IMG/VR virus record: IMGVR_UViG_3300042541_001760 | Location: 62,001-126,000 of that record | Direction: 5' to 3' (one strand) | DNA length: 64,000 nucleotides | In this document: positions 1 through 64,000 of the stretch, piece by piece | How the letters are laid out: every line of letters starts with the position of its first letter | Position numbering within the stretch: position 1 is the stretch's first letter | Made by a program: the position numbers and the translations under genes | Notes under the pieces: generated by a model | The model's input: the letters and a program-made list of their open reading frames with translations, nothing else | Told to the model about the DNA's origin: nothing | Databases searched by the model: none

Positions 1-982
1 TAGGTTCATCACTAAATCCTAAATCATAATCTCCGTCCATAGTTCCTTCCCATTCTTCGGACATTTCACCTTCAGGTAATTCTTCATCGCCCATTTCAGG
101 TTCTTCCGGCATATCCATACCCGCATCATCCATTTCAGGTTCTTCCGGTATATCCATATCCTCATCACCCATATCTTCATTATCCTCAAATCTGGTCATA
201 ATCTCCTCAACATCCTCATCGGATAATTGACTTAAATCAAGAGCTGACAATATTGAGTTAATAACATATTTTGTGTCATCAGATGAAATTGGTTCTTCAC
301 CTTGATTAAGTTTTCTAATTTTTTGACCTAACTTACCTGTTAGTTTTTGGATTGATTTAAAGGTAACCATACCTTCTTCACCTTCAGGTTCTCCGCCCAT
401 ATCCATTCCTTCGTCACCCATATCCATACCTTCATCACCCATTTCAGGATCTTCCGGCATACCCATTCCTTCATCACCCATAGATGGGTCTTCAGGCATA
501 TCCATACCTGCGTCAGGCATAGGTGGCATATCAGTTGGTGCGGGTACGGGAGCTGGTGCGGGGGCAGGTGCTGGCATCGGCGGTGCTTCTACAGGTGCGG
601 GTTTAGGAGTTTTTAATGTGAATTTTTTTTGTTCACCAAATAATGAAATATTTTCTTCATTACCAACCAAAGTATTAACTTCTTTTGTAATTAAGTTTAA
701 TCTCTTTAATGCTTGGGAATAAGAAGGGTAATACTTTCTATTCTGCATTGGTTCAAGATAATCCATATCGGATTCATTAATTGATTTTTTAATGACATAT
801 CCGTTCTTATCTCTTTCAATTTTGTATGTATTACCATCGGCTAACATTATTCCATATTCCGTGGATCTTACTTCATTAACAGGATTTGGAATGTTTTCCT
901 TATAACGAGAAATTTCAATGATACGGTTTATTTTTTCCATACCTTCTAATCTTTCACTTCCTATTGGTTTTAATTTTCCCAT
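1..982 (-). CDS. Acidic, Pro/Met/Gly-rich low-complexity phage protein (partial, runs off window start); possible head scaffold/core protein
   Basis: ATG at 982, open frame MGKLKPIGSERLEGMEKINRIIEISRYKE... with PAPAPAP and DMPEDPEMGDEG repeats; absent from the ORF track; function inferred from composition only. Confidence 0.7.
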   Translation of the reverse strand, partial: MGKLKPIGSERLEGMEKINRIIEISRYKENIPNPVNEVRSTEYGIMLADGNTYKIERDKNGYVIKKSINESDMDYLEPMQNRKYYPSYSQALKRLNLITKEVNTLVGNEENISLFGEQKKFTLKTPKPAPVEAPPMPAPAPAPAPVPAPTDMPPMPDAGMDMPEDPSMGDEGMGMPEDPEMGDEGMDMGDEGMDMGGEPEGEEGMVTFKSIQKLTGKLGQKIRKLNQGEEPISSDDTKYVINSILSALDLSQLSDEDVEEIMTRFEDNEDMGDEDMDIPEEPEMDDAGMDMPEEPEMGDEELPEGEMSEEWEGTMDGDYDLGFSDEP

Positions 983-999
983 TTTATTTTTTTTTATAT

Positions 1000-1188
1000 T
1001 TAATTGTTTAATCCGTTAAATCCCCCAAGAGTAACCGCACTACATTGATTAATAGTACCACCAGTAACGTTTGAGTATACGGGTGTTGGTGTACCAAAGG
1101 TAACTACAGAACCTACGGTATTTCCGGAAGCTGCAACATATCCGGTTATTCTTGTTGTGTAATATGAGGTACAGGCAGTTGTTGGCAT
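1000..1188 (-). CDS. Small hypothetical protein (Thr/Gly-rich)
   Basis: 62 aa ORF with a TATTTAT motif upstream. Confidence 0.55.
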   Translation of the reverse strand: MPTTACTSYYTTRITGYVAASGNTVGSVVTFGTPTPVYSNVTGGTINQCSAVTLGGFNGLNN

Positions 1189-1263
1189 ATCTTTATTTTT
1201 TCTTTATAAATATATCAATATTAATAATAGTTTATGTGTAATTAATATTATTATCAAAATGAT

Positions 1264-3591
1264 TTAGATTTTGTTAGCAAATTCCTTATAGAAATTTTTA
1301 AATATTTCTGAGTGGTCGTAACTATCCTTATCCGTACAAATAACTTTTCCTTTGTAGTTAGAATCGTCTTTATGGGTGCAGTACCATTTTAATACCTCCC
1401 TTGGGACATACCCTGGTGGTTTATTTCCCCAATTTTTCCAATTACATGTCATGTAAGTATTACTACCAAAATCTAAATTAATATATGGTGATTCTCCTTG
1501 TCCCTGACCTTCAGGTGAAGGGTCAATTAAACCCACAAATTTCATATTACTTCTTGGACCTACATAATCCCACATTTTCATACCTCCTTTAGAAAACCCG
1601 GCAATTGAGGTTACGGTCGCATTGTAATTATCTTTCACGTGCTTTATAGCCTCTTCAACAGAGGTTCCCCAATGAGTTATCACTACCAAAACTTTACCTT
1701 TAATTGGGTCAACTCCCGATCCGTAAAAACTTTCATTTAATGAAATCTGACCATTTTGATTAGAATGTAATCCCGCAAATAAAACGTGTGCTTCACCACC
1801 CTTAAAATTATCAGGTTTATAAACTAAGTAATTCTTAGACTTTCTTTTTTCGGTTGGTTGATTTTTATCTCCGATTGTGGATTCTTTAGATTTTACAGGT
1901 TTATTTTCTATCTTATCTATGTAAGGTTCTATATCTTCTGATTGGATATTTTTTTCTTTTAATTTTCCTAATAGAACTTTAACCATTTCAGGTGTCGCAA
2001 CTGAATTTACTAAATATTCACCATTATATTTACCAATATATTTTTTATCAATTATAGTTTCAGGGTCAACGGCTACCCCATTTAATATTACCTCAAAATG
2101 TAAGTGTGGATATGTGGAATTTCCTTTTTTTGATTTTTCATCTTTCTCCCCATTACAACCCCCCTCTTTACCACCGTTACATCCACCGGTTTTACCAATA
2201 ATTTGACCTTGTGTTACCGTATCACCTTTTGAAACATCTATTTCATTACAATGACAATATTTTGTTTGATAACCGTCTGAGTGTTGTATTAAAATATAAC
2301 CTCCGCATTTACCAACACCAAAGGATGACCCTACCACTTTTCCGTCGGCGGGTGATTTTATCGTAGTATTTCTATCACTACGTAAATCAACACCATTATG
2401 TGGTCTACCTCCACGAGGTCCAAACTTTGAAATCACCACTAATGTACCATCCAATGGAGGTAAAATTTTTGATTGATTGTCAGTTTCATCAGTTGATTCA
2501 GCTTTTTCAACTGCTTCTATATTCTCCTTCTTGAATTTTTCAACTTGTCCAGAGGTTTCAGGTCCATATAAACCATCAACACCGTGATTTGGTAACTTAT
2601 AACCTAATAGTTCCAACCCTATTTGTATCGACTCAACATTTTCTTGAAATGAATACTCACCTCTTTTTTGTTGGGATACAGGTTCTTGGATTGAATCTAA
2701 AGTTTTATAGAATTCGGAAACATCGTCACTAACTATGTCTGCTTTCTTTGGGTTATCAACCTTAACTTCACCTTCTTTATTTTTTTTACCCGAAAATAAA
2801 TTAGATAAAAAATCTCTTATTTTTCCTTTATTTTTTTCTTGTTCACCAATTAATTTTTGCTCCAATGACAATTCCCTATCGACCTTTTCTTTTTCAAAGT
2901 TGAATAGTTTTTCAATATACCCATTTCGTCTAAGGTATTTAAATACCAAATTTTCGTAGGATAATTCTCCACCACCCTCTAATCCGGATTGTCTATATTT
3001 TTTAAGTTTATCTTTGAAACCGCCTAATAACTTTAAAGCAGCCTCTAAGTCCTTACCTTTAGCCGAATCAATAACCTCATCAATTTTTTCAGTCCATTGG
3101 TCAACTTTTGACATAAGAACTTCTTTATCGGCTTTAAAATCACCTTTTTTAGGTGGTGTTAACCATTTGTTATATATAACGGAATATACCCCTGTTGAGA
3201 AGTGGGGTTCATTACTGTCCTGTAGATATAACTCAACGTCATAACCATAAATCTTTATATTATGGTCAGAGTTAAATAATGTTTTTTTTAATTTAAAAAG
3301 TTCTTTATAAAGGTCTAATTGTTCTTTTGGGAATTGTTCAAAATCCACAATTACGTGTAAATCAAAATCAGAGTATTTTGACCAATTATAGTTAGCCATA
3401 GAACCTGTCATATGAACATCGGACACGATAATATCAATACCTAAAAATTCTATGAATTCATAAGCAATTTCTAATAACTTTTCTCTAATTTCAGGTTTAA
3501 GTTTTGTCGACTTATTGTCCTTAACCCACACCTTTGGATTTAGTCCTTTTTTTAAATCAAAGCTTGATAAAATTTCACTATCCTTTTTCAT
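1264..3591 (-). CDS. Multidomain protein: Pol-beta-like nucleotidyltransferase + peptidoglycan-binding + M23 peptidase + alpha/beta-hydrolase-like C-terminus
   Basis: GSMANYNWSKYSDFDLHV (GS..DxD), GVDGLYGPET (PG-binding), HNGVDL...HLHFEV (M23), AGFSKGG (GxSxG). Confidence 0.75.
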   Translation of the reverse strand: MKKDSEILSSFDLKKGLNPKVWVKDNKSTKLKPEIREKLLEIAYEFIEFLGIDIIVSDVHMTGSMANYNWSKYSDFDLHVIVDFEQFPKEQLDLYKELFKLKKTLFNSDHNIKIYGYDVELYLQDSNEPHFSTGVYSVIYNKWLTPPKKGDFKADKEVLMSKVDQWTEKIDEVIDSAKGKDLEAALKLLGGFKDKLKKYRQSGLEGGGELSYENLVFKYLRRNGYIEKLFNFEKEKVDRELSLEQKLIGEQEKNKGKIRDFLSNLFSGKKNKEGEVKVDNPKKADIVSDDVSEFYKTLDSIQEPVSQQKRGEYSFQENVESIQIGLELLGYKLPNHGVDGLYGPETSGQVEKFKKENIEAVEKAESTDETDNQSKILPPLDGTLVVISKFGPRGGRPHNGVDLRSDRNTTIKSPADGKVVGSSFGVGKCGGYILIQHSDGYQTKYCHCNEIDVSKGDTVTQGQIIGKTGGCNGGKEGGCNGEKDEKSKKGNSTYPHLHFEVILNGVAVDPETIIDKKYIGKYNGEYLVNSVATPEMVKVLLGKLKEKNIQSEDIEPYIDKIENKPVKSKESTIGDKNQPTEKRKSKNYLVYKPDNFKGGEAHVLFAGLHSNQNGQISLNESFYGSGVDPIKGKVLVVITHWGTSVEEAIKHVKDNYNATVTSIAGFSKGGMKMWDYVGPRSNMKFVGLIDPSPEGQGQGESPYINLDFGSNTYMTCNWKNWGNKPPGYVPREVLKWYCTHKDDSNYKGKVICTDKDSYDHSEIFKNFYKEFANKI

Positions 3592-3623
3592 TAACTAATA
3601 AATACTACAAAACATGTATTTAG

Positions 3624-3866
3624 TTAAAGTTTTTTATATGGGTGAACTTTTGCAATTTTTGAACTGAAGAATTTACCTTGAGATTCCGACATTCTAAATT
3701 GAGTATATAATTGATGGGGTACATCTTGATACTCATATTTTAAACCATTATTAAACTCAACTAATAGATCCTTTGTTTCGGTATCATATTCTGTGTGTTT
3801 AATATTTGACGAAGTAATATCATTAATTATTTTTGTTCCTATAATTTCTTCTTTTGTGATTGCCAT
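3624..3866 (-). CDS. KTSC domain protein
   Basis: SSNIKHTEYD..LLVEFNNG..YEY.DVP...F..SES.GKFF pattern. Confidence 0.8.
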   Translation of the reverse strand: MAITKEEIIGTKIINDITSSNIKHTEYDTETKDLLVEFNNGLKYEYQDVPHQLYTQFRMSESQGKFFSSKIAKVHPYKKL

Positions 3867-3957
3867 AATTTTTTATTTAAAAAATAAATACTAGTATAAA
3901 AAAGAAAACCCCTCTTTTGGGGAGGGGTTATCAATTTACTTTTAGTAACAATAAAGT

Positions 3958-4347
3958 TTAAGACCAAGAAGCGTCTCCAATATCACCTTGATACTTTCTA
4001 AATTCTCTATCGTGGTCAAATCCAGATTCACCACCACTCTTTTGTGGTCTTCTAGTTTTGATTGTTAAAGGTTTTCCTGTTTTTTCTTTATATGTGTTAA
4101 ACATTGCCTTACCCATATCACCACCTAAAGCTCTTCTTTTTGGATGTTTTTCGTGAAATGATTCATAGTCATTAAATTCCTCTGAATCAAAATCATCATC
4201 ATTTATATCATCGTCAGAGAATTGGTCGGTATCCATATCAACCCATTTTTCATCACCACCAAATGAACCATATCTTTCACCTTCGCTGATTATTCTTTTT
4301 ACTAACCTAACTAAATCACTTTCTGTTAATCTTACAATTTTTTTCAT
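3958..4347 (-). CDS. Hypothetical protein with LTESDL-type N-terminal leader
   Basis: MKKIVRLTESDLVRLVKRIISE. Confidence 0.7.
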   Translation of the reverse strand: MKKIVRLTESDLVRLVKRIISEGERYGSFGGDEKWVDMDTDQFSDDDINDDDFDSEEFNDYESFHEKHPKRRALGGDMGKAMFNTYKEKTGKPLTIKTRRPQKSGGESGFDHDREFRKYQGDIGDASWS

Positions 4348-4393
4348 AATATAATTTTTATTATAAATATATTACGACTTGTAAAAAAAATAT

Positions 4394-4765
4394 TTAAAGC
4401 AAAGATATCTTTTTCTTTCTCTCAATCTTTTTTTCATTAGGGATAAACACGCTTAATAACCCATCCTCAATAGTTGCTTCAAGTTTAGAGGTGTCAATAT
4501 TTAATCCCAAATCATAAGAGAAGTGAACACTCTTAGTTTTATCACCACTTGATGATTTAATTACACGACTACCATCAATGGTTAAAATTGTGTCATCAAC
4601 ATCAACTTTTAAATTTGACTTATTAAAGCCAGGGACGCTGAATACATAATAAGCCCCATCTTCGGTTTTATGAACATCATAGTCACTGACATAATTTCTT
4701 CTGAATTTAGCATCAGTAAAGTCGTTTAGGATTGTGTCGAAAATTGATAAATTTCCTGTTTTCAT
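4394..4765 (-). CDS. Hsp20/alpha-crystallin small heat-shock protein
   Basis: VPGFNKSNLKV...LEATIEDGLLSVFIP and C-terminal IxI-like KKISLL. Confidence 0.85.
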   Translation of the reverse strand: MKTGNLSIFDTILNDFTDAKFRRNYVSDYDVHKTEDGAYYVFSVPGFNKSNLKVDVDDTILTIDGSRVIKSSSGDKTKSVHFSYDLGLNIDTSKLEATIEDGLLSVFIPNEKKIERKKKISLL

Positions 4766-4806
4766 AGTTTTTTAAATTTTTATGTTTATTATTTGATTGT
4801 GAATTA

Positions 4807-4868
4807 TTCAACTGGTGTGCCAAATAAAATATACGACATTTTGTCAGTTAGTATATGACAATTTGTCA
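4807..4868 (-). promoter_or_regulatory. Sigma54-like promoter for hsp20 plus two palindromic operator/enhancer sites
   Basis: Minus strand TGGCACACCAGTTGAA (4822-4807); palindromes GACATTTTGTC (4835-4845) and TGACAATTTGTCA (4856-4868). Confidence 0.55.
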
Positions 4869-4918
4869 CTATTGAACTATTGAGTATAATTTCATATATT
4901 TATTAAAAAAATAAGATT

Positions 4919-6961
4919 ATGAATGAGATAATGGACGGTGATGGACCTTCATCAAGAAAAAAAGGCGACAACGATAGTGGTACTCCTGTACTGGATAACT
5001 TCAGTAAAGATTTAAATAAATTGGCTGAGGAAGGTAAATTAGATTCAGTTATTGGTAGAGATAAAGAGATATTAAGAATTGCTCAGATATTATCAAGAAG
5101 AAAGAAAAATAATCCTATTATTATTGGAGAACCGGGTTGTGGTAAGACCGCAATTGTTGAGGGATTGGCAATGAAAATCCAACAAGGTGAATGTCCGAGA
5201 AATTTAGCGGATAAGAGAATTGTCCTGTTAGATATGACATCCATTGTTGCGGGAACAAAATACAGAGGTCAGTTTGAGGAAAGAATGAAAGTGATTATTG
5301 AAGAATTACAATCACATCCCAACATTATTATCTTCATAGATGAGATTCACACCATTGTAGGTGCAGGTAATTCATCAGGATCATTGGACGCTTCAAACAT
5401 ATTCAAACCAGCATTGGCAAGAGGTGAGATTCAATGTATCGGAGCTACAACACTTGATGAATACCGTAAAAACTTTGAGAAAGACGGAGCGTTGGAAAGA
5501 AGATTCCAAAAAGTGGTGGTTGACCCTTCAACGAAAGAAGAAACTCTACAAATTCTAAAAAACTCAAAAGACAAATACGAGAGTTACCATAAAGTTATTT
5601 TTAGTGACGAAGTATTAATCACTTGTGTTGATTTGGCGGACAGATATATTACCGATAGAGAGTTTCCCGATAAGGCTTTTGATATTATAGATGAAGTTGG
5701 GGCAAGAAGTCAGGTGGATATTAAAATGCCTGAAGTTATTGAGAAATTGAAATTGGACGCAATTGATATCAAACAACAAAAGATTGATGTTGTAAAGAAA
5801 CAGAATTACGAACAAGCGGCAGAACTTAGAGATAAGGAGAAAAAAATTCTGAATAAACTTCACGTAGAAAAAATGAAGTTTGAAGAAGAAATGAATATCA
5901 ATAAGAAAGAAGTTGAGATTGAATTGGTTTATGAAGTTGTATCCAATATGACAAAAATTCCTGTTGGAAAACTTAACATTGACGATTCAAAATCATTGGT
6001 TGATTTGGAGGTTAATATCGGATCGAAAGTTATTGGTCAATCTGAAGCGGTTTCAAAAATATCAAAAGCAATTAGAAGAAATAGATTAGGTATTAAAGAC
6101 CCAAATAGACCCATAGGATCGTTTATCTTCTTAGGATCCACAGGTGTGGGTAAAACACACTTAGCCAAGCAATTGGCGAAAGAGATATTCGGTAGTGAAG
6201 ATTCTTTAATTAGAGTTGATATGTCCGAATATCAAGAAAAACACTCAATCTCTCGTTTAATCGGATCTCCTCCGGGATATGTTGGTTATGATGAAGGTGG
6301 TCAATTAACTGAACAAGTTAAAAACAAACCATACTCCGTTATTTTATTTGATGAAATTGAAAAGGCAAATAAAGACATATTCTCAACTTTACTACAGGTA
6401 TTGGATGATGGTCACCTTACAGATGGATTGGGAAGAAAAATCAATTTCAAAAATTGTCTTATCATTATGACATCAAATATTGGTGTTAAAAAATTACAAG
6501 ATTTTGGGGCTGGTGTTGGATTCCAAACTAAGTCCTATGTTGAAGAAGAACAAAAACGAGACATCCTTAAAAAGGAACTTCAAAAATTCTTCGCACCTGA
6601 ATTCCTAAACAGAATTGATGATGTGATAATCTTTAACACCCTAAAACAAGAACAAATTAACGAAATCGTTAAGATTGAACTTAATAAGTTATCATCAAGA
6701 TTGACTAAAATCAAATACCAATTCAAATTTGAATCTTCGGTAACTGATATGATATCAAAAGTTGGTTTTGATGAAATGTATGGGGCTAGACCTTTAAAGA
6801 GGGCTATCCAAGATAAAATTGAGGATTATATTTCCGAGGAAGTTCTTAGAGGTGAACTTAAAACCGAAACACCTTATGTGGTTACGGCAGAGAATGACGT
6901 TATTATTATAACGGAAGAGAAAAAAGGAAAGAAGGGTAAAACAAAAAAGGAGGTTGAATAA
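4919..6961 (+). CDS. clpC: ClpC-like Hsp100 AAA+ ATPase lacking the N-terminal Clp repeat domain
   Basis: Two Walker A motifs (GEPGCGKT, GSTGVGKT), UVR-type middle domain QNYEQAAELRD, GYVG pore loop, VGF ClpP-docking loop, GARPL. Confidence 0.9.
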   Translation: MNEIMDGDGPSSRKKGDNDSGTPVLDNFSKDLNKLAEEGKLDSVIGRDKEILRIAQILSRRKKNNPIIIGEPGCGKTAIVEGLAMKIQQGECPRNLADKRIVLLDMTSIVAGTKYRGQFEERMKVIIEELQSHPNIIIFIDEIHTIVGAGNSSGSLDASNIFKPALARGEIQCIGATTLDEYRKNFEKDGALERRFQKVVVDPSTKEETLQILKNSKDKYESYHKVIFSDEVLITCVDLADRYITDREFPDKAFDIIDEVGARSQVDIKMPEVIEKLKLDAIDIKQQKIDVVKKQNYEQAAELRDKEKKILNKLHVEKMKFEEEMNINKKEVEIELVYEVVSNMTKIPVGKLNIDDSKSLVDLEVNIGSKVIGQSEAVSKISKAIRRNRLGIKDPNRPIGSFIFLGSTGVGKTHLAKQLAKEIFGSEDSLIRVDMSEYQEKHSISRLIGSPPGYVGYDEGGQLTEQVKNKPYSVILFDEIEKANKDIFSTLLQVLDDGHLTDGLGRKINFKNCLIIMTSNIGVKKLQDFGAGVGFQTKSYVEEEQKRDILKKELQKFFAPEFLNRIDDVIIFNTLKQEQINEIVKIELNKLSSRLTKIKYQFKFESSVTDMISKVGFDEMYGARPLKRAIQDKIEDYISEEVLRGELKTETPYVVTAENDVIIITEEKKGKKGKTKKEVE

Positions 6962-6971
6962 CCTCCTTTTT

Positions 6972-7805
6972 TTAAAATGGACTATAAATTTTATTAGGTT
7001 TCTCCTCTTTAAATTGGTGTTTGGTGTAACCCAATGATTCTATCATTTTTTTACCAACTTTGATACCATTGTAGACATCCTCAACCACCACATATTCATT
7101 TGCGGTGTGGTAATCGTAGTACCCAATGGAGATATTGATACAAGAAAAATCAAAAGATTCTTTAAGAGCGTAAACATCGGTATAAGGGTGTGAGAAATAT
7201 TTTAGTTTATCAGGAAAACTTTCAGTTAGAACTTTATCACATTCTTTAAAAAAGTCAGTCCGTCTGTCAAATAATGTTGTTCCCCAACATCTTTCAGTAA
7301 CCATCCAATTTTCGGGGGCGTCGAACTGAATTGCGTAACCAACATTTGTAAAGAATGATTTGTCGGCTTTACGAGACCCGTGACATCCTGTTTCTTCAGA
7401 TACAAAGAACGCCGCCTTTAAGTTGGGTAACTCTTTTAGTAATTCTAAACAAGCATAGACACCACACTTGTCATCACCTCCAATACCTGTAGGGTTTCCT
7501 TCGTTATTATACGCTTTTAGGGATAACTTAATTTCACCTTGAGCGTTTTCAAGTTGTTCTTCAACGACATTGATTGAGTCCATATTATGAACCGTATCAG
7601 TGTGTGATACAACACAAGGGAACATAAACCCATTAGGTAAATCACCGGTTTGTTTGGTGGCATAAACATTAAGATGTTCATCCACCGTATGGTCAATGTT
7701 GTTTTCCGTTAACCAATCAATAAGAAATTGAACCATCTGTTCTTCCTTATAAGTTTTACTTGGTACTGACAATACGTCTTTTAGTAATTGATAATTTCTT
7801 TCCAT
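6972..7805 (-). CDS. M20/M28-family zinc peptidase
   Basis: SHTDTV, GIGGDDKCG, SEETGCHGS, YHTANE. Confidence 0.8.
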   Translation of the reverse strand: MERNYQLLKDVLSVPSKTYKEEQMVQFLIDWLTENNIDHTVDEHLNVYATKQTGDLPNGFMFPCVVSHTDTVHNMDSINVVEEQLENAQGEIKLSLKAYNNEGNPTGIGGDDKCGVYACLELLKELPNLKAAFFVSEETGCHGSRKADKSFFTNVGYAIQFDAPENWMVTERCWGTTLFDRRTDFFKECDKVLTESFPDKLKYFSHPYTDVYALKESFDFSCINISIGYYDYHTANEYVVVEDVYNGIKVGKKMIESLGYTKHQFKEEKPNKIYSPF

Positions 7806-7841
7806 ATGACAAATATATGAAAAAGTTTTGATATATAAAAT

Positions 7842-8288
7842 TTAATCTTTTGATTTGATTTTAAATTTTATATTTTCCACATCATTTTTACTTGAAACCC
7901 AATGAACGTCAGATGGAATTTTTTCTAAGAGATTTGAATAATTTTTTAGTAAGGTATTAAAGTGTTTTTTATTAAACCATTTAGACCTTTTAATAATTAT
8001 TTTAACTACATTTTTATCCTTATCTAATAATATTGCCGATCCGGGCGCCATTATACTAACCTCATTCTTGAAAGTATCAAAGTCAAAATGTTTTCTCATG
8101 CCGTCAAAATCGTCATCATCATCTTGCGACATTAAATTTTTACCCATGTCTTTTGTATAATCGTCACCTTGATAAAACATTGAGTCCATAGGAGATTCTA
8201 AAATAATGGTATTATAACCTCTTTTTTTATGCATTTCTAATATTCTACCTCTCTCAGATGAATTAATATTGTTGAATAAATTTTTCAT
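7842..8288 (-). CDS. Hypothetical protein with phage leader motif
   Basis: INSSERGRILEMH...IILES. Confidence 0.65.
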   Translation of the reverse strand: MKNLFNNINSSERGRILEMHKKRGYNTIILESPMDSMFYQGDDYTKDMGKNLMSQDDDDDFDGMRKHFDFDTFKNEVSIMAPGSAILLDKDKNVVKIIIKRSKWFNKKHFNTLLKNYSNLLEKIPSDVHWVSSKNDVENIKFKIKSKD

Positions 8289-8309
8289 ACTGTTTTTTGT
8301 TTATAAATA

Positions 8310-9674
8310 TCACTCATCTTTAAATAACTCAGGATGATATATTAAAGTATAAAAATCTTCTAATGTCTTGTCAGTATATTTTATATTACAACCTCCGGAA
8401 ACACAACCTGTTCTAATATTTAATAAATTTGTTTTAGGATCAATTGTGACAATCTCAAACCATCTAGTTTTGTCCTTTGGAAATGCATATCGTTTAGTAT
8501 AAACATATTTCTTATTTATCTCACGAACTATTTCCTTAAATTCCACCATATTTAAAAAATTATCCGAGTCCTCCAATTCGTCAATTATTTTATCTAAGGA
8601 ATAACTAACTAACCTGTTAAAACTTTCACCATCAAAATGTTCATAACCCTCAACTTCATACGCATACTCATAAAAATCCTGAACCTCAATTGAGTGACCA
8701 AGTTCCTTTAAGACCTCCTCCAATGTCATATTGGTTCCATATCTTTCAAATAACTTAATTAATATTCTAACTGTGGTTATGTATTTATAAAAACAACTTA
8801 ATTTCATTAAACCATAAGGTCTAAAAATATCACATAATTCATCTTTTATTTCCTCCCTTTGAGCGGCGTTTTTGCCGTTATTTGTTTCAGAGTTATATTC
8901 GTTATATATATCTTGAGATATTTTTGGGAAAAATTCATCCATTGCTACTGCAATTTTGGCATTTGTCTCACTCTCACCATCCATAGTTAAATTAGGTGCG
9001 ATATATTTTAAAATATCATTAACTTTTTGTTTGTTTTCATCATTAAAGTCATATAACACATATCCCTCCTTCCATTGATAATCATCATCCCAATCAACAA
9101 AATCATATCCATTACCGTAATGGTCAAAAATCGCATTTACATACCATTTACCTTGGTCACCCAAATCAAATAATTCAAAATACTCAGAATCATTTCTAAA
9201 CGTTAATGTTATCTTAGATTTTTCAGGTTTGTTTTTATCAAAAAATAATTTATATATCATAGGATCTAACTGACCCAAAACATAATCATCTTTCGGTTCA
9301 ATACCCATAGCAATTGCCTTTAATGCTCTATATGTGCTAGTACCAAACGGGTTAATAATCGTCATTAATTTACTCTCCAATGAGGGAAACATCTCAACTA
9401 AACTTTCAAACTCTAAATAATTTTGGTCATTATCCATTATTGACATAGACCCATAATTAGGATTGAATAGACTAGCTGAATTTTCCCTGTTTTCTTTATC
9501 TATAATAAAATATAAATCACCATTTCTATAAACACTACCCCAATTACTACCGGCAAATCTATCACCACCAAAATACTTAGCGGAAATAGGACCATTTGCC
9601 ATTACTATAAGATACTTTGAATTCTCAAGAATGATTTCCGATTCGGTGTAAGCGTCATTTTCTAATTCGTCCAT
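8310..9674 (-). CDS. Hypothetical protein (454 aa)
   Basis: Long ORF with a TATTTAT motif upstream. Confidence 0.7.
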   Translation of the reverse strand: MDELENDAYTESEIILENSKYLIVMANGPISAKYFGGDRFAGSNWGSVYRNGDLYFIIDKENRENSASLFNPNYGSMSIMDNDQNYLEFESLVEMFPSLESKLMTIINPFGTSTYRALKAIAMGIEPKDDYVLGQLDPMIYKLFFDKNKPEKSKITLTFRNDSEYFELFDLGDQGKWYVNAIFDHYGNGYDFVDWDDDYQWKEGYVLYDFNDENKQKVNDILKYIAPNLTMDGESETNAKIAVAMDEFFPKISQDIYNEYNSETNNGKNAAQREEIKDELCDIFRPYGLMKLSCFYKYITTVRILIKLFERYGTNMTLEEVLKELGHSIEVQDFYEYAYEVEGYEHFDGESFNRLVSYSLDKIIDELEDSDNFLNMVEFKEIVREINKKYVYTKRYAFPKDKTRWFEIVTIDPKTNLLNIRTGCVSGGCNIKYTDKTLEDFYTLIYHPELFKDE

Positions 9675-9727
9675 ATAACTTTTTTACATAAATATCCGAT
9701 TTATTTTGTTTTTTCAAATATCTATTG

Positions 9728-9758
9728 TATATTTGTAATCAGAGACAAGTTCTTTAAA
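9728..9758 (+). promoter_or_regulatory. Bacteroidota sigmaA -7 element and boxA-like element upstream of tmRNA
   Basis: TATATTTG (9728-9735), GTTCTTTAAA (9749-9758). Confidence 0.6.
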
Positions 9759-9763
9759 ATATT

Positions 9764-10156
9764 GGGTCCAAAATTGGTATCGACTGGCATAGTTGGATAT
9801 TAAGAGCATACCGAGGCTGAGTTAACCTTGTAAAACTGACTTAAACCGATATACGGCAACGTAATCAACAAACTTTCGGCAGTCGGACTTGTTCGCACTT
9901 CTGAAACCGTAGCAGTAGCCTAAGGCGAATCTACAACGGGTCGGCGTACATACAACCTAGGAACAGAAGTACTTGCAAAAGGTGTGGTTTCTATCTAAAA
10001 AGAAACATGTGGAGGATTAGTTCTCAGTAAACCGAACCACTTTAAAAATAAGGGAATTGTGAAGTTTCGGATTGGTTAGAAAACCAATGTCCTATGTATG
10101 TAGAACTTAGTAATCAATATGAACAACACGAGGGTTCGAATCCCTCTGGATCCACC
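9764..10156 (+). ncRNA. ssrA: tmRNA
   Basis: Acceptor stem GGGTCCA/TGGATCC with G3.U70, discriminator A, T-arm GAGGG-TTCGAAT-CCCTC; tag ORF 9855-9923 GNVINKLSAVGLVRTSETVAVA*. Confidence 0.92.
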
Positions 10157-10159
10157 TCT

Positions 10160-10190
10160 AAACCTCATCAGAAATGGTGGGGTTTTTTTA
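10160..10190 (+). terminator. Intrinsic terminator after tmRNA
   Basis: AAACCTCATCA-GAAA-TGGTGGGGTTT followed by a T run. Confidence 0.75.
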
Positions 10191-10191
10191 T

Positions 10192-10533
10192 TTAATAAAG
10201 ATTAGTTATCCAGTTATATCTTGACTCAATCTTAGGTAAGTATCTATCTAATAAAAAATTATATATTTCATCAGACGGAAATTCGTCTTGACCCCAATTT
10301 GATAAATCTCCGTGATACTCGTCAATAATACCATTTATTATACGTCTTTTAAAATCATCAAATTCCATCCTATTACCATCTCTAAGTTCTCTTAAAAAAA
10401 TATCAGTAACGTAATTTAAATTATCTAGTATGTCACTATCTAATGAACTAATATCAACTCTTCTACGTAGAAAAGAAGATTCATTAATCCCCATCACTTC
10501 CTGTATCCTCTGTATATTTTCTTGTAGATTCAT
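10192..10533 (-). CDS. MNLQENI-leader family protein
   Basis: MNLQENIQRIQEVMGINE; body resembles 11977-12282 (RRxDIxxLD). Confidence 0.75.
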   Translation of the reverse strand: MNLQENIQRIQEVMGINESSFLRRRVDISSLDSDILDNLNYVTDIFLRELRDGNRMEFDDFKRRIINGIIDEYHGDLSNWGQDEFPSDEIYNFLLDRYLPKIESRYNWITNLY

Positions 10534-10548
10534 AACATATAAATATTA

Positions 10549-11262
10549 TCACACATTGATAATTTTCCATTTCCCTTTGAAGTCCTCAACCAAACAAGTT
10601 GAATTCTCGCAAAAGTCGCCTGAGTTCATATAATCATCGGTTAATTTTGGGTAATGGATATGTCCACATACGGTAACATCATACCCCTTTTCTTTTGTTA
10701 GTGATTTTGCGTTATCTTCAAAATCAGATACAAAATTAATTACACCTTTAACGCTTTGTTTTACCACATTAGCCAATGAATGGTATGGTAAATTAAACCA
10801 TCTCCTTATGTAGTTATATAGGGTGTTGAATCTAATAACAAAATCATACGACCACCCACCGATAACCGCCAACCATCTGGCTTCCATAATAACAAAATCC
10901 AATACATCCCCGTGATAACAATAATAACTACGACCATCGGCTCCGATATGGACATATTTTCTTACAATCTCTATATTATTTAATGTGAATGGTATGAACT
11001 CCTTTAGAAAGTCATCGTGATTTCCTCTAATATAAATTACCTTAGTTCCCTTCTCACTTCTTTTCATAAACTTACGAAATATCTTGGAGCAGTTGTTATT
11101 CCATTTTCCCCCACTTTTTAACGCCCATCCATCAATAATATCACCATTTAAAATTAATGTTTCAGATTCGTTCTCTTCCAAAAACTTTATAATTTTATTG
11201 GTTTGTGATTGTCTTGAACCAAGATGTAGATCACTCATTATTATCGTTCTCCACTTTTTCAT
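10549..11262 (-). CDS. LpxH-like metallophosphoesterase (UDP-2,3-diacylglucosamine hydrolase family)
   Basis: SDLHLG, GDIID, GNHD, HGD, GHIH motifs. Confidence 0.8.
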   Translation of the reverse strand: MKKWRTIIMSDLHLGSRQSQTNKIIKFLEENESETLILNGDIIDGWALKSGGKWNNNCSKIFRKFMKRSEKGTKVIYIRGNHDDFLKEFIPFTLNNIEIVRKYVHIGADGRSYYCYHGDVLDFVIMEARWLAVIGGWSYDFVIRFNTLYNYIRRWFNLPYHSLANVVKQSVKGVINFVSDFEDNAKSLTKEKGYDVTVCGHIHYPKLTDDYMNSGDFCENSTCLVEDFKGKWKIINV

Positions 11263-11975
11263 TTCCAATATCCTTTATCGTTTTTGAAGTATGATTTGTT
11301 ATTGTGGTTGAAGAATGAGTTAATCATTAATTTTATCATATACATAACACCTTTATTTTTAAATCTTCTTGGTGGTGTATATACTATATTATTTATTCTA
11401 CCGAACTTATTAGGTTTAATTTGTTTTGATAAAATATAATCCTCGGCGACTTTTACGTCCTCATCAAACCCCCCTATTAACTTAAATGTTTCGGATCTAA
11501 TCAACATAAAACCACCAAGACAAAATGGTGTAATCCATTTTGAAAGTGATTGTATTACATCAAATGACTTGTATATGTAATTGTATTCACCATTGTCAGT
11601 CCTGAACTTCGTGGTTACCAAATCTAAGTTATTTTTATGTATTTTTTTTATTGATTGTGTTAGTATTTTTGCATCCAATAGAAACACATCAGAATCCATA
11701 AATAATACATAGGGGGTTTTTACTATTTTGAATCCTTTATTTCTGGCTATCCCCGGTAATCCACCATCAATTATTATTAAATCAAATAGGTCTTTATTAT
11801 GTGTTAATCTATTAATTAATGATTCATAGGTAACCGAATCGTTTGATGAATCACAAACTATAACATTTACTCCGGTTACGTTCCTCTGATAATTTAATAA
11901 ATCTAATGTTTTTAAAATAACATCTTTTTCATTTTTACAAGGAATTACTATTGTGATTAAATTTTTTAAATCCAT
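11259..11975 (-). CDS. Glycosyltransferase family 2
   Basis: ITIVIPCKNE, ARNKG, FMDSD, GGFDE...AED; start moved to MDLKNL. Confidence 0.85.
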   Translation of the reverse strand: MDLKNLITIVIPCKNEKDVILKTLDLLNYQRNVTGVNVIVCDSSNDSVTYESLINRLTHNKDLFDLIIIDGGLPGIARNKGFKIVKTPYVLFMDSDVFLLDAKILTQSIKKIHKNNLDLVTTKFRTDNGEYNYIYKSFDVIQSLSKWITPFCLGGFMLIRSETFKLIGGFDEDVKVAEDYILSKQIKPNKFGRINNIVYTPPRRFKNKGVMYMIKLMINSFFNHNNKSYFKNDKGYWK

Positions 11976-11976
11976 A

Positions 11977-12282
11977 TTAATCAATTCCCAATTTTTCCTT
12001 AACATATTTAATCATAGGTTTTTCATACATTAAATATGAATCCCAATATTGTTGTTCCGTTCCTGTATCATTAATATCGCTAAAATTTTTTGTGGCTATG
12101 AATTGTCTTACCGTATCATAAATTGCGGTGCTCAAACTTTCACCCTCCTCTATTTGGTCTTTAATATCTTTAATCAGGTCATCTAGTTCGTCAATATCAA
12201 ATCTCCTCTTGAACCACGGACTAAGATTTTCATTAAGACCCATCATTTCCTGTATCCTTTGTATGTTTTCTTGTAGATTCAT
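11977..12282 (-). CDS. MNLQENI-leader family protein
   Basis: MNLQENIQRIQEMMGLNE. Confidence 0.75.
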   Translation of the reverse strand: MNLQENIQRIQEMMGLNENLSPWFKRRFDIDELDDLIKDIKDQIEEGESLSTAIYDTVRQFIATKNFSDINDTGTEQQYWDSYLMYEKPMIKYVKEKLGID

Positions 12283-12292
12283 ACGTTATAAC

Positions 12293-13147
12293 CTAAGCAA
12301 AATTATTTAATGATGAAGAATCATTATTTTTATTCATAGCAACAGTATTCATTAAATCAATAAAATTATTCATCTTTTCTTGGTTAGTTCCTTTTAAAGA
12401 TTTAAAAATGTCTTGATAATGTACGTTTTTTAATATAGTTGGATTTTTAATCATTTTATTATAATCATCTTTAGTAAATTGTTTTTTCCCCGCATCGTAT
12501 ATACCTTGTTGATTTAGTAAATACCTAATTGGTTGGATTCTATTAATAAATTCACTTGGGGTTGATTCATAATCAAAAACCTTATCACCGATTTTATAAT
12601 TGGGGTATTTTTTATCACCTCCTTGGGTATACTTATAAATTTTTTCTTTTGTTGATTGTGGTATTCTTGAACCTCCGTCATCAACCAGGTGACCAAATTC
12701 ATGAGCCGGTATAGTTTCATATCCGGTAACTGGATTCCAATTTTTTGGATTATACTCTTTTTCAAAATACACATGACCTTTCTTATCATAACCTTTTGCA
12801 TCAGGAGTCCATTTATTTTTTTTCCATTTTTTATCTAAATAATCATAATACTCACCCTCATAATTTTTAGGTATCATTAACCCTGATACATATCCCGGTT
12901 CTTTTGAGATAGCTCTTACGAAGTGTGTTTGGTCTTTAACATTATCCAAATTTTTTAATCTCTCTTTTCTTTCTTTTTCTATAAAATCTTGAGGTTTATT
13001 AGGAAATTCTTTTTTTAATCTTTCTAAGTACATTGTCGAATTTAAATATGATTTCCACCACTGTAGTTGTTTGTCGAATTCACTGGTGGTTTGCTCATTT
13101 AAGCCCATTACTTCTTTAATTCTTTGTATGTTTTCTTGTAGGTTCAT
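12293..13147 (-). CDS. MNLQENI-leader protein with zincin HExxH motif
   Basis: MNLQENIQRIKEVMGLNE; AHEFGH...PSE. Confidence 0.7.
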   Translation of the reverse strand: MNLQENIQRIKEVMGLNEQTTSEFDKQLQWWKSYLNSTMYLERLKKEFPNKPQDFIEKERKERLKNLDNVKDQTHFVRAISKEPGYVSGLMIPKNYEGEYYDYLDKKWKKNKWTPDAKGYDKKGHVYFEKEYNPKNWNPVTGYETIPAHEFGHLVDDGGSRIPQSTKEKIYKYTQGGDKKYPNYKIGDKVFDYESTPSEFINRIQPIRYLLNQQGIYDAGKKQFTKDDYNKMIKNPTILKNVHYQDIFKSLKGTNQEKMNNFIDLMNTVAMNKNNDSSSLNNFA

Positions 13148-13149
13148 AA

Positions 13150-13926
13150 CTATTTTTTAGGAGTTGGGATTTTAGTGTCTTTTATAAATTTTCCATACGC
13201 ATTTTTATATGACTTTTGCGTTTCATCATTTACGTTTTTGGTGTATTGCCAATTCCAATATAAATCTTTGTTTGGTTTGAATCCATAAAATTTATGAACT
13301 TCCTTTTGGGTTGCAGTTACATTCTCACCATTCCAATTCTGACCGACACAAATAAAACCTGTCTCAATATCTTTAATAATGTTTGATTCACCCAATGTTG
13401 TATGTCTATTTTCTAACCAATTCAATCTCTCAATTAAGTTTTGGTAATACATATTGGTCTGACCCCATCTTATAGAACTGAAAAATAAAACAACATCCGA
13501 TTCAAATAACTCTTTGGATATCTTCCATAATTCGTCTGAGGGTTCATTTATATTAACCCAACATCTATGATCACCTGACGGGTTTTTATCTTTGTCTTTA
13601 AGTTTGGCTTTTAATAATCCACAAGAGTTTCCGTCTTTTCTTGATACATTACCTTCACAGGGTAAAATTTTAAGTTCTGGTACATCTATCAATACTGACT
13701 TATCACCTAATTGGTCTTTTAAATACATCGCAATCATTTTTGATTTTGGTATATCAATATTCTTATCATCCCAATTATATCTGTTTGAGCAACTTAATAA
13801 TAAAACTTTTTTTTTCTTTTTTAGAATATCTAATGTTTTCTCAATTGATTTCCATGCGTCCGATTGAACCATTTCTTCCGAAATCATCATCTCTCTTATT
13901 CTATCTATATTTTCTTGTAGGTTCAT
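13150..13926 (-). CDS. MNLQENI-leader protein with flavodoxin-like (FMN reductase / Fe-S flavoprotein) domain
   Basis: LSCSNR, PCEGNVS..C..C, SDVVLFFSSIRWGQ...LIERL. Confidence 0.7.
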   Translation of the reverse strand: MNLQENIDRIREMMISEEMVQSDAWKSIEKTLDILKKKKKVLLLSCSNRYNWDDKNIDIPKSKMIAMYLKDQLGDKSVLIDVPELKILPCEGNVSRKDGNSCGLLKAKLKDKDKNPSGDHRCWVNINEPSDELWKISKELFESDVVLFFSSIRWGQTNMYYQNLIERLNWLENRHTTLGESNIIKDIETGFICVGQNWNGENVTATQKEVHKFYGFKPNKDLYWNWQYTKNVNDETQKSYKNAYGKFIKDTKIPTPKK

Positions 13927-14444
13927 TTCTTTGTCTTTTTTACGCAGTTAGGGTATCTTTTACCAAACATTGTCTTCATTCCTTTTTGGGTGTATCCTGC
14001 CCAACATTTCTCTGTGAGTTCCCCTTCTTTCATTTCAGACATTTCATCAATTTCCTCCGAATAATCCTCATTCTTTAAACAATGATATTCGTCACCAACA
14101 TTTTGGAATAATTTACCTTTAAATTTGTCCGCATATTTCTCATTTAGATATTCTATTAGTAAATTATTAAATTCATCCAAATTTAATAATACCGAATCTG
14201 AGTAAGCCCTAAGTTTCCTATAAGGACCGCACTCTGTTACCCATAAAACACCCCAATCATTTCTATGGAATACGTCTTTATCTTTTTTATTATACCATTT
14301 ACCATATACGTAATTCTTATCACCATATTCAACTTTTAAATCTAATTCGTTAAATACTCTATCAAAGCGACTAAACAGAAAACTTCTAATTTTTTCTTCT
14401 TTGGTTTCCCTCAATACTCTTCTTATGGTTTCTTGTAGATTCAT
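13923..14444 (-). CDS. MNLQE-leader protein with C-terminal CWxGY...PNCV motif
   Basis: Start moved to MNLQETIRRVLRE; C-terminus KCWAGYTQKGMKTMFGKRYPNCVK. Confidence 0.7.
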   Translation of the reverse strand: MNLQETIRRVLRETKEEKIRSFLFSRFDRVFNELDLKVEYGDKNYVYGKWYNKKDKDVFHRNDWGVLWVTECGPYRKLRAYSDSVLLNLDEFNNLLIEYLNEKYADKFKGKLFQNVGDEYHCLKNEDYSEEIDEMSEMKEGELTEKCWAGYTQKGMKTMFGKRYPNCVKKTKK

Positions 14445-14564
14445 ATGTAATAAATATAACATAAACAAAAAAAGGTCGTCACAGGGACAACCTTTAAGGG
14501 TATTGGTTTTGGTGAATTGGATTTTTTTGTTTTCTATTAGTATTTATATGTTATATTTAATTTT

Positions 14565-16019
14565 ATGAAAATATTAGTATCGGAAAGTCAATACAAAAGA
14601 TTAGTTGAGAGTTTATTAGATGAATCCATTTTAATTATAGGTGATAGTCATAGCGTAGATGCAGGATTCACTTACTCAAGTTTATTAAAGAAAAAATTTT
14701 CGGATGTAAAAATATCAGCATCGGTTGGCCAAGGAACATCTTGGATGAAATCAGAATTAGCTAGAGAGTTAACCAAAAAACATTACGATAAAGTTATAAT
14801 TTGGGGTGGGAACAACGATATTGGTTCAACCTCCTCTATATCTGGAGCAATATCAAACATACAACAAATGGTTAATATGGTTAACTCACAAGACGGTCAA
14901 TCATATGTAATCATTGGTTTTGACCAAGAAGTTTTTACCAAAAAAGTAAAAAATAAAATGAGAGAAAGATATATAGATTTGCAAAAACAGTTATCTAGTG
15001 AGATAAGTAATGCCGTAATAATTCCTGCCTTTGATATTGATAACTCTTACACATCAGATAATGTACACGGAAATAAGAGTGCTCACGAAAAAGTTTTTAG
15101 AACCGTTACGGAGTATCTACAAAAAACAACACAAAAAGAAAAACAAAAAGATGAAAGTAAAAATTCTGAAACGTTAATGTCAAGATTAGAAGATTATTTG
15201 GATTCTGGTTTAGAATTAGTTGCAAGAAAACGAGGTTCAATGGTTTATGAAAAAGAAGTTGAGGATATACAAACCGCTCTCCAATTTTTAGGGTTTTCTT
15301 TACCTAAGTGGGGTGTAGATGGAAAATTTGGGCCAGAAACAAAAAAAGCAACTGAAAACTTCCAAGAAGAAAATGATTTGGAAGTGACAGGAATTTTTTC
15401 AATCAAAGATTTTGAAAAACTTATTGATGTTTTGGAATCAAAGGGTGTTACTGATGAAGATTTCATGAATGTTCAGAAAAACAAAACAGAAGAGTTATCA
15501 TCAGATTTTGAATCGACGGATTTTGAAACAATTGAAAATTCTGGAATTCAAGTTAGTAAATACCCAAATGATATCGAAAATAGATTACAGGATATTTTAG
15601 GTAAAGAAAAATTCAATATATTTGTTTCCAAGTGTCGAGGAATTGGGTTAGACCCTTTGATTGCAATTAGACAACTTTATACAGAATCTGTCGGTTTTAG
15701 TCCTGACGTTTTGACTTGTAAAAGAAAATCACCTGCGGGAGCCATGGGAATTGCTCAATTTATGCCGGGTACTTGGCCAAGTTATGGTAAAGGTAGTCCA
15801 TGCAATGTCGATGACGCATTGGACGCTTATATTAGGTTTATGGATTATTTACTAAAAAGATATGAAGGTCGAGTAGATCTGGCAGTTGCGTCATATAATA
15901 GTGGTCCAAACTTAAATATATATAAGAAAACATATAACTCAAATACACCTTTCGCATCACTTAAAGGTAAAATACCAGGAGAAACATATAAATACGCATC
16001 CACAATTCTACAAGCATAA
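14565..16019 (+). CDS. SGNH/GDSL esterase + PG-binding + lytic transglycosylase (SLT) protein
   Basis: IIGDSHS, GGNND, DNVH (SGNH); GVDGKFGPET; ES...GAMGIAQFMPGTW...YNSG (SLT). Confidence 0.85.
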   Translation: MKILVSESQYKRLVESLLDESILIIGDSHSVDAGFTYSSLLKKKFSDVKISASVGQGTSWMKSELARELTKKHYDKVIIWGGNNDIGSTSSISGAISNIQQMVNMVNSQDGQSYVIIGFDQEVFTKKVKNKMRERYIDLQKQLSSEISNAVIIPAFDIDNSYTSDNVHGNKSAHEKVFRTVTEYLQKTTQKEKQKDESKNSETLMSRLEDYLDSGLELVARKRGSMVYEKEVEDIQTALQFLGFSLPKWGVDGKFGPETKKATENFQEENDLEVTGIFSIKDFEKLIDVLESKGVTDEDFMNVQKNKTEELSSDFESTDFETIENSGIQVSKYPNDIENRLQDILGKEKFNIFVSKCRGIGLDPLIAIRQLYTESVGFSPDVLTCKRKSPAGAMGIAQFMPGTWPSYGKGSPCNVDDALDAYIRFMDYLLKRYEGRVDLAVASYNSGPNLNIYKKTYNSNTPFASLKGKIPGETYKYASTILQA

Positions 16020-16390
16020 AAAAAGGGTTATCACCGAAGTAACAACCCTTTAAGGCTATTGGTTTTGGTGGATGGGTTTCCAATAAACCCAAGTGTAATG
16101 TTAGTGACACATCACTCTCGATACGTTCGACCACGAGACGGATATTTTAATCGGTTAACTAAAACCAATGATTCTGTCCTTTTTGTTAACTCTAAAGGAC
16201 AACGTGAGTAACATATCATCTCACGTATTAAAGAGTAACGATTTTTTTGTTTTACGGGTATGGGGTGTAAAACTATTTAAACCATCGAAAAAAATAAAAG
16301 ACCCCACAGAATAAATTTATTTAATCTTTTAATTTAACCTCCTAAAGAGACGGCTTTATTCTATATTCCGTCAAAAAAACGAGTCACTTG

Positions 16391-16465
16391 TTGCGGGAGC
16401 AGGAATCGAACCTGCGTGGTTGAGCTTATGAGACTCAGCTGGATCCGTCTCCAGTCTACCCCGCC
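16391..16465 (-). tRNA. tRNA-Met (CAT), initiator-like 1:72 mismatch
   Basis: GGCGGGG/TCCCGCA acceptor, TGAGT-CTCATAA-GCTCA anticodon arm, GCAGG-TTCGATT-CCTGC. Confidence 0.85.
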
Positions 16466-16466
16466 T

Positions 16467-17300
16467 TGGCTTACGTTGAGATTACACGTTTTAGTAGAAA
16501 TCTTTGATGGGATTATTGTTTCCCCACGTATCCACCATCTTTTGAATGGTAATTTCCAGTGATGGTCTTTTAGGTGTACCACTCCTTGAATTTCTAACTA
16601 CTCTCCTACTAATCCGTTCTCTTCAAACTTGCGGTCTGATTAGGTCTTCGACAACCTAGAGATTTTTCATAAGAATACATTCTGACTTGCGGTCTTCGTG
16701 TGCAATGGACATCCCATTACTATGTAATCACCTTTCGTTAGAAACTGATAGACACTTTTGCTTTCTTTTTAAATTTTTAGTAAAAAAATCGAGTTATGTG
16801 TTGTGGATGTATCAAAGTAGTGGTCTACCGTAAGCTTCGTCGTCTTTTGAACAACAAAATACTAAACTACTTCGTGAAGTGTCCCCACCTCCATACTTTA
16901 AGATAACTTCGTAACAAGATTTTGGTAAATCTTTGATAAGGACAGTAGCGACACCACTCGTTCTCTATCTTACCTTTCGGTTTTAAGTTATCTTTCATAT
17001 TGGAACACGCAATTGTATCGTTGGAGCGATAGTTCTCGCAATATTCCTATGGGTTATTCTTATTGGTGTTCCCACCTCAACTTGACAATCCACATTGCCT
17101 TGTCACCCAACCACTTTCTCTAAAGCGTCGCCCTCAATACTGAAGGTCAGGTGATATCCCACTTGTGTACTCAAGTTCAGTTACCTGAACCGCAAACTCA
17201 CTTACACTTGTGAATCCACTTTATCCTACTTTCGTAGTTTATTTAACGACCATACACGGCCGACTATCTTTATGTTTTACCGAAATAAAACAATGGATAA
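16467..17300 (-). ncRNA. Large structured ncRNA, GOLLD-like (~830 nt)
   Basis: No credible ORF, GC-richer, many minus-strand tetraloop hairpins (CTAC-GAAA-GTAG, GTTCAG-GTAA-CTGAAC, ACC-GAAA-GGT, GAC-CGCAA-GTC), abuts tRNA; size and phage/tRNA context match GOLLD; ends approximate. Confidence 0.7.
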
Positions 17301-17427
17301 TATTTTTTATGTCAAAGAACAATAATCATTTTTACTAATTAGAACTATGCTACTGACGGCTTAATTAGGGGTTCTCACCGCTCTAAAATGTCAGGTTCAC
17401 ACCAGACCTCCTTTTCTAATTGTTTGA

Positions 17428-17662
17428 CAAAGGTAGTAAATAAATTTCATTTGTCAAGCAATTTTTTAATTTTTTTTCGTCACCCCCACCCTATTAAACC
17501 TAAACTTTATAACTTAAATACTGATAGGGTGGGGTAACTCTCAAATCTTTTACAAATGTAGGAAGAATTTTCGTTACTTCCAAATTTATTTTATGATTTT
17601 TTATGATATTTTTAAAGAACTGATTTGAATCAAATGTCTGTCTCAAATCCTCTACAAATGTA
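17428..17662 (-). promoter_or_regulatory. Three tandem Bacteroidota-type promoters driving the ncRNA/tRNA unit
   Basis: TACATTTG (17662-17655), TACATTTG (17560-17553), TACCTTTG (17435-17428); boxA-like GTTCTTT at 17620 and 17320. Confidence 0.65.
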
Positions 17663-17775
17663 GTAATAAGTTTTTGAATTACCAAACCATAACCGGAAAT
17701 TATTTTTAGAATTGACTTTATGGTTTATTACATCTATATTCTGGTACGTTAATAAACCATTAAAACTAATTAAAA

Positions 17776-17958
17776 ATGAAAAATGTATTTTATGTATTTG
17801 CTTTAGCATCTTCTCTATTCTTCTCTTCTTGTGGTGGATCCACAGAAGAACAACCTGTAGCATCTGATTCAACGATGGTTGATTCTTGCTCAGTTGACAC
17901 TTGTAAAGTTGATACTTGTAAGGTAGGTAGTGTTAAAGTGGATACTATTAAAAAGTAA
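17776..17958 (+). CDS. Small lipoprotein with D-S/T repeats
   Basis: Signal peptide ending LFFSS-C; DSTMVDSCSVDTCKVDTCKV. Confidence 0.7.
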   Translation: MKNVFYVFALASSLFFSSCGGSTEEQPVASDSTMVDSCSVDTCKVDTCKVGSVKVDTIKK

Positions 17959-18046
17959 CCATATACTATCTAAGAGATTAGCCCTGTTCTTTTTAAGGAT
18001 GGGGTTTTTTATTTACATAATGTAGTATTTATTTAAAACACGAATT

Positions 18047-18790
18047 ATGAATTTAATAAGAATAGCGCAAAAACTAAGTAGGTTCTTTACTCGCCAAAAC
18101 AGAGCGAGTGATGTTTTAAGTGAATTAATAAGAGACAAAAAACATAGGGAATTTTTTAATGCGGTAAAACCTTTAGATGGGATTAAATTAGCATTCCTTA
18201 TAAATGGTGTTAATAAGGGGTTAGATTTAGAATCAATGTTAGTAGAGATTGAAAATAACCTAATTTCATTCACAGTAGTGGAGTTTGAAGATGTCGCATC
18301 AATGGTTACTTGTAATGAGTGTAATGGTAATGAGACGATTAGTTGCGATTATTGTGGTGGTGATGGTTATATTAGCAGTGATGATGATGATGAAGACGAT
18401 GAAGAGTGTGACCATTGTGGTGGTGACGGATATGAACTATGTGACCATTGCGATGGAAACGGAGAAATTGAGGATGATACAACAACCGATTATACAATTT
18501 CAACTTATGTCACTTTTGATAGTAAATTAAGTGAGGACGCTGAATTACTTTATAGTGATGATATGGAAGTAACTAAAGACACGTTAAACCTTAATTTTAT
18601 GAACCCAAAATTAATTTATTTGGGTATGGAGCGACGTAGTGGTGAAAACGATAATATAGATGAAGATTATTGGGGTAATTCTTATGTCAATGACATTGAC
18701 CGTGAAAACGACCCCAATACCTATTTTAGATCTAACTCAATAACAATTAATAGAAATATTTCTAATTTATCTCACACATTTAGAGGTTAG
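18047..18790 (+). CDS. Protein with DnaJ-type CxxCxGxG zinc-finger repeats
   Basis: CNECNGN, CDYCGGDG, CDHCGGDG, CDHCDGNG. Confidence 0.75.
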   Translation: MNLIRIAQKLSRFFTRQNRASDVLSELIRDKKHREFFNAVKPLDGIKLAFLINGVNKGLDLESMLVEIENNLISFTVVEFEDVASMVTCNECNGNETISCDYCGGDGYISSDDDDEDDEECDHCGGDGYELCDHCDGNGEIEDDTTTDYTISTYVTFDSKLSEDAELLYSDDMEVTKDTLNLNFMNPKLIYLGMERRSGENDNIDEDYWGNSYVNDIDRENDPNTYFRSNSITINRNISNLSHTFRG

Positions 18791-19119
18791 AATTTATTTC
18801 TATGAATATCATTCTCAAGTCTAAGTCGGTCATTTTCTTTCTGAAGATAATCAACTTGGATGTGTAGTTTAGCAACCTCAGCGGTTAGTTCCGTAATTGT
18901 AATTCTCATTAACTCCTTATCTTTTGAGGACTCCTCCAACAAAGTTTCTAACTTAACAACTCTTTCTCTAAGATCGTCGCGATACATCATATCATCTCTA
19001 TGACCTATCATTTCCTTCTTAGTTTGTATTGCTAATTTTCTCTCCCAGAATTTCCATGCCGCGGTAGAGGTTAGTACAGTGATAAGTGTTATTACGATTG
19101 TATATACCTGTTGTTCCAT
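18787..19119 (-). CDS. N-terminal TM + coiled-coil protein (possible lysis accessory)
   Basis: Hydrophobic N-terminus followed by heptad repeats. Confidence 0.6.
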   Translation of the reverse strand: MEQQVYTIVITLITVLTSTAAWKFWERKLAIQTKKEMIGHRDDMMYRDDLRERVVKLETLLEESSKDKELMRITITELTAEVAKLHIQVDYLQKENDRLRLENDIHRNKF

Positions 19120-19177
19120 AGCTATTTACTTTTACAAATAAATATCTACAATTACTCGTTTTTTTTAGTTTTGTAAG

Positions 19178-19498
19178 TTATTGTTTAAATATGTTTACAA
19201 AACCTGTGATGGTTAGTGTTACACCAGCAACAAACATAATATTATTTGGTGTATTTAAAAAAATGTTAGGTTTAACGTAGGTTGAAGTGTATGAATTTTT
19301 AAAAGATGAGTAACTACTTACCCACTCTCCATCCGCCCTATTTTGGAGAATGGCGGCAGTTAATAAACTACCACCACTAACCGTTAGTACCAAAGACACA
19401 TTTTTGTTTTTTGAAACAGTCATATGTTGAGCCTCTGTGTTACCACAAAGACCCAACACTAACAACAAGACAAAAATAACTATTTTAAAGTTTTTCAT
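19178..19498 (-). CDS. Hypothetical membrane protein
   Basis: Signal peptide and hydrophobic segments. Confidence 0.6.
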   Translation of the reverse strand: MKNFKIVIFVLLLVLGLCGNTEAQHMTVSKNKNVSLVLTVSGGSLLTAAILQNRADGEWVSSYSSFKNSYTSTYVKPNIFLNTPNNIMFVAGVTLTITGFVNIFKQ

Positions 19499-20546
19499 AT
19501 TTCGGTTTGATTAATTTCCATATTATGGATGAATAATCTTTCTTGTCCCACATTGAGAACATAACCGAATGTAGTTCTTTCTTTATATATTTTTGAACGA
19601 ACTCAGCAAATTCTTTCTTTGTGGGTTCAGGATAAACATCACCATACTTACCATATCTAAATCCGTCGTGATTTTTACCGCAATACTCAGATATTTGGAA
19701 ATGATTGTATTTCAAATCTCTAGCATACACTTTTATCTTATGGAAAAACTCATCAGGGACATCTTTAAGTATTTCATTTATGTCATCACCTGAACTCAAT
19801 ACATCCCAAACAGATGTGGTGGATACATTGGTCATTATTTTATGTAAACGAAGATACTCAGCACCTTTTATCTTCATTCGGTTACCATTAGAGAATTTAA
19901 CAACGAATCCCTCCTCATTACTATTTATCAAATCCTTCAAAGTGGAGTAATCACTGATGCCGTCATATTTTTTAACCAGTTTGAAACCTATATTGGATAT
20001 TAGATTTTTATGTCTTATATCCTCGTCATCACCATCGTGTAATTTAACCTCATACCCTGTCTTGGTATTTATCATACCCAATAACACCAAATCTTCAAAT
20101 GGGTATTTTACCACTATACGATTCTGGTTATATATGATTTCAAAAAGGTAAGTATAATCTTTATGAAGTTTATCAAAATCGTAGTTAAACATCATCTCAT
20201 ACCCTTTAACCGCTTGATCGGAAGTAAATGACCCACGAGTTGCCATTATCCAACCACCTTCATAATAGAAGAATATACCCAAAGACCCATCCATCTTTTC
20301 ATAAACATCAAAATCTGAAGTTGGGGTATGTTTACCCTCATCCATATTAAAGAATTTCTTGAATGGTCTGGCAACGATATTTCCCTTATCGTCAGTAACA
20401 AGACCGCGAGTTTGTAGGGTAACATCATTCCATAAACCTTCATATTGGACTTTCTCAGAATAGTTCCATATAGTCAAAGGGAGGGTTGGATGTACTTGTT
20501 TGTACACCAACCCGTCATCATAATATGTGTTAAGTTTATTCACCAT
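19485..20546 (-). CDS. T4 Rnl1-like RNA ligase
   Basis: RPFKKFFN, motif I EKMDGSLG, ATRGSF, FEII, EGFVV, KIK. Confidence 0.88.
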   Translation of the reverse strand: MVNKLNTYYDDGLVYKQVHPTLPLTIWNYSEKVQYEGLWNDVTLQTRGLVTDDKGNIVARPFKKFFNMDEGKHTPTSDFDVYEKMDGSLGIFFYYEGGWIMATRGSFTSDQAVKGYEMMFNYDFDKLHKDYTYLFEIIYNQNRIVVKYPFEDLVLLGMINTKTGYEVKLHDGDDEDIRHKNLISNIGFKLVKKYDGISDYSTLKDLINSNEEGFVVKFSNGNRMKIKGAEYLRLHKIMTNVSTTSVWDVLSSGDDINEILKDVPDEFFHKIKVYARDLKYNHFQISEYCGKNHDGFRYGKYGDVYPEPTKKEFAEFVQKYIKKELHSVMFSMWDKKDYSSIIWKLIKPKYEKL

Positions 20547-20745
20547 CTGATTCTTTATTTTTAATTGCCTCGTCTAATGTGTTATTAATATGTCGGTATA
20601 AAACAACCAAGGTGTTAATTATAATTAATCCAATCCACCAATCAATATCATTAACACCATCAGGAAAAAAATTAGTCAAAATAAGACCTAAAGTCGCCCC
20701 GAAAGCAAAATTAAACGCAAATCTAACGAACGACGGATTATTCAT
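20536..20745 (-). CDS. Small membrane protein
   Basis: Two hydrophobic helices; overlaps the ligase start. Confidence 0.55.
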   Translation of the reverse strand: MNNPSFVRFAFNFAFGATLGLILTNFFPDGVNDIDWWIGLIIINTLVVLYRHINNTLDEAIKNKESDGE

Positions 20746-20758
20746 ATTTTTTATTTAG

Positions 20759-20832
20759 TGGGCCATCTTGGACTCGAACCAAGGACTTGCGGATTATGAG
20801 TCCGATACTCTAACCAACTGAGTTAAAAGCCC
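20759..20832 (-). tRNA. tRNA (CAT), probably Ile2 (lysidine type), possibly elongator Met
   Basis: GGGCTTT/ATGGCCC acceptor, CGGA-CTCATAA-TCCG, CTTGG-TTCGAGT-CCAAG. Confidence 0.85.
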
Positions 20833-20862
20833 TAATTATTTTACAAATATACAATTTTATTT

Positions 20863-20997
20863 TTAATCCTCCAAATCCAAATCGTCAAATCTATTATTTT
20901 TTTGTGGTTTAGATTTGGAGGTTTTAACCTTTTTACTTTGATTGTTACTTTTTGACTTAGGTTGGTCGTTCTTCTGACTACGATATGTCTTGCCCAT
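20863..20997 (-). CDS. Small Lys-rich peptide (44 aa)
   Basis: MGKTYRSQKNDQPKSK...DLED*, below ORF-track cutoff. Confidence 0.5.
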   Translation of the reverse strand: MGKTYRSQKNDQPKSKSNNQSKKVKTSKSKPQKNNRFDDLDLED

Positions 20998-21011
20998 TTT
21001 TAATTTAATTA

Positions 21012-21686
21012 TTATCCTACGATTCCTTTAATATCATCTGTGTGGTGGTCAAATCCCATTTCAGAACTGATTGGTTGTTTATCCAACATAGGAACAACCT
21101 CAGTCATTAGGTTATATGGTCTGAATTCAGGGTGACCATCCATTCCAACATCCATTCTCTTACCATTACCAAATCGTTTATCTGTCGGCAAGTGACAATG
21201 CCCGTGAAGGTGACCAATACCCTTGTTTAATCCATCCCAAGATGAAATTGGGTAGTGCATAATGACAAATTTATTTGAACCCATTATTAGTTCAGTATAT
21301 TGGTCAACACTTTTAAATAGACCCCTAACTCCGTCTTTATTGTTACTGATATGGTGGTCGTGATTACCAAGAGTTAGGTGAATGTTTTTACACACAAGTC
21401 GATCCCAAAATTTACGAATGTTCTCAAAACCACCAAAACTCCAATCACCAAGGTGAATTAGAATATCATCCTGACCCACAACCTCATTGATATTACGAAC
21501 AATAGTGTCATTCATTTCATCAAGAGATGAAAAATCACGAGTTTGGTCAACAGGAATAGTTCCATCAGCCAATCTCCAATCTGTAACACCCCTACAAATA
21601 TTTTTATGACCGAAGTGAGTGTCGGAAGTAATCCAAACATTTGGAAAACGACCTTTACTATCTGCGGTTATTTTAATTGGTTTCAT
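21012..21686 (-). CDS. Calcineurin-like metallophosphoesterase
   Basis: SDTHFGH, HLGD, GNHD, HGHCH, DVGMD. Confidence 0.85.
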   Translation of the reverse strand: MKPIKITADSKGRFPNVWITSDTHFGHKNICRGVTDWRLADGTIPVDQTRDFSSLDEMNDTIVRNINEVVGQDDILIHLGDWSFGGFENIRKFWDRLVCKNIHLTLGNHDHHISNNKDGVRGLFKSVDQYTELIMGSNKFVIMHYPISSWDGLNKGIGHLHGHCHLPTDKRFGNGKRMDVGMDGHPEFRPYNLMTEVVPMLDKQPISSEMGFDHHTDDIKGIVG

Positions 21687-21964
21687 AGTTTTGTTTTTTC
21701 GTGTGATATGTACTTGTATTTCTTAACACTTTTTGAAATTAATGTTCCATTCTTCCTAACAAGATCCCAATCTTCATTTATATAAATGTAATCATAATAG
21801 ACGACATTTATGGTATCTCTTTTTTTATCTAAATGGATTATTTCAAGTTTATCCGAATAAATGGCTTTATTACCTGTCATATTAGGATTACAGGTTTGTA
21901 TTGTTATGAAGAATGTCAATAACAATCCTGTTAAGAAAATGTATTTTAAAAATTTAGAAGACAT
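21683..21964 (-). CDS. Hypothetical exported protein
   Basis: N-terminal hydrophobic segment; ATGA overlap with next gene. Confidence 0.55.
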   Translation of the reverse strand: MSSKFLKYIFLTGLLLTFFITIQTCNPNMTGNKAIYSDKLEIIHLDKKRDTINVVYYDYIYINEDWDLVRKNGTLISKSVKKYKYISHEKTKL

Positions 21965-22166
21965 ATGCGATTAATTGGAATACTGCGATTATGGTTAATA
22001 GTAATGAAGTGCCAAATAAAAACATTTGAATTAGAATTGACATTGATGAGTATTTACCGTTTCTTGGGGATATGAAGTTTCTTAGCATTTTTAGTTTATT
22101 TTAGTTTGTCAAAGGTAATATAAATAATCGGTTAAAACAAATTTTTTGTGGATGGAGTAGGAAACA

Positions 22167-22469
22167 TTATCCCCATCCCCTATTAAAACCAACCTTTTCT
22201 TCATCACGACCAATTGACTGAGTAATTAACATATGTTTTGTAACATCTTCAGGACTCAACCAACCAACAACATCGTTATTATCTGAAGTCCATATCTCAA
22301 AGGTATTGACACCATCACCATATAAACCCTGAGACCCACCAACAACGGATATTGAATGTCCGTTTGGAAAATCCAATGTCGCTTGAACTCCACCCCTACT
22401 ATTTGGGTGGGGATTAAAGACCAAATCATCAAATGTTTTTACTTTAAATTTTTCAAAAAAATCTTTCAT
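22167..22469 (-). CDS. Hypothetical phage protein
   Basis: 100 aa ORF, FPNGHSISVV...LYGDG..TFE. Confidence 0.65.
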   Translation of the reverse strand: MKDFFEKFKVKTFDDLVFNPHPNSRGGVQATLDFPNGHSISVVGGSQGLYGDGVNTFEIWTSDNNDVVGWLSPEDVTKHMLITQSIGRDEEKVGFNRGWG

Positions 22470-22644
22470 AATATAGTTTTTAAATTGTTAGTATCCCTTT
22501 ATTTGTTGGATTTTAGTACCAACACCCAATCTCGTAACTACTGATGCGGATAATTCACCCGTTACCGTTTGATTGGACTGAGTGGCTTCACTAGTAACGT
22601 CAACCAAATTATCTGTTGTTAACGTTTAACCCCCACTCTTGTTG

Positions 22645-22728
22645 TGATCAGGACAGGATTCGAACCTGCTTTAGGGCTTACGACCTATGATAATCTATTT
22701 ACGACAACAACCATGTCGCCACCTGACC
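22645..22728 (-). ncRNA. tRNA-like RNA lacking a canonical anticodon arm
   Basis: GGTCAGG/CCTGATC acceptor and GCAGG-TTCGAAT-CCTGT T-arm intact; no 5-bp/7-nt anticodon arm. Confidence 0.65.
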
Positions 22729-22948
22729 ATTTCCCCACCTTGAGATTATTGGTGAGTAGTTATTTCGGTTTTTTCTTCTGTTCCAAAACCTGTGAGGCGT
22801 CCCTCGTGAAAACAGTCAATCCTTACTTGGAAGCTAGCGGATAAGCTAACTTTGACTCCAATGAGTAGTCAATTAAAGCTGATACTACCAAACACTTACC
22901 TATTGTTTAAGTCTTAAGTTAAAGACTCTGAGTATCTCTTACTCATTG

Positions 22949-23036
22949 TGGGTAGAGAGGGACTCGAACCCCCGATGTTTTGTCATATGACCTTTGATCT
23001 ACAATCAAAGCCGTTCGCCGCTACGGTAACCTACCC
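22949..23036 (-). tRNA. tRNA-Tyr (GTA)
   Basis: GGGTAGG/TCTACCC, TTTGA-TTGTAGA-TCAAA, long variable arm, T-arm. Confidence 0.88.
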
Positions 23037-23148
23037 GACGTTAAAAAATAGGAAAATAGAAGATGGGCGAGTGGACATCTATTTTTATGATTAGCATTAC
23101 TTGGATTCACCTCCACCAATAATGGTATTCCCTAATCAACCTATCAAG

Positions 23149-23220
23149 AGGGTGGTGAGGGATTCAAACCCCCGTTGTTCTCCTTTGCAGGGAGATGCCT
23201 AATCGCTCGACCAACCACCC
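23149..23220 (-). tRNA. tRNA-Cys (GCA)
   Basis: GGGTGGT/ACCACCC, U73, TCTCC-CTGCAAA-GGAGA; T-loop TTTGAAT. Confidence 0.85.
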
Positions 23221-23261
23221 TTTTAAACACCCCCAACATTAAGTCAGGGGTGTTGATTTTT

Positions 23262-24089
23262 TTAATTAATGTTATACATCATATTTGACCCATTACCTGT
23301 CATTACACTTGGTAATGTTCCGTTCCACTTATCAAGATACATTTTCTTAAGTAGTTCAGGTGTCAAGTTACGTTGTTGTAGTTCATAAGCCTTAGCCTCT
23401 GATTGCGCCCGAATTACCATTTGTGCGGAGTCACCTCTTGCCACTGCGATTTTTTGGTTAGCCTGAGCAACTGAGATTTTAACCTTATTTTCCTCAGTTT
23501 GTGCGTTCTGAACCGCCCGATTCTTTAGAGTAATTGACTCAACCAATGCCGGTGGTGGTGTCAGATTACTTGTTAATTGAGCCAATAGGAATCCTTTTGG
23601 TTTAACTTGAGCAATGAATCTCTGTCGTACTGTATTCTCAAAAAGTTGTCGATTCATTAGTAAACTATCGGGAGTAAAATCCCCCGCAGTTGAACGAAAC
23701 GCTTCTAACATACAGGTCTTTAAGAATCCATCCTCAATTTCGGGTAGGTCTCGTCGGAACGTCTCAAAGATAGAACTTACCGAATCTGAAATTACACTAT
23801 AGTTGATGGCGGGAATTGCAGTAAAGATAGTTCCACCCTTCATAGTTACCTCAATGGTGTCATACTCCTTGTGTTGTACATAAGTCGGCCACTCATATAC
23901 TTGACTCATCCACGGAATATAGAATTGCCATCCCGTTACTAATTCTGTTTTACTAACACCTTTTTCAGATGCGGTGTTGTTTACTTTAATACCTACGTGA
24001 CCTGCGTCAATTCGCTCACAAGAAGCGGGAATAAACATTAAAAAGGATCCGAGGACTACGAACAATGCAATTATTTTAATTTTTGACAT
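23262..24089 (-). CDS. SPFH/band 7/prohibitin-domain membrane protein
   Basis: N-terminal TM, RIDAGHVGIKV, AQ-rich coiled coil, KWNGTLP. Confidence 0.85.
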   Translation of the reverse strand: MSKIKIIALFVVLGSFLMFIPASCERIDAGHVGIKVNNTASEKGVSKTELVTGWQFYIPWMSQVYEWPTYVQHKEYDTIEVTMKGGTIFTAIPAINYSVISDSVSSIFETFRRDLPEIEDGFLKTCMLEAFRSTAGDFTPDSLLMNRQLFENTVRQRFIAQVKPKGFLLAQLTSNLTPPPALVESITLKNRAVQNAQTEENKVKISVAQANQKIAVARGDSAQMVIRAQSEAKAYELQQRNLTPELLKKMYLDKWNGTLPSVMTGNGSNMMYNIN

Positions 24090-24288
24090 TTTGGTTTGGT
24101 TTGTTTTTATTGATTAGTGAAGTTAGAAAATTTACTGTTTGATAAAATGCGAATCCGATTATACATAACCCTATGATTACTGTGGGGGTATCAGGTTGGG
24201 TACATAGGTATACTCCCGATATGGCAATCAAACCTAATAGGATTAATTTTGAAATTGTGTCCCATAAGGGATCATTAATTAGTTTCAT
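24076..24288 (-). CDS. Small membrane protein
   Basis: Two TM segments, upstream of SPFH gene. Confidence 0.55.
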   Translation of the reverse strand: MKLINDPLWDTISKLILLGLIAISGVYLCTQPDTPTVIIGLCIIGFAFYQTVNFLTSLINKNKPNQNVKN

Positions 24289-24349
24289 ATAAATTGGTTT
24301 TAGATTGTTTGACAAAGATACAAAATTAATTCAATAAACCAAAATTATT

Positions 24350-24583
24350 TTAATAATCCTTATCGTCGTCGTATGATTTAATATTTGCGAGTTCAATATT
24401 TAACCTCTTAACCTCATCGTTTAATAGTTTAATATCTTCCAATCTTTCTTTCAAAACAGAAAATGAATAATTAATTATTTCTTTTTCTGAATCTGTTAAA
24501 TCTTCTTTTTTTATTAAGAGATAATTTAACACACCGTCAGTATATTCTTCTTTGGGGGTTTTGAATAAACTATCTTTCATCAT
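24350..24583 (-). CDS. Hypothetical protein
   Basis: 77 aa ORF. Confidence 0.55.
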   Translation of the reverse strand: MMKDSLFKTPKEEYTDGVLNYLLIKKEDLTDSEKEIINYSFSVLKERLEDIKLLNDEVKRLNIELANIKSYDDDKDY

Positions 24584-24586
24584 ATT

Positions 24587-24820
24587 TTAAAAAATTGAAT
24601 GGTCTCCGTGACTATTATCCCATTCATCAGGAATATAAGGATTGGTGTTAATAGGTTCGGGTTGGATTGTGTCAGAAATAACACATAATAGATCCAATCC
24701 CTCTGACTGAGCGGAATCCGATTGGTAAATACTTTCACCATATGGATATTTGCTAAAGTAAGCATCAAGAAGATTTACAACTTCCGTTATTTTTTGGTTG
24801 TTCCAATTAATATTATACAT
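24587..24820 (-). CDS. Hypothetical protein
   Basis: 77 aa ORF downstream of tRNA-Thr. Confidence 0.55.
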   Translation of the reverse strand: MYNINWNNQKITEVVNLLDAYFSKYPYGESIYQSDSAQSEGLDLLCVISDTIQPEPINTNPYIPDEWDNSHGDHSIF

Positions 24821-24839
24821 TGTTATGGGGTTTTTTAAG

Positions 24840-24923
24840 AGCCGAGGGCCGGATTCGAACCGGCGAGGACTTAATGTCTCCTGATTACAAATCAGGTGTA
24901 ATCAACCACTATACGACCTCGGC
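24840..24923 (-). tRNA. tRNA-Thr (TGT) with long variable arm
   Basis: GCCGAGG/CCTCGGC, CCTGA-TTTGTAA-TCAGG, GCCGG-TTCGAAT-CCGGC. Confidence 0.88.
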
Positions 24924-24933
24924 TTATTTTTAG

Positions 24934-25007
24934 TGATCCCGATTGGATTCGAACCAATGACCTACGCATTAGAAGTGCGTTGCTCTATCCTGCTGAGCTA
25001 CGGAACC
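24934..25007 (-). tRNA. tRNA-Arg (TCT)
   Basis: GGTTCCG/CGGGATC, ACGCA-CTTCTAA-TGCGT. Confidence 0.92.
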
Positions 25008-25014
25008 ATATTAT

Positions 25015-25191
25015 TTAAATCTTTCTCACTTCATACTTATAACCACTATCAGAATTTTTCTCCATAATATCTCTCATCTTATCCGCTTCCTCAAAAGTAT
25101 CAAATTCTAAGACCTCATTATGGGTATCAATTATAATAACCGGCATTTCAACACCTTTATTGTTTTTAATGAATTTTAAAATTACGTACAT
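25015..25191 (-). CDS. Small hypothetical protein (58 aa) between tRNAs
   Basis: MYVILKFIKNNKGVEMPVII...EVRKI*; TACCTTTG promoter just upstream. Confidence 0.6.
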   Translation of the reverse strand: MYVILKFIKNNKGVEMPVIIIDTHNEVLEFDTFEEADKMRDIMEKNSDSGYKYEVRKI

Positions 25192-25275
25192 ACTCCACTA
25201 TTAATTATCGTTTTATTTTGTTTTACAAAGGTAATATAAATTTATCAAAACTACAACATCTTTATATTTTTTTTG

Positions 25276-25350
25276 TACTCCCGACGGGGGTCGAACCCGC
25301 AATTTCCACCTTGAAAGAGTGGCGGCTTAAACCAATTCGCCTACAGGAGC
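25276..25350 (-). tRNA. tRNA-Glu (TTC)
   Basis: GCTCCTG/CGGGAGT, CCACT-CTTTCAA-GGTGG. Confidence 0.9.
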
Positions 25351-25404
25351 ATTTGTGAGTACAAAGATACAAAAACATTTCAAAGAACAAAACTTATTTA
25401 AAAC

Positions 25405-25436
25405 AAAAAACCCACCTCTTTTTGGGAGATGGGTTT
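25405..25436 (-). terminator. Intrinsic terminator of the putative attenuator
   Basis: AAACCCATCTC-CCAAAAA-GAGGTGGGTTT followed by TTT. Confidence 0.8.
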
Positions 25437-25459
25437 GAATATTTTGATTTACCACAATA

Positions 25460-25534
25460 TTACAACATCTCCCTTCGGCTTAATCTCTCCTCCGTTCTAT
25501 ACGTTGTATTATATGTTTGGTTTAAATTTTTCAT
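25460..25534 (-). CDS. Putative attenuator leader peptide MKNLNQTYNTTYRTEERLSRREML
   Basis: 24 codons starting 4 nt after a TACATTTG promoter; GGGAGATG at its 3' end is complementary to the terminator 5' arm. Confidence 0.7.
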   Translation of the reverse strand: MKNLNQTYNTTYRTEERLSRREML

Positions 25535-25583
25535 ATGACAAATGTAGTAATAATAATATATAAGTATATAAGTTTTTAAAAAA

Positions 25584-26087
25584 TTATTTTAACATCTTAA
25601 AAACCTTGATGAAGTATAAAGGATCCTTCATTTCATACCTATATACGTTATCCGTAACCAAGTTCTCAATTACTATTGTCTTAGTGGGATATGTAGATAT
25701 CAGTTTAGTTTGGTATGGTGTTAACCTAAACCAAGCATCAATTTTACAACTCATTCTATTACGAATATTGTAAGTTGAGAATGAGTCAACAGAGGTAACA
25801 AATGTAAGCTTACCAGAGTCACTACAATAGTGCTTATCTTTGTAAGTAACCTTAAATTCTTGAATAAACTGATACTCTTTACTCATATCAGCATTATCAA
25901 TAACAGGTTGTACGACAATTAACGAATCCTTATGAATATAAGGAGCAGGTTGCTCACCATATGGTTTAATGTCCTTATTCTCATATGTTTTTATAAATTC
26001 ACAATGAGAGCAAGGTTCATTTTGACCAATTGGAGCAAAGGACAGAAAAAGCATAAGAATCAACGAGGTAATTATGGATAGTTTCAT
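25584..26087 (-). CDS. Hypothetical exported protein
   Basis: Signal peptide MKLSIITSLILMLFLSFA. Confidence 0.65.
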   Translation of the reverse strand: MKLSIITSLILMLFLSFAPIGQNEPCSHCEFIKTYENKDIKPYGEQPAPYIHKDSLIVVQPVIDNADMSKEYQFIQEFKVTYKDKHYCSDSGKLTFVTSVDSFSTYNIRNRMSCKIDAWFRLTPYQTKLISTYPTKTIVIENLVTDNVYRYEMKDPLYFIKVFKMLK

Positions 26088-26280
26088 AACAATAAATATC
26101 AAGAAAACTTGATTATTTAAAAAAAAATATTAAATAATCTTTACATTTATTACACTACTCGTATTATATTAGATAATTTAATTTTAAGTAAACCCTTATT
26201 TTTAGTTATGGTTAGGATATTACTAAATTGTTTACTATATTTGCGTTAATTAATATAAAATAAAAACATAATAGAATGAA

Positions 26281-26778
26281 ATGGAAAGGGTTTTAGTATT
26301 AAATTCGGATTATACCCCTCTGAACGTAACTACTATGATCAGAGGATTCAATTTGGTTAATAAAGGTAAGGCGGAGATTCTAAAGGCAGGAGATAAACCC
26401 ATATTAACAGGAGAACAAACATTTACAAGACCCTTAATTATAAGGTTATTTACTTATATTAAATACAGAGTTAAAAATCTTAAAGTTAGTAGAAGTCGTT
26501 TATATAAAAGAGATGGTCATAAATGTTCATACTGTGGGTCACCAAAGAATTTAACAATAGACCACGTAATACCAAAATCTAAAGGCGGAACAAATAGATG
26601 GACTAATTTAATTACCTGTTGCGGGTCTTGTAACAGGAAAAAAGGTAACAAAACACCCGAAGAAGCGGGAATGACATTAAACATAATACCATATGAGCCT
26701 TCATTATTTTCGGAGGTGTTTCACAATTCAATTGAAGCGGTATGGAACGAATTTCAAAAAACAATGGGTTTCAAATGA
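26281..26778 (+). CDS. HNH endonuclease
   Basis: RDGHKCSYCG..LTIDHVIPKSKGG..W.NLITCC..CN.KK. Confidence 0.9.
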   Translation: MERVLVLNSDYTPLNVTTMIRGFNLVNKGKAEILKAGDKPILTGEQTFTRPLIIRLFTYIKYRVKNLKVSRSRLYKRDGHKCSYCGSPKNLTIDHVIPKSKGGTNRWTNLITCCGSCNRKKGNKTPEEAGMTLNIIPYEPSLFSEVFHNSIEAVWNEFQKTMGFK

Positions 26779-29318
26779 AAAAACTACTTATATCACTTAA
26801 TTTAATATTACTTTCGTTTGTTGGGTTCTCCCAAAATGATTGTATGGGATTTCAAAGTTCGATTGTTAATCCCTTACCTGTTGGTGGGGGTTATGCTCCC
26901 GGAACTGTGGTTCAATATTGTGTTACATACAATAATTGGAATACTAATTTAGGTGCTAATTGGTGTGAAGGATTTAACATTACAATCGGACCTGGTTGGG
27001 TACCGGGTTCAATAACTTCAGTAACCCTACCAAATAACTTAAATGGTGGAAATGGTCAATGGTTGTGGGTTCCGGGGACATTTAATGGAGATCCAGGTTC
27101 ATCAGGTGGTGCGGGAAATAACTTTGGACCGGGGTTCTTTTTTGATGAAGATAGTGATGGTATAACTAATAATGATTGGGGTGATTTTGGAACAGGTCCT
27201 TGGACTTTTTGTTTTAGTGTTACGGCAGGCGCGGTGGCAGGAACATCATTATCTTTACAGGTCTCACCCGTTAGTGATGGGTATGCCGGAAGTTGGGGTA
27301 ACGCAGGGTGTAACGGAGAATATCAATATCAATTATCACCCGGTAGTACGGTATTAGGTTGTATTGTTCCACCTCTTGTAACACAATCATCAGTTACCGA
27401 CGCTACTTGTAGTGGATTCGCTGATGGATCCTTTAATGTTGTGGGGTCAAATGGGGTCTCTCCTTACACTTATTATGTAAATGGTGTCGTAACACCAATG
27501 CCTGTAAATAATGTCCTTGCGGGGGTTTATGTGGTGTCTTGTGAAGATGATAATGGGTGTGTTAGTTTACCAATCAATGTTACCGTGGGTGAAAACACAA
27601 CGGTGGTTAATAATACCTCACAATTACAAGATAATGTTTGTTTTGGGGAATCCAATGGTAGTTTTACAATAAGTTCTGTTAATGGTTTATTACCTTACAC
27701 ATATACCTTAAACGGTGGTTCAAATAACACGGGAACATTCACGAACTTAACCGCAGGAAATTATGTTGTAAATGTTTCGGATGATAATGGTTGTAATACC
27801 AATCACAATGTAACTATAACCGAACCAACCCAACTAACAAACACGATACCCGTTATAACTGACATTGATTGTTTCGGAAATACTAATGGAACAATATCGG
27901 TTACCGCAAATAACGGAACACCACCTTATATATACACCTTAAATGGGGTAACAAATAACACAGGTAGTTTTACAAACTTGGGTGCGGGTACTTACTCTAT
28001 GGATATCACCGACGATAACGGTTGTCAGATAATCATCCCAAGTATTGTTGTGTCAGGTCCGGCTCAACCATTACAAGGTAATCTATCTACGGTACAACCA
28101 ACTTGTTTTGGGTATTCAGATGGGTCAATATCGTCAGTTGTTATTGGTGGAACTCCTCCATATACTTATCTTTGGAATAACTTACAAATAACGTCACTAA
28201 TAACCAATTTATCTTCGGGGTGGTACCAAGTTGTGGTAACTGACGATAATCTTTGTCAGACAACATTAACTCATCAATTGGGTCAGCCTATGAGGATTGA
28301 TTTAACTGGTATTAATTCAGAGGTTATTTGTTTTGGTGAGGATGTTTACATATCGGTTAGTCAGATAAATGCCGTTACACCATATAATATTGTTTGGGCT
28401 AATTCAGTAAACGCAACAACTAACAATAATGATATTTGGGTTGTTCCCCCATCCGATGTAACTTATACATCAACACTAACTGATAATAATGGTTGTATGG
28501 CAACACATAATTTTAATGTTACTGTAAATCCATTACCTGACCCATCCTTCACCCAAAGTGATATAACAGGATGTAATCCCAAGTGTATTGATTTCTCAAT
28601 TATAAACCCTAACCCTAATTATATTTACGATTGGACTATGGGTACTGGATCTGATCGTAGTGGTGACATCATTAAATATTGTTATCCTATGGATGGTACC
28701 TATGATGTCAGAGTAATTGCCACCACAAATTTGGGATGTAAGGATACCTTATTTAAACCTAATCATATTATAATTAATCTGTCACCTGTTGCTCAATTTT
28801 CAATATCACCTGAGAGTGTAACTGACATTATGTCACCTTATTTTGAATTTGGTAACCTATCTAAGGACGCGATGTCATATTTTTGGAGTTTTGACGATTC
28901 TCAGACATCAATAGATGAAAATACCGAACATACTTATATTTCTCCTGGTGAGTATTGCGTTAAATTAATTGCCACCACAACTTTTAGTTCGGGAATACCA
29001 ACTTGTGTTGATTCTATTATTAATTGTGTCACCATTAATCCATTATCAGTTTTATATATACCAAATGCGTTTACACCAAATGGTGATAATACCAATGATT
29101 ACTTTTATGTTAGTTCGTCAAGGATATATGATTATCATTTAACAATTTATAATAAGTGGGGTACTAAAATATTCCAAACATACGATTTGGATGCCACTTG
29201 GGACGGTACTTATGGTACAAGTATTGTAGAGGATGGTGTGTATTCTTATTTTGTGAGTTATAGGGATGTGGAAATGAGAAAATACGCAAAAAACGGTACG
29301 TTAACTGTATTAAAATAA
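26775..29318 (+). CDS. SprB-repeat/PKD surface protein with T9SS type-B (gliding-motility-associated) C-terminal domain
   Basis: Signal peptide MKKLLISL, repeats C.G..NG.I......G..PY.Y, PKD motifs, C-terminal IPNAFTPNGDNTNDYF...IYNKWG...WDG. Confidence 0.85.
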   Translation: MKKLLISLNLILLSFVGFSQNDCMGFQSSIVNPLPVGGGYAPGTVVQYCVTYNNWNTNLGANWCEGFNITIGPGWVPGSITSVTLPNNLNGGNGQWLWVPGTFNGDPGSSGGAGNNFGPGFFFDEDSDGITNNDWGDFGTGPWTFCFSVTAGAVAGTSLSLQVSPVSDGYAGSWGNAGCNGEYQYQLSPGSTVLGCIVPPLVTQSSVTDATCSGFADGSFNVVGSNGVSPYTYYVNGVVTPMPVNNVLAGVYVVSCEDDNGCVSLPINVTVGENTTVVNNTSQLQDNVCFGESNGSFTISSVNGLLPYTYTLNGGSNNTGTFTNLTAGNYVVNVSDDNGCNTNHNVTITEPTQLTNTIPVITDIDCFGNTNGTISVTANNGTPPYIYTLNGVTNNTGSFTNLGAGTYSMDITDDNGCQIIIPSIVVSGPAQPLQGNLSTVQPTCFGYSDGSISSVVIGGTPPYTYLWNNLQITSLITNLSSGWYQVVVTDDNLCQTTLTHQLGQPMRIDLTGINSEVICFGEDVYISVSQINAVTPYNIVWANSVNATTNNNDIWVVPPSDVTYTSTLTDNNGCMATHNFNVTVNPLPDPSFTQSDITGCNPKCIDFSIINPNPNYIYDWTMGTGSDRSGDIIKYCYPMDGTYDVRVIATTNLGCKDTLFKPNHIIINLSPVAQFSISPESVTDIMSPYFEFGNLSKDAMSYFWSFDDSQTSIDENTEHTYISPGEYCVKLIATTTFSSGIPTCVDSIINCVTINPLSVLYIPNAFTPNGDNTNDYFYVSSSRIYDYHLTIYNKWGTKIFQTYDLDATWDGTYGTSIVEDGVYSYFVSYRDVEMRKYAKNGTLTVLK

Positions 29319-29411
29319 AAGGGTATCTCTCGATACCCTTTTATTAGATTTGGAACACCCCCCTTTCTTAGATGTTTATACTAAACAGACCTCAAGTCCG
29401 AAAAGTCACAT

Positions 29412-30017
29412 TTACGATAAAGCCTTTGACTTCATCTCGGAAAATTTCTTCTCCATTTTTGATCCGATTTTGTCCAATAAAGGACAAATCATTGTTTTTA
29501 AATCTGATTTAAAAGACCTTTCAAAATTATTTATATAAATCTCATCTGATAGCCCCATATTACTAATAACTTGTTTTGATAAAACTTCACAGAAATGATT
29601 ACAATCTGAAAATAATTTTGCAGTTTCTTCAGGACTTACTTCGTCTGTAATTTTTTTAATTGAACTACTTAAAATTGAATCCGATTTTAATTTTAATTTC
29701 TCAATCAAGAAATCCGCTGAAGCCGTTCTAAAAGCGTTTGTTATTTGAGTTCCTCCACCATCTTTAAATAAAGTATTAAAAAGGTCTAATAGACTCTCAT
29801 TAATTAATTCATTATTGTGGTTTAAAGTTCTTAATTTAACAGATTCTTTAATCACGCTAGAATATAATTTAATCATTTCATTTTTAGTTTTAACGTTAGA
29901 CGACTCCAATATAATGTTAAATCTATTTTTGATTATATTAGACTCTTGTATTAAACTACTTTTAGTTTCTTTAACCTCTAAAAGATTTTTTCTTATTGTC
30001 TTACTTAAATTTCTCAT
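29412..30017 (-). CDS. Hypothetical protein with leader motif
   Basis: MRNLSKTIRKNLLE; multiple ILE/INE sites. Confidence 0.7.
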   Translation of the reverse strand: MRNLSKTIRKNLLEVKETKSSLIQESNIIKNRFNIILESSNVKTKNEMIKLYSSVIKESVKLRTLNHNNELINESLLDLFNTLFKDGGGTQITNAFRTASADFLIEKLKLKSDSILSSSIKKITDEVSPEETAKLFSDCNHFCEVLSKQVISNMGLSDEIYINNFERSFKSDLKTMICPLLDKIGSKMEKKFSEMKSKALS

Positions 30018-30038
30018 ATCTTTATATAAATACTTTTA

Positions 30039-31814
30039 TTAATCTCTAAATCCGTATATACCCACACGTTTTTTTCTTGATGCCCATATATTGTCAAGAC
30101 TATTATCGGTTGCGAAATGGAATTTATGTTGGGTTTTACAACGAGTTATGTATTGCTTAGCAATATCTATCGACACTTCACTTTGAACAGGATATTTTTT
30201 ATCTGAAGCGTTTTTATACATATTAATTAATTCTCTACAAGTTTTCTTAACCGTAATTGGATTTTTAAGTTCATTGTAATTTTTCTCTATATAACTGTTA
30301 AACTCCTGTGCCGTGCCGGTGAAGGTTGCCTTAACCGACATACAATAAGGTGTTGTAAATATGGTTGAGTGTTTTTCGTGAAGTTTTACAAAAAATAAAA
30401 TATCATTGGTTTGTGATGTATTACACGGAACTGCGATATATCCTTTATCGGTATATTGTGTAATTATTTGTTTTTGTTGTGGTTTTTCAATAGTCACTTC
30501 ACTTGTTTGCTTATAAACAAAGTCTTTTTTAGGTTCAGTAAATAAGGAAGGATTACCATATATTTTATCACTATTTAAATCTATAACGTCATATTTACCT
30601 AGATTCACCTCAATAGTATCTGCGGTTAAAGAAAGACCGTGAGTAGTTACTAATTTATCTTTATATTCTGTTTTTTTAGTATCCAATTCAGAGTCTTGTA
30701 TCTTTTTTAACTCGGCATCCTTAGTTTGTATAGCCGTAAGGTACGGTTCTCTAGTTTTAACAATTTGTTCTTTAATTGACGGTCTACCCGTTTTATTCAT
30801 TATATCTAACCATCTCTTAATTGATTCATTTAATGAATCTTCAATATTTAATGAATACTCCCCTTTAAACTCAGGGGTACTAAAAGTACCATCTGTATAT
30901 TCTAAATACATAGGTTCATTACCATTTTTAGGTGGGAAAAATCTAAATCCTCGTCCGTCTATTATTTTTTCATAAACTGTTAATGGAAATCCACCAATCG
31001 GATATTCTTTCATTTCACCTTCACTAAAAGATGCTTTATTTTTGTCCATCCAATTATTTCTTTCCTCATTTGGATTTTTTTCTTGAACGATTACCTCACC
31101 ACTTATAAATAAATTTATTAACTTTTTACCATTGATTTTGTGTTCTGCTGCGGTTTTTATATGAACACTATTACATTTACCTTTTGTACTCAATTTTTTG
31201 TCGTCTATGTCAACAGGTAAACCTGGTATGTTCGCGGCTATTTCAGGATAATTCTCATTAACCCAAAGTCTGAATTCGTTAGCCTGTTTTTTATCTTTGA
31301 ATGGTTTACAATCTACGGGAGTTGGGTTATCTAAATCTACCCATTTTTCAGTATCACTTCTCCATTCTTCATTATCACTAACCGTATGACACACCAAAAC
31401 ACCACCTTCACAACGCCAAGTACCAATAAAATCTGTATTACCACTAATTTCATAATAAACGAATCTACCAGTAGGTTGGAAATAATACTCTGACTCAACA
31501 GGGGTTTCCATATAAAATTTAACTTGGTATTCCTCCGACCCTGTAGAATTTGATAAAGTTTTACCTTTATCCTTTACGTATTTATTTAAACATGAAGCAC
31601 CATCTGCGGTTAACCATTCCGGTAAACTCGTTGATGGTGTCGGTGCGGTTTTTCTTTTTTTATAGAACTTATCATCATCACATTTTTTTACAATCCAAGT
31701 TTTACCTCCTTGGGTATATTCTTCTCCGTCTGTTTTTTTGGTAGGTGGAGCTAGTATCCAACCCTCAGATTTTGGGCAATTAGTTGAGTCTTCCAACAAT
31801 AATTTATTTCTCAT
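30039..31814 (-). CDS. Hypothetical protein (591 aa)
   Basis: MRNKLLLE leader; TATTTATA upstream. Confidence 0.75.
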   Translation of the reverse strand: MRNKLLLEDSTNCPKSEGWILAPPTKKTDGEEYTQGGKTWIVKKCDDDKFYKKRKTAPTPSTSLPEWLTADGASCLNKYVKDKGKTLSNSTGSEEYQVKFYMETPVESEYYFQPTGRFVYYEISGNTDFIGTWRCEGGVLVCHTVSDNEEWRSDTEKWVDLDNPTPVDCKPFKDKKQANEFRLWVNENYPEIAANIPGLPVDIDDKKLSTKGKCNSVHIKTAAEHKINGKKLINLFISGEVIVQEKNPNEERNNWMDKNKASFSEGEMKEYPIGGFPLTVYEKIIDGRGFRFFPPKNGNEPMYLEYTDGTFSTPEFKGEYSLNIEDSLNESIKRWLDIMNKTGRPSIKEQIVKTREPYLTAIQTKDAELKKIQDSELDTKKTEYKDKLVTTHGLSLTADTIEVNLGKYDVIDLNSDKIYGNPSLFTEPKKDFVYKQTSEVTIEKPQQKQIITQYTDKGYIAVPCNTSQTNDILFFVKLHEKHSTIFTTPYCMSVKATFTGTAQEFNSYIEKNYNELKNPITVKKTCRELINMYKNASDKKYPVQSEVSIDIAKQYITRCKTQHKFHFATDNSLDNIWASRKKRVGIYGFRD

Positions 31815-31848
31815 ATTTCTTATATATAAATATCACTAATTAATTTTA

Positions 31849-34038
31849 TTATTTCATTATATCCCATATATTATCTTTATATTGATAACCATGACCATCA
31901 GAATCCTCACCATATGGTATATTGTCATAAACCTGATGAGTCCCCTCCTCATATGTTTTACCTATAGTTGATAAATATGATTTGAAATCGTCTACGTCAC
32001 CTGGTTTTTTAGGAATTGTAGGTGTTGTTTGATTATTCGATTCTTCCTCTTTTTTCACCCACCTAAGATTCTCATATTTATATACAACTCCTTCACTATC
32101 CATCGCGTAAGGGGGATTGCCATTCATCATTGGGAAATATGAGTCTTCTCCATAACTTCTTGGAGGATCCATACTTGCTAAGTAATCAAAGAATTCTTTT
32201 AATATCTTTTCGTTAACCTTCATTTCAGCTTCGGTCCAATTTTCACTCCAAGATTTTCTCATTGATTCGTTAGCCTTTGAAAGTTTTTCAGCGGCCTCTT
32301 TTAATTTCTCCTCTCCCTGAGCAATCATCTCGTCAATTTGTTTTTCAAAAGTGGATTTTTTATTCAAATCTAGATTATCTATTACTCCCACAACTAAATT
32401 TGAAATATCACCTATCATACCTGGGCTTAATTTCCAAATTTCCGTTGCGTTCTTTGCCTTTGTATTTTCGTCAGACACATCAGGTAAGTTTTCTGACCCA
32501 AACGGATTAATTTGTCTCCACCAACCACCGAAAAAACCGCCAGTTTCTTGAGGTATATTTGATGGAGAATAATCCATTGAGTAATCCGCAACAAGTCTGT
32601 ATAATCTACTATTATTAATTTTTTTACAAGCTTCTGAATTAGTATCATTCGATTTAATACACGCTTGAACATCAGGATTCATCCACACATAAGCGGCTGC
32701 ATTTTTTACCGTTATAAGAAAACCTACATAAACGTGCCACTTAAAGAAATTCGTAATTAAATCTCTATAATATACTGTTTTAGCTCCCCTTAATCCATAT
32801 TTAATAATAATATCTTTATAATATTCATTTGTCATAGTTGGAAATCCACGTCTACTACCCGTTTGAATATTCTTCAAAAAACTTGTTTTTGCTTCTGGAA
32901 CCGTTAATATTTTTTTTCGCGAAACCCAATTAACGATTTTATAACTTCGTATAATATCTGATTCAAACATGAGTTTCAGATCTGTTGTTAAAGATCCCCA
33001 AAATCTTTTAAAGACTGGCATGTACTCAGCGACTTTACCAAAAGTTTTATAAAATTCCCATTCACTATCACCTGATTTAATTGATTGCCAAGCATCCCTC
33101 CAATCTTTATTGACTTTTGCAACATCATCAAAATATTTTCTGATATAAACAAAATAATTGGTGCTATTTCTATATAACCATTCCAATTCTTTCTTTAATC
33201 TATCTTCTAGTTTGGCTTGAAGTTCTACTTCTTTACCTTCTTTTTTATATGACTCTAATTGTTTGGCTATTCGTTGTATTTTTTGAATTTTAGATTTTTT
33301 TGGCGCCCACATGTTCTTTAATTTATCAAAAAAATCATCTAAAAAGTTAGGGTCTAATAATTTGGGTAAATTACTTGGTAAAGGAACACTATCCCAATTC
33401 GAAATATCCCAAATTTTCTTATACTCCGTTTCGGGTATATTATCAACAACATCATCAATAACCGTTTCAGGTACCACATCATCTACCACATCATCCGCAG
33501 GTTTTGGTTTAGGTTCTATAACATCATCTGCATCTTTTCTTATTTTATCTAATTTAGTACGTAAAGAATCTCTCAATTTTTTTTTAGCTAATTCATCCAT
33601 AATATCATCGCCTGTGTTTGGTGGAAAATCATCCGCCATCATTTTCAATATCGATTCATCATCGGATCCTCTATCAATAGCAGCTCTCATAAAATCATCT
33701 GTATCCTTAGCCACCGCAATATCATCAATTTGTTTTCGTACTTGGTCTGTGAATTTACTACGCATCAGAATATCTATCTCATTTCTCATTAAAACATCCG
33801 ACTTTTTCCAAAAATCGTCTATTATCTCCGCTTTCGCTTTTGGGGTACTAGCATTTTCTAATTTATTAACAAATTCTTCTGCGGCTTGTTTTACACCCCT
33901 TTTTTCTCCCGCTACGATTATCCCTTGTATAAAATCATCTATAAAACTTTGTTCCATCAATAGGTTTTTTTTCACACCCATAATTTCCCTTATTCTATTT
34001 AATTCCTCATTTAGATATTTTTTTTGATTTTTCATCAT
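31849..34038 (-). CDS. Hypothetical protein (729 aa), possible virion internal protein
   Basis: LNEELNRIREIMG...LLMEQ leader. Confidence 0.75.
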   Translation of the reverse strand: MMKNQKKYLNEELNRIREIMGVKKNLLMEQSFIDDFIQGIIVAGEKRGVKQAAEEFVNKLENASTPKAKAEIIDDFWKKSDVLMRNEIDILMRSKFTDQVRKQIDDIAVAKDTDDFMRAAIDRGSDDESILKMMADDFPPNTGDDIMDELAKKKLRDSLRTKLDKIRKDADDVIEPKPKPADDVVDDVVPETVIDDVVDNIPETEYKKIWDISNWDSVPLPSNLPKLLDPNFLDDFFDKLKNMWAPKKSKIQKIQRIAKQLESYKKEGKEVELQAKLEDRLKKELEWLYRNSTNYFVYIRKYFDDVAKVNKDWRDAWQSIKSGDSEWEFYKTFGKVAEYMPVFKRFWGSLTTDLKLMFESDIIRSYKIVNWVSRKKILTVPEAKTSFLKNIQTGSRRGFPTMTNEYYKDIIIKYGLRGAKTVYYRDLITNFFKWHVYVGFLITVKNAAAYVWMNPDVQACIKSNDTNSEACKKINNSRLYRLVADYSMDYSPSNIPQETGGFFGGWWRQINPFGSENLPDVSDENTKAKNATEIWKLSPGMIGDISNLVVGVIDNLDLNKKSTFEKQIDEMIAQGEEKLKEAAEKLSKANESMRKSWSENWTEAEMKVNEKILKEFFDYLASMDPPRSYGEDSYFPMMNGNPPYAMDSEGVVYKYENLRWVKKEEESNNQTTPTIPKKPGDVDDFKSYLSTIGKTYEEGTHQVYDNIPYGEDSDGHGYQYKDNIWDIMK

Positions 34039-35455
34039 ATAGTTTTTTTAATTTTTTAATTGTTTCGGAACCCACAATTCCGTCAAATTTTATTAAATCA
34101 TTATCCACTTGGAAATCTATTACGGCATCAAACGTGGATTGACCGAAATCTCCGTCTACGCCATCGCTGTTTTTTCCTGAAGTCCCTAAATTATAATCTA
34201 ACGCCACTAACATTTTTTGTATTTCTTTAACAAGATTATTTTTTTGATTTTTTTGTAAAGTATATTTTCCGTCAATTATCCCTTGTAATGTCATAGGTTC
34301 TGATTTTTTTAAATCAGTGCCAGAAACTCCAAATTTACTCTCCAATCTTTTCAAATACTCAGAATAATCACTTTTTATTTCTAAATCAAAACCTTTCTCT
34401 TCCGCATGTGCGAATAATTCTTCATCAGTCATGTTTTCTTTTAGAAGATACTCTTTGATTTCTTTTTGTCCTTCCTCATTAACATTACCATCTTTATCAA
34501 ATAATTTTTGATATATTGCCCATAAACCCTCTTTAAGTTGGTCGTCCAATGTTCCCGCATATAACGAATCCATTATTTTGGAAAAGGATGCCTTATCTCT
34601 CATTTTTTTTCTGTAGGATTCTGGCGTTGTGTATAATGTCCAAAATTTGTCAACTGTAATTGTGACACCCAAAACTTTTATGACAGTAGAACCTGTCCAT
34701 TTAAATAATTTCATTAAAAATCCTAAAATGGAGCTCAAACTCAATCCCATAAGTTTAGCTCTAAATACAATAAGAGCATTTTTAGTGAATTTTTTTAATA
34801 AAGTAGGTGCCATTTCCTCAACACCATCCCTAAATGCTAAAAGTAATCTTTCTTGTGCCTCAGTTAAACCTTGTTTCCCTGACTTGTATGATTTTATCCA
34901 TTTAGTTAAAGTTTCTGGGGAGGCCTTCTCAAGTAATTTAATAACATCATCACCGTACTTCAAAAACTTAGGTGATTTTTTTAGAATTGTTACTAATTCA
35001 CCTCCAGGTATTAATTGTAAAGCCAACATCATAGTTCCCATGTAAGGGTCCTTCTCCCCGAAGTAAACAATAGCATCCGCAACCCCTACGGCCAATGATG
35101 CCGAAATCATAACACCACCAATAACTTGTGTAAACCCTAATGGAATTAGACTTATCAAACCCCCACCAACAAGTAAACCTAATTCTATGTACGAAGAAGT
35201 TTCATGATCCCAACCTTGTGCCGTTGTTGGATCTGAATAATTACCTTTTTTTCCTCTTTCTTGTGTCTGAATAACATATTGACTATTTGGACCAACCCAA
35301 TCTGATTTTGATCCACAACATTTTTCAGAATATTTACCATCAGGACACTTACAACCTAATTCACTATCCTCACTTATATAGTTCTCCAAAAGTGTTTTAT
35401 TTGAGTTATACCCAATTAGGAATTTTATTCTATTAAAATTTTCTTGATCTTCCAT
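34007..35455 (-). CDS. Membrane-segment protein with C-terminal peptidoglycan-binding domain
   Basis: Gly-rich hydrophobic helices; VKEIQKML..GVDGDFGQST..AVIDFQ..DGIVGSET. Confidence 0.75.
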   Translation of the reverse strand: MEDQENFNRIKFLIGYNSNKTLLENYISEDSELGCKCPDGKYSEKCCGSKSDWVGPNSQYVIQTQERGKKGNYSDPTTAQGWDHETSSYIELGLLVGGGLISLIPLGFTQVIGGVMISASLAVGVADAIVYFGEKDPYMGTMMLALQLIPGGELVTILKKSPKFLKYGDDVIKLLEKASPETLTKWIKSYKSGKQGLTEAQERLLLAFRDGVEEMAPTLLKKFTKNALIVFRAKLMGLSLSSILGFLMKLFKWTGSTVIKVLGVTITVDKFWTLYTTPESYRKKMRDKASFSKIMDSLYAGTLDDQLKEGLWAIYQKLFDKDGNVNEEGQKEIKEYLLKENMTDEELFAHAEEKGFDLEIKSDYSEYLKRLESKFGVSGTDLKKSEPMTLQGIIDGKYTLQKNQKNNLVKEIQKMLVALDYNLGTSGKNSDGVDGDFGQSTFDAVIDFQVDNDLIKFDGIVGSETIKKLKKLYDEKSKKISK

Positions 35456-35523
35456 ATTTTTAAAAAAAATATTATTTAAATAAATAGTTTAATAAAGTAA
35501 AAAACATTACCTTTGTAAAAAAA

Positions 35524-35847
35524 ATGAAAGATATGTTGGACAATTTAGTTATCATAAATAGCGATAAATCGATTAAGCAAATTTGCGAGTCTGAAAAAGT
35601 ATCAGATGTTGAGATTTTCTACATGACCGATAACACATCATTTGTGTCATCAGAGTTTGAGACTTTTGATTCGTACCTCAAAAGAAATGCTGATGTTTAT
35701 TTTAATATGAATATCAATCTCAAAGAAAATTATTTGGTTTTTTTAGGGGAACAGAGAAAAAAATATTTAATGGACGTAAAAAGTAAATCGAAAACTAAAT
35801 CGGTCAATATTTTTGGTTGGACTATATCGTTCTCTAAATCAAAGTAA
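35524..35847 (+). CDS. Hypothetical protein
   Basis: TACCTTTG promoter just upstream. Confidence 0.55.
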   Translation: MKDMLDNLVIINSDKSIKQICESEKVSDVEIFYMTDNTSFVSSEFETFDSYLKRNADVYFNMNINLKENYLVFLGEQRKKYLMDVKSKSKTKSVNIFGWTISFSKSK

Positions 35848-36084
35848 CGTATTCCCCTTCCCCCTCTTTATTGTGTAAAGAGTTGACCATTTTGATTTAG
35901 GATCAATCGTATTTGCTACACCCCTTGTTAATCCTGTCTCCCACTTTGTAACGGCAGGATATCCTTTACCTCCTCCACCACCTGCGTCACCACCTGCGGC
36001 TTCCTGTTCACCCAATTCTGAATCTACCCCATCATTGGTGTTACTTCTCATTAGAGAGATTAATTCGTCAATGTCAAATGTCAT
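35839..36084 (-). CDS. Hypothetical phage protein
   Basis: Start moved to MTFDIDE; KWETGLTRGVAN motif. Confidence 0.6.
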   Translation of the reverse strand: MTFDIDELISLMRSNTNDGVDSELGEQEAAGGDAGGGGGKGYPAVTKWETGLTRGVANTIDPKSKWSTLYTIKRGKGNTLL

Positions 36085-36132
36085 ATGAATAAATATTAGG
36101 ATAATTGAAATAGTTATTATATATTTGTAATT

Positions 36133-36408
36133 ATGAAAACTCATCCACTATATCAAAGTCCAAGATACGATGATAATGAAAATATCCGTAAAAAAGGATA
36201 TAATGAGCGTTGTATTAGTTGTAATAAACCAATGAGACAACAAGATATTAAGTATTATGTTCATATGACAACTGATTGGGTTGCCATTGATAGTGAGAAC
36301 TTATCTTTGATATCTAAATTGGGTTATTCCTCACAGGGGTATTTCCCAATCGGGGGAGAATGTCGTAAGAATATGCCACCAGAATTTATATTCAAGAGAA
36401 TGAAATGA
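36133..36408 (+). CDS. Hypothetical protein (Cys-containing)
   Basis: TATATTTG promoter 5 nt before ATG. Confidence 0.6.
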   Translation: MKTHPLYQSPRYDDNENIRKKGYNERCISCNKPMRQQDIKYYVHMTTDWVAIDSENLSLISKLGYSSQGYFPIGGECRKNMPPEFIFKRMK

Positions 36409-36611
36409 AAAAATATAGATTCTTTTTTCATTATAGACACCAAACAAAGTCAATGTCAATACATTATAGGGGTAAGTGTGTTCCTGTTAAAGAAGTTATC
36501 TGTAATGCTCCGTGTGAGACCAAATGGAATAAGACACAACCTGTGTTGGTAATGCAGGGTTACTCGTCTAATGTTGAATTTATTGAGGATAAAGTAATAA
36601 TTAACGAATAA
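36405..36611 (+). CDS. Hypothetical protein
   Basis: ATGA-coupled ORF. Confidence 0.6.
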   Translation: MKKYRFFFHYRHQTKSMSIHYRGKCVPVKEVICNAPCETKWNKTQPVLVMQGYSSNVEFIEDKVIINE

Positions 36612-36615
36612 AACT

Positions 36616-37122
36616 ATGAAAAATATAATATTACCCCTATTTTGTTGTCTATTATTATGTTCTTGTTTAGAATATGGTCAACCCCCATCTCTTAATCTCC
36701 AAGGAGAATATGTTATTGATATGATAACAGTTTCAAAGATAGATAATACTGTTGAGTTAGGTGATTCTGTGTATTATCCTGGTACAACATACATTAACCC
36801 CAACGATACATACCCAATGGACACAATTCGTTTGGGTATTACCAAGTGGCATTTTGATTACAATGTGTTGTCTATGTCACCCATTGAAAATGGTACAGGT
36901 GGATATACTTGGCAAAGACAATATTATTATGATGTGATTAACTATAACTCTGATTGGGATATGGGTAACATATCATTCAATTGTGAGGGATCAAGACGAG
37001 TATTTAAAATTGTTAATAAGGCGACAGAGAGTTTGACATTACGATCTTCGGGTCAATGGATTTATGGTAATCACGGACCTAATGTGTCGATTACTTTAAA
37101 ATTTACAAGAATAGGTCCTTGA
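36616..37122 (+). CDS. Lipoprotein
   Basis: Lipobox LLLCS-C. Confidence 0.65.
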   Translation: MKNIILPLFCCLLLCSCLEYGQPPSLNLQGEYVIDMITVSKIDNTVELGDSVYYPGTTYINPNDTYPMDTIRLGITKWHFDYNVLSMSPIENGTGGYTWQRQYYYDVINYNSDWDMGNISFNCEGSRRVFKIVNKATESLTLRSSGQWIYGNHGPNVSITLKFTRIGP

Positions 37123-37188
37123 TTTTTTAAAAAAGTTTTGCCATTTAAAAACTAATTTGTATATTTGTAAATATAAAAACTAAACACT

Positions 37189-37701
37189 ATGAAAACTCTA
37201 TTATCATTCATTTTTATTTTTTTTGTTGGTATTTCTTTCTCACAAGATGTTAAACTTATTGAGTTGGAGGTTAATAAATTGTACGAACAATATTCTAAAA
37301 AGAGAAATCACGTAATTAAAACGAGATTGGAACTTGATACTCTTGCTTTTTGCCAGTTAAGGTATTTAGAAACATTAACTGATGTAAATGATATAACTCA
37401 CAAAAATCCTGACCCTAAATTTAAAACTTTTAATACGAGAGTTAATAATTATTTCATAAATCTTATGGGTGAATATTTTGCTGAAGTTATCTCAGGGTCT
37501 TGGAAAAGTAACGGTAATTATATTGACGAAAAAAGTGTCGCTCAAGTGTTATTTAACGCCTTACTTGGATCTCCCGCACATAAAAAAATATTGGATAGTA
37601 GAAAATTTATAAATTACACATTTAAATCATGTAGACTTGAGAATGGTGGTTTTATTTTAATTGGTGTTTTCTCAAGTAATGAACTATTCTTTTGGAGATA
37701 A
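37189..37701 (+). CDS. Exported CAP/SCP-domain protein
   Basis: Signal peptide; H..., AEVI, ALLGSPAHKKIL. Confidence 0.65.
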   Translation: MKTLLSFIFIFFVGISFSQDVKLIELEVNKLYEQYSKKRNHVIKTRLELDTLAFCQLRYLETLTDVNDITHKNPDPKFKTFNTRVNNYFINLMGEYFAEVISGSWKSNGNYIDEKSVAQVLFNALLGSPAHKKILDSRKFINYTFKSCRLENGGFILIGVFSSNELFFWR

Positions 37702-37711
37702 CATTATTTTA

Positions 37712-38890
37712 CTATCGTAGACCCCCCTCTTTATTGACACGGAATACAGGACATGACATCATAATGTTTTTAGCTTCACCCCTAATTGGTTTATGTACAG
37801 TTGTGCTTGACCCACCACCTCTTTTATTTTTTCCATTAGGAACATATTCTCCAACATTACCTTTAAATTCGGCAATATATCTTGTAGTAACATTAGTATT
37901 TGGAACTGCCGGAACTTTTTCTTCCGATGGTTGAGTAATTTCATTAAATCCAACCCTCACTCTTGGTATTGAGTATTTGTATTTATCGTAATCTTCAGGT
38001 CTTGGGTGTGGTTCACCGCATTGATTTCTTTGTTTTTCATCACTTGATGGTGGTTCCATCTTTTCTTGACCTTTAAGGATGAAAGCCGTCCCAATGGGTG
38101 GATTAGGTCCTGATGTTCCATCATCATGATCACCTTTAGGGTTCTGAATTATGTTCTCGGATCCTTTACACCATTTATTAAACCCATTGGCGTTAAGTTG
38201 TTCTAATATATATGTTTTAACGGCATTGTTCCTTTCGGTGGATAATTGTAAAAATGATTTATCTTTCGCGGATTCCGTATTTCTATATCTACTTGCGGAA
38301 CTATCAACCTGTAATAAGTCAATACAAGCATCTCTATTACCTTTTCCTTCTACAAAAGGTTGTATCATATTAATTGTTATATCTCTTTTACCTGGTTCGG
38401 TTAACTCAGACAAATTATTTACAAAATAGAAATTAGTTAGATTCTCTTTTTTAAAGGTAATTTCCATCCCAGGATTTAATTCTTCAAGAGGTTTATCTTT
38501 ATCCTCATCAGAATCTATTTTATCTCTAAAAGTTATAACCTCTATCCATGTATTCTTTCTAGTATACTCAATAGTGTTAGCGGCGAATATCTGTTCCTTT
38601 TGACAAATTATTTCCCAAGTCTCCCTAGATGAAGTGTCTTCTTTTGGTATTTTACCATCCACTAATTTTTTATTCGCTAGTGTTTCTTTATAAAACTCAC
38701 CTCCAACGTAGTTTGTATTATTTTTCGCCCTCTCATTTGTTGTGAAAAAATTAAAACCGACCGATCGATCATCTGATTTATGAGTTGTGTTATAAGCAAT
38801 CTTTGTATTTTGCTCAATAATTAACCTTTTTTCTTTATATAGGTTTAATATTTGATGTCTTTCCTGTTCTGTTACTATAAATTTTTTCAT
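37712..38890 (-). CDS. Hypothetical protein with leader motif; possible OmpA-like central domain
   Basis: MKKFIVTEQERHQIL...IIEQ; SSAS...LSTERNNAVKTYI. Confidence 0.65.
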   Translation of the reverse strand: MKKFIVTEQERHQILNLYKEKRLIIEQNTKIAYNTTHKSDDRSVGFNFFTTNERAKNNTNYVGGEFYKETLANKKLVDGKIPKEDTSSRETWEIICQKEQIFAANTIEYTRKNTWIEVITFRDKIDSDEDKDKPLEELNPGMEITFKKENLTNFYFVNNLSELTEPGKRDITINMIQPFVEGKGNRDACIDLLQVDSSASRYRNTESAKDKSFLQLSTERNNAVKTYILEQLNANGFNKWCKGSENIIQNPKGDHDDGTSGPNPPIGTAFILKGQEKMEPPSSDEKQRNQCGEPHPRPEDYDKYKYSIPRVRVGFNEITQPSEEKVPAVPNTNVTTRYIAEFKGNVGEYVPNGKNKRGGGSSTTVHKPIRGEAKNIMMSCPVFRVNKEGGLR

Positions 38891-39210
38891 TAGAATAATT
38901 CGCTTTTTGGTAATTTATCTTGGTATATTGTATAATACTCATTTAAAAATGATAACAATTCTTGATGATCAATATAATCAATATCGTCAGATAGGAAACT
39001 CTCAAAGAAGTCATCATCATTGTCATCACTAAATTCATCCAAGAACTCTGAATCGGATTTTATTATATCATAACCAAATGCGGAAATCTCAACAATGGGA
39101 ATCTCGTCATTTCTAAGTTGATTATCCTCATCGTCTAATGTCCTAAAACTAACTTCTAATGTTTCCGCCGCATTATTAACGTAGTACGACACAATTTCCC
39201 TAATCTCCAT
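38890..39210 (-). CDS. Acidic hypothetical protein
   Basis: 106 aa ORF. Confidence 0.65.
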   Translation of the reverse strand: MEIREIVSYYVNNAAETLEVSFRTLDDEDNQLRNDEIPIVEISAFGYDIIKSDSEFLDEFSDDNDDDFFESFLSDDIDYIDHQELLSFLNEYYTIYQDKLPKSELF

Positions 39211-39211
39211 A

Positions 39212-39748
39212 TTAATTGTATTTATTAACCCTTCTGAACCAATCTAATGACTCATTTACGTTATCTTTAATGTCCCCAACGGAATCTTCATCCTCAACAT
39301 CATCAAGGAATTTAACATCAATCTCAAATTTTGGATCTTCGTCACCTTCATCTTCAAATGACTCATCATCTTCATATAAATCATAAGAACCGCCACACCA
39401 TTCACACTGTTCGTCGGTAAATTCATCATATCCAAGACCATTACAATGAGTGCATAAATCTTCACCATCTTCGTCACCCATTGTTCCGTATTCTAAATCA
39501 TCCTCACCATCACCAATCATATCTAATGGTAGATCCATACTTTCGTTGATGCCCATATTTGTGTATTTCTTGACCTCACCCCTATTATTAACGGTAATAC
39601 CATTTTTATCGTTGGCTAAATCCTGAACATACAAAGGTTGTTCCTTATTAGTTCCGTAATTGGTAACATAACCATCATAAAGGTGTTTATGTTTGTCAAG
39701 GATGTTGTTTCTTTCTTCCTCTGTAATGTTAAAAAAGTATGCTGCCAT
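39212..39748 (-). CDS. Acidic protein with leader motif and CxxC pairs
   Basis: ITEEERNNILDKH; CTHCNGLG..CEWCGG. Confidence 0.7.
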   Translation of the reverse strand: MAAYFFNITEEERNNILDKHKHLYDGYVTNYGTNKEQPLYVQDLANDKNGITVNNRGEVKKYTNMGINESMDLPLDMIGDGEDDLEYGTMGDEDGEDLCTHCNGLGYDEFTDEQCEWCGGSYDLYEDDESFEDEGDEDPKFEIDVKFLDDVEDEDSVGDIKDNVNESLDWFRRVNKYN

Positions 39749-39809
39749 ATCGTTATATTTTACTTATAAATATATTGATTAGTTAAAATAATAGTTATAT
39801 GATTAAAAT

Positions 39810-40061
39810 ATGAAATTTAATTTTGAAGACTTCCCAGAAGATGCCATCGTATTGGACGGATTGGATGAAGCAATAATAGGTATCACCGAGGAATTCGGAG
39901 GTAATGGTAGAGTATTATATTCAAGAGAAAAAATACTTGATATACTACAAAAGAGGGATGGTATGACGGAAGAAGAATCCGTTGAGTTTTACTATTTTAA
40001 TATAGTTGGGTTATATGCCTCTGAAAGTAATCCTATTTTTTTGGTTACAGATAAATTTTAA
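39810..40061 (+). CDS. Hypothetical phage protein
   Basis: DGLDEAIIG...DGMTEEESVEFYYFNIVG. Confidence 0.7.
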   Translation: MKFNFEDFPEDAIVLDGLDEAIIGITEEFGGNGRVLYSREKILDILQKRDGMTEEESVEFYYFNIVGLYASESNPIFLVTDKF

Positions 40062-40641
40062 CAATTAAACTAACTATTTTTGATGAGTATCGGTTAACCA
40101 TACTTGATATTCTACTGATGTCGTAATCACCATTTTTCTTATCCATTATTTTCATTACCCCACTTATCAAATTGTTTTTAACCTCATCAGCCATTTCCAA
40201 AACATCGTCAAAATGTTCATTGGTTTCTTTGTAATGGAATTCGTGTGCGATTCTTTCTTTACCCAGATAAAAATATTGTGAGGACTGTAACATATTTGTA
40301 ATCCCCGATTTTTGTAATGCCTTATAATACTTCCATAATAGGTTCATATTAAAATTCTCAAATATCTCCCTATTGTCGTGTATTACCTTAGCATCCATCT
40401 CAGTGATATTACCTCTTTTTTTAGCCTTTCTATCTTCAAGGTCTTTTAATAACATATACTTATCTTCGTTGGCTAACAGGGCTAATTTGGATCCGTTATC
40501 CCAATCCATACTATATTGTATTTGGTCAATCACAAAACTTTTTCTTGTAACCGTTCCTTTTATACCGGCAATTAAATCTTCACCGGACATTGCCAATAAC
40601 ACGATTCTATCACCAACTTCTAACTCAGGGTTCATTTTCAT
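40045..40641 (-). CDS. Hypothetical protein, DUF4314-like N-terminus
   Basis: GDRIVLL.M...GTV...WDNGSKLAL. Confidence 0.6.
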   Translation of the reverse strand: MKMNPELEVGDRIVLLAMSGEDLIAGIKGTVTRKSFVIDQIQYSMDWDNGSKLALLANEDKYMLLKDLEDRKAKKRGNITEMDAKVIHDNREIFENFNMNLLWKYYKALQKSGITNMLQSSQYFYLGKERIAHEFHYKETNEHFDDVLEMADEVKNNLISGVMKIMDKKNGDYDISRISSMVNRYSSKIVSLIVKIYL

Positions 40642-40685
40642 AATATTTTTTTTAACAATAAATATAAGCGTAGTATTTATATATT

Positions 40686-41315
40686 ATGAATTTTAACATT
40701 TTAATTAGCGAAAGTCAAAGAAAAAAGCTTATTATTGAAAGTGTTGGTGATAATTTAGGTAAAGACACCAAAAAATTATTTGACCTAACCAAGAACGTAA
40801 TAAATCAATCTTCAGAACAACTGGGGATGAATTTACAATTTATGTTAACTTGGGGAGCGTCAATTGGGGGTCTAATGGGGCCTTTAAGTGATTACATTGA
40901 GGGTAGGTCCCCTTCCATTACTGATATGGATAAAAGTTTGATTTTAGTTGGTGTCATATCTGTTTTATATTATGACAACAAAGAAGCAATTGAAAAAATT
41001 CTAAGAAAGATTAAAGAAAATGGGTTATCTGATGATTTTTTGGATACTCTAAGAAAAGGTAAGGAAATTAAAAAGACGTTCTTGGATTTCTTATCGTCAT
41101 TGAATATATCGGCTCATAAGATGACAAACATTATGAGTTATACTTTCATAATACCACTATTACCGATGTTATATACCATTTCACAATCGGGAGATGTATC
41201 ACCTGAAGATATTGAAAGTATTGTAAGGAGAATTGCCGGATTCGGTATGTTAACCATTTCAGGTATTACCTTGAAGGAGTTAATCAGTAAGGTTATTCGG
41301 AGGTTTAGTGATTAA
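40686..41315 (+). CDS. Hypothetical membrane-associated protein with leader motif
   Basis: ILISESQRKKLIIES. Confidence 0.7.
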   Translation: MNFNILISESQRKKLIIESVGDNLGKDTKKLFDLTKNVINQSSEQLGMNLQFMLTWGASIGGLMGPLSDYIEGRSPSITDMDKSLILVGVISVLYYDNKEAIEKILRKIKENGLSDDFLDTLRKGKEIKKTFLDFLSSLNISAHKMTNIMSYTFIIPLLPMLYTISQSGDVSPEDIESIVRRIAGFGMLTISGITLKELISKVIRRFSD

Positions 41316-41715
41316 TATTATTTATGGTTTCATAAATATATGAAACATTAATTTTCAGTTCATCGTTAGCGGCACTAAAATTTAGATAAGGTACCATTGG
41401 ACCCATTAAAGTATAATCTCTAGGACCAGGATTACCAACAAAATTATATTCATTATTGAGACCTAACTTATCAAAAAAACTTTCCACTTTATAGGTAAGT
41501 TGACGTGATGTACTACATATATCATCCAAGTCCCCCTCAGAATAAACAGATAAATAAAAATCAAAATTAATCTCCTCAACAGAACCTTTAAGGATAAAAG
41601 GAGTGATATCAATTTTTAATTCATCCCCCTCATATCCGAGTTCGTTTAACAACATATATTTTATATTCTGAGTTCTTTTTTTTATGAACTCCGGATTAGA
41701 CACATCATTTTTCAT
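41305..41715 (-). CDS. Hypothetical protein
   Basis: 136 aa ORF. Confidence 0.6.
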   Translation of the reverse strand: MKNDVSNPEFIKKRTQNIKYMLLNELGYEGDELKIDITPFILKGSVEEINFDFYLSVYSEGDLDDICSTSRQLTYKVESFFDKLGLNNEYNFVGNPGPRDYTLMGPMVPYLNFSAANDELKINVSYIYETINNINH

Positions 41716-41718
41716 TAT

Positions 41719-42060
41719 CTATATATTAATTTGATTTAGTTTTGCTCTATGCCCTAAATTTAACATTTCAAAAAATTCATCAACTTTATTGGTTATTCCA
41801 CGCTCAAATAAGTAAGTTTTGTCATATAATTTGTTAAATATTGGTGCTAACATGCCGCTATACGACAAAACATCAATATCAAATACAATATAATCAGTCC
41901 AAGTACCAACTAATATCATTTCTTTAGTTCCAACAATTCTTAGTTTAAATTTTATTTCAATCTCAATCTCATCAAAATTGACAACAGGTCCGGCATAAGT
42001 AAGAACTTTCTTATCTAACCTATCATTTATTTTTTGTATGAATTCCTCAGATATCTTCAT
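41719..42060 (-). CDS. Hypothetical protein
   Basis: 113 aa ORF. Confidence 0.6.
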   Translation of the reverse strand: MKISEEFIQKINDRLDKKVLTYAGPVVNFDEIEIEIKFKLRIVGTKEMILVGTWTDYIVFDIDVLSYSGMLAPIFNKLYDKTYLFERGITNKVDEFFEMLNLGHRAKLNQINI

Positions 42061-42485
42061 CCCTTATTAATTTTTTTTGTGGAGATTATCTCAACACCCT
42101 TACCTTTATTTTTAAGAGTTATCTCTTTTTCATTTGGATATAAGATATTATTTTCAAGGGTTTCCATAACATCCACCATTGATTTTTTTGCCTTTACCGT
42201 AACCAAATAATATTCCTCTCCACTTCCTGTAACATAATCGTGGGACGATAATAGGTTTTTCCTGTCGGTAGAGTAGTGGGATCCTAATTCCTCTTTATTG
42301 ATATCGTCTTTTGAGTCAACGGATAATATGCGATATAGTTTTAGTTCTTCGGGTAACTCTTTAACATAACTAACAATATCCCCCAATTCAGATTTAGCAT
42401 CCTCACCGGTAATGTCCATTGTTTTAAGCAACGACATTAAACGCTTCTTATTTATTGTTTCATTTAGTAACCCTAATAACTTCAT
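42057..42485 (-). CDS. Possible ADP-ribosyltransferase-fold protein
   Basis: LYR...HYST...NEKEI (R-S-E pattern). Confidence 0.5.
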   Translation of the reverse strand: MKLLGLLNETINKKRLMSLLKTMDITGEDAKSELGDIVSYVKELPEELKLYRILSVDSKDDINKEELGSHYSTDRKNLLSSHDYVTGSGEEYYLVTVKAKKSMVDVMETLENNILYPNEKEITLKNKGKGVEIISTKKINKG

Positions 42486-42682
42486 ACTAATAAATACATA
42501 CTATGTCTTCTTCGTGAATAATTTCTCTTCAAAAATCTCAAAATAAAACTCATCCATACAAAAATAGAGTCGTTTTGCTTTTTTGTCTTTAACTAAATTA
42601 CCCATCTCAACTAGTTTAGGTTGATTGGAAAGTGGAACTGATATCGTCTTGCTTTTTGCCATAATAGCAAAGATACGAAAAA

Positions 42683-42808
42683 TTATCTTCCCTGCCCTTT
42701 ATATTTTTTAGGTTTTTCCGCTTTAGGTCCAAATTTCTTTTTGAATTTACCTGTTCTTTTTCTTCCGAAAGAAACTTTAGTGGAAGATGATGATGTTTTT
42801 GATGCCAT
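42683..42808 (-). CDS. Small basic peptide (41 aa)
   Basis: MASKTSSSSTKVSFGRKRTGKFKKKFGPKAEKPKKYKGQGR*. Confidence 0.55.
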   Translation of the reverse strand: MASKTSSSSTKVSFGRKRTGKFKKKFGPKAEKPKKYKGQGR

Positions 42809-42925
42809 ATGATATAAGTTTATAGTAAATAAATATACCAAAAACAAAAAGGGGCCGTAGCGAATGGCCCCTTTTAACTTTCCGTCACTACAACGGTCCT
42901 AAAGTCCCCACAAGTAATCGGGGAG

Positions 42926-43441
42926 TTATTTTCCTTTGATTAGCATTAAACAACGCTTCAAATATTCCTTCGTTCTTGGTGATGGAGTGTAATCATCATT
43001 CTTAGTTTGTAATGATAATACTTTCTCAATGTCTTTTACTAGTTCATCCCCGTGTTCATTCTCTTTATACAACTCAATAATCTTCTCCATCGCTTGATTA
43101 CACTCACCTGAAGTTTCATCAAAATAATTTCTTGTTTTGAATTTGTTCAAATGGTGAAGTAGGTCGTAAGATAAATGTTCACCCTTATCTTTGATGTCAT
43201 TATTCAATCTAATAGTTTTAAGAAGGTCTAGTGTATCAACAATACCATTTATACCACCAGATCTCTTGGTAATTGATGGTGCGTATGTCTTGAAACTATC
43301 AGAGTCACCAACAATCTCATCCAAAGACGCAGTATTTGTTGTTAAACATCTTTGTTTTTTCTCCTCAACTTGTTCTTCTTCGGAGATTACTCTCTTAACT
43401 ATTTTTTTAATATCGCTTTCAGTTAATTTTATAACTTTCAT
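42926..43441 (-). CDS. Hypothetical protein with LTESD leader
   Basis: MKVIKLTESDIKKIVKRVISEE. Confidence 0.7.
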   Translation of the reverse strand: MKVIKLTESDIKKIVKRVISEEEQVEEKKQRCLTTNTASLDEIVGDSDSFKTYAPSITKRSGGINGIVDTLDLLKTIRLNNDIKDKGEHLSYDLLHHLNKFKTRNYFDETSGECNQAMEKIIELYKENEHGDELVKDIEKVLSLQTKNDDYTPSPRTKEYLKRCLMLIKGK

Positions 43442-43482
43442 AATTTATCCTTTTAGAATAAATACTTCAAAAGCAATAAAAA

Positions 43483-43701
43483 TTATTTATTATCATCGTT
43501 TTCTTCCACGACAAGTTTATCCGAGTGAATATGAACCCAGATATCCCAAATAAAGAAATAAAGGAACCATTGAATTTTTGATAATTCAAATTCGGTTGGG
43601 TTACTTAAATTCATAAATAAATAATATAAAACGTACCCACCCGCAACTATTTTTGATAATCCTAATATTATCCCAAATATTTTTTTTAGAATCTCGTTCA
43701 T
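43483..43701 (-). CDS. Small membrane protein
   Basis: Two hydrophobic segments. Confidence 0.55.
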   Translation of the reverse strand: MNEILKKIFGIILGLSKIVAGGYVLYYLFMNLSNPTEFELSKIQWFLYFFIWDIWVHIHSDKLVVEENDDNK

Positions 43702-44096
43702 AATTTTACTGTAAATCTATTTTTCATCATTTCTAATTTATCATCAGGAACTCCGTGTTCGTTTTTACCTCCGTGACGATTTTCTGTAATAATGGAAGTC
43801 ACGCGATAACCTAGTTCTTCTGCCATCTTATAATAATCGTCCATCTCCCATTCTTGTGTAAATGTGTTGGATACCACAACAGGTGAATGTTCGTATTTCA
43901 TAAGATGCGCAACTTCTGCCTTACACCAAGAGTGAGCGTCTTTTATTTTTGAGGGGTCAAAATTATAGTTACCCTCTCTATCAACAAAAAACATATCAGC
44001 TTCCTTATGACAATAATCCTTATCAACCAATAATTTAGCCAATGTTGATTTACCTGACCCAGGTAGTCCACGAAGTAATATCAGATTTTTTTCCAT
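43698..44096 (-). CDS. P-loop kinase (polynucleotide-kinase / AAA_33-like)
   Basis: LLRGLPGSGKST, EAD, VVVSNT, HGVP; start moved to MEKNLI. Confidence 0.8.
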   Translation of the reverse strand: MEKNLILLRGLPGSGKSTLAKLLVDKDYCHKEADMFFVDREGNYNFDPSKIKDAHSWCKAEVAHLMKYEHSPVVVSNTFTQEWEMDDYYKMAEELGYRVTSIITENRHGGKNEHGVPDDKLEMMKNRFTVKL

Positions 44097-44148
44097 ATCA
44101 CAAATGTAGTGTTTTTTTAAACACAAAACAAAGTATATTTATAAAAAT

Positions 44149-45138
44149 ATGTTAATACGACTATTGTTTTTATTTTTGTTATTTTCAGGAACATTACTTG
44201 GTCAATGTATACCAATAGACGCCGGTTCTGATTTTGTTTTAAATTGTAGTAACCCTTGTACGACTTTGGTTGGTAATTACACTCAAACATTAGAAACAAC
44301 ATCTTATTTAATTTCATCAATCCCATATAACCCTAATCCTTATACTGTTGGGACTTTATATACAATACCAATTGACGATAGATGGTCTGGCGTGATAAAC
44401 CTACCGTTCCCTTTTTGTTTTTTTGGTAATACATATAACCAATTTGTTTTGGGAACAAATGGTATCATCTCGTTTAATCTATCATACGCAAATCTATATT
44501 GCCCTTGGCCGTTCACTAACACCATCCCAACGAATTGGGCGACCCCCGCACCAGGTTTTCCAAGATCAATGATTGGTCTGTATCACGATATTGACCCATC
44601 AGTTGCGTCAGACCCAACCGAACCTTGTCAACCAAATTGCGGTGAAGTTAGATATGGAGTTTATGGGAATTATCCTTGTAGAAAATTCATAATATCATTT
44701 AATAATATACCACATTATAATTGTAATTTAAACCGATCTAAATTCCAATTAGTATTGTGTGAACTGACCAATGTTATTGAAATTCATGTAGAAAAAAAGC
44801 AAACCTGTGGGTCTTGGAATGGGGGTAGGGCATGTTTGGGAATTCAAAATGGACTTGGTACAATAGGATACGCCCCACCAGGGAGAAATACAGGAAATTA
44901 CACCATATTTATACCTGAGGCGTGGAGATTTAGTCCTAACGGATCGGTATCGTCATTTCCTAAATGGGTAGACCCAAATGGATTAGTTGTCTCAAATACT
45001 AACACATTAACCGATTGTTTTAATTCGGGTCAATATTCATTTATGGTTAATTACAATTGCCCACAAAATCTAACATTGGTTGATAATGTTAATGTGAATA
45101 TTATTAATAACATAAATGTGGAATTATATACTGACTGA
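44149..45138 (+). CDS. Exported Cys-rich Bacteroidota-type surface protein (nidogen-like; no obvious C-terminal T9SS domain)
   Basis: Signal peptide; DD.WS..INLPFPFCFFG, FQLVL.E.TNVIE.H. Confidence 0.65.
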   Translation: MLIRLLFLFLLFSGTLLGQCIPIDAGSDFVLNCSNPCTTLVGNYTQTLETTSYLISSIPYNPNPYTVGTLYTIPIDDRWSGVINLPFPFCFFGNTYNQFVLGTNGIISFNLSYANLYCPWPFTNTIPTNWATPAPGFPRSMIGLYHDIDPSVASDPTEPCQPNCGEVRYGVYGNYPCRKFIISFNNIPHYNCNLNRSKFQLVLCELTNVIEIHVEKKQTCGSWNGGRACLGIQNGLGTIGYAPPGRNTGNYTIFIPEAWRFSPNGSVSSFPKWVDPNGLVVSNTNTLTDCFNSGQYSFMVNYNCPQNLTLVDNVNVNIINNINVELYTD

Positions 45139-45161
45139 TATTTATTATAAAAATTAAAAAT

Positions 45162-45533
45162 ATGAATTTAGATAATCTAATACGAAGAATTCTTAAGGAA
45201 GAATTTGAAAGTGATTACTTACCGAACTTAACCGGTGTTGTAATTGAAGAGGATGAGTATGGTTCTGTGGAGTTAATTATGATTAATGAAGCCAAATACC
45301 ATAATAAGACGGTAACCTTAAATAAACCTTTCTACACCCCTGGCGGACCTAAAAAGCGTTCAGTTTATGTTAAAAACGCAAAGGGTAATGTGGTTAAAGT
45401 TAATTTTGGGGATCCGAATATGAGAATAAAAAAATCAAGTCCGTCACATCGTAAATCATTCAGGGCTAGACATAATTGTCAAAATCCCGGACCAAAGACT
45501 TCTGCCAAATACTGGAGCTGCAGGGCTTGGTAA
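45162..45533 (+). CDS. Phage protein with leader and basic C-terminal domain
   Basis: MNLDNLIRRILKEE; VKVNFGDPNMRIK...RKSFRARHNC..YWSC..W. Confidence 0.7.
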   Translation: MNLDNLIRRILKEEFESDYLPNLTGVVIEEDEYGSVELIMINEAKYHNKTVTLNKPFYTPGGPKKRSVYVKNAKGNVVKVNFGDPNMRIKKSSPSHRKSFRARHNCQNPGPKTSAKYWSCRAW

Positions 45534-45563
45534 ACAAAAAAGGGACTTAATGTCCCTTTTTAA

Positions 45564-46607
45564 TTAATATCCACCGTCTTGTCTTGGGTCTTCACTTAAT
45601 GTCCGAACCCAATCACTAATCTCGGCCGTAATAGTTGTTGTGATATCACCTGTTGTAGTAATAGTCACATTTGGATTATCATTAATCAAAGTAAGTCCTT
45701 GACCCTGACCTACAATTCTATTATTCTCATACTCTCTTTCGTCATACACAGGAATAAGTTCATTTTCATAACGATTAGCTCTAATTACATCTGAGTATTT
45801 ATCTTCTTCCGCCTTTCTTGTTTCGGGATCCAAATATTCTAAATTATCCTTGGTGTCTTTTATCTCCTCTCTAATAACATCCAAAATTTCACTGGTTAAT
45901 TCAGTCATCAAAGAATCAATACGACTATCCTTTTCATTCCAAAAAGTTATTTCTTTCTCATAGATATAATAATGTATTGCTACCTTATAACCCGTGTTTT
46001 TATTAATTGCGTAAATTAGAATAGACCCCTTAGCATACTTAAAGAAATATTGTGGGTCATTTTCCATTGTCGTACACCACTTTGTCCCCGCTCCGTATTT
46101 TCTTGATGAACTAAAAGTTAAAGGTCTAATTATCAACCATCCGCTCTCATCGTTATCATATACCACCTTAACTTGTTTTTCCAAATTTTTATCCATAACC
46201 TTAAGTTCCGATACTGAAACCTCTCTCATTAACTCAGAAAAAGTTTTATAGGTTGTGATATCTTTATTAACAATTAAATTTCTTTCATTATACTCAATAA
46301 AAGTTTTAAGTGTTTGGATATCGCTAGAAGATAACAATCTATCCATAAAAGATGAAACCACACTTAATTCTATCTTAGTTAAACTATATACTTTTTTGGC
46401 GTCAAGACCGTAACCAACTAAACCTGTTCTAATATCCTCATAATAGTAATCAGAATATCTTTCCGTGTCGTTATTCTCATTCTTTAAAATGTTCGTGAGT
46501 AACTCAATATATTTACTTTTTTCGTTGGGTAGTATAAAAGTGAAGACATCATAAACACTTAGGTTTAGGAATTTATTTTGTTTTTTTAGTTCGTCTATTT
46601 TTGACAT
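45564..46607 (-). CDS. Hypothetical protein (PcfJ-like domain possible)
   Basis: WLIIRPLT...KYGAGTKWCTT; start moved to MSKIDE. Confidence 0.65.
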   Translation of the reverse strand: MSKIDELKKQNKFLNLSVYDVFTFILPNEKSKYIELLTNILKNENNDTERYSDYYYEDIRTGLVGYGLDAKKVYSLTKIELSVVSSFMDRLLSSSDIQTLKTFIEYNERNLIVNKDITTYKTFSELMREVSVSELKVMDKNLEKQVKVVYDNDESGWLIIRPLTFSSSRKYGAGTKWCTTMENDPQYFFKYAKGSILIYAINKNTGYKVAIHYYIYEKEITFWNEKDSRIDSLMTELTSEILDVIREEIKDTKDNLEYLDPETRKAEEDKYSDVIRANRYENELIPVYDEREYENNRIVGQGQGLTLINDNPNVTITTTGDITTTITAEISDWVRTLSEDPRQDGGY

Positions 46608-46611
46608 ATCG

Positions 46612-47658
46612 TTATTTGTTAAATCTGTTAAGAGCGTTTTCAGTAATGAATACAAATTTTGATTCTTTAAAGTTTTCTAAATTTATTGAATTGGTGTAGG
46701 ACATTGCCGAACTAAGGTAATCATTGAAATTAATCACCCACTGACTCACGGAATATTCTACTTTATTAAATTTAGTAATTCCTTCTGAGGTTTTCAATAC
46801 CTTACGACCCCATTTTTTCTGAACATCTTTTGTACTCATACCTCTGAATGATTTATAGAGATGTTTTTTTAGAAATGGAACATTTTTCCAAATATATTCA
46901 GCATTTTTTTGCGAAATTTTAATCTTCTTAAATAATAGATTATCTCCGCAAGAATCCAACGACTTATTTAATATTCCACCCAACATAACATAGTCAGCAC
47001 CCAAGGCTAACGCCTTAATGATATCATCATAGTTTCTAAAACCACCATCGGCGACGATTTTACTTTTATACTTACCTCTTTTTTTAATTTCATAACATTC
47101 GTTAATTAACGATGCCATAGGGTAATGAACTCCGGTATTTGCTGAGGTTAAACAACCCGATCCACCACCAATTCCGACACGAATAAAATCAACACCAAGT
47201 TCGGCGTATTGTCTATAAGTTTCAGGGTTGGCAATATTACCTACCATTAATTTATGACCTAACCAATGCTTTTTTATTGACATAAATTTATCAACAAGAT
47301 GGTATAGTTTTTTCATATGACCATTGGCAATATCTATTAAGATATTTAAATCAGGCATATTACCCATATAGTAATCTGTGGTATAATCATCAATAAAGTT
47401 CTCAAAATCATCCAAAGACATTGATATGAAATGATTATTATTATGTTCATCAGGTTCAATACCTCTTGGAAAGCATGTTACCATACCACAATTAGAAAAA
47501 ACCTTACTATTTTCTAAACTAACCACGGTATCCATTGGTGATACCATAATCGGTAAGAAATGTTCGTCATTAAAGGTATCAACATCTCTTCTACTATCAA
47601 TATCAGTTAATGTTTCGGGCACAAGGACAATATCCTTAAAATCAAATTTATTTATCAT
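46612..47658 (-). CDS. guaC: GMP reductase / IMPDH family
   Basis: SPMDTV, IDIANGH, VGIGGGSGCLT, ADGG, FRGMST, SAMSY; no CBS domains. Confidence 0.8.
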   Translation of the reverse strand: MINKFDFKDIVLVPETLTDIDSRRDVDTFNDEHFLPIMVSPMDTVVSLENSKVFSNCGMVTCFPRGIEPDEHNNNHFISMSLDDFENFIDDYTTDYYMGNMPDLNILIDIANGHMKKLYHLVDKFMSIKKHWLGHKLMVGNIANPETYRQYAELGVDFIRVGIGGGSGCLTSANTGVHYPMASLINECYEIKKRGKYKSKIVADGGFRNYDDIIKALALGADYVMLGGILNKSLDSCGDNLLFKKIKISQKNAEYIWKNVPFLKKHLYKSFRGMSTKDVQKKWGRKVLKTSEGITKFNKVEYSVSQWVINFNDYLSSAMSYTNSINLENFKESKFVFITENALNRFNK

Positions 47659-47659
47659 A

Positions 47660-48115
47660 TTAGTTAGTTTTCAAATTTTCTTTTTCCTCAAAACTCAATA
47701 ATCCTTTACCATATTTTTCAACCCTTTCTTGATATCGGGTTTTAATTCTGTTGGATATTGGTATTGGATTACCCTCATCATCAATTCTGACGAATTTAAT
47801 GTGGGTATGGGTTACAACATCTTGTTCACCTGTATAAACATTGTGTTTTCTAACCTCAATATATAAAGTTACTGATGTTCTACCGAATTCTTTAACGCTA
47901 GCATACGCTTTTAATAAGTTACCAATCTTAACAGGTTTCTTGAATAACAATTCATCTATTTTGATTGTGACCATTCTTGGGGTGTCACATATTTGACAAG
48001 CATAAACTGCGCCGGCTTCATCAATTAATGACATCATATCACCACCGAACATATTTCCGTGGATGCCGATCTCATTGGACATACAAATTTTTGTGGTTAT
48101 CAGTTCCATTTCCAT
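47660..48115 (-). CDS. Acyl-CoA thioesterase (hotdog fold)
   Basis: HGNMFGG.MM.LIDEA, FKKPV, GRTS, FVRIDDEGNP. Confidence 0.85.
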   Translation of the reverse strand: MEMELITTKICMSNEIGIHGNMFGGDMMSLIDEAGAVYACQICDTPRMVTIKIDELLFKKPVKIGNLLKAYASVKEFGRTSVTLYIEVRKHNVYTGEQDVVTHTHIKFVRIDDEGNPIPISNRIKTRYQERVEKYGKGLLSFEEKENLKTN

Positions 48116-48147
48116 CAAATTATACCATAAAAAATCATAAATATCAA

Positions 48148-48762
48148 TTAGGAGTTACCAAAAATGTTGGATGATAAATAACCATTTTTAATTAAGTGTT
48201 TATATATATCACCAACACCATAACTCTCAAGCGATCCGGCAATAATCCAACTGGTAACATCATTTATATTTGATTTATCTTTGGTGTTATATATACGACA
48301 GAATTTGGATATACCATCGTGGGTAAATTCAATATTCCATTCAACTTCCGAATTAATTCTCTGAACCGTATCCGGCTCACCAAAAGTATTCACTAAATCC
48401 TCAAAATTAATATCATCAATTGTGTTAATTTTGTGTGTCATACCCCAAGTACGAACTCCACACCTAAAATCATATAAGACATCAAAAAAACTATGGAACA
48501 TTTCTAATGTGGGTTCTTTTGATTCGTTATAACAAGTCCAAAGGCAATCCTTAACACCATCAAAGATTATATCAGCATTCATTTCATTGAATACAAAAAT
48601 ATCACAATAGTGTTGTGTTTGTTTTCTTATATGGTAGGGGTTAAAATCCGCAACATCACAAGATTTAATTATGGACATAACACAGGTATCTAATCTTGAT
48701 TTTCTAGGCTTCCCCATAACTCTATTGAAATCATCTATTGATTCGTAAATATTCATACCCAT
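48148..48762 (-). CDS. Hypothetical protein
   Basis: 204 aa ORF. Confidence 0.6.
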   Translation of the reverse strand: MGMNIYESIDDFNRVMGKPRKSRLDTCVMSIIKSCDVADFNPYHIRKQTQHYCDIFVFNEMNADIIFDGVKDCLWTCYNESKEPTLEMFHSFFDVLYDFRCGVRTWGMTHKINTIDDINFEDLVNTFGEPDTVQRINSEVEWNIEFTHDGISKFCRIYNTKDKSNINDVTSWIIAGSLESYGVGDIYKHLIKNGYLSSNIFGNS

Positions 48763-48814
48763 ATAAATACTATATAAAACAAAGTTATTAATATTTATTT
48801 ATAAAATATAAATT

Positions 48815-49549
48815 ATGAGAAAAATATTTATTTCTGCGGGTCACTCCAACAAATCCGGAAAAGACCAAGGAGCTCAAGGTAATGGTTATATTGAAGGTCA
48901 ATTAGCCGTTGAGTTAAGAAACTTATTGGTTTCTGAATTAAAAAGTTTAGGTATTACCCCGGTTGGGGATGCTGATTCAAATGTCCTTAAAGATAGTATA
49001 ACATTCTTTAAAAACCTTACGGCTAAAGATAGTATTGTCTTAGACATACATTGGAATGCAGGTCCACCATCAGCAACAGGTGTTGAGGTATTAATACCAT
49101 CCGAAAATAGTTCTGTTGAACGGAATTTGGCAAAGGATTTAGCGGATGAGATATCAAACACATTATCAATCCCTTTAAGAGGATCTCACGCAGGACTTGC
49201 CGGTGTTAAAACTGAAGCCGAATCACATCACGGAAGATTGGGATGGATGAGATTAACGGGTGAAAATGTATTACTTGAAATGTGTTTTATATCAAGTAAA
49301 TCTGATATGGAATCATATCAGAAGAACAAATCAACTATTGCTAAAAAGATTGCGAAAGTATTGTATGATTATGCTAATGATAATGGAATACCACAAATCA
49401 TAGGAACGACCAAAACTTATAAAGTTAAGAGTGGTGATACCTTATCAAAAATCGCAGTTGATAATAAGACATCGGTTAGTGAGATAAAGAGATTAAACAA
49501 TTTAACATCAGACACTATAAAGATTAACCAAGTATTAATAGTTAACTAA
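48815..49549 (+). CDS. N-acetylmuramoyl-L-alanine amidase (Amidase_3) + LysM; probable endolysin
   Basis: ISAGH, E, IHWNA, LLEMCF; YKVKSGDTLSKIA. Confidence 0.9.
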   Translation: MRKIFISAGHSNKSGKDQGAQGNGYIEGQLAVELRNLLVSELKSLGITPVGDADSNVLKDSITFFKNLTAKDSIVLDIHWNAGPPSATGVEVLIPSENSSVERNLAKDLADEISNTLSIPLRGSHAGLAGVKTEAESHHGRLGWMRLTGENVLLEMCFISSKSDMESYQKNKSTIAKKIAKVLYDYANDNGIPQIIGTTKTYKVKSGDTLSKIAVDNKTSVSEIKRLNNLTSDTIKINQVLIVN

Positions 49550-49577
49550 CAAAAAACCCCCAATTAAGGGGGTTTTT

Positions 49578-50117
49578 TTATTTTCTAACAAATTTTCTCA
49601 TTATTTCCTCTTTCGTTAAGAAAGGTTTCGGAACTTCCTTCTCTATAATAGGTTGAGGTTGTTTTCTAACAGGTTGGGGTCTTGACTCACTTACAACTCT
49701 AACAGGTTCAGTAGTCCTTTTTGTCTCAACAACCTTTTTAGGTTCTTCAACTCTCGTTAAAGTAATTTCATTCATAACAATTCTTGGTTTCTCAGAAACC
49801 TGTTGTTCTTGAACAACCACATTAACTTTCTTATCCGCTTGAACTGAGAATTCAGAATTCCAAGGTTCAAAATGAACATCATCAGCAATTATTTCCAATT
49901 TCAATAATCCAATTGTTCCTTCACTTAAAATACCTTTCAATTTAGGTAATTCAAATTCACAAACACCATTATCAAATATTTTACCCTTAAAAAGATAAGA
50001 CATTTGGTCATTCGTTTCCAAAATCACTCTCGCTTGTGATTTTTCTAATGAAGTTCCTTCAACTTGTATTGAACATTGGAACTTATTTAACTTGTCGGTA
50101 TATAATTTGTAACTCAT
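49578..50117 (-). CDS. Hypothetical protein
   Basis: 179 aa ORF. Confidence 0.65.
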   Translation of the reverse strand: MSYKLYTDKLNKFQCSIQVEGTSLEKSQARVILETNDQMSYLFKGKIFDNGVCEFELPKLKGILSEGTIGLLKLEIIADDVHFEPWNSEFSVQADKKVNVVVQEQQVSEKPRIVMNEITLTRVEEPKKVVETKRTTEPVRVVSESRPQPVRKQPQPIIEKEVPKPFLTKEEIMRKFVRK

Positions 50118-50118
50118 A

Positions 50119-50430
50119 TTAAAATATAATCTTAACTTTTATTTCTCTTAATTCTTTAATAAATAGTTCCATATCTTTAATTTTCACTTTGGTCTTTTGA
50201 TTTTTTACTTTGTTACTTCTGATGGTCAATTCTTCACCAGATTCTTTTTCTAATTTAACCATTAGTCCGATAAGGATTTTTTTCTCATCCTCGGACATTT
50301 TCTTACGTATTTTTCTTGGGCTTCCGATAGCACCTTGAATTTCAGCAATTAAACATCCTTCAACCCAAGTTATATTCGCATTGTCCCAACTAAAATCTGC
50401 GTCATCCCACGCATAACATATTGTTGCCAT
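50119..50430 (-). CDS. Hypothetical protein
   Basis: W-repeat N-terminus (WDDADFSWDNANITW). Confidence 0.6.
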   Translation of the reverse strand: MATICYAWDDADFSWDNANITWVEGCLIAEIQGAIGSPRKIRKKMSEDEKKILIGLMVKLEKESGEELTIRSNKVKNQKTKVKIKDMELFIKELREIKVKIIF

Positions 50431-50484
50431 ATCTATAATTATAAGTATTTATAAAGGGAACAAAATAGTTATAATTTTTAGTGT

Positions 50485-53400
50485 ATGCCAGATATCAAAG
50501 GTCAGTTAATAAAGGACTCATATAATTACGTATTACAATCTGACTTAATTTCAGGAATAATTTATAGAATTGGTGGCGATGCCCCCAATAATCCTAAATT
50601 CATTTCGGGACTAACTGTTAATGCTAATTTTACCTATTCCGACGGATCTGAATTCCCTGGATATGTATTGACATGCGACTCCGCAGGAAATGCGGTTTGG
50701 GGTCCTGTATCGGGAGCAACATCAGGTGTTGTGGTAACGGGAGGAACATTTGATTATTCCGCAGGAACTTTAACACTTGGATTATCAAATGGTGTTAACG
50801 TACCTATATCAGGTTTAGAAGATATATATGTCACAGGTGGTGTTGTTTCAGGAAATTCTATAGTTTTTAGTTATAATGACACCAATACTTTTGAAGTAAG
50901 TGGGATAACGTCTTTTGATACCTTTACTTCCTATACCGCTAGTACGGAACAGATTTTAAATTCAAAAGTTGATATTAATCTTTTCAATAGTGAAGTAGAA
51001 ACTCTTGAGATTGAGATAGAAAATAGAGTTCAGATACCTACATTTACCGCTTATACCGCAACTACACAACCATTAATATTAAATTCGGTAACAGGTGGAA
51101 CATATTCAGGTGGAACACTTTATTTAGTTAATAATTCAGGTACAACAATACCGATTAGTGGGTTTACAACAGGTGGAACATCAACAACTGACACTTTTGT
51201 AACAGGATTTAGTCTAAACAATGAAATAATAACATTATCTCAAAATAGGATTGACCAATATTCTGCATTTAATATAAGTTTATCGGGTTATGTAACTAAT
51301 AATATATTTAGTTCCTATACCGCATCCACACAATCCACTATAAATAATAAATTAGACATTAGTGGATTTACCGCTTATACCGCAACCACTGAAACAACTA
51401 TAAACAATAAATTAGATACAAGTGGATTTACCGCTTATACCGCAACTACACAACCATTAATATTAAATTCGGTAACGGGCGGTACATTTAGTGGGGGTAC
51501 ATTATATCTAATAAATAATTCAGGTACAACAATACCTATTAGTGGATTTACAACAGGCGGAACATCAACTACTGACACTTTTGTAACAGGATTCACATTA
51601 AGTGCTAATACAATAACTTTATCACAAAATAGAACTGATAGTTATTCGTCATTTACAATAAGTTTATCGGCATATACAGGTAGTTCGGTTTCAGGTGAAT
51701 ATCTTCCTTTAAGTGGGGGGACAGTAACAGGTCCAACTATATTCCAATCAGGATTAACTGCTAATACGATATCGGCAACAACCTATTATAATTTACCAAC
51801 TGATGTATTTGTTACAGGAGGAACTTACGCTAGTGGTAACGCAATATTCACAAATAACACCGGAGGGACATTTACCGTATCAGGATTTGCTATCGGTGGT
51901 GGTGGGGGTCAAACATTCTATTTAAATATTTCACAAGCAAAAGGTAGTAATAGATATCTAAGCATAACTGCTAGTACCGCCGCGGAACAATCAACAGGTG
52001 TAACAATTGCTGATGGAGTAACAGGAACAATAGCCTCATTCCAAACAGACGAATTAGGAGTTACACTTATACCTGATGGTGTTTGGGCATTTTATTTACA
52101 CTCATATAAAAGTAATTCTAACGCATCTTTTAATATATTCGTTGAGGTATATAAGAGGACAAGTGGGGGAACTCAAACATTACTATTTACGACTGACCCA
52201 GCACCTGTAACAACTAACTCACCTAACCCCTCAATGCAGTTAAGTGATAGTTATTTTAGTGGATGTCCATTAGTTGTTACAGATAGTATAGTTGCGACTG
52301 TTAGAGCAACTAATACGAGTAATCAGTCACACGTAATAACATTATTTAGTGAGGGCTCACAACATTATTCATACGGAGTATCAAGCATACCAACACAACA
52401 AGGTTTAACTTGTGATACTTTAAGTGGATGTAGTATTATTCAAACCATTCAAGGGGAAATAACAACTATAAATGGTGATGTAGAAACTATTTTTTCAAGT
52501 ATAACCGGCACCCCACAACAAATAGCGTATTATAATGTTGATGGTAATTTAACGGGTGATACTAACTTTACAAGATTAGATGAAAGTGGTAATTATCAAA
52601 CTATTATAGGAACTATTAATTCTTTAAACGTAAATGAATATCAACAAAGTAGTTATAATTATGATAGAGTAAGAAGTAGGATATATAATGACGATATATC
52701 GTTAGTAGGTGTAACTAGATTAGAAAGTCAATCATTTCTTAGTAAAGTAGAAAACACGTCAGGTGGTACTATATCAAGTTTAGAAATTTTAGAGTCGTCA
52801 GGTAGTTTTACATATCAAGATAGTGGTGGAACGTATTGTGGATTTTTCTATAACTCAACTAATCCTGGTTGGAGTGTTGTTAGAACTGAAACGCAATATG
52901 ATTACAATTTACCTCAATCGGCCTATGTTGCAGGTTCAGTTTTAACAGATGTTAGTGGAGATGGAAATTTAACTTGGGTTGTTCCGACCAATACTTCATT
53001 TACAGGTGGTACCGTAAGTGGCGCAACTAGATTTACTAATGGATTAACGGCTAACACAATATCGGCAACGACATATCAAAATTTACCAGCAACCTTACCA
53101 TTAACAGGGGGAACTATAACGGGTAATGTTGTTGTTGATAGTCCAACTACGGCTAATCAAAAAGCATTAACCGTATTTTCTGAAAATACATCGGAGTCAA
53201 TTGCGTTTTACGGTATTGCCGGACAAGGAACAAATGCTTACGGTGTTTATTGTGAAGTTTCACCGTCCCAAGAATTTTTTACAATTACAAACGGTATCGG
53301 AGGTTATTTTAATGTAGGTAATTTGTTTGGTGAGGGAGAACCAACCAATAAATATTCTTTACAATTAATAGATGGAACTGAAGGTCTTAATAAAGTTTTA

Positions 53401-53811
53401 ACCTCAGTTACAAGTGATGGTAAATCGAATTGGGCTGATACTTTAAATGTATCCGCAGTTACCGCCACAACAATTACTTCAAATTCGGTAAAAGTATTAC
53501 CCGTCGCACTTACAGTAATATCAAATACCGCATCAACCGACGCATCTCTATCAAGTTTATTCACATTAACATTAACAGGTAATACAACACTCGCAACACC
53601 AACAAATGGTTTTTCAGGTCAGAGAATTGTGTATAGATTAAGACAAGATGGTACAGGAAGTAAACTTTTAACACTATCAAGTGGATTTAGAAGTGGTCCT
53701 GTAACCGTAACACTATCAACCGCCGCCAACACAACAGATTATTTGGGTGTTATTTATAATGAATTTGATAATGTGTGGGATGTGTTAGCATTAAACAAAG
53801 GATATAGTTAA
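50485..53811 (+). CDS. Tail-fibre-like structural protein
   Basis: 1108 aa, Thr/Gly/Ser-rich; VTGGT, FTAYTAT, LPLSGGT and GYVLT.D..G repeats. Confidence 0.75.
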   Translation: MPDIKGQLIKDSYNYVLQSDLISGIIYRIGGDAPNNPKFISGLTVNANFTYSDGSEFPGYVLTCDSAGNAVWGPVSGATSGVVVTGGTFDYSAGTLTLGLSNGVNVPISGLEDIYVTGGVVSGNSIVFSYNDTNTFEVSGITSFDTFTSYTASTEQILNSKVDINLFNSEVETLEIEIENRVQIPTFTAYTATTQPLILNSVTGGTYSGGTLYLVNNSGTTIPISGFTTGGTSTTDTFVTGFSLNNEIITLSQNRIDQYSAFNISLSGYVTNNIFSSYTASTQSTINNKLDISGFTAYTATTETTINNKLDTSGFTAYTATTQPLILNSVTGGTFSGGTLYLINNSGTTIPISGFTTGGTSTTDTFVTGFTLSANTITLSQNRTDSYSSFTISLSAYTGSSVSGEYLPLSGGTVTGPTIFQSGLTANTISATTYYNLPTDVFVTGGTYASGNAIFTNNTGGTFTVSGFAIGGGGGQTFYLNISQAKGSNRYLSITASTAAEQSTGVTIADGVTGTIASFQTDELGVTLIPDGVWAFYLHSYKSNSNASFNIFVEVYKRTSGGTQTLLFTTDPAPVTTNSPNPSMQLSDSYFSGCPLVVTDSIVATVRATNTSNQSHVITLFSEGSQHYSYGVSSIPTQQGLTCDTLSGCSIIQTIQGEITTINGDVETIFSSITGTPQQIAYYNVDGNLTGDTNFTRLDESGNYQTIIGTINSLNVNEYQQSSYNYDRVRSRIYNDDISLVGVTRLESQSFLSKVENTSGGTISSLEILESSGSFTYQDSGGTYCGFFYNSTNPGWSVVRTETQYDYNLPQSAYVAGSVLTDVSGDGNLTWVVPTNTSFTGGTVSGATRFTNGLTANTISATTYQNLPATLPLTGGTITGNVVVDSPTTANQKALTVFSENTSESIAFYGIAGQGTNAYGVYCEVSPSQEFFTITNGIGGYFNVGNLFGEGEPTNKYSLQLIDGTEGLNKVLTSVTSDGKSNWADTLNVSAVTATTITSNSVKVLPVALTVISNTASTDASLSSLFTLTLTGNTTLATPTNGFSGQRIVYRLRQDGTGSKLLTLSSGFRSGPVTVTLSTAANTTDYLGVIYNEFDNVWDVLALNKGYS
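51043..51594 (+). repeat. Intragenic direct repeat (~170 bp, 384 bp apart) with 60-bp tandem units
   Basis: 51043-51210 recurs at 51427-51594 (FTAYTATTQPLILNSVTGGT...TDTFVTGF). Confidence 0.85.
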
Positions 53812-53813
53812 TT

Positions 53814-54059
53814 ATGACAGGATTTACATACGAATATACAAATGGTTATATAAATAGTAATACCGAAATTAGATTAATTAAAATCTATAATGACGGAGTT
53901 TACTATTTTAAGGATTGGGTTGAATTGGATGGTTCATCATCAGAATTAGATTGGGAAAATAGAGCAAGTGAGATTATGGTACAAGTAGAACTATCTATGG
54001 ATAATAATGTTCCGACACAAGACCAAATATACGATAGTCAGGAAGGAGAATTAGAGTAA
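53814..54059 (+). CDS. Small protein downstream of tail fibre (possible assembly chaperone)
   Basis: Position and TAATG coupling. Confidence 0.55.
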   Translation: MTGFTYEYTNGYINSNTEIRLIKIYNDGVYYFKDWVELDGSSSELDWENRASEIMVQVELSMDNNVPTQDQIYDSQEGELE

Positions 54060-56569
54060 TGGCAAAATTAGCGTCAATAACAAGTGGAAACTTTACAAGT
54101 TCCTCAACGTGGGGGGTGATTAATGAACAATCATTTCAATCGGGAACTAATACCTTTACCAGTTATTCAGTTACAACAACACCAACTTCTCTTGGTACTT
54201 TTTCACCGGCATCAACAGTTACCGCAACACATATTGGTTTTAGACTTGTAGGTACGGGTATTATAGGCACACTAACATTTGATATTTTTAATGTTACGTT
54301 AGGTGCTCAAGTTGCGGGAACGTCAGTTACTATTAATAAAAGTGCTTTAAATTTTAATTTGGGGTCCTTATCCAGTACTTGGTATTTGGTAAAAATTCCA
54401 ACACCACCCTCTTTAGTATCAGGAACTAATTACGCGATTAGGGTGTCCCATACTGCGGGTTCAACAACATCAATAATGGCGTCAACTGCCACTGCCACCA
54501 ATACATTTAGATTTATAGTAACATCAACAACACAAGCACCGGCATCGGCCGATGATTTATGGGTTGTTTCAGAATGGACTACAGGGTCAACGGTAAATGA
54601 GTTTACCGTAACTATGGATAACACAACATCCGCAACAACATTTGGTTCGGCAAACGCAAGTTACGGAGGTGTTAGTCTTAATACAAACGCTTATTTGAAT
54701 TACGGTACATCGGCATCCACAAATTATTACTTAAGATTAAATGGTTTTGTATGGTTATCCGCCGGTGCTAGTTTAAATATTGGAACATCAGCAACTACCA
54801 TACCGTCAACATCAACCGCAGTTTTAGAATTCAGTGGATCATCCCAAGGATTTGTTCAAAATAGTAACGCCGCTTCGGTTTCTTTCGGAACGTATATATC
54901 ATCTATTGTAATAAGAGGAGACAACCCAACTAACCCTTACGCTCTTTTAGGTGCTGATGCCGCGGTTTCCGCAACTTCAATAACCACTAATATATCAACA
55001 GGGTGGAAAAGTGGTGACCAAATTGTTTTAGCGGGAACAGGTGCGGTAGCAACAGGTCAAGATTTGAGAACATTATCAACAGATGCCGTAGGAACTACAC
55101 TTACCGTAACTTCGGGATTAACAAATGCACATGGAGGTTCAGGTGATGTTATTGGGGAGGTTATAAACCTTACTAGAAATGTAAAAATTAGAAATTCAAA
55201 CGCAAGTCAAGGCAGTTTGGCGGGTTTTTCTAGTAATTTAGTTGACATTCAAGGAACTGAAATTAGAAATATGGGGATTTTAACTTTGAGTGGAGCCGCA
55301 AGAAAAACATTTAAATATAATAGTTTTTATAATTCCACTCAAATGTCAGTAACTGCAACGGGTCCAATAAACATAGATTACAATTGTTTTTATAATTGCT
55401 CATATTTTCTGAGAGGTCCGGTAGGTTCTACGACAACTGCAAGTACCGTAAATTTCAATTATTTTATTTTAGCAACAGGAGGATCTTCAGGGTTAGAAGG
55501 TAATATTAATATTAACCCAAGATTTACAGATTTCATAGGTAATGTCGCTTCAGGATTGGCGGCTACAGTTAGTAGTGCTTTTGGTTCAATCGTATTTTAT
55601 AATCCAGGAACAACATTCTTGGATAAGTTATCTAACGGAGTAGTATCGGCATGTACGGTGCATTCCTCAAATGCCGGATTCGGAACATACACACTTTCGT
55701 CCTTAGATGTATATAATTGTAATGCTTGGAGAATCGCGGCAAGTAGTCCAGGGTTCGGTATTTACAATATACAAGGTATCAGATTATTCAATTGTAATTT
55801 TTGGGGTAATTTATCAACGGTCCATGGAAGTGTATACATAACTAGTGCCACAGGTGTTGAGTTATATAATTGTAATATGAGAGGAGGAACTACCGTAGTA
55901 TCTACAAGGGGCATGGTTTTGTCAACGTTATTTGATGCGGTATTAAAAAATTGTACTTTTGGTACGGGTCAAACCAATTCATTTGCTGACGTTGTTATCA
56001 ACGCCAACACTTATGATAAAAAAATATTATTCGAGAATTGCCTATTTAACTCTACTACTAAATTCTCAACTCTAACGAATTTAGTTTCTAATGAATTTGT
56101 AAAATTACAAAGGTATCAACAGACGAATAATAATAATTATATATACACAAGAGCAGGAAACGCATCACAATATGATGGTGTCATTTATAAAACAGGTACC
56201 GCATCCACAAGGTTAATACCACTTTCAACCACATTCAAACACACCTCACCTGTAAAAATAATGCCAGTTGCGTCAGGACAATCTCCTACCGTTTCGGTTT
56301 GGGTTAGAAAATCGTCTGTATCGGATGCGTCAGGGGCGAATTACAACGGAGCACAACCAAGATTAATGTTAGGATATTCACCATCGGTTTTTAACTATAC
56401 AGGTAACTCAGACCAAGTATTGACAACAATGTCTTCGTCTCTCGGAACTTGGGAACAACTAACCGCAACCATACCATATACCGCAATTTCAAATGGAGGT
56501 TTTGAAATTTATGTTGATTGTGATGGAACCACAGGATGGATAAACGTAGATGATTGGAGTTTATCGTAA
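54059..56569 (+). CDS. Tail-spike/receptor-binding-like beta-helix protein
   Basis: 836 aa Ser/Thr-rich; EVINLTRNVKI, repeated (F/Y)xNC units. Confidence 0.65.
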   Translation: MAKLASITSGNFTSSSTWGVINEQSFQSGTNTFTSYSVTTTPTSLGTFSPASTVTATHIGFRLVGTGIIGTLTFDIFNVTLGAQVAGTSVTINKSALNFNLGSLSSTWYLVKIPTPPSLVSGTNYAIRVSHTAGSTTSIMASTATATNTFRFIVTSTTQAPASADDLWVVSEWTTGSTVNEFTVTMDNTTSATTFGSANASYGGVSLNTNAYLNYGTSASTNYYLRLNGFVWLSAGASLNIGTSATTIPSTSTAVLEFSGSSQGFVQNSNAASVSFGTYISSIVIRGDNPTNPYALLGADAAVSATSITTNISTGWKSGDQIVLAGTGAVATGQDLRTLSTDAVGTTLTVTSGLTNAHGGSGDVIGEVINLTRNVKIRNSNASQGSLAGFSSNLVDIQGTEIRNMGILTLSGAARKTFKYNSFYNSTQMSVTATGPINIDYNCFYNCSYFLRGPVGSTTTASTVNFNYFILATGGSSGLEGNININPRFTDFIGNVASGLAATVSSAFGSIVFYNPGTTFLDKLSNGVVSACTVHSSNAGFGTYTLSSLDVYNCNAWRIAASSPGFGIYNIQGIRLFNCNFWGNLSTVHGSVYITSATGVELYNCNMRGGTTVVSTRGMVLSTLFDAVLKNCTFGTGQTNSFADVVINANTYDKKILFENCLFNSTTKFSTLTNLVSNEFVKLQRYQQTNNNNYIYTRAGNASQYDGVIYKTGTASTRLIPLSTTFKHTSPVKIMPVASGQSPTVSVWVRKSSVSDASGANYNGAQPRLMLGYSPSVFNYTGNSDQVLTTMSSSLGTWEQLTATIPYTAISNGGFEIYVDCDGTTGWINVDDWSLS

Positions 56570-56760
56570 TGCCACAGATAGATAACACAAATTTAGAAGA
56601 GTATTGGTTTGAAGGAGAACCTTTTAAAGGTGTTAATTCAACATTAGATACCGGTAGTCAGGAATATTGGTTTGAGGGTGAACCTATTAAAACTTTATTA
56701 ACTCCACAAACAAATCAAAATCAACAAGGAAGTTTCTTTGCTTTTTTTGATGGTTTTTAA
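56569..56760 (+). CDS. Small protein with duplicated EYWFEGEP motif
   Basis: TAATG-coupled start MPQID. Confidence 0.6.
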   Translation: MPQIDNTNLEEYWFEGEPFKGVNSTLDTGSQEYWFEGEPIKTLLTPQTNQNQQGSFFAFFDGF

Positions 56761-57788
56761 ATACCGTAAGGGGTTCTACTCCAACGAATGTTAATGTACA
56801 TATTAACTTTTTTTCTCAATGTCGTCTCAATGTAAATTTGAAATTTTTGTGAATCCTCAAATGATGTTAATTCCCCATCTTCATATAGGTGATACTCACC
56901 AACTTCCTCCAACACATCCAATTTATTTAGAACGATATTGGTAACACCATTTATTTTACAAGATTTAATTAGTGAATCCAAGTCCAACCAATTAATCTGT
57001 CGGGATCTTCCTGTTGTTGCCCCAAACTCATTACCAATCTGACGAATTTTTTCAAACGATTCACCGAATTTATCCTTAGTCCATTGGTCGCCCTCAAAAT
57101 CTTTTGACCCAACATAAGTTCTATACGCTTTGGCAACCCCATATACTCGTCTAATTTTACTCGGAGGTATTCCATTAAGTATTGCTCCCCCAACCGTACA
57201 ATGAGACGATGTAACGTAAGGATAATCACCCCAATCAATATCTAATTCAAATCCTTGTGCTCCTTCAAACAATACTTTAACTTTATCGTCGTTTTCGTGG
57301 AACTCTTCATAGATATCAATTAAGAAACTTTTAAGTTCTTCTACGGATTCCGCTCTTATCCCTTTACGAGAGTATTTGTCTCGGTAAGCAGGTCCGTTAC
57401 CCCTTTTGGTTGTTCCGATCTTGGTCTCACCATTCTCCTCATTGAGATGCTCATCGGTAATTACGTGAGTTCTCTTATCAATGAATAGATTACCTTTAAC
57501 ATCAAACCCACCTTTCTCCAATTCTTCAATTTCCTTGAATAATCCCTCTACATTAACCACGCAACCAGGTCCGATGATTGATTTAATACCATAAATCACC
57601 CCAACAGGTATATAATGGGTAACAAACTTCTGATCGTTATGGTAAATGGTGTGTCCGGCGTTACCACCCCCATTATATCTAACTACGTGAGTGTATTCAT
57701 TTGATTGTTTAGCCAAATGATGGGCTACTTTTCCTTTTCCGGTGTCTCCCGCTTGGAGATCAACGATAACATCAGCGTATTGTATCAT
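56757..57788 (-). CDS. purA: Adenylosuccinate synthetase (short form)
   Basis: GDTGKGK, GGGNAGHT, GTTKRGNGPAY, EGAQG, YPYVTSS, GATTGR, KLDVL. Confidence 0.92.
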   Translation of the reverse strand: MIQYADVIVDLQAGDTGKGKVAHHLAKQSNEYTHVVRYNGGGNAGHTIYHNDQKFVTHYIPVGVIYGIKSIIGPGCVVNVEGLFKEIEELEKGGFDVKGNLFIDKRTHVITDEHLNEENGETKIGTTKRGNGPAYRDKYSRKGIRAESVEELKSFLIDIYEEFHENDDKVKVLFEGAQGFELDIDWGDYPYVTSSHCTVGGAILNGIPPSKIRRVYGVAKAYRTYVGSKDFEGDQWTKDKFGESFEKIRQIGNEFGATTGRSRQINWLDLDSLIKSCKINGVTNIVLNKLDVLEEVGEYHLYEDGELTSFEDSQKFQIYIETTLRKKVNMYINIRWSRTPYGI

Positions 57789-58174
57789 AAATTAGGTTCA
57801 AAATGGTAATTAAAGATTTTACAATCTGGATTTAGGTTTTTTAGGTCGGGAAATGTCGTATCTCCCACCTGATTATCATTAATATGTGAAATATGTAACT
57901 CTGTAAATAGATGACAGAAGGTTTCATACGTTTTTTTACCCCCAATACACCAATTACACCCAAAAAGGTCGTTATTTATGGTATATTCCCTCTTATATAT
58001 GAATATTTCCCTGTTTTTAAGGGGTGGGAGGGTTAAAGAGGTGTTATAACCCACTAATAACGTCCCTCCTGTGGTTAATCTCTTAAAATGTTGTAAATCT
58101 TCGGTACATTTCCACAGGAGGGTGTTATTTTTACCTATAAACCCCAAATTATTGGTTGCGATGATGGCTTTCAT
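57785..58174 (-). CDS. folA: Dihydrofolate reductase
   Basis: IGKNNTLLW...DLQHFK, PLKNR, IGG, GDTTFP. Confidence 0.85.
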   Translation of the reverse strand: MKAIIATNNLGFIGKNNTLLWKCTEDLQHFKRLTTGGTLLVGYNTSLTLPPLKNREIFIYKREYTINNDLFGCNWCIGGKKTYETFCHLFTELHISHINDNQVGDTTFPDLKNLNPDCKIFNYHFEPNL

Positions 58175-58177
58175 AGG

Positions 58178-58828
58178 TTAAAACTCAAAATCAAGGGTAA
58201 TTGGGTCATTTTGATACAAATAATCCTCACCAAGGCTAGATGCGTTGATAAATGTCATTCCATCCATCTCTTTCATCCCATACGAACTGTGAATGTGCCC
58301 AAATGCGTGTACTTTTGGCTTGATTTCCATTACTCTATTGTATAAATCCTCACAACCTACTCTTTCGCTTATATTGGTAATGTCTAAAATACCCAATAAT
58401 GGTCCGTGAGTAATCAAAATATCGGTATCTTGGGGTATTCTTTCCCATTTTTGAGCAATATCCCAACCACGATTAACATTAAACGCCCAATTATGAAACC
58501 GAGGTTGCCAAGGAGACCCGTAAATCTTGATACCATCAATGATTATACTATTATCCTCCAAATAGGTGACACTAGGGTAGTTTTTAAGTAGTTCAAAGCA
58601 CTCCTTTGGGTTATCTTGGAATCCGAAATCGTGATTTCCTGCGATGAATATCTTATATTCATACCCTTTTATACCATCAAACCAACCAAGGAAGTTTTCA
58701 ATCTCATTCTTATAACCCCGACTACTGATATCACCACAATGTATGAGGATATCCCCACCAGGTAAGTCATTTGTTAGATGCCTATGTTTGGTGTGGGTAT
58801 CACTTATGAATGTTATCTTCTTTTTCAT
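58178..58828 (-). CDS. Metallophosphoesterase
   Basis: SDTH, HCGD, AGNHD, THGP, FGHIH. Confidence 0.85.
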   Translation of the reverse strand: MKKKITFISDTHTKHRHLTNDLPGGDILIHCGDISSRGYKNEIENFLGWFDGIKGYEYKIFIAGNHDFGFQDNPKECFELLKNYPSVTYLEDNSIIIDGIKIYGSPWQPRFHNWAFNVNRGWDIAQKWERIPQDTDILITHGPLLGILDITNISERVGCEDLYNRVMEIKPKVHAFGHIHSSYGMKEMDGMTFINASSLGEDYLYQNDPITLDFEF

Positions 58829-58852
58829 ACTACAAATATAGTGTTTTTTTTG

Positions 58853-59518
58853 TTAATCCCACCAATGATCCATCTTTCGTTCAAGTATTTTAAACAAAAG
58901 TTTCTTAGCCTTAATGTGATTATGTAATCCAACTCTGTGAGGTATAATAGATTTATCTGACTCCTTATCTTTGAACTTGTTTTTAACAATTCTTGTTGAG
59001 TTTTTGTAGATATTTAAGTAATCCTCAAAATTTTCTGATATTATATCAGATTTAACTTCATACAACTTACCACCTTTTTCATCCTTACGATCAACCTCAA
59101 CAAAATCAAATGTTGATTCGTAATAATCAAAATACTCGGTATTATAATATTCATTTTTGACTTTATCAATCAAATTCAAAACTATTGTCATATCGCGATT
59201 ATTAATATCAACTCCTGAATGTCTATTATTTGACACAAGATACTCTCTTTGGAGATATATTTTTCTTTCGAGTACGGTGTATATGTATGAGTGATCCCAA
59301 TTCCTGTCTTTCCAAATGGTTGGAATCCAATAATACAAATTAGCGAATCCAACTCCGACATCATTAAGGAAGTTTAGTATTTTCATCAAGAAACTACCGA
59401 TACTTGTATTACGATACTTATCGTATATAAACCAATTAAGTAATGTTATTGGGTTGTAGGTCTTTCTACCGAATGCTGAATCTTTTGGTAAGATTAAAGG
59501 TTTATATTTATTTTCCAT
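58853..59518 (-). CDS. Hypothetical phage protein
   Basis: IWKDRNWDH...HWWD; start moved to MENKY. Confidence 0.7.
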   Translation of the reverse strand: MENKYKPLILPKDSAFGRKTYNPITLLNWFIYDKYRNTSIGSFLMKILNFLNDVGVGFANLYYWIPTIWKDRNWDHSYIYTVLERKIYLQREYLVSNNRHSGVDINNRDMTIVLNLIDKVKNEYYNTEYFDYYESTFDFVEVDRKDEKGGKLYEVKSDIISENFEDYLNIYKNSTRIVKNKFKDKESDKSIIPHRVGLHNHIKAKKLLFKILERKMDHWWD

Positions 59519-59548
59519 AGCACAAATATACATAAAAATATTTAATAA

Positions 59549-59980
59549 TCAAAGGTGTTCTGACATTCTATCCTCAATATCTTCCAATAAGGAAGTATCA
59601 AAAGGAACTCCGTGGCGACCCTCAAAGTTCTCAATAAGAATCTCAATAGAATCGTTAAAATTAAATTTTCTCAATAGGAGATACGCTCCGAGATCAGCTT
59701 CCATTTCATCTTTTTGATTTCTTATCTGATCGTGACCCAAGATAATGTGACTTACTTCGTGAGCCTCAATAAATTTCAAGACATCACCATTAAATCCATC
59801 CTCATTTAGAAATACCTCACCATCAATAAAAACTTTTTTACTATCAGGGGTTACAAAACCATATCCCAAATTATTAAACAATGGCGCGAATGAGTCATAA
59901 TCTTCGTGACCCTTAAAAATTAAAATAATATCCACATCCGGTAGGAAAGTGCTCTTATAACCTGTTACGTCTTCTTCCAT
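59549..59980 (-). CDS. HExxH metallopeptidase-like protein
   Basis: AHEVSH.ILGH...EMEAD. Confidence 0.65.
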   Translation of the reverse strand: MEEDVTGYKSTFLPDVDIILIFKGHEDYDSFAPLFNNLGYGFVTPDSKKVFIDGEVFLNEDGFNGDVLKFIEAHEVSHIILGHDQIRNQKDEMEADLGAYLLLRKFNFNDSIEILIENFEGRHGVPFDTSLLEDIEDRMSEHL

Positions 59981-59982
59981 AA

Positions 59983-60369
59983 TTAAATTACTCCGTTTCT
60001 CTTTAAATATGCGTAACAAGTGCGATAGTGCTTCAATTCGGACTCATAAGCCTCAATTTCCATTGGGTGTGATTCATATGAGAAATTTTTGCTGAGTTTC
60101 TCGTATTTCGCCATATCATTAATTTTTGGCATTTGAAGAAAGTGGGTGTATTCGTGGATAACGACTCTGATTAATCCGGAGATGGATTTGCAGTTGTGAG
60201 CGTAGATAGTGATAAGACGCTCAGAGTATTCTCCTTGACAATCTTTGAACTTATAGTTCTTGCTTACCTCCAAATCAGGTACGAGACCAGATTTTAAAGG
60301 ACTACCAAACTTATTAACACACCATTCGTATGTCTTTTCTACAATCAAACCTTTTCTCATCCGTTTCAT
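59983..60369 (-). CDS. HExxH metallopeptidase-like protein
   Basis: IHEYTHFLQ...HPMEIEA. Confidence 0.65.
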   Translation of the reverse strand: MKRMRKGLIVEKTYEWCVNKFGSPLKSGLVPDLEVSKNYKFKDCQGEYSERLITIYAHNCKSISGLIRVVIHEYTHFLQMPKINDMAKYEKLSKNFSYESHPMEIEAYESELKHYRTCYAYLKRNGVI

Positions 60370-60431
60370 ATCGTTTAGTTTTGTGATGACAAATATACAA
60401 AACTTTCTGATAAACACAAAATAAAATTCGG

Positions 60432-60710
60432 CTATTTTATATTTTCAAATGGTACGGGATTGAAGTTGATTGAAGTAACGTCGTTAAGTGTAGATTTTAT
60501 TATTTTAGTTACCTTATATAATTGATCGAACCATTCAGGGACATTAATATCCTTCCAATCTAAAAGAGCAATATAAACAACATAATGACCCCCATAAACC
60601 TCATTAACCTCACCCACATATAATTTAGGCGCATTAGGCATAGTTTTAGGTATGGTTCTATTACCATATACCTCAATCATTTTTTTAATGAAAATTTTAT
60701 TATTGTCCAT
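60432..60710 (-). CDS. Hypothetical protein
   Basis: 92 aa ORF. Confidence 0.55.
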   Translation of the reverse strand: MDNNKIFIKKMIEVYGNRTIPKTMPNAPKLYVGEVNEVYGGHYVVYIALLDWKDINVPEWFDQLYKVTKIIKSTLNDVTSINFNPVPFENIK

Positions 60711-60711
60711 A

Positions 60712-61011
60712 TTATTTGGTTGATATAATCATATCAATATATTTCTTAATCGTTCTTCTGATAATATCTTCAGATAAATTAGGAAAAGATTCAGAGACGT
60801 AAAGATACATCTTATTTACCAAATATTTCTTATTACCCTCAACAAAATAACGCTTATCATCAACATTAATGAATGTATGATCCTTATCAAGGATTGTTTG
60901 GGTATGAATGGGATAGTGTCTCCTTAAATGAGTCAGGACACCATTATCAGTGTTATCCTTATACTTATTCAGGATATCATCTTTTTCGTCTTGTTCAATT
61001 ACTAACTTCAT
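60712..61011 (-). CDS. Hypothetical protein with leader motif
   Basis: MKLVIEQDEKDDILNKY. Confidence 0.6.
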   Translation of the reverse strand: MKLVIEQDEKDDILNKYKDNTDNGVLTHLRRHYPIHTQTILDKDHTFINVDDKRYFVEGNKKYLVNKMYLYVSESFPNLSEDIIRRTIKKYIDMIISTK

Positions 61012-61027
61012 ATTAGTAAATATACGA

Positions 61028-61918
61028 TTAAAAGTATTTCACCGCACTACCATCCTCAAAAATAAGTATTTTCATACCATCATAATCCATATCAACTTCA
61101 TTACCAACAACATTTAATATCTTGATAGGTCTTTTCAGTTTTATGTTAGTGAAAATTGGGTCATACACTTTATTATTACCATTAAAGTCATACTGAATTA
61201 ATCTATAATAAGAAACACCATCATAAGGAGTTCTATCTAAATATTCATAATCAACTCTGTAGTTTGAATTACCTTTAGATGTAACTTTTGCTACTTGTCT
61301 ATATGTCACCAAATCTTTTGATGTTTCCACAGAAAAATAACTTGAGTTTGACTCGCTCATTGTTGTCCATTTCAACATAACACCCCCTTCTGTTGGTGTT
61401 GCGGTAAATAGAGTTAGATTAACAGGTAATAAAGAAGCGTTTGACCAGTAAGGACAAATTGTTGATAGTCCTTGACAGAAGAAACCAATAGCATTTCCGG
61501 TAACACACCAAACATAACGATTTCCGGTGGTAAGATTATTAAAAAACTGACCTTGACCAACAACAACATCTGATGTCATATCACAAAGAGTTAGTTGTGT
61601 AAAATTTACGGTCGTACAACCAAGAGCGGTAAAACCTGAATTCAAATACACTCCACCTCCTTGAGCAATAAACTCAAAACAAAATGTGAAAGCGATTTGA
61701 GGTTGGTCAAGATAATAACAATACCCATTAGATTCCAAATAACCATACGAGGGGATGGGAGTACTCGATTGGTTCACAGGTCCAATAACTGAATCACACA
61801 TAGATGTGAATCTACCATTAGTTAATGTATCTAACTGAATACTATACAATTGTGATTGTTGAGCACTCAAAGATAAACCAAAACTAAGGAATATTAATAT
61901 GGAAAGTAGAGTTTTCAT
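61028..61918 (-). CDS. Exported Bacteroidota-type protein with LPV Ig-like domain and possible T9SS C-terminal signal
   Basis: Signal peptide MKTLLSIL; LPVNLTLF..W.T.SE.N...F.VE.S.D...YYRL.Q.D. Confidence 0.7.
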   Translation of the reverse strand: MKTLLSILIFLSFGLSLSAQQSQLYSIQLDTLTNGRFTSMCDSVIGPVNQSSTPIPSYGYLESNGYCYYLDQPQIAFTFCFEFIAQGGGVYLNSGFTALGCTTVNFTQLTLCDMTSDVVVGQGQFFNNLTTGNRYVWCVTGNAIGFFCQGLSTICPYWSNASLLPVNLTLFTATPTEGGVMLKWTTMSESNSSYFSVETSKDLVTYRQVAKVTSKGNSNYRVDYEYLDRTPYDGVSYYRLIQYDFNGNNKVYDPIFTNIKLKRPIKILNVVGNEVDMDYDGMKILIFEDGSAVKYF

Positions 61919-62005
61919 ATCTATAAATATCTGGATATTTGTGTTTAGGTGTGCTAATATATAATTAAATTTTGAATAGTAAATACTTTTTATTACATTT
62001 GTCAT

Positions 62006-62473
62006 ATGAATATTTTCGTTTTAGATTGGGATATTAAACAGTGCGCAAAAGACCATTGTGATAAACATTGCGTTAAAATGATTCTTGAGACCGCTCAATT
62101 ATTGTGTGGTGTTCATTGGTTGTTGGGTAATGACGCTCCATATAAATTGAGTCATAGGAATCACCCGTGTTCTATATGGACAAGAAAATCATTAAGTAAC
62201 TATCTTTGGTTATGTGAATTAGGTTTAGAGTTATGTAACGAGTATACTCGTAGGTATGGTAAAACTCATAAGACTAAACAAATACTTGAATGGTGTTTAG
62301 ATAATAAACCTCAAATCCCTGATATAGGTTTTACAGAACCATCATTAGCAATGCCTGACGATTATAAAACTAATGATGTTGTTGAATCTTATAGGAGATA
62401 CTACGTTAATGATAAGAAAGAAATTGCTAAGTGGAAAGATGGATATGTTCCAAGTTGGTTTAAATTATCCTAA
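62006..62473 (+). CDS. Pyrimidine-dimer DNA glycosylase (DenV-like family)
   Basis: MNIFVLD...HCDKHCVKMILETAQLL, HPC..W, EYT.RYGK.H, AMPD. Confidence 0.8.
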   Translation: MNIFVLDWDIKQCAKDHCDKHCVKMILETAQLLCGVHWLLGNDAPYKLSHRNHPCSIWTRKSLSNYLWLCELGLELCNEYTRRYGKTHKTKQILEWCLDNKPQIPDIGFTEPSLAMPDDYKTNDVVESYRRYYVNDKKEIAKWKDGYVPSWFKLS

Positions 62474-63357
62474 GCAGTACAACCACCATCTCTACAGAAT
62501 AAATTCTTTTCTTTTTCTCTTCTTGTTTTTAATCCTGAAAATCCGGCTTTATCTGAGTTGAATGTGAGTATCCTTTTTGATGCCTCAGCAAATTTACCCG
62601 CTCTAACATAATCAATTAAATCGTTTTGGGCTGAATCTCCTCGTATTGATCCACATCCAGCATTAAACGTTAAAGAAGTTAAAGCATCAAACATGCTTTG
62701 AGTTATCGTTCTATTAATGTTATTTCTTTTCCACTCACCGAATATTCTTTTAACGCAATCGGATGCGGTTTTAGTATCCTTTTGTAATAATTGCTCCGCC
62801 TTTGATTGGTTTATTGTCATATTAGGTTTTACATTTTCACCTGTATGACCAAATCCTACGGTCCATTTATCACCTGGTACTCTATAAGATTTTAACATAG
62901 GTTGACAATTAGAACCCGGTTTACCTTCTTCACATTTCAAAAACTTAATAAGTTCTTCGGAAGGTTGTAATGATAAAGGGTCTAGTAATGTTTTTTGTTG
63001 TGATGATGTCTTTTTTTGTGATGGTAATGTATTTTGTTTTTTACCATTTAAAATTAGATTTAAAAGTCCGTTGGTTTTAAAAATATTGTAAATTGTTTTT
63101 TTCTCCTCATCGGTAAACTCATAAGGTTCTAATATTATTTGTTGTAGATTTTGACTATGATTCTTAACTAATATATTATTAACAGAATTTAAAATATTCT
63201 GATTATTTATTAGTTTTAATGCGGAATACATTTTTTCTTCATCCGTACCAACACCACTAACAGACGACCATATAGTGTCGGCAATTTCTTGGGGGTTCGG
63301 GGATTTTAATTGCTCAATTAAAATTTTACACTGACTTTCATTAATTATTAACTTCAT
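62470..63357 (-). CDS. Leader + annexin-like repeat + GH24 lysozyme
   Basis: MKLIINESQ; SVSGVGTDEE; EEG...WTVGFGHT...FDALTSLTFNAG...GL.TRR..E. Confidence 0.8.
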   Translation of the reverse strand: MKLIINESQCKILIEQLKSPNPQEIADTIWSSVSGVGTDEEKMYSALKLINNQNILNSVNNILVKNHSQNLQQIILEPYEFTDEEKKTIYNIFKTNGLLNLILNGKKQNTLPSQKKTSSQQKTLLDPLSLQPSEELIKFLKCEEGKPGSNCQPMLKSYRVPGDKWTVGFGHTGENVKPNMTINQSKAEQLLQKDTKTASDCVKRIFGEWKRNNINRTITQSMFDALTSLTFNAGCGSIRGDSAQNDLIDYVRAGKFAEASKRILTFNSDKAGFSGLKTRREKEKNLFCRDGGCTA

Positions 63358-63430
63358 ACATATAAATATACCGAAGTTGTATTGATATTAAGGATTTTTA
63401 TATTTATGATTTGAAAAAACAGAAACTATT

Positions 63431-63856
63431 ATGAAAAAAATTCAGAGCGGAGACACCGTAAAAGTAAATTACACAGGTAAATTTGAAGATGGATCAGTAT
63501 TTGACACATCTATGGTTGAAGGTAGAGAACCTTTGACAGTAACTTTGGGTCAAGGACAACTTATCCCAGGTTTTGAAAATGGTCTAATTGATATGACTAT
63601 TGGTGAAACAAAAACTATTGAGATTGAACCGAAAGACGCTTATGGTGAACCTGTTGAGGGTATGCTACAAGAGGTTGATAAATCTCAGCTTCCTGAAGAA
63701 CTTGAGGTTGGTGGTATGTTACAAGCACAAGGACCGGAAGGGGTATTTAATGTTGTTATCAAGGAAATTAAAGAAACTACCGTTATTTTGGATGCTAATC
63801 ACCCATTAGCAGGTAAAAAATTGGTATTTGATTTAGAAGTTGTTGAGGTAATGTAA
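63431..63856 (+). CDS. slyD: FKBP-type peptidyl-prolyl isomerase (SlyD-like, no His tail)
   Basis: VNYTGKFEDGSVFDTS, LIPGFE, AYG, DANHPLAGK.L.F. Confidence 0.9.
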   Translation: MKKIQSGDTVKVNYTGKFEDGSVFDTSMVEGREPLTVTLGQGQLIPGFENGLIDMTIGETKTIEIEPKDAYGEPVEGMLQEVDKSQLPEELEVGGMLQAQGPEGVFNVVIKEIKETTVILDANHPLAGKKLVFDLEVVEVM

Positions 63857-63863
63857 TAAATTA

Positions 63864-63891
63864 AAACCCCAATCAAAAGTTGGGGTTTTTT
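63864..63891 (+). terminator. Intrinsic terminator
   Basis: AAAACCCCAAT-CAAAA-GTTGGGGTTTT followed by TT. Confidence 0.75.
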
Positions 63892-64000
63892 AATTATGAA
63901 AGTAACTATTTTAGAATATTTAGGTAAGGGTATGTATTTGGTTATGTCTGATGACGGACAAACCTCAATATGTTCAGAAGAGGATATTGAGAGACTAAGA

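What the first reader, a model, noticed from the sequence alone, without database searches (positions are those of the whole stretch)
3958..63357. About 20 unrelated proteins share N-terminal leaders and a TATTTAT upstream motif: a candidate virion-cargo targeting system
Seen: leaders of the types MKxIxLTESxL..LVKRIISE (starts 4347, 14565, 38890, 40686, 43441, 63357), MNLQENIxRIxExMxxNE (10533, 12282, 13147, 13926, 14444, 34038, 45162) and short LLLE/LLNE (30017, 31814, 42485). They are fused to diverse bodies: lysozyme, SGNH-SLT, flavodoxin, zincin and ART-like. These genes, or the first gene of their runs, have TATTTAT(A/T) about 5-25 nt before the ATG instead of TAnnTTTG. Established: T4 internal proteins carry an N-terminal capsid-targeting sequence removed by the prohead protease after Glu. 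Inference: these are late-expressed proteins packaged via a modular leader, cleaved at (L/I)xE and ejected into the host, and TATTTAT is the phage late promoter.
Basis: partly seen in the sequence, partly recalled or inferred. Interest (0 to 1): 0.65.

Follow-up and report, generated by a model that had tools for sequence, protein, structure and literature searches.

The report
Shared leader peptides on phage proteins
An uncultured 261-kb T4-like lake phage puts a few highly conserved N-terminal leader peptides, each ending in the T4 prohead-protease cleavage motif (Leu/Ile-x-Glu), on dozens of unrelated proteins, which most likely marks them as cargo loaded into the capsid, though no experiment shows this yet.

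Summary
The window lies in a 261-kb IMG/VR phage from lake water, with a T4-type head module: portal, Peptidase_S77 protease and gp23 capsid protein. About 30 of its proteins, 19 of them in the window, share charged N-terminal leaders while their bodies are unrelated. N-terminal-only similarity involves 39 proteins; C-terminal-only similarity involves 8.

Leader A (MKKIVRLTESDLVRLVKRVIxE) occurs 8-11 times per genome in four clade genomes. I collected 125 leader-A proteins with 90 unrelated body types. It is nearly absent from bacterial genomes.

Every well-sampled leader family (A, B1, B2) ends in (L/I)-x-Glu, with a variable middle residue and never Asp at the last position. Conservation stops directly after the Glu. 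The capsid protein has I-N-E at the position of T4 gp23's maturation cut.

TATTTAT is a true oriented upstream element. It heads every leader-gene unit in the window and also the portal, protease and baseplate genes. That it acts late is inferred only.

Best reading: an expanded, multi-family version of the T4 capsid-targeting sequence system (confidence 0.55). Packaging and cleavage are untested.

The parts
3958..4347 (-). Leader-A protein, 129 aa. Leader is residues 1-22 (window 4282-4347), ending I-S-E22.
   Evidence: TATTTAT at 4363-4369. Orthologs with 50-90% identical bodies keep the leader almost unchanged.
42926..43441 (-). Leader-A protein, 171 aa. Leader is residues 1-21 (43379-43441), ending I-S-E21.
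   Evidence: TATTTAT at 43458-43464.
10192..10533 (-). Leader-B1 protein, 113 aa. Leader is residues 1-18 (10480-10533), ending I-N-E18.
   Evidence: TATTTAT at 10539-10545, 5 nt from the ATG.
11977..12282 (-). Leader-B1 protein, 101 aa. Leader 12229-12282, ending L-N-E18.
   Evidence: Lies inside the unit headed by TATTTAT at 14450-14456. Metagenome contigs pile up on this leader and break at it.
12293..13147 (-). Leader-B1 protein, 284 aa, with an HEFGH motif at residue 149. Leader 13094-13147, ending L-N-E18.
   Evidence: Weak MMP-9 matches (E about 0.4). PHROG 'tail protein' match at 2e-7.
13150..13926 (-). Leader-B1 protein, 258 aa, with a flavodoxin-like FMN-reductase body. Leader 13876-13926, ending I-S-E17.
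   Evidence: Glu17 is invariant in 55 orthologs. Some orthologs carry a different leader, MIKLTD..ML(A/Q)EE. In the AF2 model the leader is a low-confidence helix (residues 3-19) apart from the fold.
13923..14444 (-). Leader-B2 protein, 173 aa. Leader 14406-14444, ending L-R-E13. First gene of the five-leader-gene B run (two non-leader genes interleaved).
   Evidence: TATTTAT at 14450-14456.
45162..45533 (+). Leader-B2 protein, 123 aa. Leader 45162-45200, ending L-K-E13.
   Evidence: TATTTAT at 45139-45145.
31849..34038 (-). 729-aa protein with a B1-like motif set back from the N-terminus (ELNRIREIMG), followed by L-M-E29.
   Evidence: No family found. Lies downstream of the gene headed by TATTTAT at 35480-35486.
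34007..35455 (-). 482-aa protein with a B1-like N-terminus (NFNRIKFLIG ... I-S-E29) and a C-terminal PG_binding_1 domain. Weak candidate.
   Evidence: TATTTAT at 35480-35486.
14565..16019 (+). 'ISESQ'-type leader (residues 1-20, 14565-14624, L-V-E15 and L-D-E20) on an SGNH + PG_binding_1 + SLT body, 484 aa.
   Evidence: TATTTAT at 14541-14547.
40686..41315 (+). 'ISESQ'-type leader (residues 1-18, I-S-E9 and I-I-E18) on a 209-aa protein.
   Evidence: TATTTAT at 40674-40680, 5 nt from the ATG.
62470..63357 (-). 'INESQ'-type leader (residues 1-15, I-N-E7 and L-I-E15) on a Phage_lysozyme body, 295 aa.
   Evidence: TATTTAT at 63362-63368, 4 nt from the ATG.
37712..38890 (-). 'TEQERxxIL' leader (residues 1-26, ending I-I-E26) on a 392-aa protein of unknown fold.
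   Evidence: No TATTTAT of its own; lies downstream of the unit headed at 39766-39772.
7842..8288 (-). 'ERxRILEMHK' leader on a 148-aa protein, with I-L-E31 after it.
   Evidence: TATTTAT at 8303-8309.
39212..39748 (-). 'EEERNNILDKHK' leader on a 178-aa acidic protein.
   Evidence: TATTTAT at 39766-39772.
29412..30017 (-). Short leader candidate (L-L-E14) on a 201-aa protein. Weak.
   Evidence: TATTTAT at 30026-30032. No paralogous leader detected by BLAST.
30039..31814 (-). Short T4-like leader candidate MRNKLLLE8 on a 591-aa protein. Weak.
   Evidence: TATTTAT at 31826-31832. No family found.
42057..42485 (-). Short leader candidate MKLLGLLNE9 on a 142-aa protein. Weak.
   Evidence: TATTTAT at 42490-42496, 4 nt from the ATG.

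Best explanation
The leaders are capsid-targeting propeptides of the T4 internal-protein kind, expanded into several families.

Inferred mechanism:
1. The phage sigma factor drives TATTTAT promoters.
2. These promoters express the morphogenesis genes together with about 30 leader-bearing genes.
3. The N-terminal leader, 8-30 residues long and helical in the one AF2 model made, binds a component of the assembling prohead core.
4. The protein is thereby enclosed when the gp23-type shell forms.
5. The gp21-type prohead protease then cuts after the Glu of the terminal (L/I)-x-E, and probably at the internal (L/I)-x-E sites too. This frees the mature protein inside the head.
6. The mature protein stays in the head or leaves with the DNA at infection.

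Shown:
- the leaders, their N-terminal position and their modularity;
- the conserved (L/I)xE boundary;
- the T4-type protease, portal and capsid protein;
- the upstream motif.

Inferred: binding to the core, cleavage, presence in virions, ejection, and timing of expression.
For: (1) T4-type head machinery.
- Peptidase_S77 scores 83 bits. It is 33% identical to T4 gp21 over 147 aligned residues, and the matching stretches include ELNHP and SSRG, which I take from memory (not tested here) to be the catalytic His and Ser motifs.
- Gp23-type capsid protein, portal and large terminase.
- The gene order matches T4 genes 20-67-68-21-22-23.

(2) Leader A boundary, in 116 metagenomic proteins.
- P3 is I/V/L in 113.
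- P2 is variable (2.7 bits).
- P1 is Glu in 114 and never Asp.
- Entropy then rises to 3.4-4 bits.

(3) Other leader families.
- B1 ends in (L/I)xE in 44 of 45, even where its length changes.
- B2 does so in 36 of 37.
- Chance for such a window is 5-9%.

(4) Capsid protein. In six clade capsid proteins, L-(I/L)-N-E|(A/S) aligns with T4 gp23 L-T-E65|A, the known maturation cut (PMC9026906).

(5) Modularity.
- 125 leader-A proteins fall into 90 body clusters, with a median length of 135 aa.
- Flavodoxin orthologs with bodies at least 75% identical carry either the B1 leader or a different one. The boundary Glu is invariant.

(6) Peptide-level selection.
- 34% of same-residue codon pairs differ.
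- These include AGY/TCN serine switches.

(7) Distribution.
- All 50 leader-A contigs checked are fragments or genomes of about 250-320 kb phages.
- 21 of the 50 carry S77, and all 3 complete genomes do.
- There are 8-11 copies per genome, all starting at ORF N-termini.
- Only 2 hits occur in 185,579 species' genomes, both on phage-like contigs.

(8) Expression signal.
- Leader genes share the TATTTAT element with the portal, protease, scaffold-MCP operon and gp25-like baseplate gene.
- None of them has the host-type TTG-N17-21-TAnnTTTG promoter.

(9) Precedent.
- T4 ipII and ipIII share MKTYQEFIAE.
- T-even internal proteins are diverse bodies with only a conserved targeting sequence (PMC3012670).
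- Multiple cleavage motifs within propeptides are known in SPN3US (PMC5694885).
Against: - No virion proteome, N-terminal sequence or transcript data exist. No RNA run holds this phage.
- (L/I)xE arises easily in amphipathic helices rich in Leu/Ile and Glu. 40% of all proteins here have one between residues 5 and 30.
- The bodies are not basic like the T4 internal proteins. Median pI is 5.4-5.7, the same as the whole proteome.
- Some bodies are odd cargo for a contractile-tail phage: an FMN-reductase-like enzyme and two peptidoglycan hydrolases.
- The protein in the scaffold position is not enriched in (L/I)xE.
- About 30 cargo species would be far more than T4 carries.
- TATTTAT also heads the helicase-NrdB-NrdA operon and a unit with the RecA-like gene.
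- A leader-A-like N-terminus sits on a gut-metagenome contig whose incomplete bin shows no S77.
- The leaders have no sequence similarity to the T4 targeting sequence.
Confidence: 0.55

Rival explanations
1. The leaders are general docking, oligomerisation or membrane-binding amphipathic helices. They bring diverse phage proteins to a common intracellular partner or site that is not the capsid. They are not cleaved.
For: - Leader A is a basic amphipathic segment.
- The AF2 model shows the B1 leader as a separate helix.
- The bodies include enzymes, an FMN reductase and cell-wall hydrolases, that are not typical injected proteins.
- Body pI is ordinary.
- (L/I)xE is frequent in such helices.
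Against: - It does not explain why conservation stops exactly after a Glu that is never Asp, with a free P2 residue, in three independent leader families.
- It does not explain why that Glu stays invariant when the leader is swapped.
- It does not explain why the leader is always at the extreme N-terminus.
Confidence: 0.25
2. The leaders are recognition tags for the phage's own Clp machinery, a ClpA/ClpB-like unfoldase plus ClpP. They would give timed degradation or unfolding of these proteins.
For: - The phage encodes a double-AAA+ Clp ATPase at window 4919-6961, next to a leader-A gene.
- It also encodes a ClpP.
- ClpA and the prohead protease are both listed as core genes of a similar aquatic jumbo-phage lineage (PMC12619734).
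- Clp unfoldases are known to read N-terminal motifs (established knowledge).
Against: - There is no specific link between the leaders and Clp.
- Known degrons are short and poorly conserved, whereas these leaders are 13-22 residues and more conserved than the capsid protein.
- The Glu-specific boundary is unexplained.
- Tagging about 30 proteins, including a strongly conserved, very widespread enzyme (3,344 homologs), for destruction seems wasteful.
Confidence: 0.08
3. The shared 5' ends exist mainly at the DNA or RNA level. A promoter + 5'UTR + first-codons cassette would spread by recombination, or be kept for translation initiation, with no role for the peptide.
For: - Four leader-A genes share almost the same TATTTAT-to-ATG stretch.
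- T4 ipII and ipIII share 30 identical nucleotides.
- Metagenome contigs break and rejoin at the leader-coding segments.
Against: - 34% of conserved residues use different codons, including serine codon-family switches.
- Several leader genes lie inside operons without the cassette.
- The peptide is kept at 85-95% identity across genomes whose capsid proteins are 66-79% identical.
Confidence: 0.04

Closest known systems
T4 capsid-targeting sequence (CTS) of internal proteins IPI, IPII, IPIII and Alt, removed by the gp21 prohead protease
   Same: - Short N-terminal leader shared by otherwise unrelated, mostly small proteins.
- It ends in (L/I)-x-Glu.
- The phage has a gp21-type protease and a T4-type head module.
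- The leader genes vary between related phages.
   Different: - No sequence similarity to MKTYQEFIAE.
- The leaders are longer (13-22 residues against 7-10) and carry internal (L/I)xE sites.
- There are at least five leader families instead of one.
- About 30 carriers per genome instead of about 4.
- The bodies are not basic.
- The host is probably Bacteroidota.
- Nothing here is experimentally shown.
Long cleaved propeptides of head and ejection proteins in phiKZ, 201phi2-1 and SPN3US
   Same: - Jumbo phages with a gp21-related protease that cuts after Glu.
- Many head proteins are processed.
- Paralogs share identical N-termini and have several cleavage motifs per propeptide (PMC5694885).
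   Different: - Those propeptides are mostly over 100 residues and the motif is (S/A)-x-E.
- The carriers are paralog families rather than unrelated bodies.
- The phage lineage is different.
Encapsulin cargo-loading peptides
   Same: A short terminal peptide directs diverse enzymes into an HK97-fold shell.
   Different: - Usually C-terminal and not cleaved.
- They bind the shell protein directly.
- It is a cellular nanocompartment, not a virion.
- This comparison is made from established knowledge only and was not tested here.

Membership tests
T4-type capsid-targeting propeptide system | The phage encodes a gp21-type (Peptidase_S77) prohead protease. | tested here: met
   PF03420 scores 83 bits at genome 53352-54083. 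It is 33% identical to T4 gp21 over 147 aligned residues, and the matching stretches include ELNHP and SSRG.
T4-type capsid-targeting propeptide system | A T4-type head module with a capsid protein that has a cleavable propeptide. | tested here: met
   Gp23 family at 210 bits. Portal and TerL found. I-N-E aligns with the T4 gp23 L-T-E65 cut site in six clade capsid proteins. The genes in the gp67/68/22 positions are assigned by position only.
T4-type capsid-targeting propeptide system | The leader sits at the extreme N-terminus of otherwise unrelated proteins. | tested here: met
   Nearly all strong profile matches begin at model position 1-3 at ORF starts. 125 proteins fall into 90 body clusters. 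N-terminal-only similarity involves 39 proteins against 8 for C-terminal-only.
T4-type capsid-targeting propeptide system | The leader ends in the protease motif (L/I)-x-Glu. | tested here: met
   Family A: 113 of 116 have I/V/L at P3 and 114 of 116 have Glu at P1. B1: 44 of 45. B2: 36 of 37. Asp never occurs at P1 of A or B2.
T4-type capsid-targeting propeptide system | Sequence similarity to the T4 CTS (MKTYQEFIAE). | tested here: not met
   The T4 CTS was confirmed in ipII and ipIII. By inspection of the leaders printed, none resembles it; no alignment was run. So this is an analogue, or a very distant relative, not the same peptide family.
T4-type capsid-targeting propeptide system | The proteins are found in proheads or virions and are cleaved after the Glu. 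| not testable with these tools
   No cultured member was found: leader A is absent from 50,697 phage records and from Flavobacterium phage immuto. No RNA or proteome data.
T4-type capsid-targeting propeptide system | The leader binds a prohead core component. | tested here: inconclusive
   Complex prediction of the scaffold-position protein with leader residues 1-40 gave no answer (score 0.00). This is not evidence either way.
Phage late promoter (T4 TATAAATA type) | A single -10-like element without a -35 element, placed before morphogenesis genes and absent before early genes. | tested here: inconclusive
   TATTTAT is enriched and oriented. It has no clear -35 element. It precedes the portal, protease, scaffold-MCP unit and gp25-like gene. 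It also precedes the helicase-RNR and RecA-like units. The phage factor is a full sigma-70 type with regions 2 and 4; T4 gp55, from memory, has no region 4. Timing is untested.

The most novel reading that the evidence does not exclude
A whole clade of freshwater jumbo T4-like phages, probably infecting Bacteroidota, uses a combinatorial set of at least five interchangeable N-terminal targeting propeptides. These would load about 30 different proteins per genome, and at least 90 body families across the clade, into the capsid for delivery with the DNA. That would be the largest injected-protein repertoire known for a T4-type phage. The leader would then serve as a sequence handle for finding injected anti-defence and takeover proteins in uncultured phages.
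Probability: 0.4. Interest if true: 0.75.

Novelty: new variant of a known kind. Interest (0 to 1): 0.6.

Why it matters
If the leaders are capsid-targeting propeptides, they give a purely sequence-based way to list the proteins that an uncultured phage carries into its host. Such proteins act before any phage gene is expressed. In T4 and P1 this class includes anti-restriction and host-takeover proteins.

The scale would change the view of how much protein cargo a T4-type head can carry and how fast that cargo turns over. It covers several leader families, dozens of carriers per genome and at least 90 unrelated body types across hundreds of viral contigs.

It also gives ready-made targeting tags and a predicted protease site to test in a Bacteroidota phage system. 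The TATTTAT element, together with the host-type promoter in front of the phage sigma-factor operon, gives a testable two-step transcription scheme for this lineage.

Tried and rejected
- **Complex prediction.** The scaffold-position protein with leader residues 1-40 gave no answer (score 0.00; controls not run). This is not evidence either way.
- **Leader A in known phages.** tblastn of leader A against 50,697 phage records found no match at E <= 1. The window's tail-fibre region also had no megablast match.
- **Body annotation.** Pfam and PHROGs left 14 of the 20 leader-bearing proteins scanned (18 of them in the window) without any match, and three more with only weak matches of unknown or doubtful meaning. 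The ESM Atlas gave nothing usable for the 729-aa protein. PDB sequence searches of the 284-, 392- and 591-aa proteins gave only non-significant matches.
- **Scaffold cleavage sites.** I looked for enrichment of (L/I)xE in the scaffold-position protein, as a sign of protease specificity, and found none.
- **Cargo charge.** I looked for basic cargo like the T4 internal proteins; body pI equals that of the proteome.
- **Expression data.** I looked for RNA runs to map transcript starts; none holds this phage.
- **DNA-level cassette.** Considered as the sole explanation and rejected, because of the codon-level variation.
- **Strict 'late only' reading of TATTTAT.** Considered and not adopted, because the element also heads the helicase-RNR and RecA-like units.

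Full report
**What the window is.**
- The window is bases 62001-126000 of a 261,052-bp IMG/VR virus record with 32% G+C, estimated 89% complete.
- Near-identical DNA occurs in many lake-water metagenomes, and no RNA run holds it.
- Just left of the window lies a head module:
  - portal at 55394-57256 and large terminase at 57320-59092;
  - Peptidase_S77 prohead protease at 53352-54083, 83 bits;
  - gp23-type major capsid protein at 49603-51441.
- The unassigned genes between them sit where T4 has genes 67, 68 and 22.
- The protease is 33% identical to T4 gp21 over 147 aligned residues. The matching stretches include ELNHP and SSRG, which I take from memory (not tested here) to be the catalytic His and Ser motifs.
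- The closest cultured relative by capsid protein is Flavobacterium phage vB_FspM_immuto, at 40% identity.
- An 858-aa SprB/PKD protein with a type IX secretion C-terminal domain, at window 26742-29318, points to a Bacteroidota host.
- The gene content resembles the 'moraphages' described in PMC12619734: sigma factor, ClpA-like ATPase, prohead core protease and a gp25 homologue (gp6 was not scanned here). That paper does not mention N-terminal leaders. I could not test membership in that lineage.

**The leaders are real.**
- All sixteen listed starts have the stated N-termini.
- An all-against-all comparison of the first 40 residues of 375 ORFs recovers these families, while the bodies show no BLASTP similarity:
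  - A: MKK(I/V)(I/V)(R/K)LTESDLxR(L/I)VKRVIxE, 9 copies in the genome;
  - B: MNLQENIQRIxExMG(L/I)NE and MNLQE(S/T)IRR(I/V)L(R/K)E, 6 copies plus 2 internal forms;
  - an I(I/L)(S/N)ESQ family;
  - an E(E/R)xxIL family;
  - several smaller ones.
- As a control, similarity confined to the N-terminal 30 residues gives 63 pairs among 39 proteins. Similarity confined to the C-terminal 30 residues gives 4 pairs among 8 proteins.
- Six of the 39 are ordinary hydrophobic signal peptides. That shows the test picks up targeting signals.

**The leaders are widespread, modular and restricted to phages.**
- From 80 loci I read 116 distinct leader-A proteins, often 2-5 per 6-kb locus.
- Together with the 9 in this genome they fall into 90 body clusters, with a median length of 135 aa.
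- Fifty leader-A contigs were checked. All are fragments or genomes of roughly 250-320-kb phages. Twenty-one hold Peptidase_S77, including all three complete genomes.
- A leader-A profile finds 9, 8, 11 and 11 copies in four clade genomes, and none in phage immuto. Nearly all strong matches begin at the start of an ORF.
- Leader B varies from 0 to 9 copies and was found in 40 loci.
- The 'ISESQ' family and other families recur in these loci and in the 321-kb relative.
- In one genome of each of 185,579 prokaryote species, leader A was confirmed only twice. Both hits are on phage-like contigs binned into MAGs.
- The clade's capsid proteins are 66-79% identical. By eye, the leader A peptide is better conserved than that (entropy profile); I did not compute a pairwise figure.

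**The boundary.**
- In the 116 leader-A proteins, the residue three before the end is I, V or L in 113. The next residue is free (2.7 bits). The last is Glu in 114, with one Gln, one Gly and no Asp.
- Entropy is 2.6 bits at the first residue after the Glu and 3.4-4 bits from the second on.
- B1 leaders end in (L/I)xE in 44 of 45, even though the length before the Glu varies: GINE, GVISE, GLLTE, MISE.
- B2 leaders end in L(R/K)E in 36 of 37.
- The chance of such a site in windows of those sizes is 5-9%.
- Leaders also hold internal (L/I)xE sites: A at residues 9 and 22; B1 at residues 5, 12 and 18. Multiple sites within propeptides are known for SPN3US and T4 (PMC5694885).
- T4 gp21 cuts after L/I-x-E. 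In the T4 targeting sequence, Asp at the last position blocks processing but not targeting (PMC9026906).
- When six clade capsid proteins are aligned with T4 gp23, L-(I/L)-N-E|(A/S) falls on T4's L-T-E65|A maturation site.

**Leader swapping on one body.**
- The 258-aa protein at window 13150-13926 has 3,344 homologs, which one source names 'multimeric flavodoxin WrbA'.
- Among 120 orthologs, 75-92% identical to it by BLASTP or in alignment A4, most carry the B1 leader. A group carries a different short leader, MIKLTD(I/L)..(I/M)ML(A/Q)EE.
- In a 55-sequence alignment, Glu17 is the only invariant leader residue.
- In the AlphaFold2 model (pTM 0.77) the leader is a low-confidence helix at residues 3-19. 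The confident fold starts near residue 23.
- That fold matches FMN-dependent reductases and azoreductases.

**Peptide or DNA?**
- Among the nine leader-A copies in this genome, 34% of codon pairs that encode the same residue use different codons. These include AGT/AGC against TCT/TCC for serine, and AGA/AGG against CGT for arginine. Selection therefore acts on the peptide.
- Four copies also share nearly the same stretch from TATTTAT to the ATG, so a promoter-leader cassette also spreads as DNA.
- In four lake metagenomes, contigs pile up several-fold on leader-coding bins compared with neighbouring bins: 12101-12300, 14301-14500 and 10501-10700. They then diverge into unlike sequence, or join other leaders, at the leader boundaries.

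**TATTTAT.**
- It lies in sense orientation within 40 nt upstream of 91 of about 330 genes. Its 20 letter permutations score 3-39, and the antisense form scores 28. It is the top upstream 7-mer.
- Of its 273 copies, 118 lie in the 8.5% of the genome that is non-coding.
- There is no clear -35 element. The flanks favour (A/G)TATTTAT(A/T).
- The distance to the ATG is bimodal, at 4-6 nt and 14-17 nt. The first class would give leaderless mRNAs if the element acts like a -10 box; this is an inference.
- It is also the top upstream 7-mer in the 321-kb relative, before 98 of 354 genes.
- It precedes the portal, the protease, the unit of the scaffold-position gene and the capsid protein, and a gp25-like baseplate gene.
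- Every one of the 19 leader genes in the window lies in a unit headed by it.
- Genome-wide, 21 of 39 genes in the N-terminal-similarity set have it directly upstream, against 65 of 260 others (odds ratio 3.5, p = 5e-4).
- It also heads the helicase-NrdB-NrdA unit and a unit with the RecA-like gene.
- The host-type TTG-N17-21-TAnnTTTG promoter precedes 17 genes. None is leader-bearing, and one heads the operon of the phage's sigma-70-family factor.
- The simplest scheme has host sigma first, then the phage sigma reading TATTTAT. This is inferred, and 'late' is not shown.

**Interpretation.**
- The closest known system is the T4 capsid-targeting sequence. T4 ipII and ipIII share MKTYQEFIAE.
- T-even internal proteins are described as diverse proteins with only that sequence in common (PMC3012670). 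The sequence targets foreign proteins into the head and is removed by gp21 (PMC9026906).
- The system here has the same logic and the same protease family and motif. It differs in having no sequence similarity, longer leaders, several leader families and about ten times more carriers.
- I therefore file it as a new variant of a known kind and give the mechanism a confidence of 0.55.

**Points against.**
- There are no direct data.
- (L/I)xE is common in amphipathic helices.
- Body charge is ordinary.
- An FMN-reductase-like enzyme and two cell-wall hydrolases are atypical cargo.
- The scaffold-position protein shows no motif enrichment.
- The promoter is not exclusive to these genes.

**Rivals.**
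- A non-capsid docking or membrane-binding helix: 0.25.
- A tag for the phage's own ClpA-like/ClpP pair: 0.08.
- A purely nucleic-acid-level cassette: 0.04, largely excluded.

- No alternative genetic code was used.

Noticed in passing
window 16473-16874 (-), next to tRNA-Met at 16390-16465: A full-length GOLLD RNA (RF02032, 306 bits) lies beside a tRNA in this lake phage.
   Followed up: no
window 9764-10157 (+): A phage-borne tmRNA (RF00023, 83 bits, full model length). ARAGORN did not call it.
   Followed up: no
window 16390-25350 (-): Seven tRNA genes (Met x2, Tyr, Cys, Thr, Arg, Glu), all on the minus strand, in a region poor in long ORFs.
   Followed up: no
window 4919-6961 (+); genome 252721-253398 (-): The phage encodes a ClpA/ClpB-like double AAA+ ATPase without an obvious N-domain, and a ClpP protease, in addition to the S77 prohead protease. 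This could be a second proteolytic system acting on host or phage proteins.
   Followed up: partly
window 26742-29318 (+): An 858-aa protein with SprB repeats, PKD domains and a CHU_C type IX secretion signal. It is a host-like gliding or adhesin-type surface protein carried by the phage.
   Followed up: no
genome 156415-158486, 176930-177624, 188339-189403, 192750-193061 and 256765-258146 (outside the window): Sixteen full-length paralogs of a 100-120-aa protein that begins M(D/N)IQVNKxQLERVVIKWLNKHYGNL. Many have TATTTAT 5 nt before the ATG.
   Followed up: no
genome 209666-210986 (-) (outside the window): A phage sigma-70-family factor with regions 1.2, 2 and 4. It lies in an operon preceded by a host-type TTG-N-TAAGTTTG promoter. 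It is a candidate reader of TATTTAT.
   Followed up: partly
genome-wide, e.g. window 10539-10545, 40674-40680, 42490-42496, 63362-63368: The distance from TATTTAT to the ATG is bimodal, at 4-6 nt and 14-17 nt. The short class suggests leaderless mRNAs.
   Followed up: partly
L169:1-5420 (97.9-kb contig binned in a faecal Bacilli MAG): An AT-rich, phage-like contig with a 13-copy tandem array of about 100-aa paralogs. It also has a protein starting MSKKIVRLTESDLHRIIKESVEQILSE, which is a leader-A-like N-terminus from a gut sample. No S77 was found in the bin.
   Followed up: partly
window 13150-13926 (-): The flavodoxin/FMN-reductase-like protein is very widespread: 3,344 homologs, the best 120 of them 76-92% identical. 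It looks like a very widespread gene of this phage group, with unknown role.
   Followed up: partly
window 12279-14460: In four lake metagenomes, assembled contigs join, skip or turn back exactly at the leader-coding segments (12282, 13147, 13926, 14444). The repeated leaders therefore fragment assemblies of these phages.
   Followed up: partly
window 19485-20546 (-): A T4 Rnl1-type RNA ligase (PF09511) lies close to the tRNA cluster.
   Followed up: no
genome 300-3149 (outside the window): Low-complexity 'VGVxVGV' ORFs at the left end of the record. This is probably repetitive DNA rather than genes.
   Followed up: no
window 45162-45533 (+) and 13923-14444 (-): The bodies of the two B2-leader proteins end in Cys-rich basic motifs (…SFRARHNCQNPGPKTSAKYWSCRAW; …CWAGYTQKGMKTMFGKRYPNCVKK). 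The second matches several PHROGs of unknown function.
   Followed up: no

What the first reader, a model, noticed from the sequence alone, without database searches (positions are those of the whole stretch)
16467..17300. ~830-nt ornate ncRNA (GOLLD-like) co-transcribed with tRNA-Met
Seen: a GC-richer block without a credible ORF, with many minus-strand GNRA-type hairpins. It ends in a hairpin ACGT-GTAATCTCA-ACGT about 6 nt before the tRNA-Met 5' end, and this loop can pair with GATTAC upstream. Established: GOLLD RNAs are ~800 nt, occur in phages and lake metagenomes next to tRNAs, and have no known function. The family assignment is my inference from size, context and hairpin style.
Basis: partly seen in the sequence, partly recalled or inferred. 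Interest (0 to 1): 0.7.

Follow-up and report, generated by a model that had tools for sequence, protein, structure and literature searches.

The report
GOLLD RNA gene in lake phage
The block is a genuine, highly expressed copy of GOLLD, a known about 800-nt phage RNA that assembles into a 14-copy RNA cage of unknown purpose, sitting 7 nt ahead of an initiator-like tRNA in a 261-kb freshwater phage.

Summary
Rfam's GOLLD model (RF02032) matches window 16473-16874 (minus strand) over its full length at 305.9 bits, against a cut-off of 150. That model covers only the 3' half.

The 5' half (16876-17262) is homologous in 69 other viral contigs. Over the whole RNA, 224 predicted pairs are 95% canonical (slid controls 38-44%), and 165 carry compensatory changes.

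Six lake metatranscriptomes hold the RNA at high depth over about 16490-17284 and nothing in the flanks. DNA runs cover everything evenly. The RNA is therefore about 812 nt, 17284/17286 to 16473.

Two long-range contacts reported in the cryo-EM structure covary without exception here: L20 with the linker flank, and L27 with a GAU at 16530-16532.

An atypical tRNA(CAU) with a mismatched 1:72 pair follows 7 nt after L27. Co-transcription and RNase P release are inferred, not shown.

The host is probably a Bacteroidota bacterium. Function remains unknown.

This is a new member of a known family. One modest new lead is that, in this lineage, GOLLD is preferentially linked to initiator-type tRNA genes.

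The parts
17293..17323 (-). Putative promoter. It has a conserved upstream box GTTCTTTGA (17320-17312) and a -7-like box TATCCATT (17300-17293). A TTG lies at 17323-17321, 20 nt upstream of the -7-like box.
   Evidence: - The box is conserved upstream of GOLLD in most of the 69 related loci.
- The same box plus a TATCTTTG box lies upstream of the tRNA-Glu array at 25388-25380.
- No RNA contig covers it in 6 metatranscriptomes.
- The start site predicted from the -7 box, about 17286, fits the observed end at 17284.
- The promoter role is inferred.
16473..17286 (-). GOLLD RNA, about 812-814 nt, from the 5' end to the L27 hairpin.
   Evidence: - Rfam hit for the 3' half.
- nhmmer homology of both halves in about 80 viral loci.
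- Sharp conservation bounds.
- Covariation.
- RNA-only coverage over 16476-17307.
16876..17262 (-). 5' domain, with 20 covariation-supported helices. It includes invariant GAAA loops at 17233-17230 and 16978-16975.
   Evidence: Helix table and conserved columns. It is homologous in 69 IMG/VR loci and in LR745206.
16473..16874 (-). 3' domain, the part that Rfam RF02032 models.
   Evidence: 305.9 bits, gathering score 150, model positions 1-416 of 416.
16766..16800 (-). Variable A/U-rich internal linker, with no tRNA nested in it. It is closed by the pseudoknot helix 16829-16823 x 16753-16747.
   Evidence: Identity here drops to 0.46-0.49, with gaps. The closing helix is canonical in 66-70 of 70 sequences and shows several pair types. 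The solved structure has a disordered linker inside the cage.
16684..16694 (-). L20 hairpin. Its loop G16690 pairs with C16760 in the AAAGCAAAAG segment after the linker, which corresponds to bridge B7 of the cryo-EM structure.
   Evidence: Perfect covariation: C-G in 40 sequences and G-C in 30, with no exception. Mutual information is 0.99 bit, and this is the best partner among all columns. The mapping to B7 follows the text of PMC12286853.
16623..16656 (-). L21a hairpin (16656-16644, loop GUCGAA, the CG variant) and L21b hairpin (16640-16623, loop CGCAAG). In the solved structure these are the self-kissing loops that join the two half-cages.
   Evidence: Loop tallies: the L21a core is GC in most relatives and CG in the window and 13 others. 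This matches the GC/CG switch described for bridge B8. The mapping is by model position and is inferred.
16473..16489 (-). L27 terminal hairpin ACGU-GUAAUCUCA-ACGU. Its loop bases AUC (16482-16480) pair with GAU (16532-16530).
   Evidence: The stem has 4 of 4 pairs with compensatory changes. Position 16482 x 16530 is A-U in 44 sequences, U-A in 23 and G-C in 3, with no exception. This agrees with L27 pairing to J24/26 in the structure.
16390..16465 (-). tRNA(CAU) gene. It is atypical: G1 x A72 mismatch, an odd D arm, and only one G-C among pairs 29-31:39-41.
   Evidence: ARAGORN. Rfam tRNA score 28.8 bits, just under its cut-off of 29. Comparison with other GOLLD-adjacent tRNA(CAU) genes.
16052..16389 (-). 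Non-coding trailer between the tRNA and the terminator. It is transcribed at least over 16203-16388.
   Evidence: A 186-nt RNA contig with no differences, at depth 260, in run X17 only. The stretch is conserved only in the two closest relatives, L036 and L069. Its fold z-score is -2.1.
16022..16051 (-). Intrinsic-terminator-like hairpin with a T run. It probably ends the GOLLD-tRNA unit and is shared with the convergent lysin gene.
   Evidence: 13-bp stem, UUCG loop, T run.

Best explanation
**Identity.** Window 17286-16473 (minus strand) is a gene for a GOLLD RNA (Rfam RF02032). It is carried by a freshwater phage of at least 261 kb that most likely infects a Bacteroidota host.

**Transcription and processing.** The RNA is transcribed from its own promoter just upstream. 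The promoter has the conserved box GTTCTTTGA and a -7-like box TATCCATT. Transcription probably runs on through the tRNA(CAU) gene 7 nt downstream and a 340-nt trailer, to a terminator at 16051-16022. RNase P cutting at the tRNA 5' end would then release the GOLLD RNA with a short 3' tail.

**Structure and assembly.** The RNA folds into two domains, a lineage-specific 5' domain and the universal 3' domain. By analogy with the solved env-38 GOLLD, it assembles into a homo-14-mer closed RNA cage, with its variable linker inside. What the cage does is not known. I take it to be a self-assembling scaffold or container used during lytic growth and tied to the phage's tRNA and translation genes.

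**Shown.**
- Family membership.
- Both domains conserved, with covariation.
- Conservation of two long-range contacts of the solved structure.
- Abundant stable RNA in nature with sharp bounds.

**Inferred.**
- The strand of the RNA, from the model and the covariation.
- The promoter.
- Co-transcription and the RNase P cut.
- 14-mer assembly.
- Any function.
For: - **Family.** Full-length Rfam match at 305.9 bits, gathering score 150, E 1.3e-86. It is the only GOLLD copy found in the phage record held.
- **Homology.** About 80 IMG/VR loci match across both halves. Conservation starts sharply at about 17265 and stops at 16473.
- **Covariation in 70 sequences.** 224 pairs are 95.3% canonical, against 38-44% for slid controls. 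165 pairs carry double-sided changes (controls 75-88), and extra pair types number 522 (controls 244-301).
- **Long-range pairs.** 16760 x 16690 holds in 70 of 70 sequences and 16482 x 16530 in 70 of 70. They match bridge B7 and the L27-J24/26 contact of the cryo-EM structure.
- **Expression.** Six metatranscriptome runs cover only 16476-17307, at word depths of tens to thousands, with near-identical pieces of 388-733 nt. The flanks read zero, and two DNA runs are flat at 6-14x across all 1.9 kb.
- **5' end.** An Illumina adapter abuts 17284 in two runs. The -7 box predicts a start at about 17286.
- **Junction with the tRNA.** A tRNA starts 8-39 nt after L27 in all six distant GOLLD lineages checked, and within about 8-18 nt in 11 related loci.
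- **Phage and host.** The source is an IMG/VR virus record. The window holds a lysin, a T4-type RNA ligase and a tail-like protein. The Bacteroidota promoter pattern occurs 16 times against 2.4 expected. One protein carries a T9SS CHU_C sorting domain.
Against: - No RNA contig bridges GOLLD and the tRNA, and the tRNA itself has zero RNA coverage. Co-transcription and RNase P processing are therefore unproven.
- Logan contigs carry no strand. Depths sum relatives at 90-95% identity or more.
- The 17284 end comes from two runs of one study. Adapters also abut other positions (16523, 17245, about 17262).
- The promoter does not fit the canonical Bacteroidota TTTG-N17-21-TAnnTTTG pattern. The box GTTCTTTGA is not enriched genome-wide: 4 matches against 4 for the reversed control.
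- 14-mer assembly was not and could not be tested. I did not align the 5' domain to env-38, and 5' domains are known to differ between GOLLD lineages.
- In Lactobacillus brevis, GOLLD was dispensable for phage production (cited in PMC7567579). A strong role therefore cannot be assumed.
Confidence: 0.9

Rival explanations
1. GOLLD here is chiefly a long structured 5' leader of the tRNA(CAU) precursor. On this reading it is a cis-acting element that controls the making, folding or protection of the downstream tRNA, rather than a free-standing RNA machine.
For: - The junction is tight, 7 nt.
- A tRNA follows L27 within 8-39 nt in all six distant lineages and in 12 of the related loci.
- tRNAs are sometimes nested in the linker (L046; PMC12286853).
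Against: - GOLLD accumulates as a stable RNA far above its flanks, while the tRNA and trailer are not seen or are seen in one run only.
- 48 of 66 related loci have no same-strand tRNA within 300 nt downstream.
- About 220 covarying pairs and intermolecular contacts are far more than a leader needs.
Confidence: 0.1
2. It is a decaying or non-functional GOLLD remnant, carried along in a tRNA island without selection.
For: The adjacent tRNA is atypical and scores below Rfam's tRNA cut-off. The 5' variable hairpin present in most relatives is missing here.
Against: - The full-length model match is among the highest seen here: 305.9 bits, against 168-287 for other loci.
- Every helix is intact in the window sequence.
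- The strictly covarying tertiary pairs are kept.
- The RNA is abundant in six metatranscriptomes.
Confidence: 0.02
3. It is a new large RNA family unrelated to GOLLD, or a protein-coding or pseudogene region.
For: None found. A 73-aa ORF overlaps 16361-16582.
Against: Rfam E-value 1.3e-86. No open frame longer than 64 codons. The substitution pattern is compensatory in stems, not codon-like.
Confidence: 0.01
4. The RNA works as a monomer or with proteins, for example as a ribozyme or a ribosome- or protein-binding decoy, and cage formation is not the biologically relevant state for this lineage.
For: - The 5' domain, which forms the cap of the cage in env-38, is lineage-specific.
- Ribosome binding by GOLLD in pull-downs is cited in PMC12286853.
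- No assembly data exist for this lineage.
Against: - The pair 16760 x 16690 covaries perfectly. The structure shows it to be intermolecular.
- L21a keeps a self-complementary dinucleotide in both of its variants, GC or CG, as expected for a self-kissing loop.
- env-38 multimers persist at 12.5 nM.
Confidence: 0.12

Closest known systems
GOLLD RNA (Rfam RF02032). The solved example is env-38, an 833-nt homo-14-mer nanocage (Kretsch et al. 2025, PMC12286853).
   Same: - Full-length match to the 3'-domain model.
- Total length about 812 nt.
- Two-domain build with a variable internal linker.
- L27 loop GUAAUCUCA with its J24/26 pairing.
- L20 x linker-flank pair.
- L21a with a self-complementary core.
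- Phage context beside tRNA genes; env-38 also lies next to a tRNA-Met.
- Strong expression.
   Different: - The tRNA(CAU) lies downstream, 7 nt after L27, where env-38 has it upstream.
- The source is a freshwater phage, probably of Bacteroidota, of at least 261 kb.
- The 5' leader hairpin present in most lineage members is reduced to about 20 nt.
- Homology of the 5' domain to that of env-38 was not tested.
- Multimerisation was not tested.
GOLLD copies in Acinetobacter phages (AM24, Herod and others) and in other IMG/VR lineages (L077, L046, L049, L043, L113).
   Same: The 3' domain matches the same model at 168-225 bits. A tRNA starts 8-39 nt after L27. All lie inside tRNA islands, and two of them have a tmRNA nearby, as the window does.
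   Different: Their 5' halves show no detectable DNA similarity to the window. Their flanking tRNAs are Asp, Glu, Ala, Arg, Asn and Leu, not tRNA(CAU).
ROOL RNA (RF03087) and OLE RNA.
   Same: All are large ornate RNAs that form RNA-only multimers. ROOL is also found in phages near tRNAs and forms a cage, an 8-mer.
   Different: There is no sequence or structure match. cmscan over 15900-17900 at E <= 1 lists neither family. ROOL intertwines its two halves, whereas GOLLD keeps them as separate domains.

Membership tests
GOLLD (RF02032) | Covariance-model match above Rfam's gathering score over the whole model. | tested here: met
   305.9 bits against 150, model positions 1-416 of 416, E 1.3e-86, window 16874-16473 minus strand.
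GOLLD (RF02032) | Conserved 3'-domain secondary structure kept through compensatory changes. | tested here: met
   About 20 helices in 16874-16473 are 88-100% canonical, and almost all carry double-sided changes across 70 sequences. The Rfam outer stem is canonical in 69-70 of 70.
GOLLD (RF02032) | Total size about 800 nt, with a less conserved but structured 5' domain ahead of the universal 3' domain. | tested here: met
   The 5' domain 17262-16876 is homologous in 69 loci and has 20 covarying helices. RNA bounds of about 17284 to 16473 give about 812 nt. It shows no similarity to the 5' halves of Acinetobacter-phage GOLLDs, as expected for a variable domain.
GOLLD (RF02032) | Variable linker inside the 3' domain. 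| tested here: met
   Window about 16800-16766 is A/U-rich, with identity 0.46-0.49 and gaps. It is closed by the covarying helix 16829-16823 x 16753-16747.
GOLLD (RF02032) | L27 terminal loop as a tertiary hub that pairs with J24/26. | tested here: met
   The loop GUAAUCUCA is nearly invariant. Position 16482 x 16530 covaries in 70 of 70 sequences (A-U 44, U-A 23, G-C 3).
GOLLD (RF02032) | L20 kissing interaction with the strand next to the linker (bridge B7). | tested here: met
   16690 x 16760 is G-C or C-G in 70 of 70 sequences, with mutual information 0.99 bit.
GOLLD (RF02032) | Self-complementary core in L21a (bridge B8, GC/CG switch). | tested here: met
   The window loop is GUCGAA (CG). 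Relatives have CGCAAG (GC) in 52 sequences or UCGAA (CG) in 13. Assigning this hairpin as L21a rests on model position against env-38 numbering, which is inferred.
GOLLD (RF02032) | Phage or prophage location near tRNA genes. | tested here: met
   The source is a virus record of 261 kb. There is a tRNA 7 nt downstream, six more tRNAs within 9 kb, and a tmRNA. Phage proteins lie nearby.
GOLLD (RF02032) | Accumulates as a discrete RNA. | tested here: met
   Six metatranscriptomes give RNA-only coverage with sharp bounds, against flat DNA controls. Timing relative to lysis is not testable here.
GOLLD (RF02032) | Homo-14-mer D7 nanocage. | not testable with these tools
   There is only indirect support, from conserved intermolecular contacts.
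ROOL / OLE / other large RNA families | Covariance-model match. | tested here: not met
   No hit at gathering score in the window, or at E <= 1 in 15900-17900.

The most novel reading that the evidence does not exclude
**The reading.** In this freshwater lineage GOLLD is functionally coupled to a phage-encoded initiator-type tRNA. Either the cage is made as, or acts on, GOLLD-tRNA(CAU) precursors, for example by displaying, storing or shielding 14 initiator-like tRNAs. Or it captures host initiation components. Either way the phage would gain control over translation initiation.

**The lead.**
- 26 of 39 same-strand tRNAs within 300 nt of GOLLD are tRNA(CAU), against 18 of 180 elsewhere in the same loci.
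- 23 of 27 of the adjacent ones carry the initiator hallmark of a non-paired 1:72.

**Limits.**
- The link is absent from six other GOLLD lineages.
- The loci are related to one another, so the counts are not independent.
Probability: 0.1. Interest if true: 0.8.

Novelty: new member of a known kind. Interest (0 to 1): 0.4.

Why it matters
**A well-bounded example.** GOLLD is one of the largest bacterial or phage non-coding RNAs. Its structure, a 14-mer RNA cage, is solved, but its function is unknown. This copy adds a well-bounded and clearly expressed example from a large freshwater phage whose host is probably a Bacteroidota bacterium.

**In nature.** The RNA is among the abundant phage transcripts in several independent lake metatranscriptomes.

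**Conserved contacts.** Two of the intermolecular or tertiary contacts seen by cryo-EM are under strict selection in a lineage of 70 sequences. This supports the view that the cage is the selected state.

**Testable leads.**
- A lineage-wide link to initiator-type tRNA(CAU) genes.
- A conserved upstream box shared with the phage's tRNA array.
- A general rule that a tRNA starts within about 40 nt of the L27 hairpin, so that RNase P would set GOLLD's 3' end.

None of this changes what kind of thing it is.

Tried and rejected
All six pairs form in only 4 of 70 sequences. The middle pair is canonical in 14 of 70, and there is no covariation. Rejected.
- **Upstream box paired with the 3' domain.** RNAalifold paired UUCUUUG (17319-17313) with CAAGGAG (16588-16582). 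Support is weak (86% canonical, one double change), and the box is not part of the stable RNA. Rejected as structure; I read the box as a promoter element.
- **Sigma-70 promoter scan.** 8 sites against 6.7 expected, which is uninformative. The Bacteroidota-type pattern is the enriched one.
- **GTTCTTTGA as a genome-wide motif.** 4 matches in 261 kb against 4 for the reversed control. Only the two copies ahead of GOLLD and of the tRNA-Glu array are intergenic.
- **Flanks as part of the RNA.** The trailer 16020-16392 and the upstream stretch 17325-17780 are strongly conserved only in the two closest relatives, with weak partial matches to the upstream stretch in two more loci. They are not part of the family.
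- **ROOL, OLE and all other Rfam families.** No match.
- **fold_alignment on the 70-sequence alignment.** The output was cut before its pair table, so I recomputed the counts and slid controls in Python.
- **Initiator-tRNA link in other lineages.** Not found in six distant GOLLD lineages.
- **Literature.** Searches found no paper giving a function for GOLLD and none linking it to initiator tRNA. Morgado et al. 2020 (PMC7549688) is not held.

Full report
**What is there.** Window 16020-17776 is a 1.75-kb stretch with no convincing ORF. It lies between a convergent lysin gene (14565-16019; GDSL, PG-binding and SLT domains) and small ORFs upstream.

ARAGORN places a tRNA(CAU) at 16390-16465 on the minus strand. 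Rfam's GOLLD model RF02032 matches 16874-16473 on the same strand at 305.9 bits. Its gathering score is 150, the E-value is 1.3e-86, and model positions 1-416 of 416 are covered. A permissive scan of 15900-17900 finds no other large-RNA family.

The window is bases 62001-126000 of a 261-kb IMG/VR virus record that CheckV rates 89% complete. This is the only GOLLD copy in the record held.

**Extent of the RNA.** The Rfam model covers only the universal 3' half. I scanned IMG/VR for a degenerate motif of the 3' domain and compared the loci with nhmmer. About 80 loci are homologous to the window from about 17320/17270 down to 16473, so both halves are shared.

In a MAFFT alignment of 71 unique sequences, identity rises sharply at about 17265. 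It stays at 0.55-0.90 to 16473 and then collapses. The one dip is at 16800-16761, the variable linker.

BLAST against GenBank phages gives a 75%-coverage match in the 635-kb uncultured phage LR745206. Acinetobacter phages match over the 3' half only.

**Structure.** I ran RNAalifold on 70 sequences (alignment A1) and made my own counts.

| Measure | Observed | Controls (3' partner slid 1-3 columns) |
|---|---|---|
| Cells forming a canonical pair (224 pairs in 40 helices) | 95.3% | 38-44% |
| Pairs with double-sided changes | 165 | 75-88 |
| Extra pair types | 522 | 244-301 |

- Twenty of the helices lie in the 5' domain (17262-16876).
- The single-sequence MFE z-score is -4.18.
- A pseudoknot helix, 16829-16823 x 16753-16747, closes the linker. 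It is canonical in 66-70 of 70 sequences, with up to three pair types per position.

**Contacts known from the solved structure.** Kretsch et al. 2025 (PMC12286853) showed the following for the 833-nt env-38 GOLLD.
- It forms a D7 homo-14-mer cage.
- The 5' domains form the caps and the 3' domains form the rings.
- The linker is disordered and lies inside.
- L27 is a tertiary hub that pairs with J24/26.
- L20 kisses J13/15 of a neighbouring chain (bridge B7).
- L21a and L21b are self-kissing loops that join the half-cages, and L21a switches between GC and CG.

In my alignment:
- The L20 loop base 16690 and base 16760, in the AAAGCAAAAG segment after the linker, are G-C in 40 sequences and C-G in 30, with no exception. 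Each is the other's best mutual-information partner.
- L27 base 16482 and base 16530 are A-U in 44 sequences, U-A in 23 and G-C in 3, with no exception.
- The hairpin I map to L21a has a GC core in most sequences and a CG core in the window and 13 others.
I reject it.

**Expression.** Fourteen lake or freshwater DNA runs and six metatranscriptome runs hold the stretch.

- I laid the runs on 15900-17800. The six RNA runs cover only 16476-17307, at word depths from tens to thousands.
- They include near-identical pieces of 388-733 nt: X15 16509-16973 with 2 differences, X16 with 1, X17 with 2, and X19 16510-17242.
- They give zero over 17308-17800, over 16028-16155 and over the tRNA.
- Two DNA runs are flat at 6-14x across the whole stretch. 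This excludes DNA carry-over as the source.
- The outermost 5' piece ends at 17284 with an Illumina adapter attached, in two runs of one study. Other adapter-abutted ends occur at 16523, 17245 and about 17262, so 17284 is a best estimate only.
- Contigs carry no strand, so the strand rests on the model and the covariation.
- One run (X17) also has a 186-nt contig with no differences at 16203-16388, which starts 2 nt after the tRNA. This fits a processed trailer of a longer transcript.

**Promoter and transcription unit.**
- A box GTTCTTTGA (17320-17312) is conserved upstream of GOLLD in most related loci. In most of them a variable UUCG-capped hairpin separates it from the core. In the window that hairpin is reduced to about 20 nt.
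- The only other intergenic copy in the phage lies about 30 nt upstream of the tRNA-Glu that heads the tRNA array (25388-25380). It has a TATCTTTG box at the same spacing as TATCCATT (17300-17293) here.
- The box is not in the stable RNA. If the TATCC box acts like the Bacteroidota -7 element, the start would be at about 17286. My knowledge of the -33 TTG / -7 TAnnTTTG promoter type is from memory.
- No terminator or promoter pattern separates L27 from the tRNA. A terminator-like hairpin lies at 16051-16022.
- The unit I propose is therefore promoter, GOLLD, 7 nt, tRNA(CAU), trailer, terminator, about 1.27 kb in all. RNase P would make GOLLD's 3' end. This is inferred.
- It gains weight from a general pattern. 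A tRNA starts 8-39 nt after L27 in all six distant GOLLD lineages I checked, and within about 8-18 nt in 11 related loci.

**The tRNA.**
- It has a G1 x A72 mismatch, an irregular D arm, and an Rfam tRNA score of 28.8 bits against a cut-off of 29.
- Across the 69 related loci, 26 of 39 same-strand tRNAs within 300 nt of GOLLD are tRNA(CAU). Elsewhere in the same loci the figure is 18 of 180. The odds ratio is 18 and Fisher's p is 6e-13, but the loci are related, so this overstates independence.
- These tRNAs lie either just downstream or 23-276 nt upstream.
- 23 of 27 have an unpaired 1:72 (most often C x A), and 22 of 27 have at least two G-C pairs at 29-31:39-41. These are the hallmarks of bacterial initiator tRNA.
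- Nine of the 19 distant tRNA(CAU) genes are G1-C72.
- env-38 also lies next to a tRNA-Met. The link is absent from the six other lineages.
- I found no paper that mentions it.

**Host and neighbourhood.**
- The Bacteroidota promoter pattern TTTG-N17-21-TAnnTTTG occurs 16 times in the window against 2.4 in shuffles. It lies ahead of the tmRNA, of tRNA-Met 20832 and of the tRNA-Glu array.
- ORF 26742-29318 carries SprB repeats, PKD domains and a CHU_C type IX secretion sorting domain.
- Nearby are a T4 Rnl1-type RNA ligase (19485-20546), a phosphoesterase (21012-21686), six more tRNAs and a tmRNA (9764-10157). GOLLD therefore sits in an island of RNA and translation-maintenance genes.

**Verdict.** This is a genuine, intact and expressed GOLLD RNA gene. 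It is a new member of a known family. The function is still unknown. In Lactobacillus brevis the RNA accumulates during lytic growth but is dispensable (cited in PMC7567579). The most useful by-products are the precise transcript bounds, the strict conservation of cage contacts, and the lineage-specific link to initiator-type tRNA genes.

Noticed in passing
window 9764-10157 (+): A phage-encoded tmRNA (Rfam 83.2 bits, cut-off 47), which ARAGORN did not call. A Bacteroidota-type promoter pattern starts at 9705. Two distant GOLLD loci (L043, L049) also carry a tmRNA 600-1100 nt upstream of their GOLLD.
   Followed up: partly
window 20758-25350 (-): A tRNA island with Met(CAU), Tyr, Cys, Thr, Arg and Glu. 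The Met at 20758-20832 is a G1-C72 elongator- or Ile2-like type, unlike the one next to GOLLD.
   Followed up: partly
window 25380-25388 (-) and 17312-17320 (-): The box GTTCTTTGA is followed 10-12 nt later by TATC(T/C)nT(T/G). This arrangement occurs only ahead of the tRNA-Glu array and ahead of GOLLD. It may be a promoter type this phage uses for stable-RNA genes.
   Followed up: partly
window 19485-20546 (-) and 21012-21686 (-): A T4 Rnl1-type RNA ligase (PF09511 at 3.8e-16; phrog_562 at 1.8e-66) and a phosphoesterase (phrog_547). They flank tRNA-Met 20758-20832 and look like a tRNA-repair pair.
   Followed up: no
window 26742-29318 (+): An 858-aa protein with SprB repeats, PKD domains and a CHU_C type IX secretion sorting domain. 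It points to a Bacteroidota host.
   Followed up: no
window 17553-17584 (-) and 17655-17686 (-): Two similar copies of a canonical Bacteroidota promoter pattern (TTTGG...CTACATTTG) point towards GOLLD. After them come a long hairpin (about 17483-17533) and a palindrome, TTGACAAA...TTTGTCAA (about 17425-17458). No RNA contig covers any of this in six metatranscriptomes.
   Followed up: partly
window 16203-16388 (-): A 186-nt RNA contig identical to the window, at depth 260, in one metatranscriptome (X17) only. It starts 2 nt after the tRNA 3' end. This may be a processed trailer or a separate small RNA. It is conserved only in L036 and L069, and its fold z-score is -2.1.
   Followed up: partly
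window 16823-16829 x 16747-16753 (-): A covarying pseudoknot helix closes the GOLLD linker. It is not part of the structure line Rfam printed for the model.
   Followed up: yes
L046:636-1077, with a tRNA-like match at 713-775: A distant GOLLD with a tRNA-like element nested in its linker, as the literature describes for some members. ARAGORN did not call it.
   Followed up: no
L124 (Acinetobacter phage Herod, MW316732: 26253-26621): A GOLLD 3' domain (225 bits) lies unannotated between tRNA-Asn and tRNA-Asp in a cultured, sequenced phage. This could serve as an experimental system.
   Followed up: partly

Follow-up and report, generated by a model that had tools for sequence, protein, structure and literature searches.

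A candidate leader-peptide attenuator at the head of the tRNA gene array of a large uncultured phage

Introduction

Phage tRNA genes are now seen both as supplements to codon usage and as a way round host defences that cleave tRNA (PMC10264068, PMC11555353), while almost nothing is known about how their expression is controlled. Leader-peptide attenuators are established regulators of amino-acid operons such as trp, his and thr, in which a stalled ribosome decides between a terminator and an antiterminator. In one stretch of phage DNA, a short open reading frame (ORF) followed by a terminator-like hairpin was noticed directly before a group of tRNA genes. This raised the question whether the tRNA genes of a phage can be placed under translation-dependent attenuation, with the leader codons matching the tRNAs downstream.

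In this study, we analyzed this locus within the whole stretch of 64,000 nucleotides (in the following, the window). The original prediction described a promoter, a leader ORF, a terminator, an antiterminator pairing, a boxA-like motif and the downstream tRNA genes, and inferred that the phage senses the loss of specific tRNAs and reads through into replacement tRNA genes. The described sequence features were confirmed, with the exception of the label boxA-like, and were found to be statistically exceptional. The interpretation was supported only in part, as detailed below.

Results

Anatomy of the locus

All features are located on the minus strand. The following elements were found:

25546-25539 (-), P1, a Bacteroidota-type -7 promoter box TACATTTG (TAnnTTTG)
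25534-25460 (-), predicted leaderless leader ORF of 24 codons, ATG at 25534 and stop codon TAA at 25462-25460
25516-25484 (-), codons 7-17, in which a stalled ribosome is predicted to free the antiterminator; 10 of 11 codons are Thr (ACA/ACG), Tyr (TAT), Arg (AGA) or Glu (GAG)
25521-25501 (-), region 1 (anti-antiterminator strand), pairing with region 2 in the predicted fold of the free RNA
25473-25451 (-), region 2, comprising the last codons of the ORF, the stop codon and AATATTG..TGGT, pairing either with region 1 or with region 3
25446-25424 (-), region 3, AATATTCAA..CATCTCCC, pairing with region 2 (antiterminator) or with region 4 (terminator), so that the two helices are mutually exclusive
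25436-25400 (-), intrinsic terminator with an 11-bp stem (25436-25426 / 25418-25408), a 7-nt loop and a T run
25388-25377 (-), conserved 12-mer GTTCTTTGAAAT between the terminator and P2
25369-25362 (-), P2, a second TAnnTTTG box (TATCTTTG) with a predicted start about 7 nt before tRNA-Glu
25350-25275 (-), tRNA-Glu(TTC), the first gene of the array
25007-24933 (-), tRNA-Arg(TCT)
24923-24839 (-), tRNA-Thr(TGT)
23220-23148 (-), tRNA-Cys(GCA)
23036-22948 (-), tRNA-Tyr(GTA)

The codons of the ORF are as given in the original prediction, and GGGAGATG at 25473-25466 is the exact complement of CATCTCCC at 25431-25424. The terminator hairpin spans 25436-25408, has 11 pairs of which 5 are G-C, and is the only strong terminator-like site in 3.8 kb. 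In the minimum-free-energy fold of the free leader, ACCA pairs with UGGU, AUA with UAU, and UACAACGU with AUGUUGUA, and this helix forms together with the terminator. The leader folds better than shuffled sequences (z = -2.6). A scan with Rfam at E-values up to 10 gave no match of any kind on 25400-25546, and no tRNA signal was found on the leader, ruling out a degenerate tRNA.

Genomic setting and related loci

The window is part of a 261-kb IMG/VR viral contig. Its genes include SprB-repeat/CHU_C (type IX secretion), peptidoglycan hydrolases, a ClpB-like ATPase and an HNH endonuclease, and its promoters are of the Bacteroidota TAnnTTTG type. It is therefore a large phage that probably infects a Bacteroidota host. 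A search of GenBank phages with the region and with the neighboring protein revealed no cultured relative; only tRNA hits were obtained.

For comparison, relatives were collected starting from the 172-aa gene located upstream (stop at 25584), for which 51 homologues were found. Searches with their alignment, together with exact look-ups and DNA patterns, brought in loci numbered L001 to L067. Three of these (L062-L064) came from a pattern search in species-representative bacterial and archaeal genomes and were chance matches with neither terminator nor tRNA. Look-ups of four further contigs yielded no new leader variants. The 230-nt stretch from the stop of the 172-aa gene to tRNA-Glu was recognizable in about 25 of the collected metagenomic phage loci, of which 17 have distinct leader sequences. 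DNA identity was 72-97%, while the neighboring protein falls to 48-54% identity. An nhmmer profile of the leader detected one copy per locus, always between the 172-aa gene and the tRNA array, and no second copy in the window or in any locus.

A predicted leaderless start

Conservation of the ORF, covariation of the pairings, folding with a ribosome footprint and the match of leader codons to local tRNA content had been named in advance as tests of the idea. With respect to the ORF, the ATG is invariant and lies exactly 4 nt after the TAnnTTTG box in 18 of 18 homologues, including L049, in which the sequence upstream of the box is unrelated. In Flavobacterium psychrophilum this box occupies -12 to -5 (PMC9723704), which puts the predicted start of transcription on the A of the ATG at 25534 and thus predicts a leaderless mRNA. 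The same layout is used by real genes of this phage: TAnnTTTG-N4-ATG occurs 9 times in the window against 1.7 expected, none of 100 shuffles reached 9, and several of these sites are the starts of long ORFs at 7805, 58828 and 62006. The leaderless start was not stated explicitly in the original prediction and strengthens the case for translation.

The frame is open in all homologues, while the other two frames carry stops. The stop codon keeps its position but alternates between TAA and TGA, and the one length change inside the ORF is an in-frame insertion of 3 nt in L015 and L049. The Thr, Glu and Ala codons of the core vary at the third position, but the overall third-position bias of substitutions is weak (9 of 18 variable columns in codons 1-16), so that we do not rely on this codon-position test.

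Predicted ribosome-dependent switch

To test the behavior of the leader in silico, each leader was folded with its 5′ part masked as by a ribosome footprint. For the free RNA, the predicted terminator probability was 0.91-1.0, and a 1:2 helix was present in the minimum-free-energy fold of every homologue. For the window itself, the probability was 1-5% with the A site at codons 7-12, 26-67% at codons 13-17, and 100% from codon 18 to the stop. In the clade to which the window belongs, values of 0-0.13 were obtained for codons 7-12. In a second sequence class (class B, see below), values were 0-0.03 for codons 7-13, and the low values extend to codon 13 or beyond. In most leaders resembling that of L007, values were 0.25-0.7 for codons 7-17, with 0.9 at codon 15, and 0.4-1.0 in L008, L050 and L060; in L007-like leaders the predicted antiterminator only ties with the terminator at equilibrium. 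With the A site from codon 18-20 to the stop, the probability returned to 1.0. The stop codon lies inside region 2 in all homologues, and region 2 is covered by a ribosome at the last codons or at the stop.

Changing the footprint by 3 nt in either direction only shifted the profile by one codon. None of 300 dinucleotide shuffles of the upstream part reproduced the drop in terminator probability, for any of three different leaders. As isolated hairpins, the antiterminator scored -16.2 kcal/mol against -14.6 kcal/mol for the terminator in the window, and -16 to -19 against -12.7 kcal/mol in class B. The behavior is that expected of an attenuator of the trp/his type.

Correlated changes in the pairing regions

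The homologues fall into two classes that differ over the whole 3′ half. Class A has GGGAGATG in region 2, CATCTCCC in region 3 and an 11-bp terminator, while class B has GGGGTG(T)GG in region 2, CACCCC in region 3, a shortened region 4 and a 9-bp terminator. Thus, the strand shared by both helices changed, and both of its partners followed. All 9 stem pairs of the terminator that were counted are paired in all 17 distinct homologues. Counted by alignment column, 85.7% of the antiterminator cells are paired against 42-58% when the partners are slid, and the 1:2 helix plus the terminator has 76% paired against 33-47% slid. The apical antiterminator pairs at alignment columns 89-96 and 90-95 covary, with three and two pair types. 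However, most of this signal rests on few independent events, and the 1:2 helix uses different registers in different clades, so that its column-wise covariation is modest, although every class has its own 1:2 helix. L006 differs from the window by CAA>CAG in region 1 together with UUGUGG>UUGCGG in region 2; the two changed bases pair in its predicted fold, which looks compensatory.

Leader codons and tRNA content

In the window, 10 of the 11 codons 7-17 are read by the Thr, Tyr, Arg and Glu tRNAs of the phage. This is the only one of about 128,000 eleven-codon stretches in all six frames of the window that reaches 10. At the amino-acid level, none of 15,075 such stretches in 45 long ORFs reaches it, and the binomial P is about 2e-6. 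In relatives, the conserved core is T-T-(A)-D-R-T-E and the first tRNAs of the array are Glu-(Ala)-Asp-Arg-Thr, with a match of 7 of 11 and 9 of 13 codons; here P is about 2e-3 to 5e-3 each, and these values are not independent.

Whether the codons track tRNA content across lineages gave mixed evidence. Two correlated events support it. The window clade lacks tRNA-Asp and the Pro-Asn-Lys-Ile-Ile block of tRNAs, and relative to all other clades it has Tyr for Asp, Thr for Ile and Glu for Ala in the sensing codons. All three changes go to amino acids whose tRNAs this phage carries, and two go away from amino acids whose tRNAs it lacks, Ile and Asp. In L049, tRNA-Ala is inserted after tRNA-Glu, and an extra Ala codon precedes the Asp codon. 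On the other hand, four lineages lost a tRNA but kept its codons. L057 has no tRNA-Thr, L018 has neither Arg nor Thr, L014 has no Arg, L050 has no Glu, and L010 has a truncated Glu; all keep the corresponding codons. Furthermore, the Thr codons vary among ACA, ACC, ACG and ACT, and the added Ala codon is GCC; a U34 anticodon would read ACC, ACT and GCC poorly, in the case of GCC that of tRNA-Ala(UGC).

A second promoter and a clade without the leader

A good TAnnTTTG promoter box, P2, is conserved between the terminator and tRNA-Glu, being kept as TAACTTTG or TAATTTTG in relatives, so the tRNAs do not depend on read-through. P2 and tRNA-Glu are also present in a sister clade (L011, L019, L020 and L037) that lacks P1, the ORF and the terminator and in which P2 is the only promoter. 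In about half of the relatives, a protein gene is inserted before tRNA-Glu; in L002, L005, L006, L008, L050, L057, L058 and L061 a DUF2927 lipoprotein gene lies between P2 and the tRNAs. Thus, the element can only modulate tRNA transcription, not gate it.

Discussion

Proposed mechanism

Taken together, the element is real, conserved and statistically exceptional, and it is most likely, with moderate confidence, a ribosome-mediated transcription attenuator with a leaderless leader peptide that adds regulated read-through to the tRNA array. In this model, host RNA polymerase would start at P1 on the A of the ATG and produce a leaderless mRNA for a 24-codon peptide. If no ribosome is present, or if the ribosome runs through to the stop, region 2 would be paired with region 1 or covered by the ribosome, the terminator (regions 3:4) would form and the transcript of roughly 130 nt would end. 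If the ribosome is held up with its A site at codons 7-17 (Thr, Arg, Glu, plus Tyr here or Asp in relatives), region 1 would be covered and region 2 free to pair with region 3, so that the polymerase would read on into the tRNA genes, in some relatives with a lipoprotein gene first. This read-through would add to the constitutive transcription from P2. The parts, their conservation, the alternative pairings with their covariation and the codon bias come from sequence and computation, whereas translation of the ORF, stalling, the dependence of read-through on both, its effect on tRNA levels and the physiological signal are inferences, drawn for a phage and a host that are uncultured and without transcript, ribosome or reporter data.

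That the signal is the loss of specific tRNAs, as originally inferred, is plausible but unproven and can only be proposed tentatively. In this view, the phage measures its own decoding supply: the sensing codons would co-evolve with the tRNA genes just downstream, and a shortage of exactly those tRNAs, caused by a codon-usage mismatch with the host or by host anticodon nucleases, would stall the ribosome and switch on extra transcription of replacement tRNAs. This would be a homeostatic counter-defence circuit built from a leader peptide. Asp>Tyr in the leader where tRNA-Asp was lost, the added Ala codon where tRNA-Ala was gained, and Ile>Thr where tRNA-Ile is absent fit this view. Likewise, it is not established that read-through matters for tRNA output, considering P2, the inserted protein gene and the sister clade.

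Alternative explanations

A less likely alternative is a self-contained small gene, in which P1 and the terminator delimit a transcript of about 130 nt acting as a small regulatory RNA and/or encoding a 24-aa micro-protein, with the tRNAs driven only by P2 and the alternative pairings serving RNA stability or a function in trans. The own promoter and strong terminator about 130 nt apart, the conserved P2 directly downstream and the dispensability of the element in the sister clade are in line with this. Also, the first 5 codons and AGAACGGA are conserved at the nucleotide level, which is unusual for leader peptides, and the RNAalifold consensus consists of the AAUAUU hairpin plus the terminator. 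However, a plain small gene does not need its own 3′ codons to be complementary to the 5′ arm of its terminator, nor this complementarity to be rebuilt when the terminator changes. The C-terminal 8 residues are entirely different between the two classes, which argues against a conserved functional peptide. The codon-tRNA match is not explained by this reading, and the element always sits at the head of the tRNA array. For a stand-alone small RNA gene, the conserved reading frame with its in-frame indel is also not expected.

Somewhat less likely still, the attenuator might read general translation capacity or amino-acid supply (Thr, Arg or Glu starvation, or a global slowdown as with ermC-type leaders) rather than the level of the phage's own tRNA species, the link to the adjacent tRNAs being only that both concern translation. 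The third-position variation of the Thr codons, the GCC codon and the lineages that kept codons without the corresponding tRNA support this, while the three replacements in the window clade, the L049 event and the extreme enrichment for the phage's own tRNA set speak against it. A chance ORF in the 3′ untranslated region of the 172-aa gene is very unlikely: although the hairpin is the first terminator after that gene and a 24-codon open frame is not rare in DNA of about 32% G+C, the conservation of ORF, ATG, promoter spacing and stop position across 17 distinct homologues, the absence of the switch from 300 shuffles and the unique codon enrichment disfavor it.

Comparison with known systems

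The leader-peptide attenuators of amino-acid operons in E. coli (trpL, hisL, thrL, leuL, ilvL) likewise have a short ORF followed by three overlapping pairing options (1:2, 2:3 and 3:4, the last being the terminator), a stop codon inside region 2, regulatory codons clustered where a stalled ribosome covers region 1, and the terminator as the default when the RNA is not translated. In contrast, the genes downstream of the element studied here are tRNAs in a phage instead of biosynthetic enzymes, the mRNA is predicted to be leaderless, the regulatory codons are a mix of 3-5 amino acids rather than a run of one, a second promoter follows the terminator, and there is no sequence or Rfam relationship. 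Among the features we could test, the layout departs from trp/his/thr-type attenuators only in this internal promoter.

Closest in logic is the pheST attenuator, whose Phe-rich leader peptide controls phenylalanyl-tRNA synthetase and thereby feeds back on a component of the decoding machinery for the amino acid it senses. It controls a synthetase and senses charging of one tRNA, while here the controlled products would be the tRNAs themselves, and several of them. T-box riboswitches also use a terminator/antiterminator choice to couple tRNA status to expression of translation-related genes, but bind uncharged tRNA directly without translation; their specifier loop and T-box sequence are absent here, and no Rfam T-box match was found. 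T-boxes belong mainly to Firmicutes, not Bacteroidota. In F. psychrophilum, leader-peptide attenuation is reported as likely (PMC9723704), with the same host phylum and promoter type and short peptides translated ahead of terminators. Those candidates lie upstream of chromosomal amino-acid biosynthesis operons, and none is reported before tRNA genes or in a phage.

Our literature searches revealed no described attenuator of phage tRNA genes, and we found no described example of translational attenuation controlling tRNA genes, of a feedback loop on tRNA supply in a virus, or of a leaderless attenuator in a Bacteroidota system. If the element works as proposed, it would be a leader-peptide attenuator whose sensing codons match the tRNAs it gates. 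It is 190 nt long and has natural sequence variants as well as a natural deletion clade.

The conserved 12-mer between terminator and P2

The motif GTTCTTTGA at 25388-25380 had been described as boxA-like, a reading for which no support was found; the motif varies (C/A) and the window holds one exact copy of the 12-mer. The 12-mer, GTT(C/A)TTTGAAAT, resembles the E. coli consensus of rrn-type boxA, a transcript site bound by NusB-NusE in Nus-factor antitermination, only in part. Reading GTTCTTTGA as the -33 element of P2 also fits poorly because its TTTG lies only 11 nt before the -7 box. The 12-mer is the same in all 12 homologues of the intergenic alignment that reach it, while the 13th, L015, ends inside it, and it reads GTTATTTGAAAT in L057, L058 and L065.

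Putative leaderless transcripts

The TAnnTTTG promoter box followed by exactly 4 nt and an ATG was found nine times in the window, whereas only 1.7 occurrences were expected. The nine sites comprise four further sites and the following five:

7803-7817 (-), TAnnTTTG-N4-ATG
58826-58840 (-), TAnnTTTG-N4-ATG
61994-62008 (+), TAnnTTTG-N4-ATG
44094-44108 (-), TAnnTTTG-N4-ATG
59516-59530 (-), TAnnTTTG-N4-ATG

Several of these sites are the starts of long ORFs. Therefore, the phage seems to use leaderless mRNAs often, although such transcripts make up only about 4-5% of mRNAs in the Bacteroidota species studied so far (PMC9723704, PMC7366714).

Region between the terminator and tRNA-Glu

Two features were observed between the terminator of the leader and tRNA-Glu, in the vicinity of P2, the second TAnnTTTG box:

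25377-25388 (-), conserved 12-mer GTT(C/A)TTTGAAAT between the terminator and P2
25361-25352, position corresponding to the insertion point of an additional gene in related phage loci

The 12-mer is conserved in every relative that has the leader. It does not sit at the usual -33 distance from P2. In about half of the relatives, an insert of 0.6-0.75 kb carrying a DUF2927 lipoprotein-like gene lies between P2 and tRNA-Glu. In the related locus L002 it is located at positions 363-1108, and it was also found in the loci L005, L006, L008, L050, L057, L058, and L061. One of the relatives bearing this insert is 97% identical to the window.

Variation of the tRNA array

The tRNA array is very plastic, as seen by comparing the related loci L007, L013, L049, and L051 with the window at 25215-25194 and 24243-23260. 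Relatives carry 9 to 22 tRNAs in the same place, while the window lacks tRNA-Asp and the Pro-Asn-Lys-Ile-Ile block. Also, the tRNA-Glu gene itself varies among related loci: L010 keeps only its 3′ half, in L050 a DUF559 endonuclease gene lies where tRNA-Glu would be, and L014 has a Glu-like tRNA with an abnormal anticodon loop.

Within the window, three positions of the array concern individual tRNAs or tRNA-like sequences:

24839-24923 (-), tRNA-Thr(TGT)
22948-23036 (-), tRNA-Tyr
22645-22729 (-), weak tRNA-like match just after tRNA-Tyr

The tRNA-Thr(TGT) is 85 nt long and has an extended variable region, which is unusual for a Thr tRNA. Relatives also have tRNA-Asn of 82-83 nt. The weak tRNA-like match was obtained with the tRNA-Sec model (29 bits, below threshold) and was not called by ARAGORN. 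It may represent a degenerate long-arm tRNA of the Leu or Ser type.

Genes neighboring the 172-aa gene

Distant relatives of the 172-aa gene lie near a tRNA with the anticodon CTA, which ARAGORN calls 'Pyl'. This tRNA was found at the following positions in three loci and is a possible amber-suppressor tRNA in those phages:

L024, 6041-6112 (-)
L036, 6024-6095 (-)
L047, 6041-6112 (-)

In the window, two overlapping genes were observed:

26281-26778 (+), HNH endonuclease gene
26742-29318 (+), gene for an 858-aa protein with SprB repeats, PKD domains, and a CHU_C type IX secretion signal

The HNH endonuclease gene overlaps the start of the 858-aa protein, and the pair is conserved next to the 172-aa gene in relatives.
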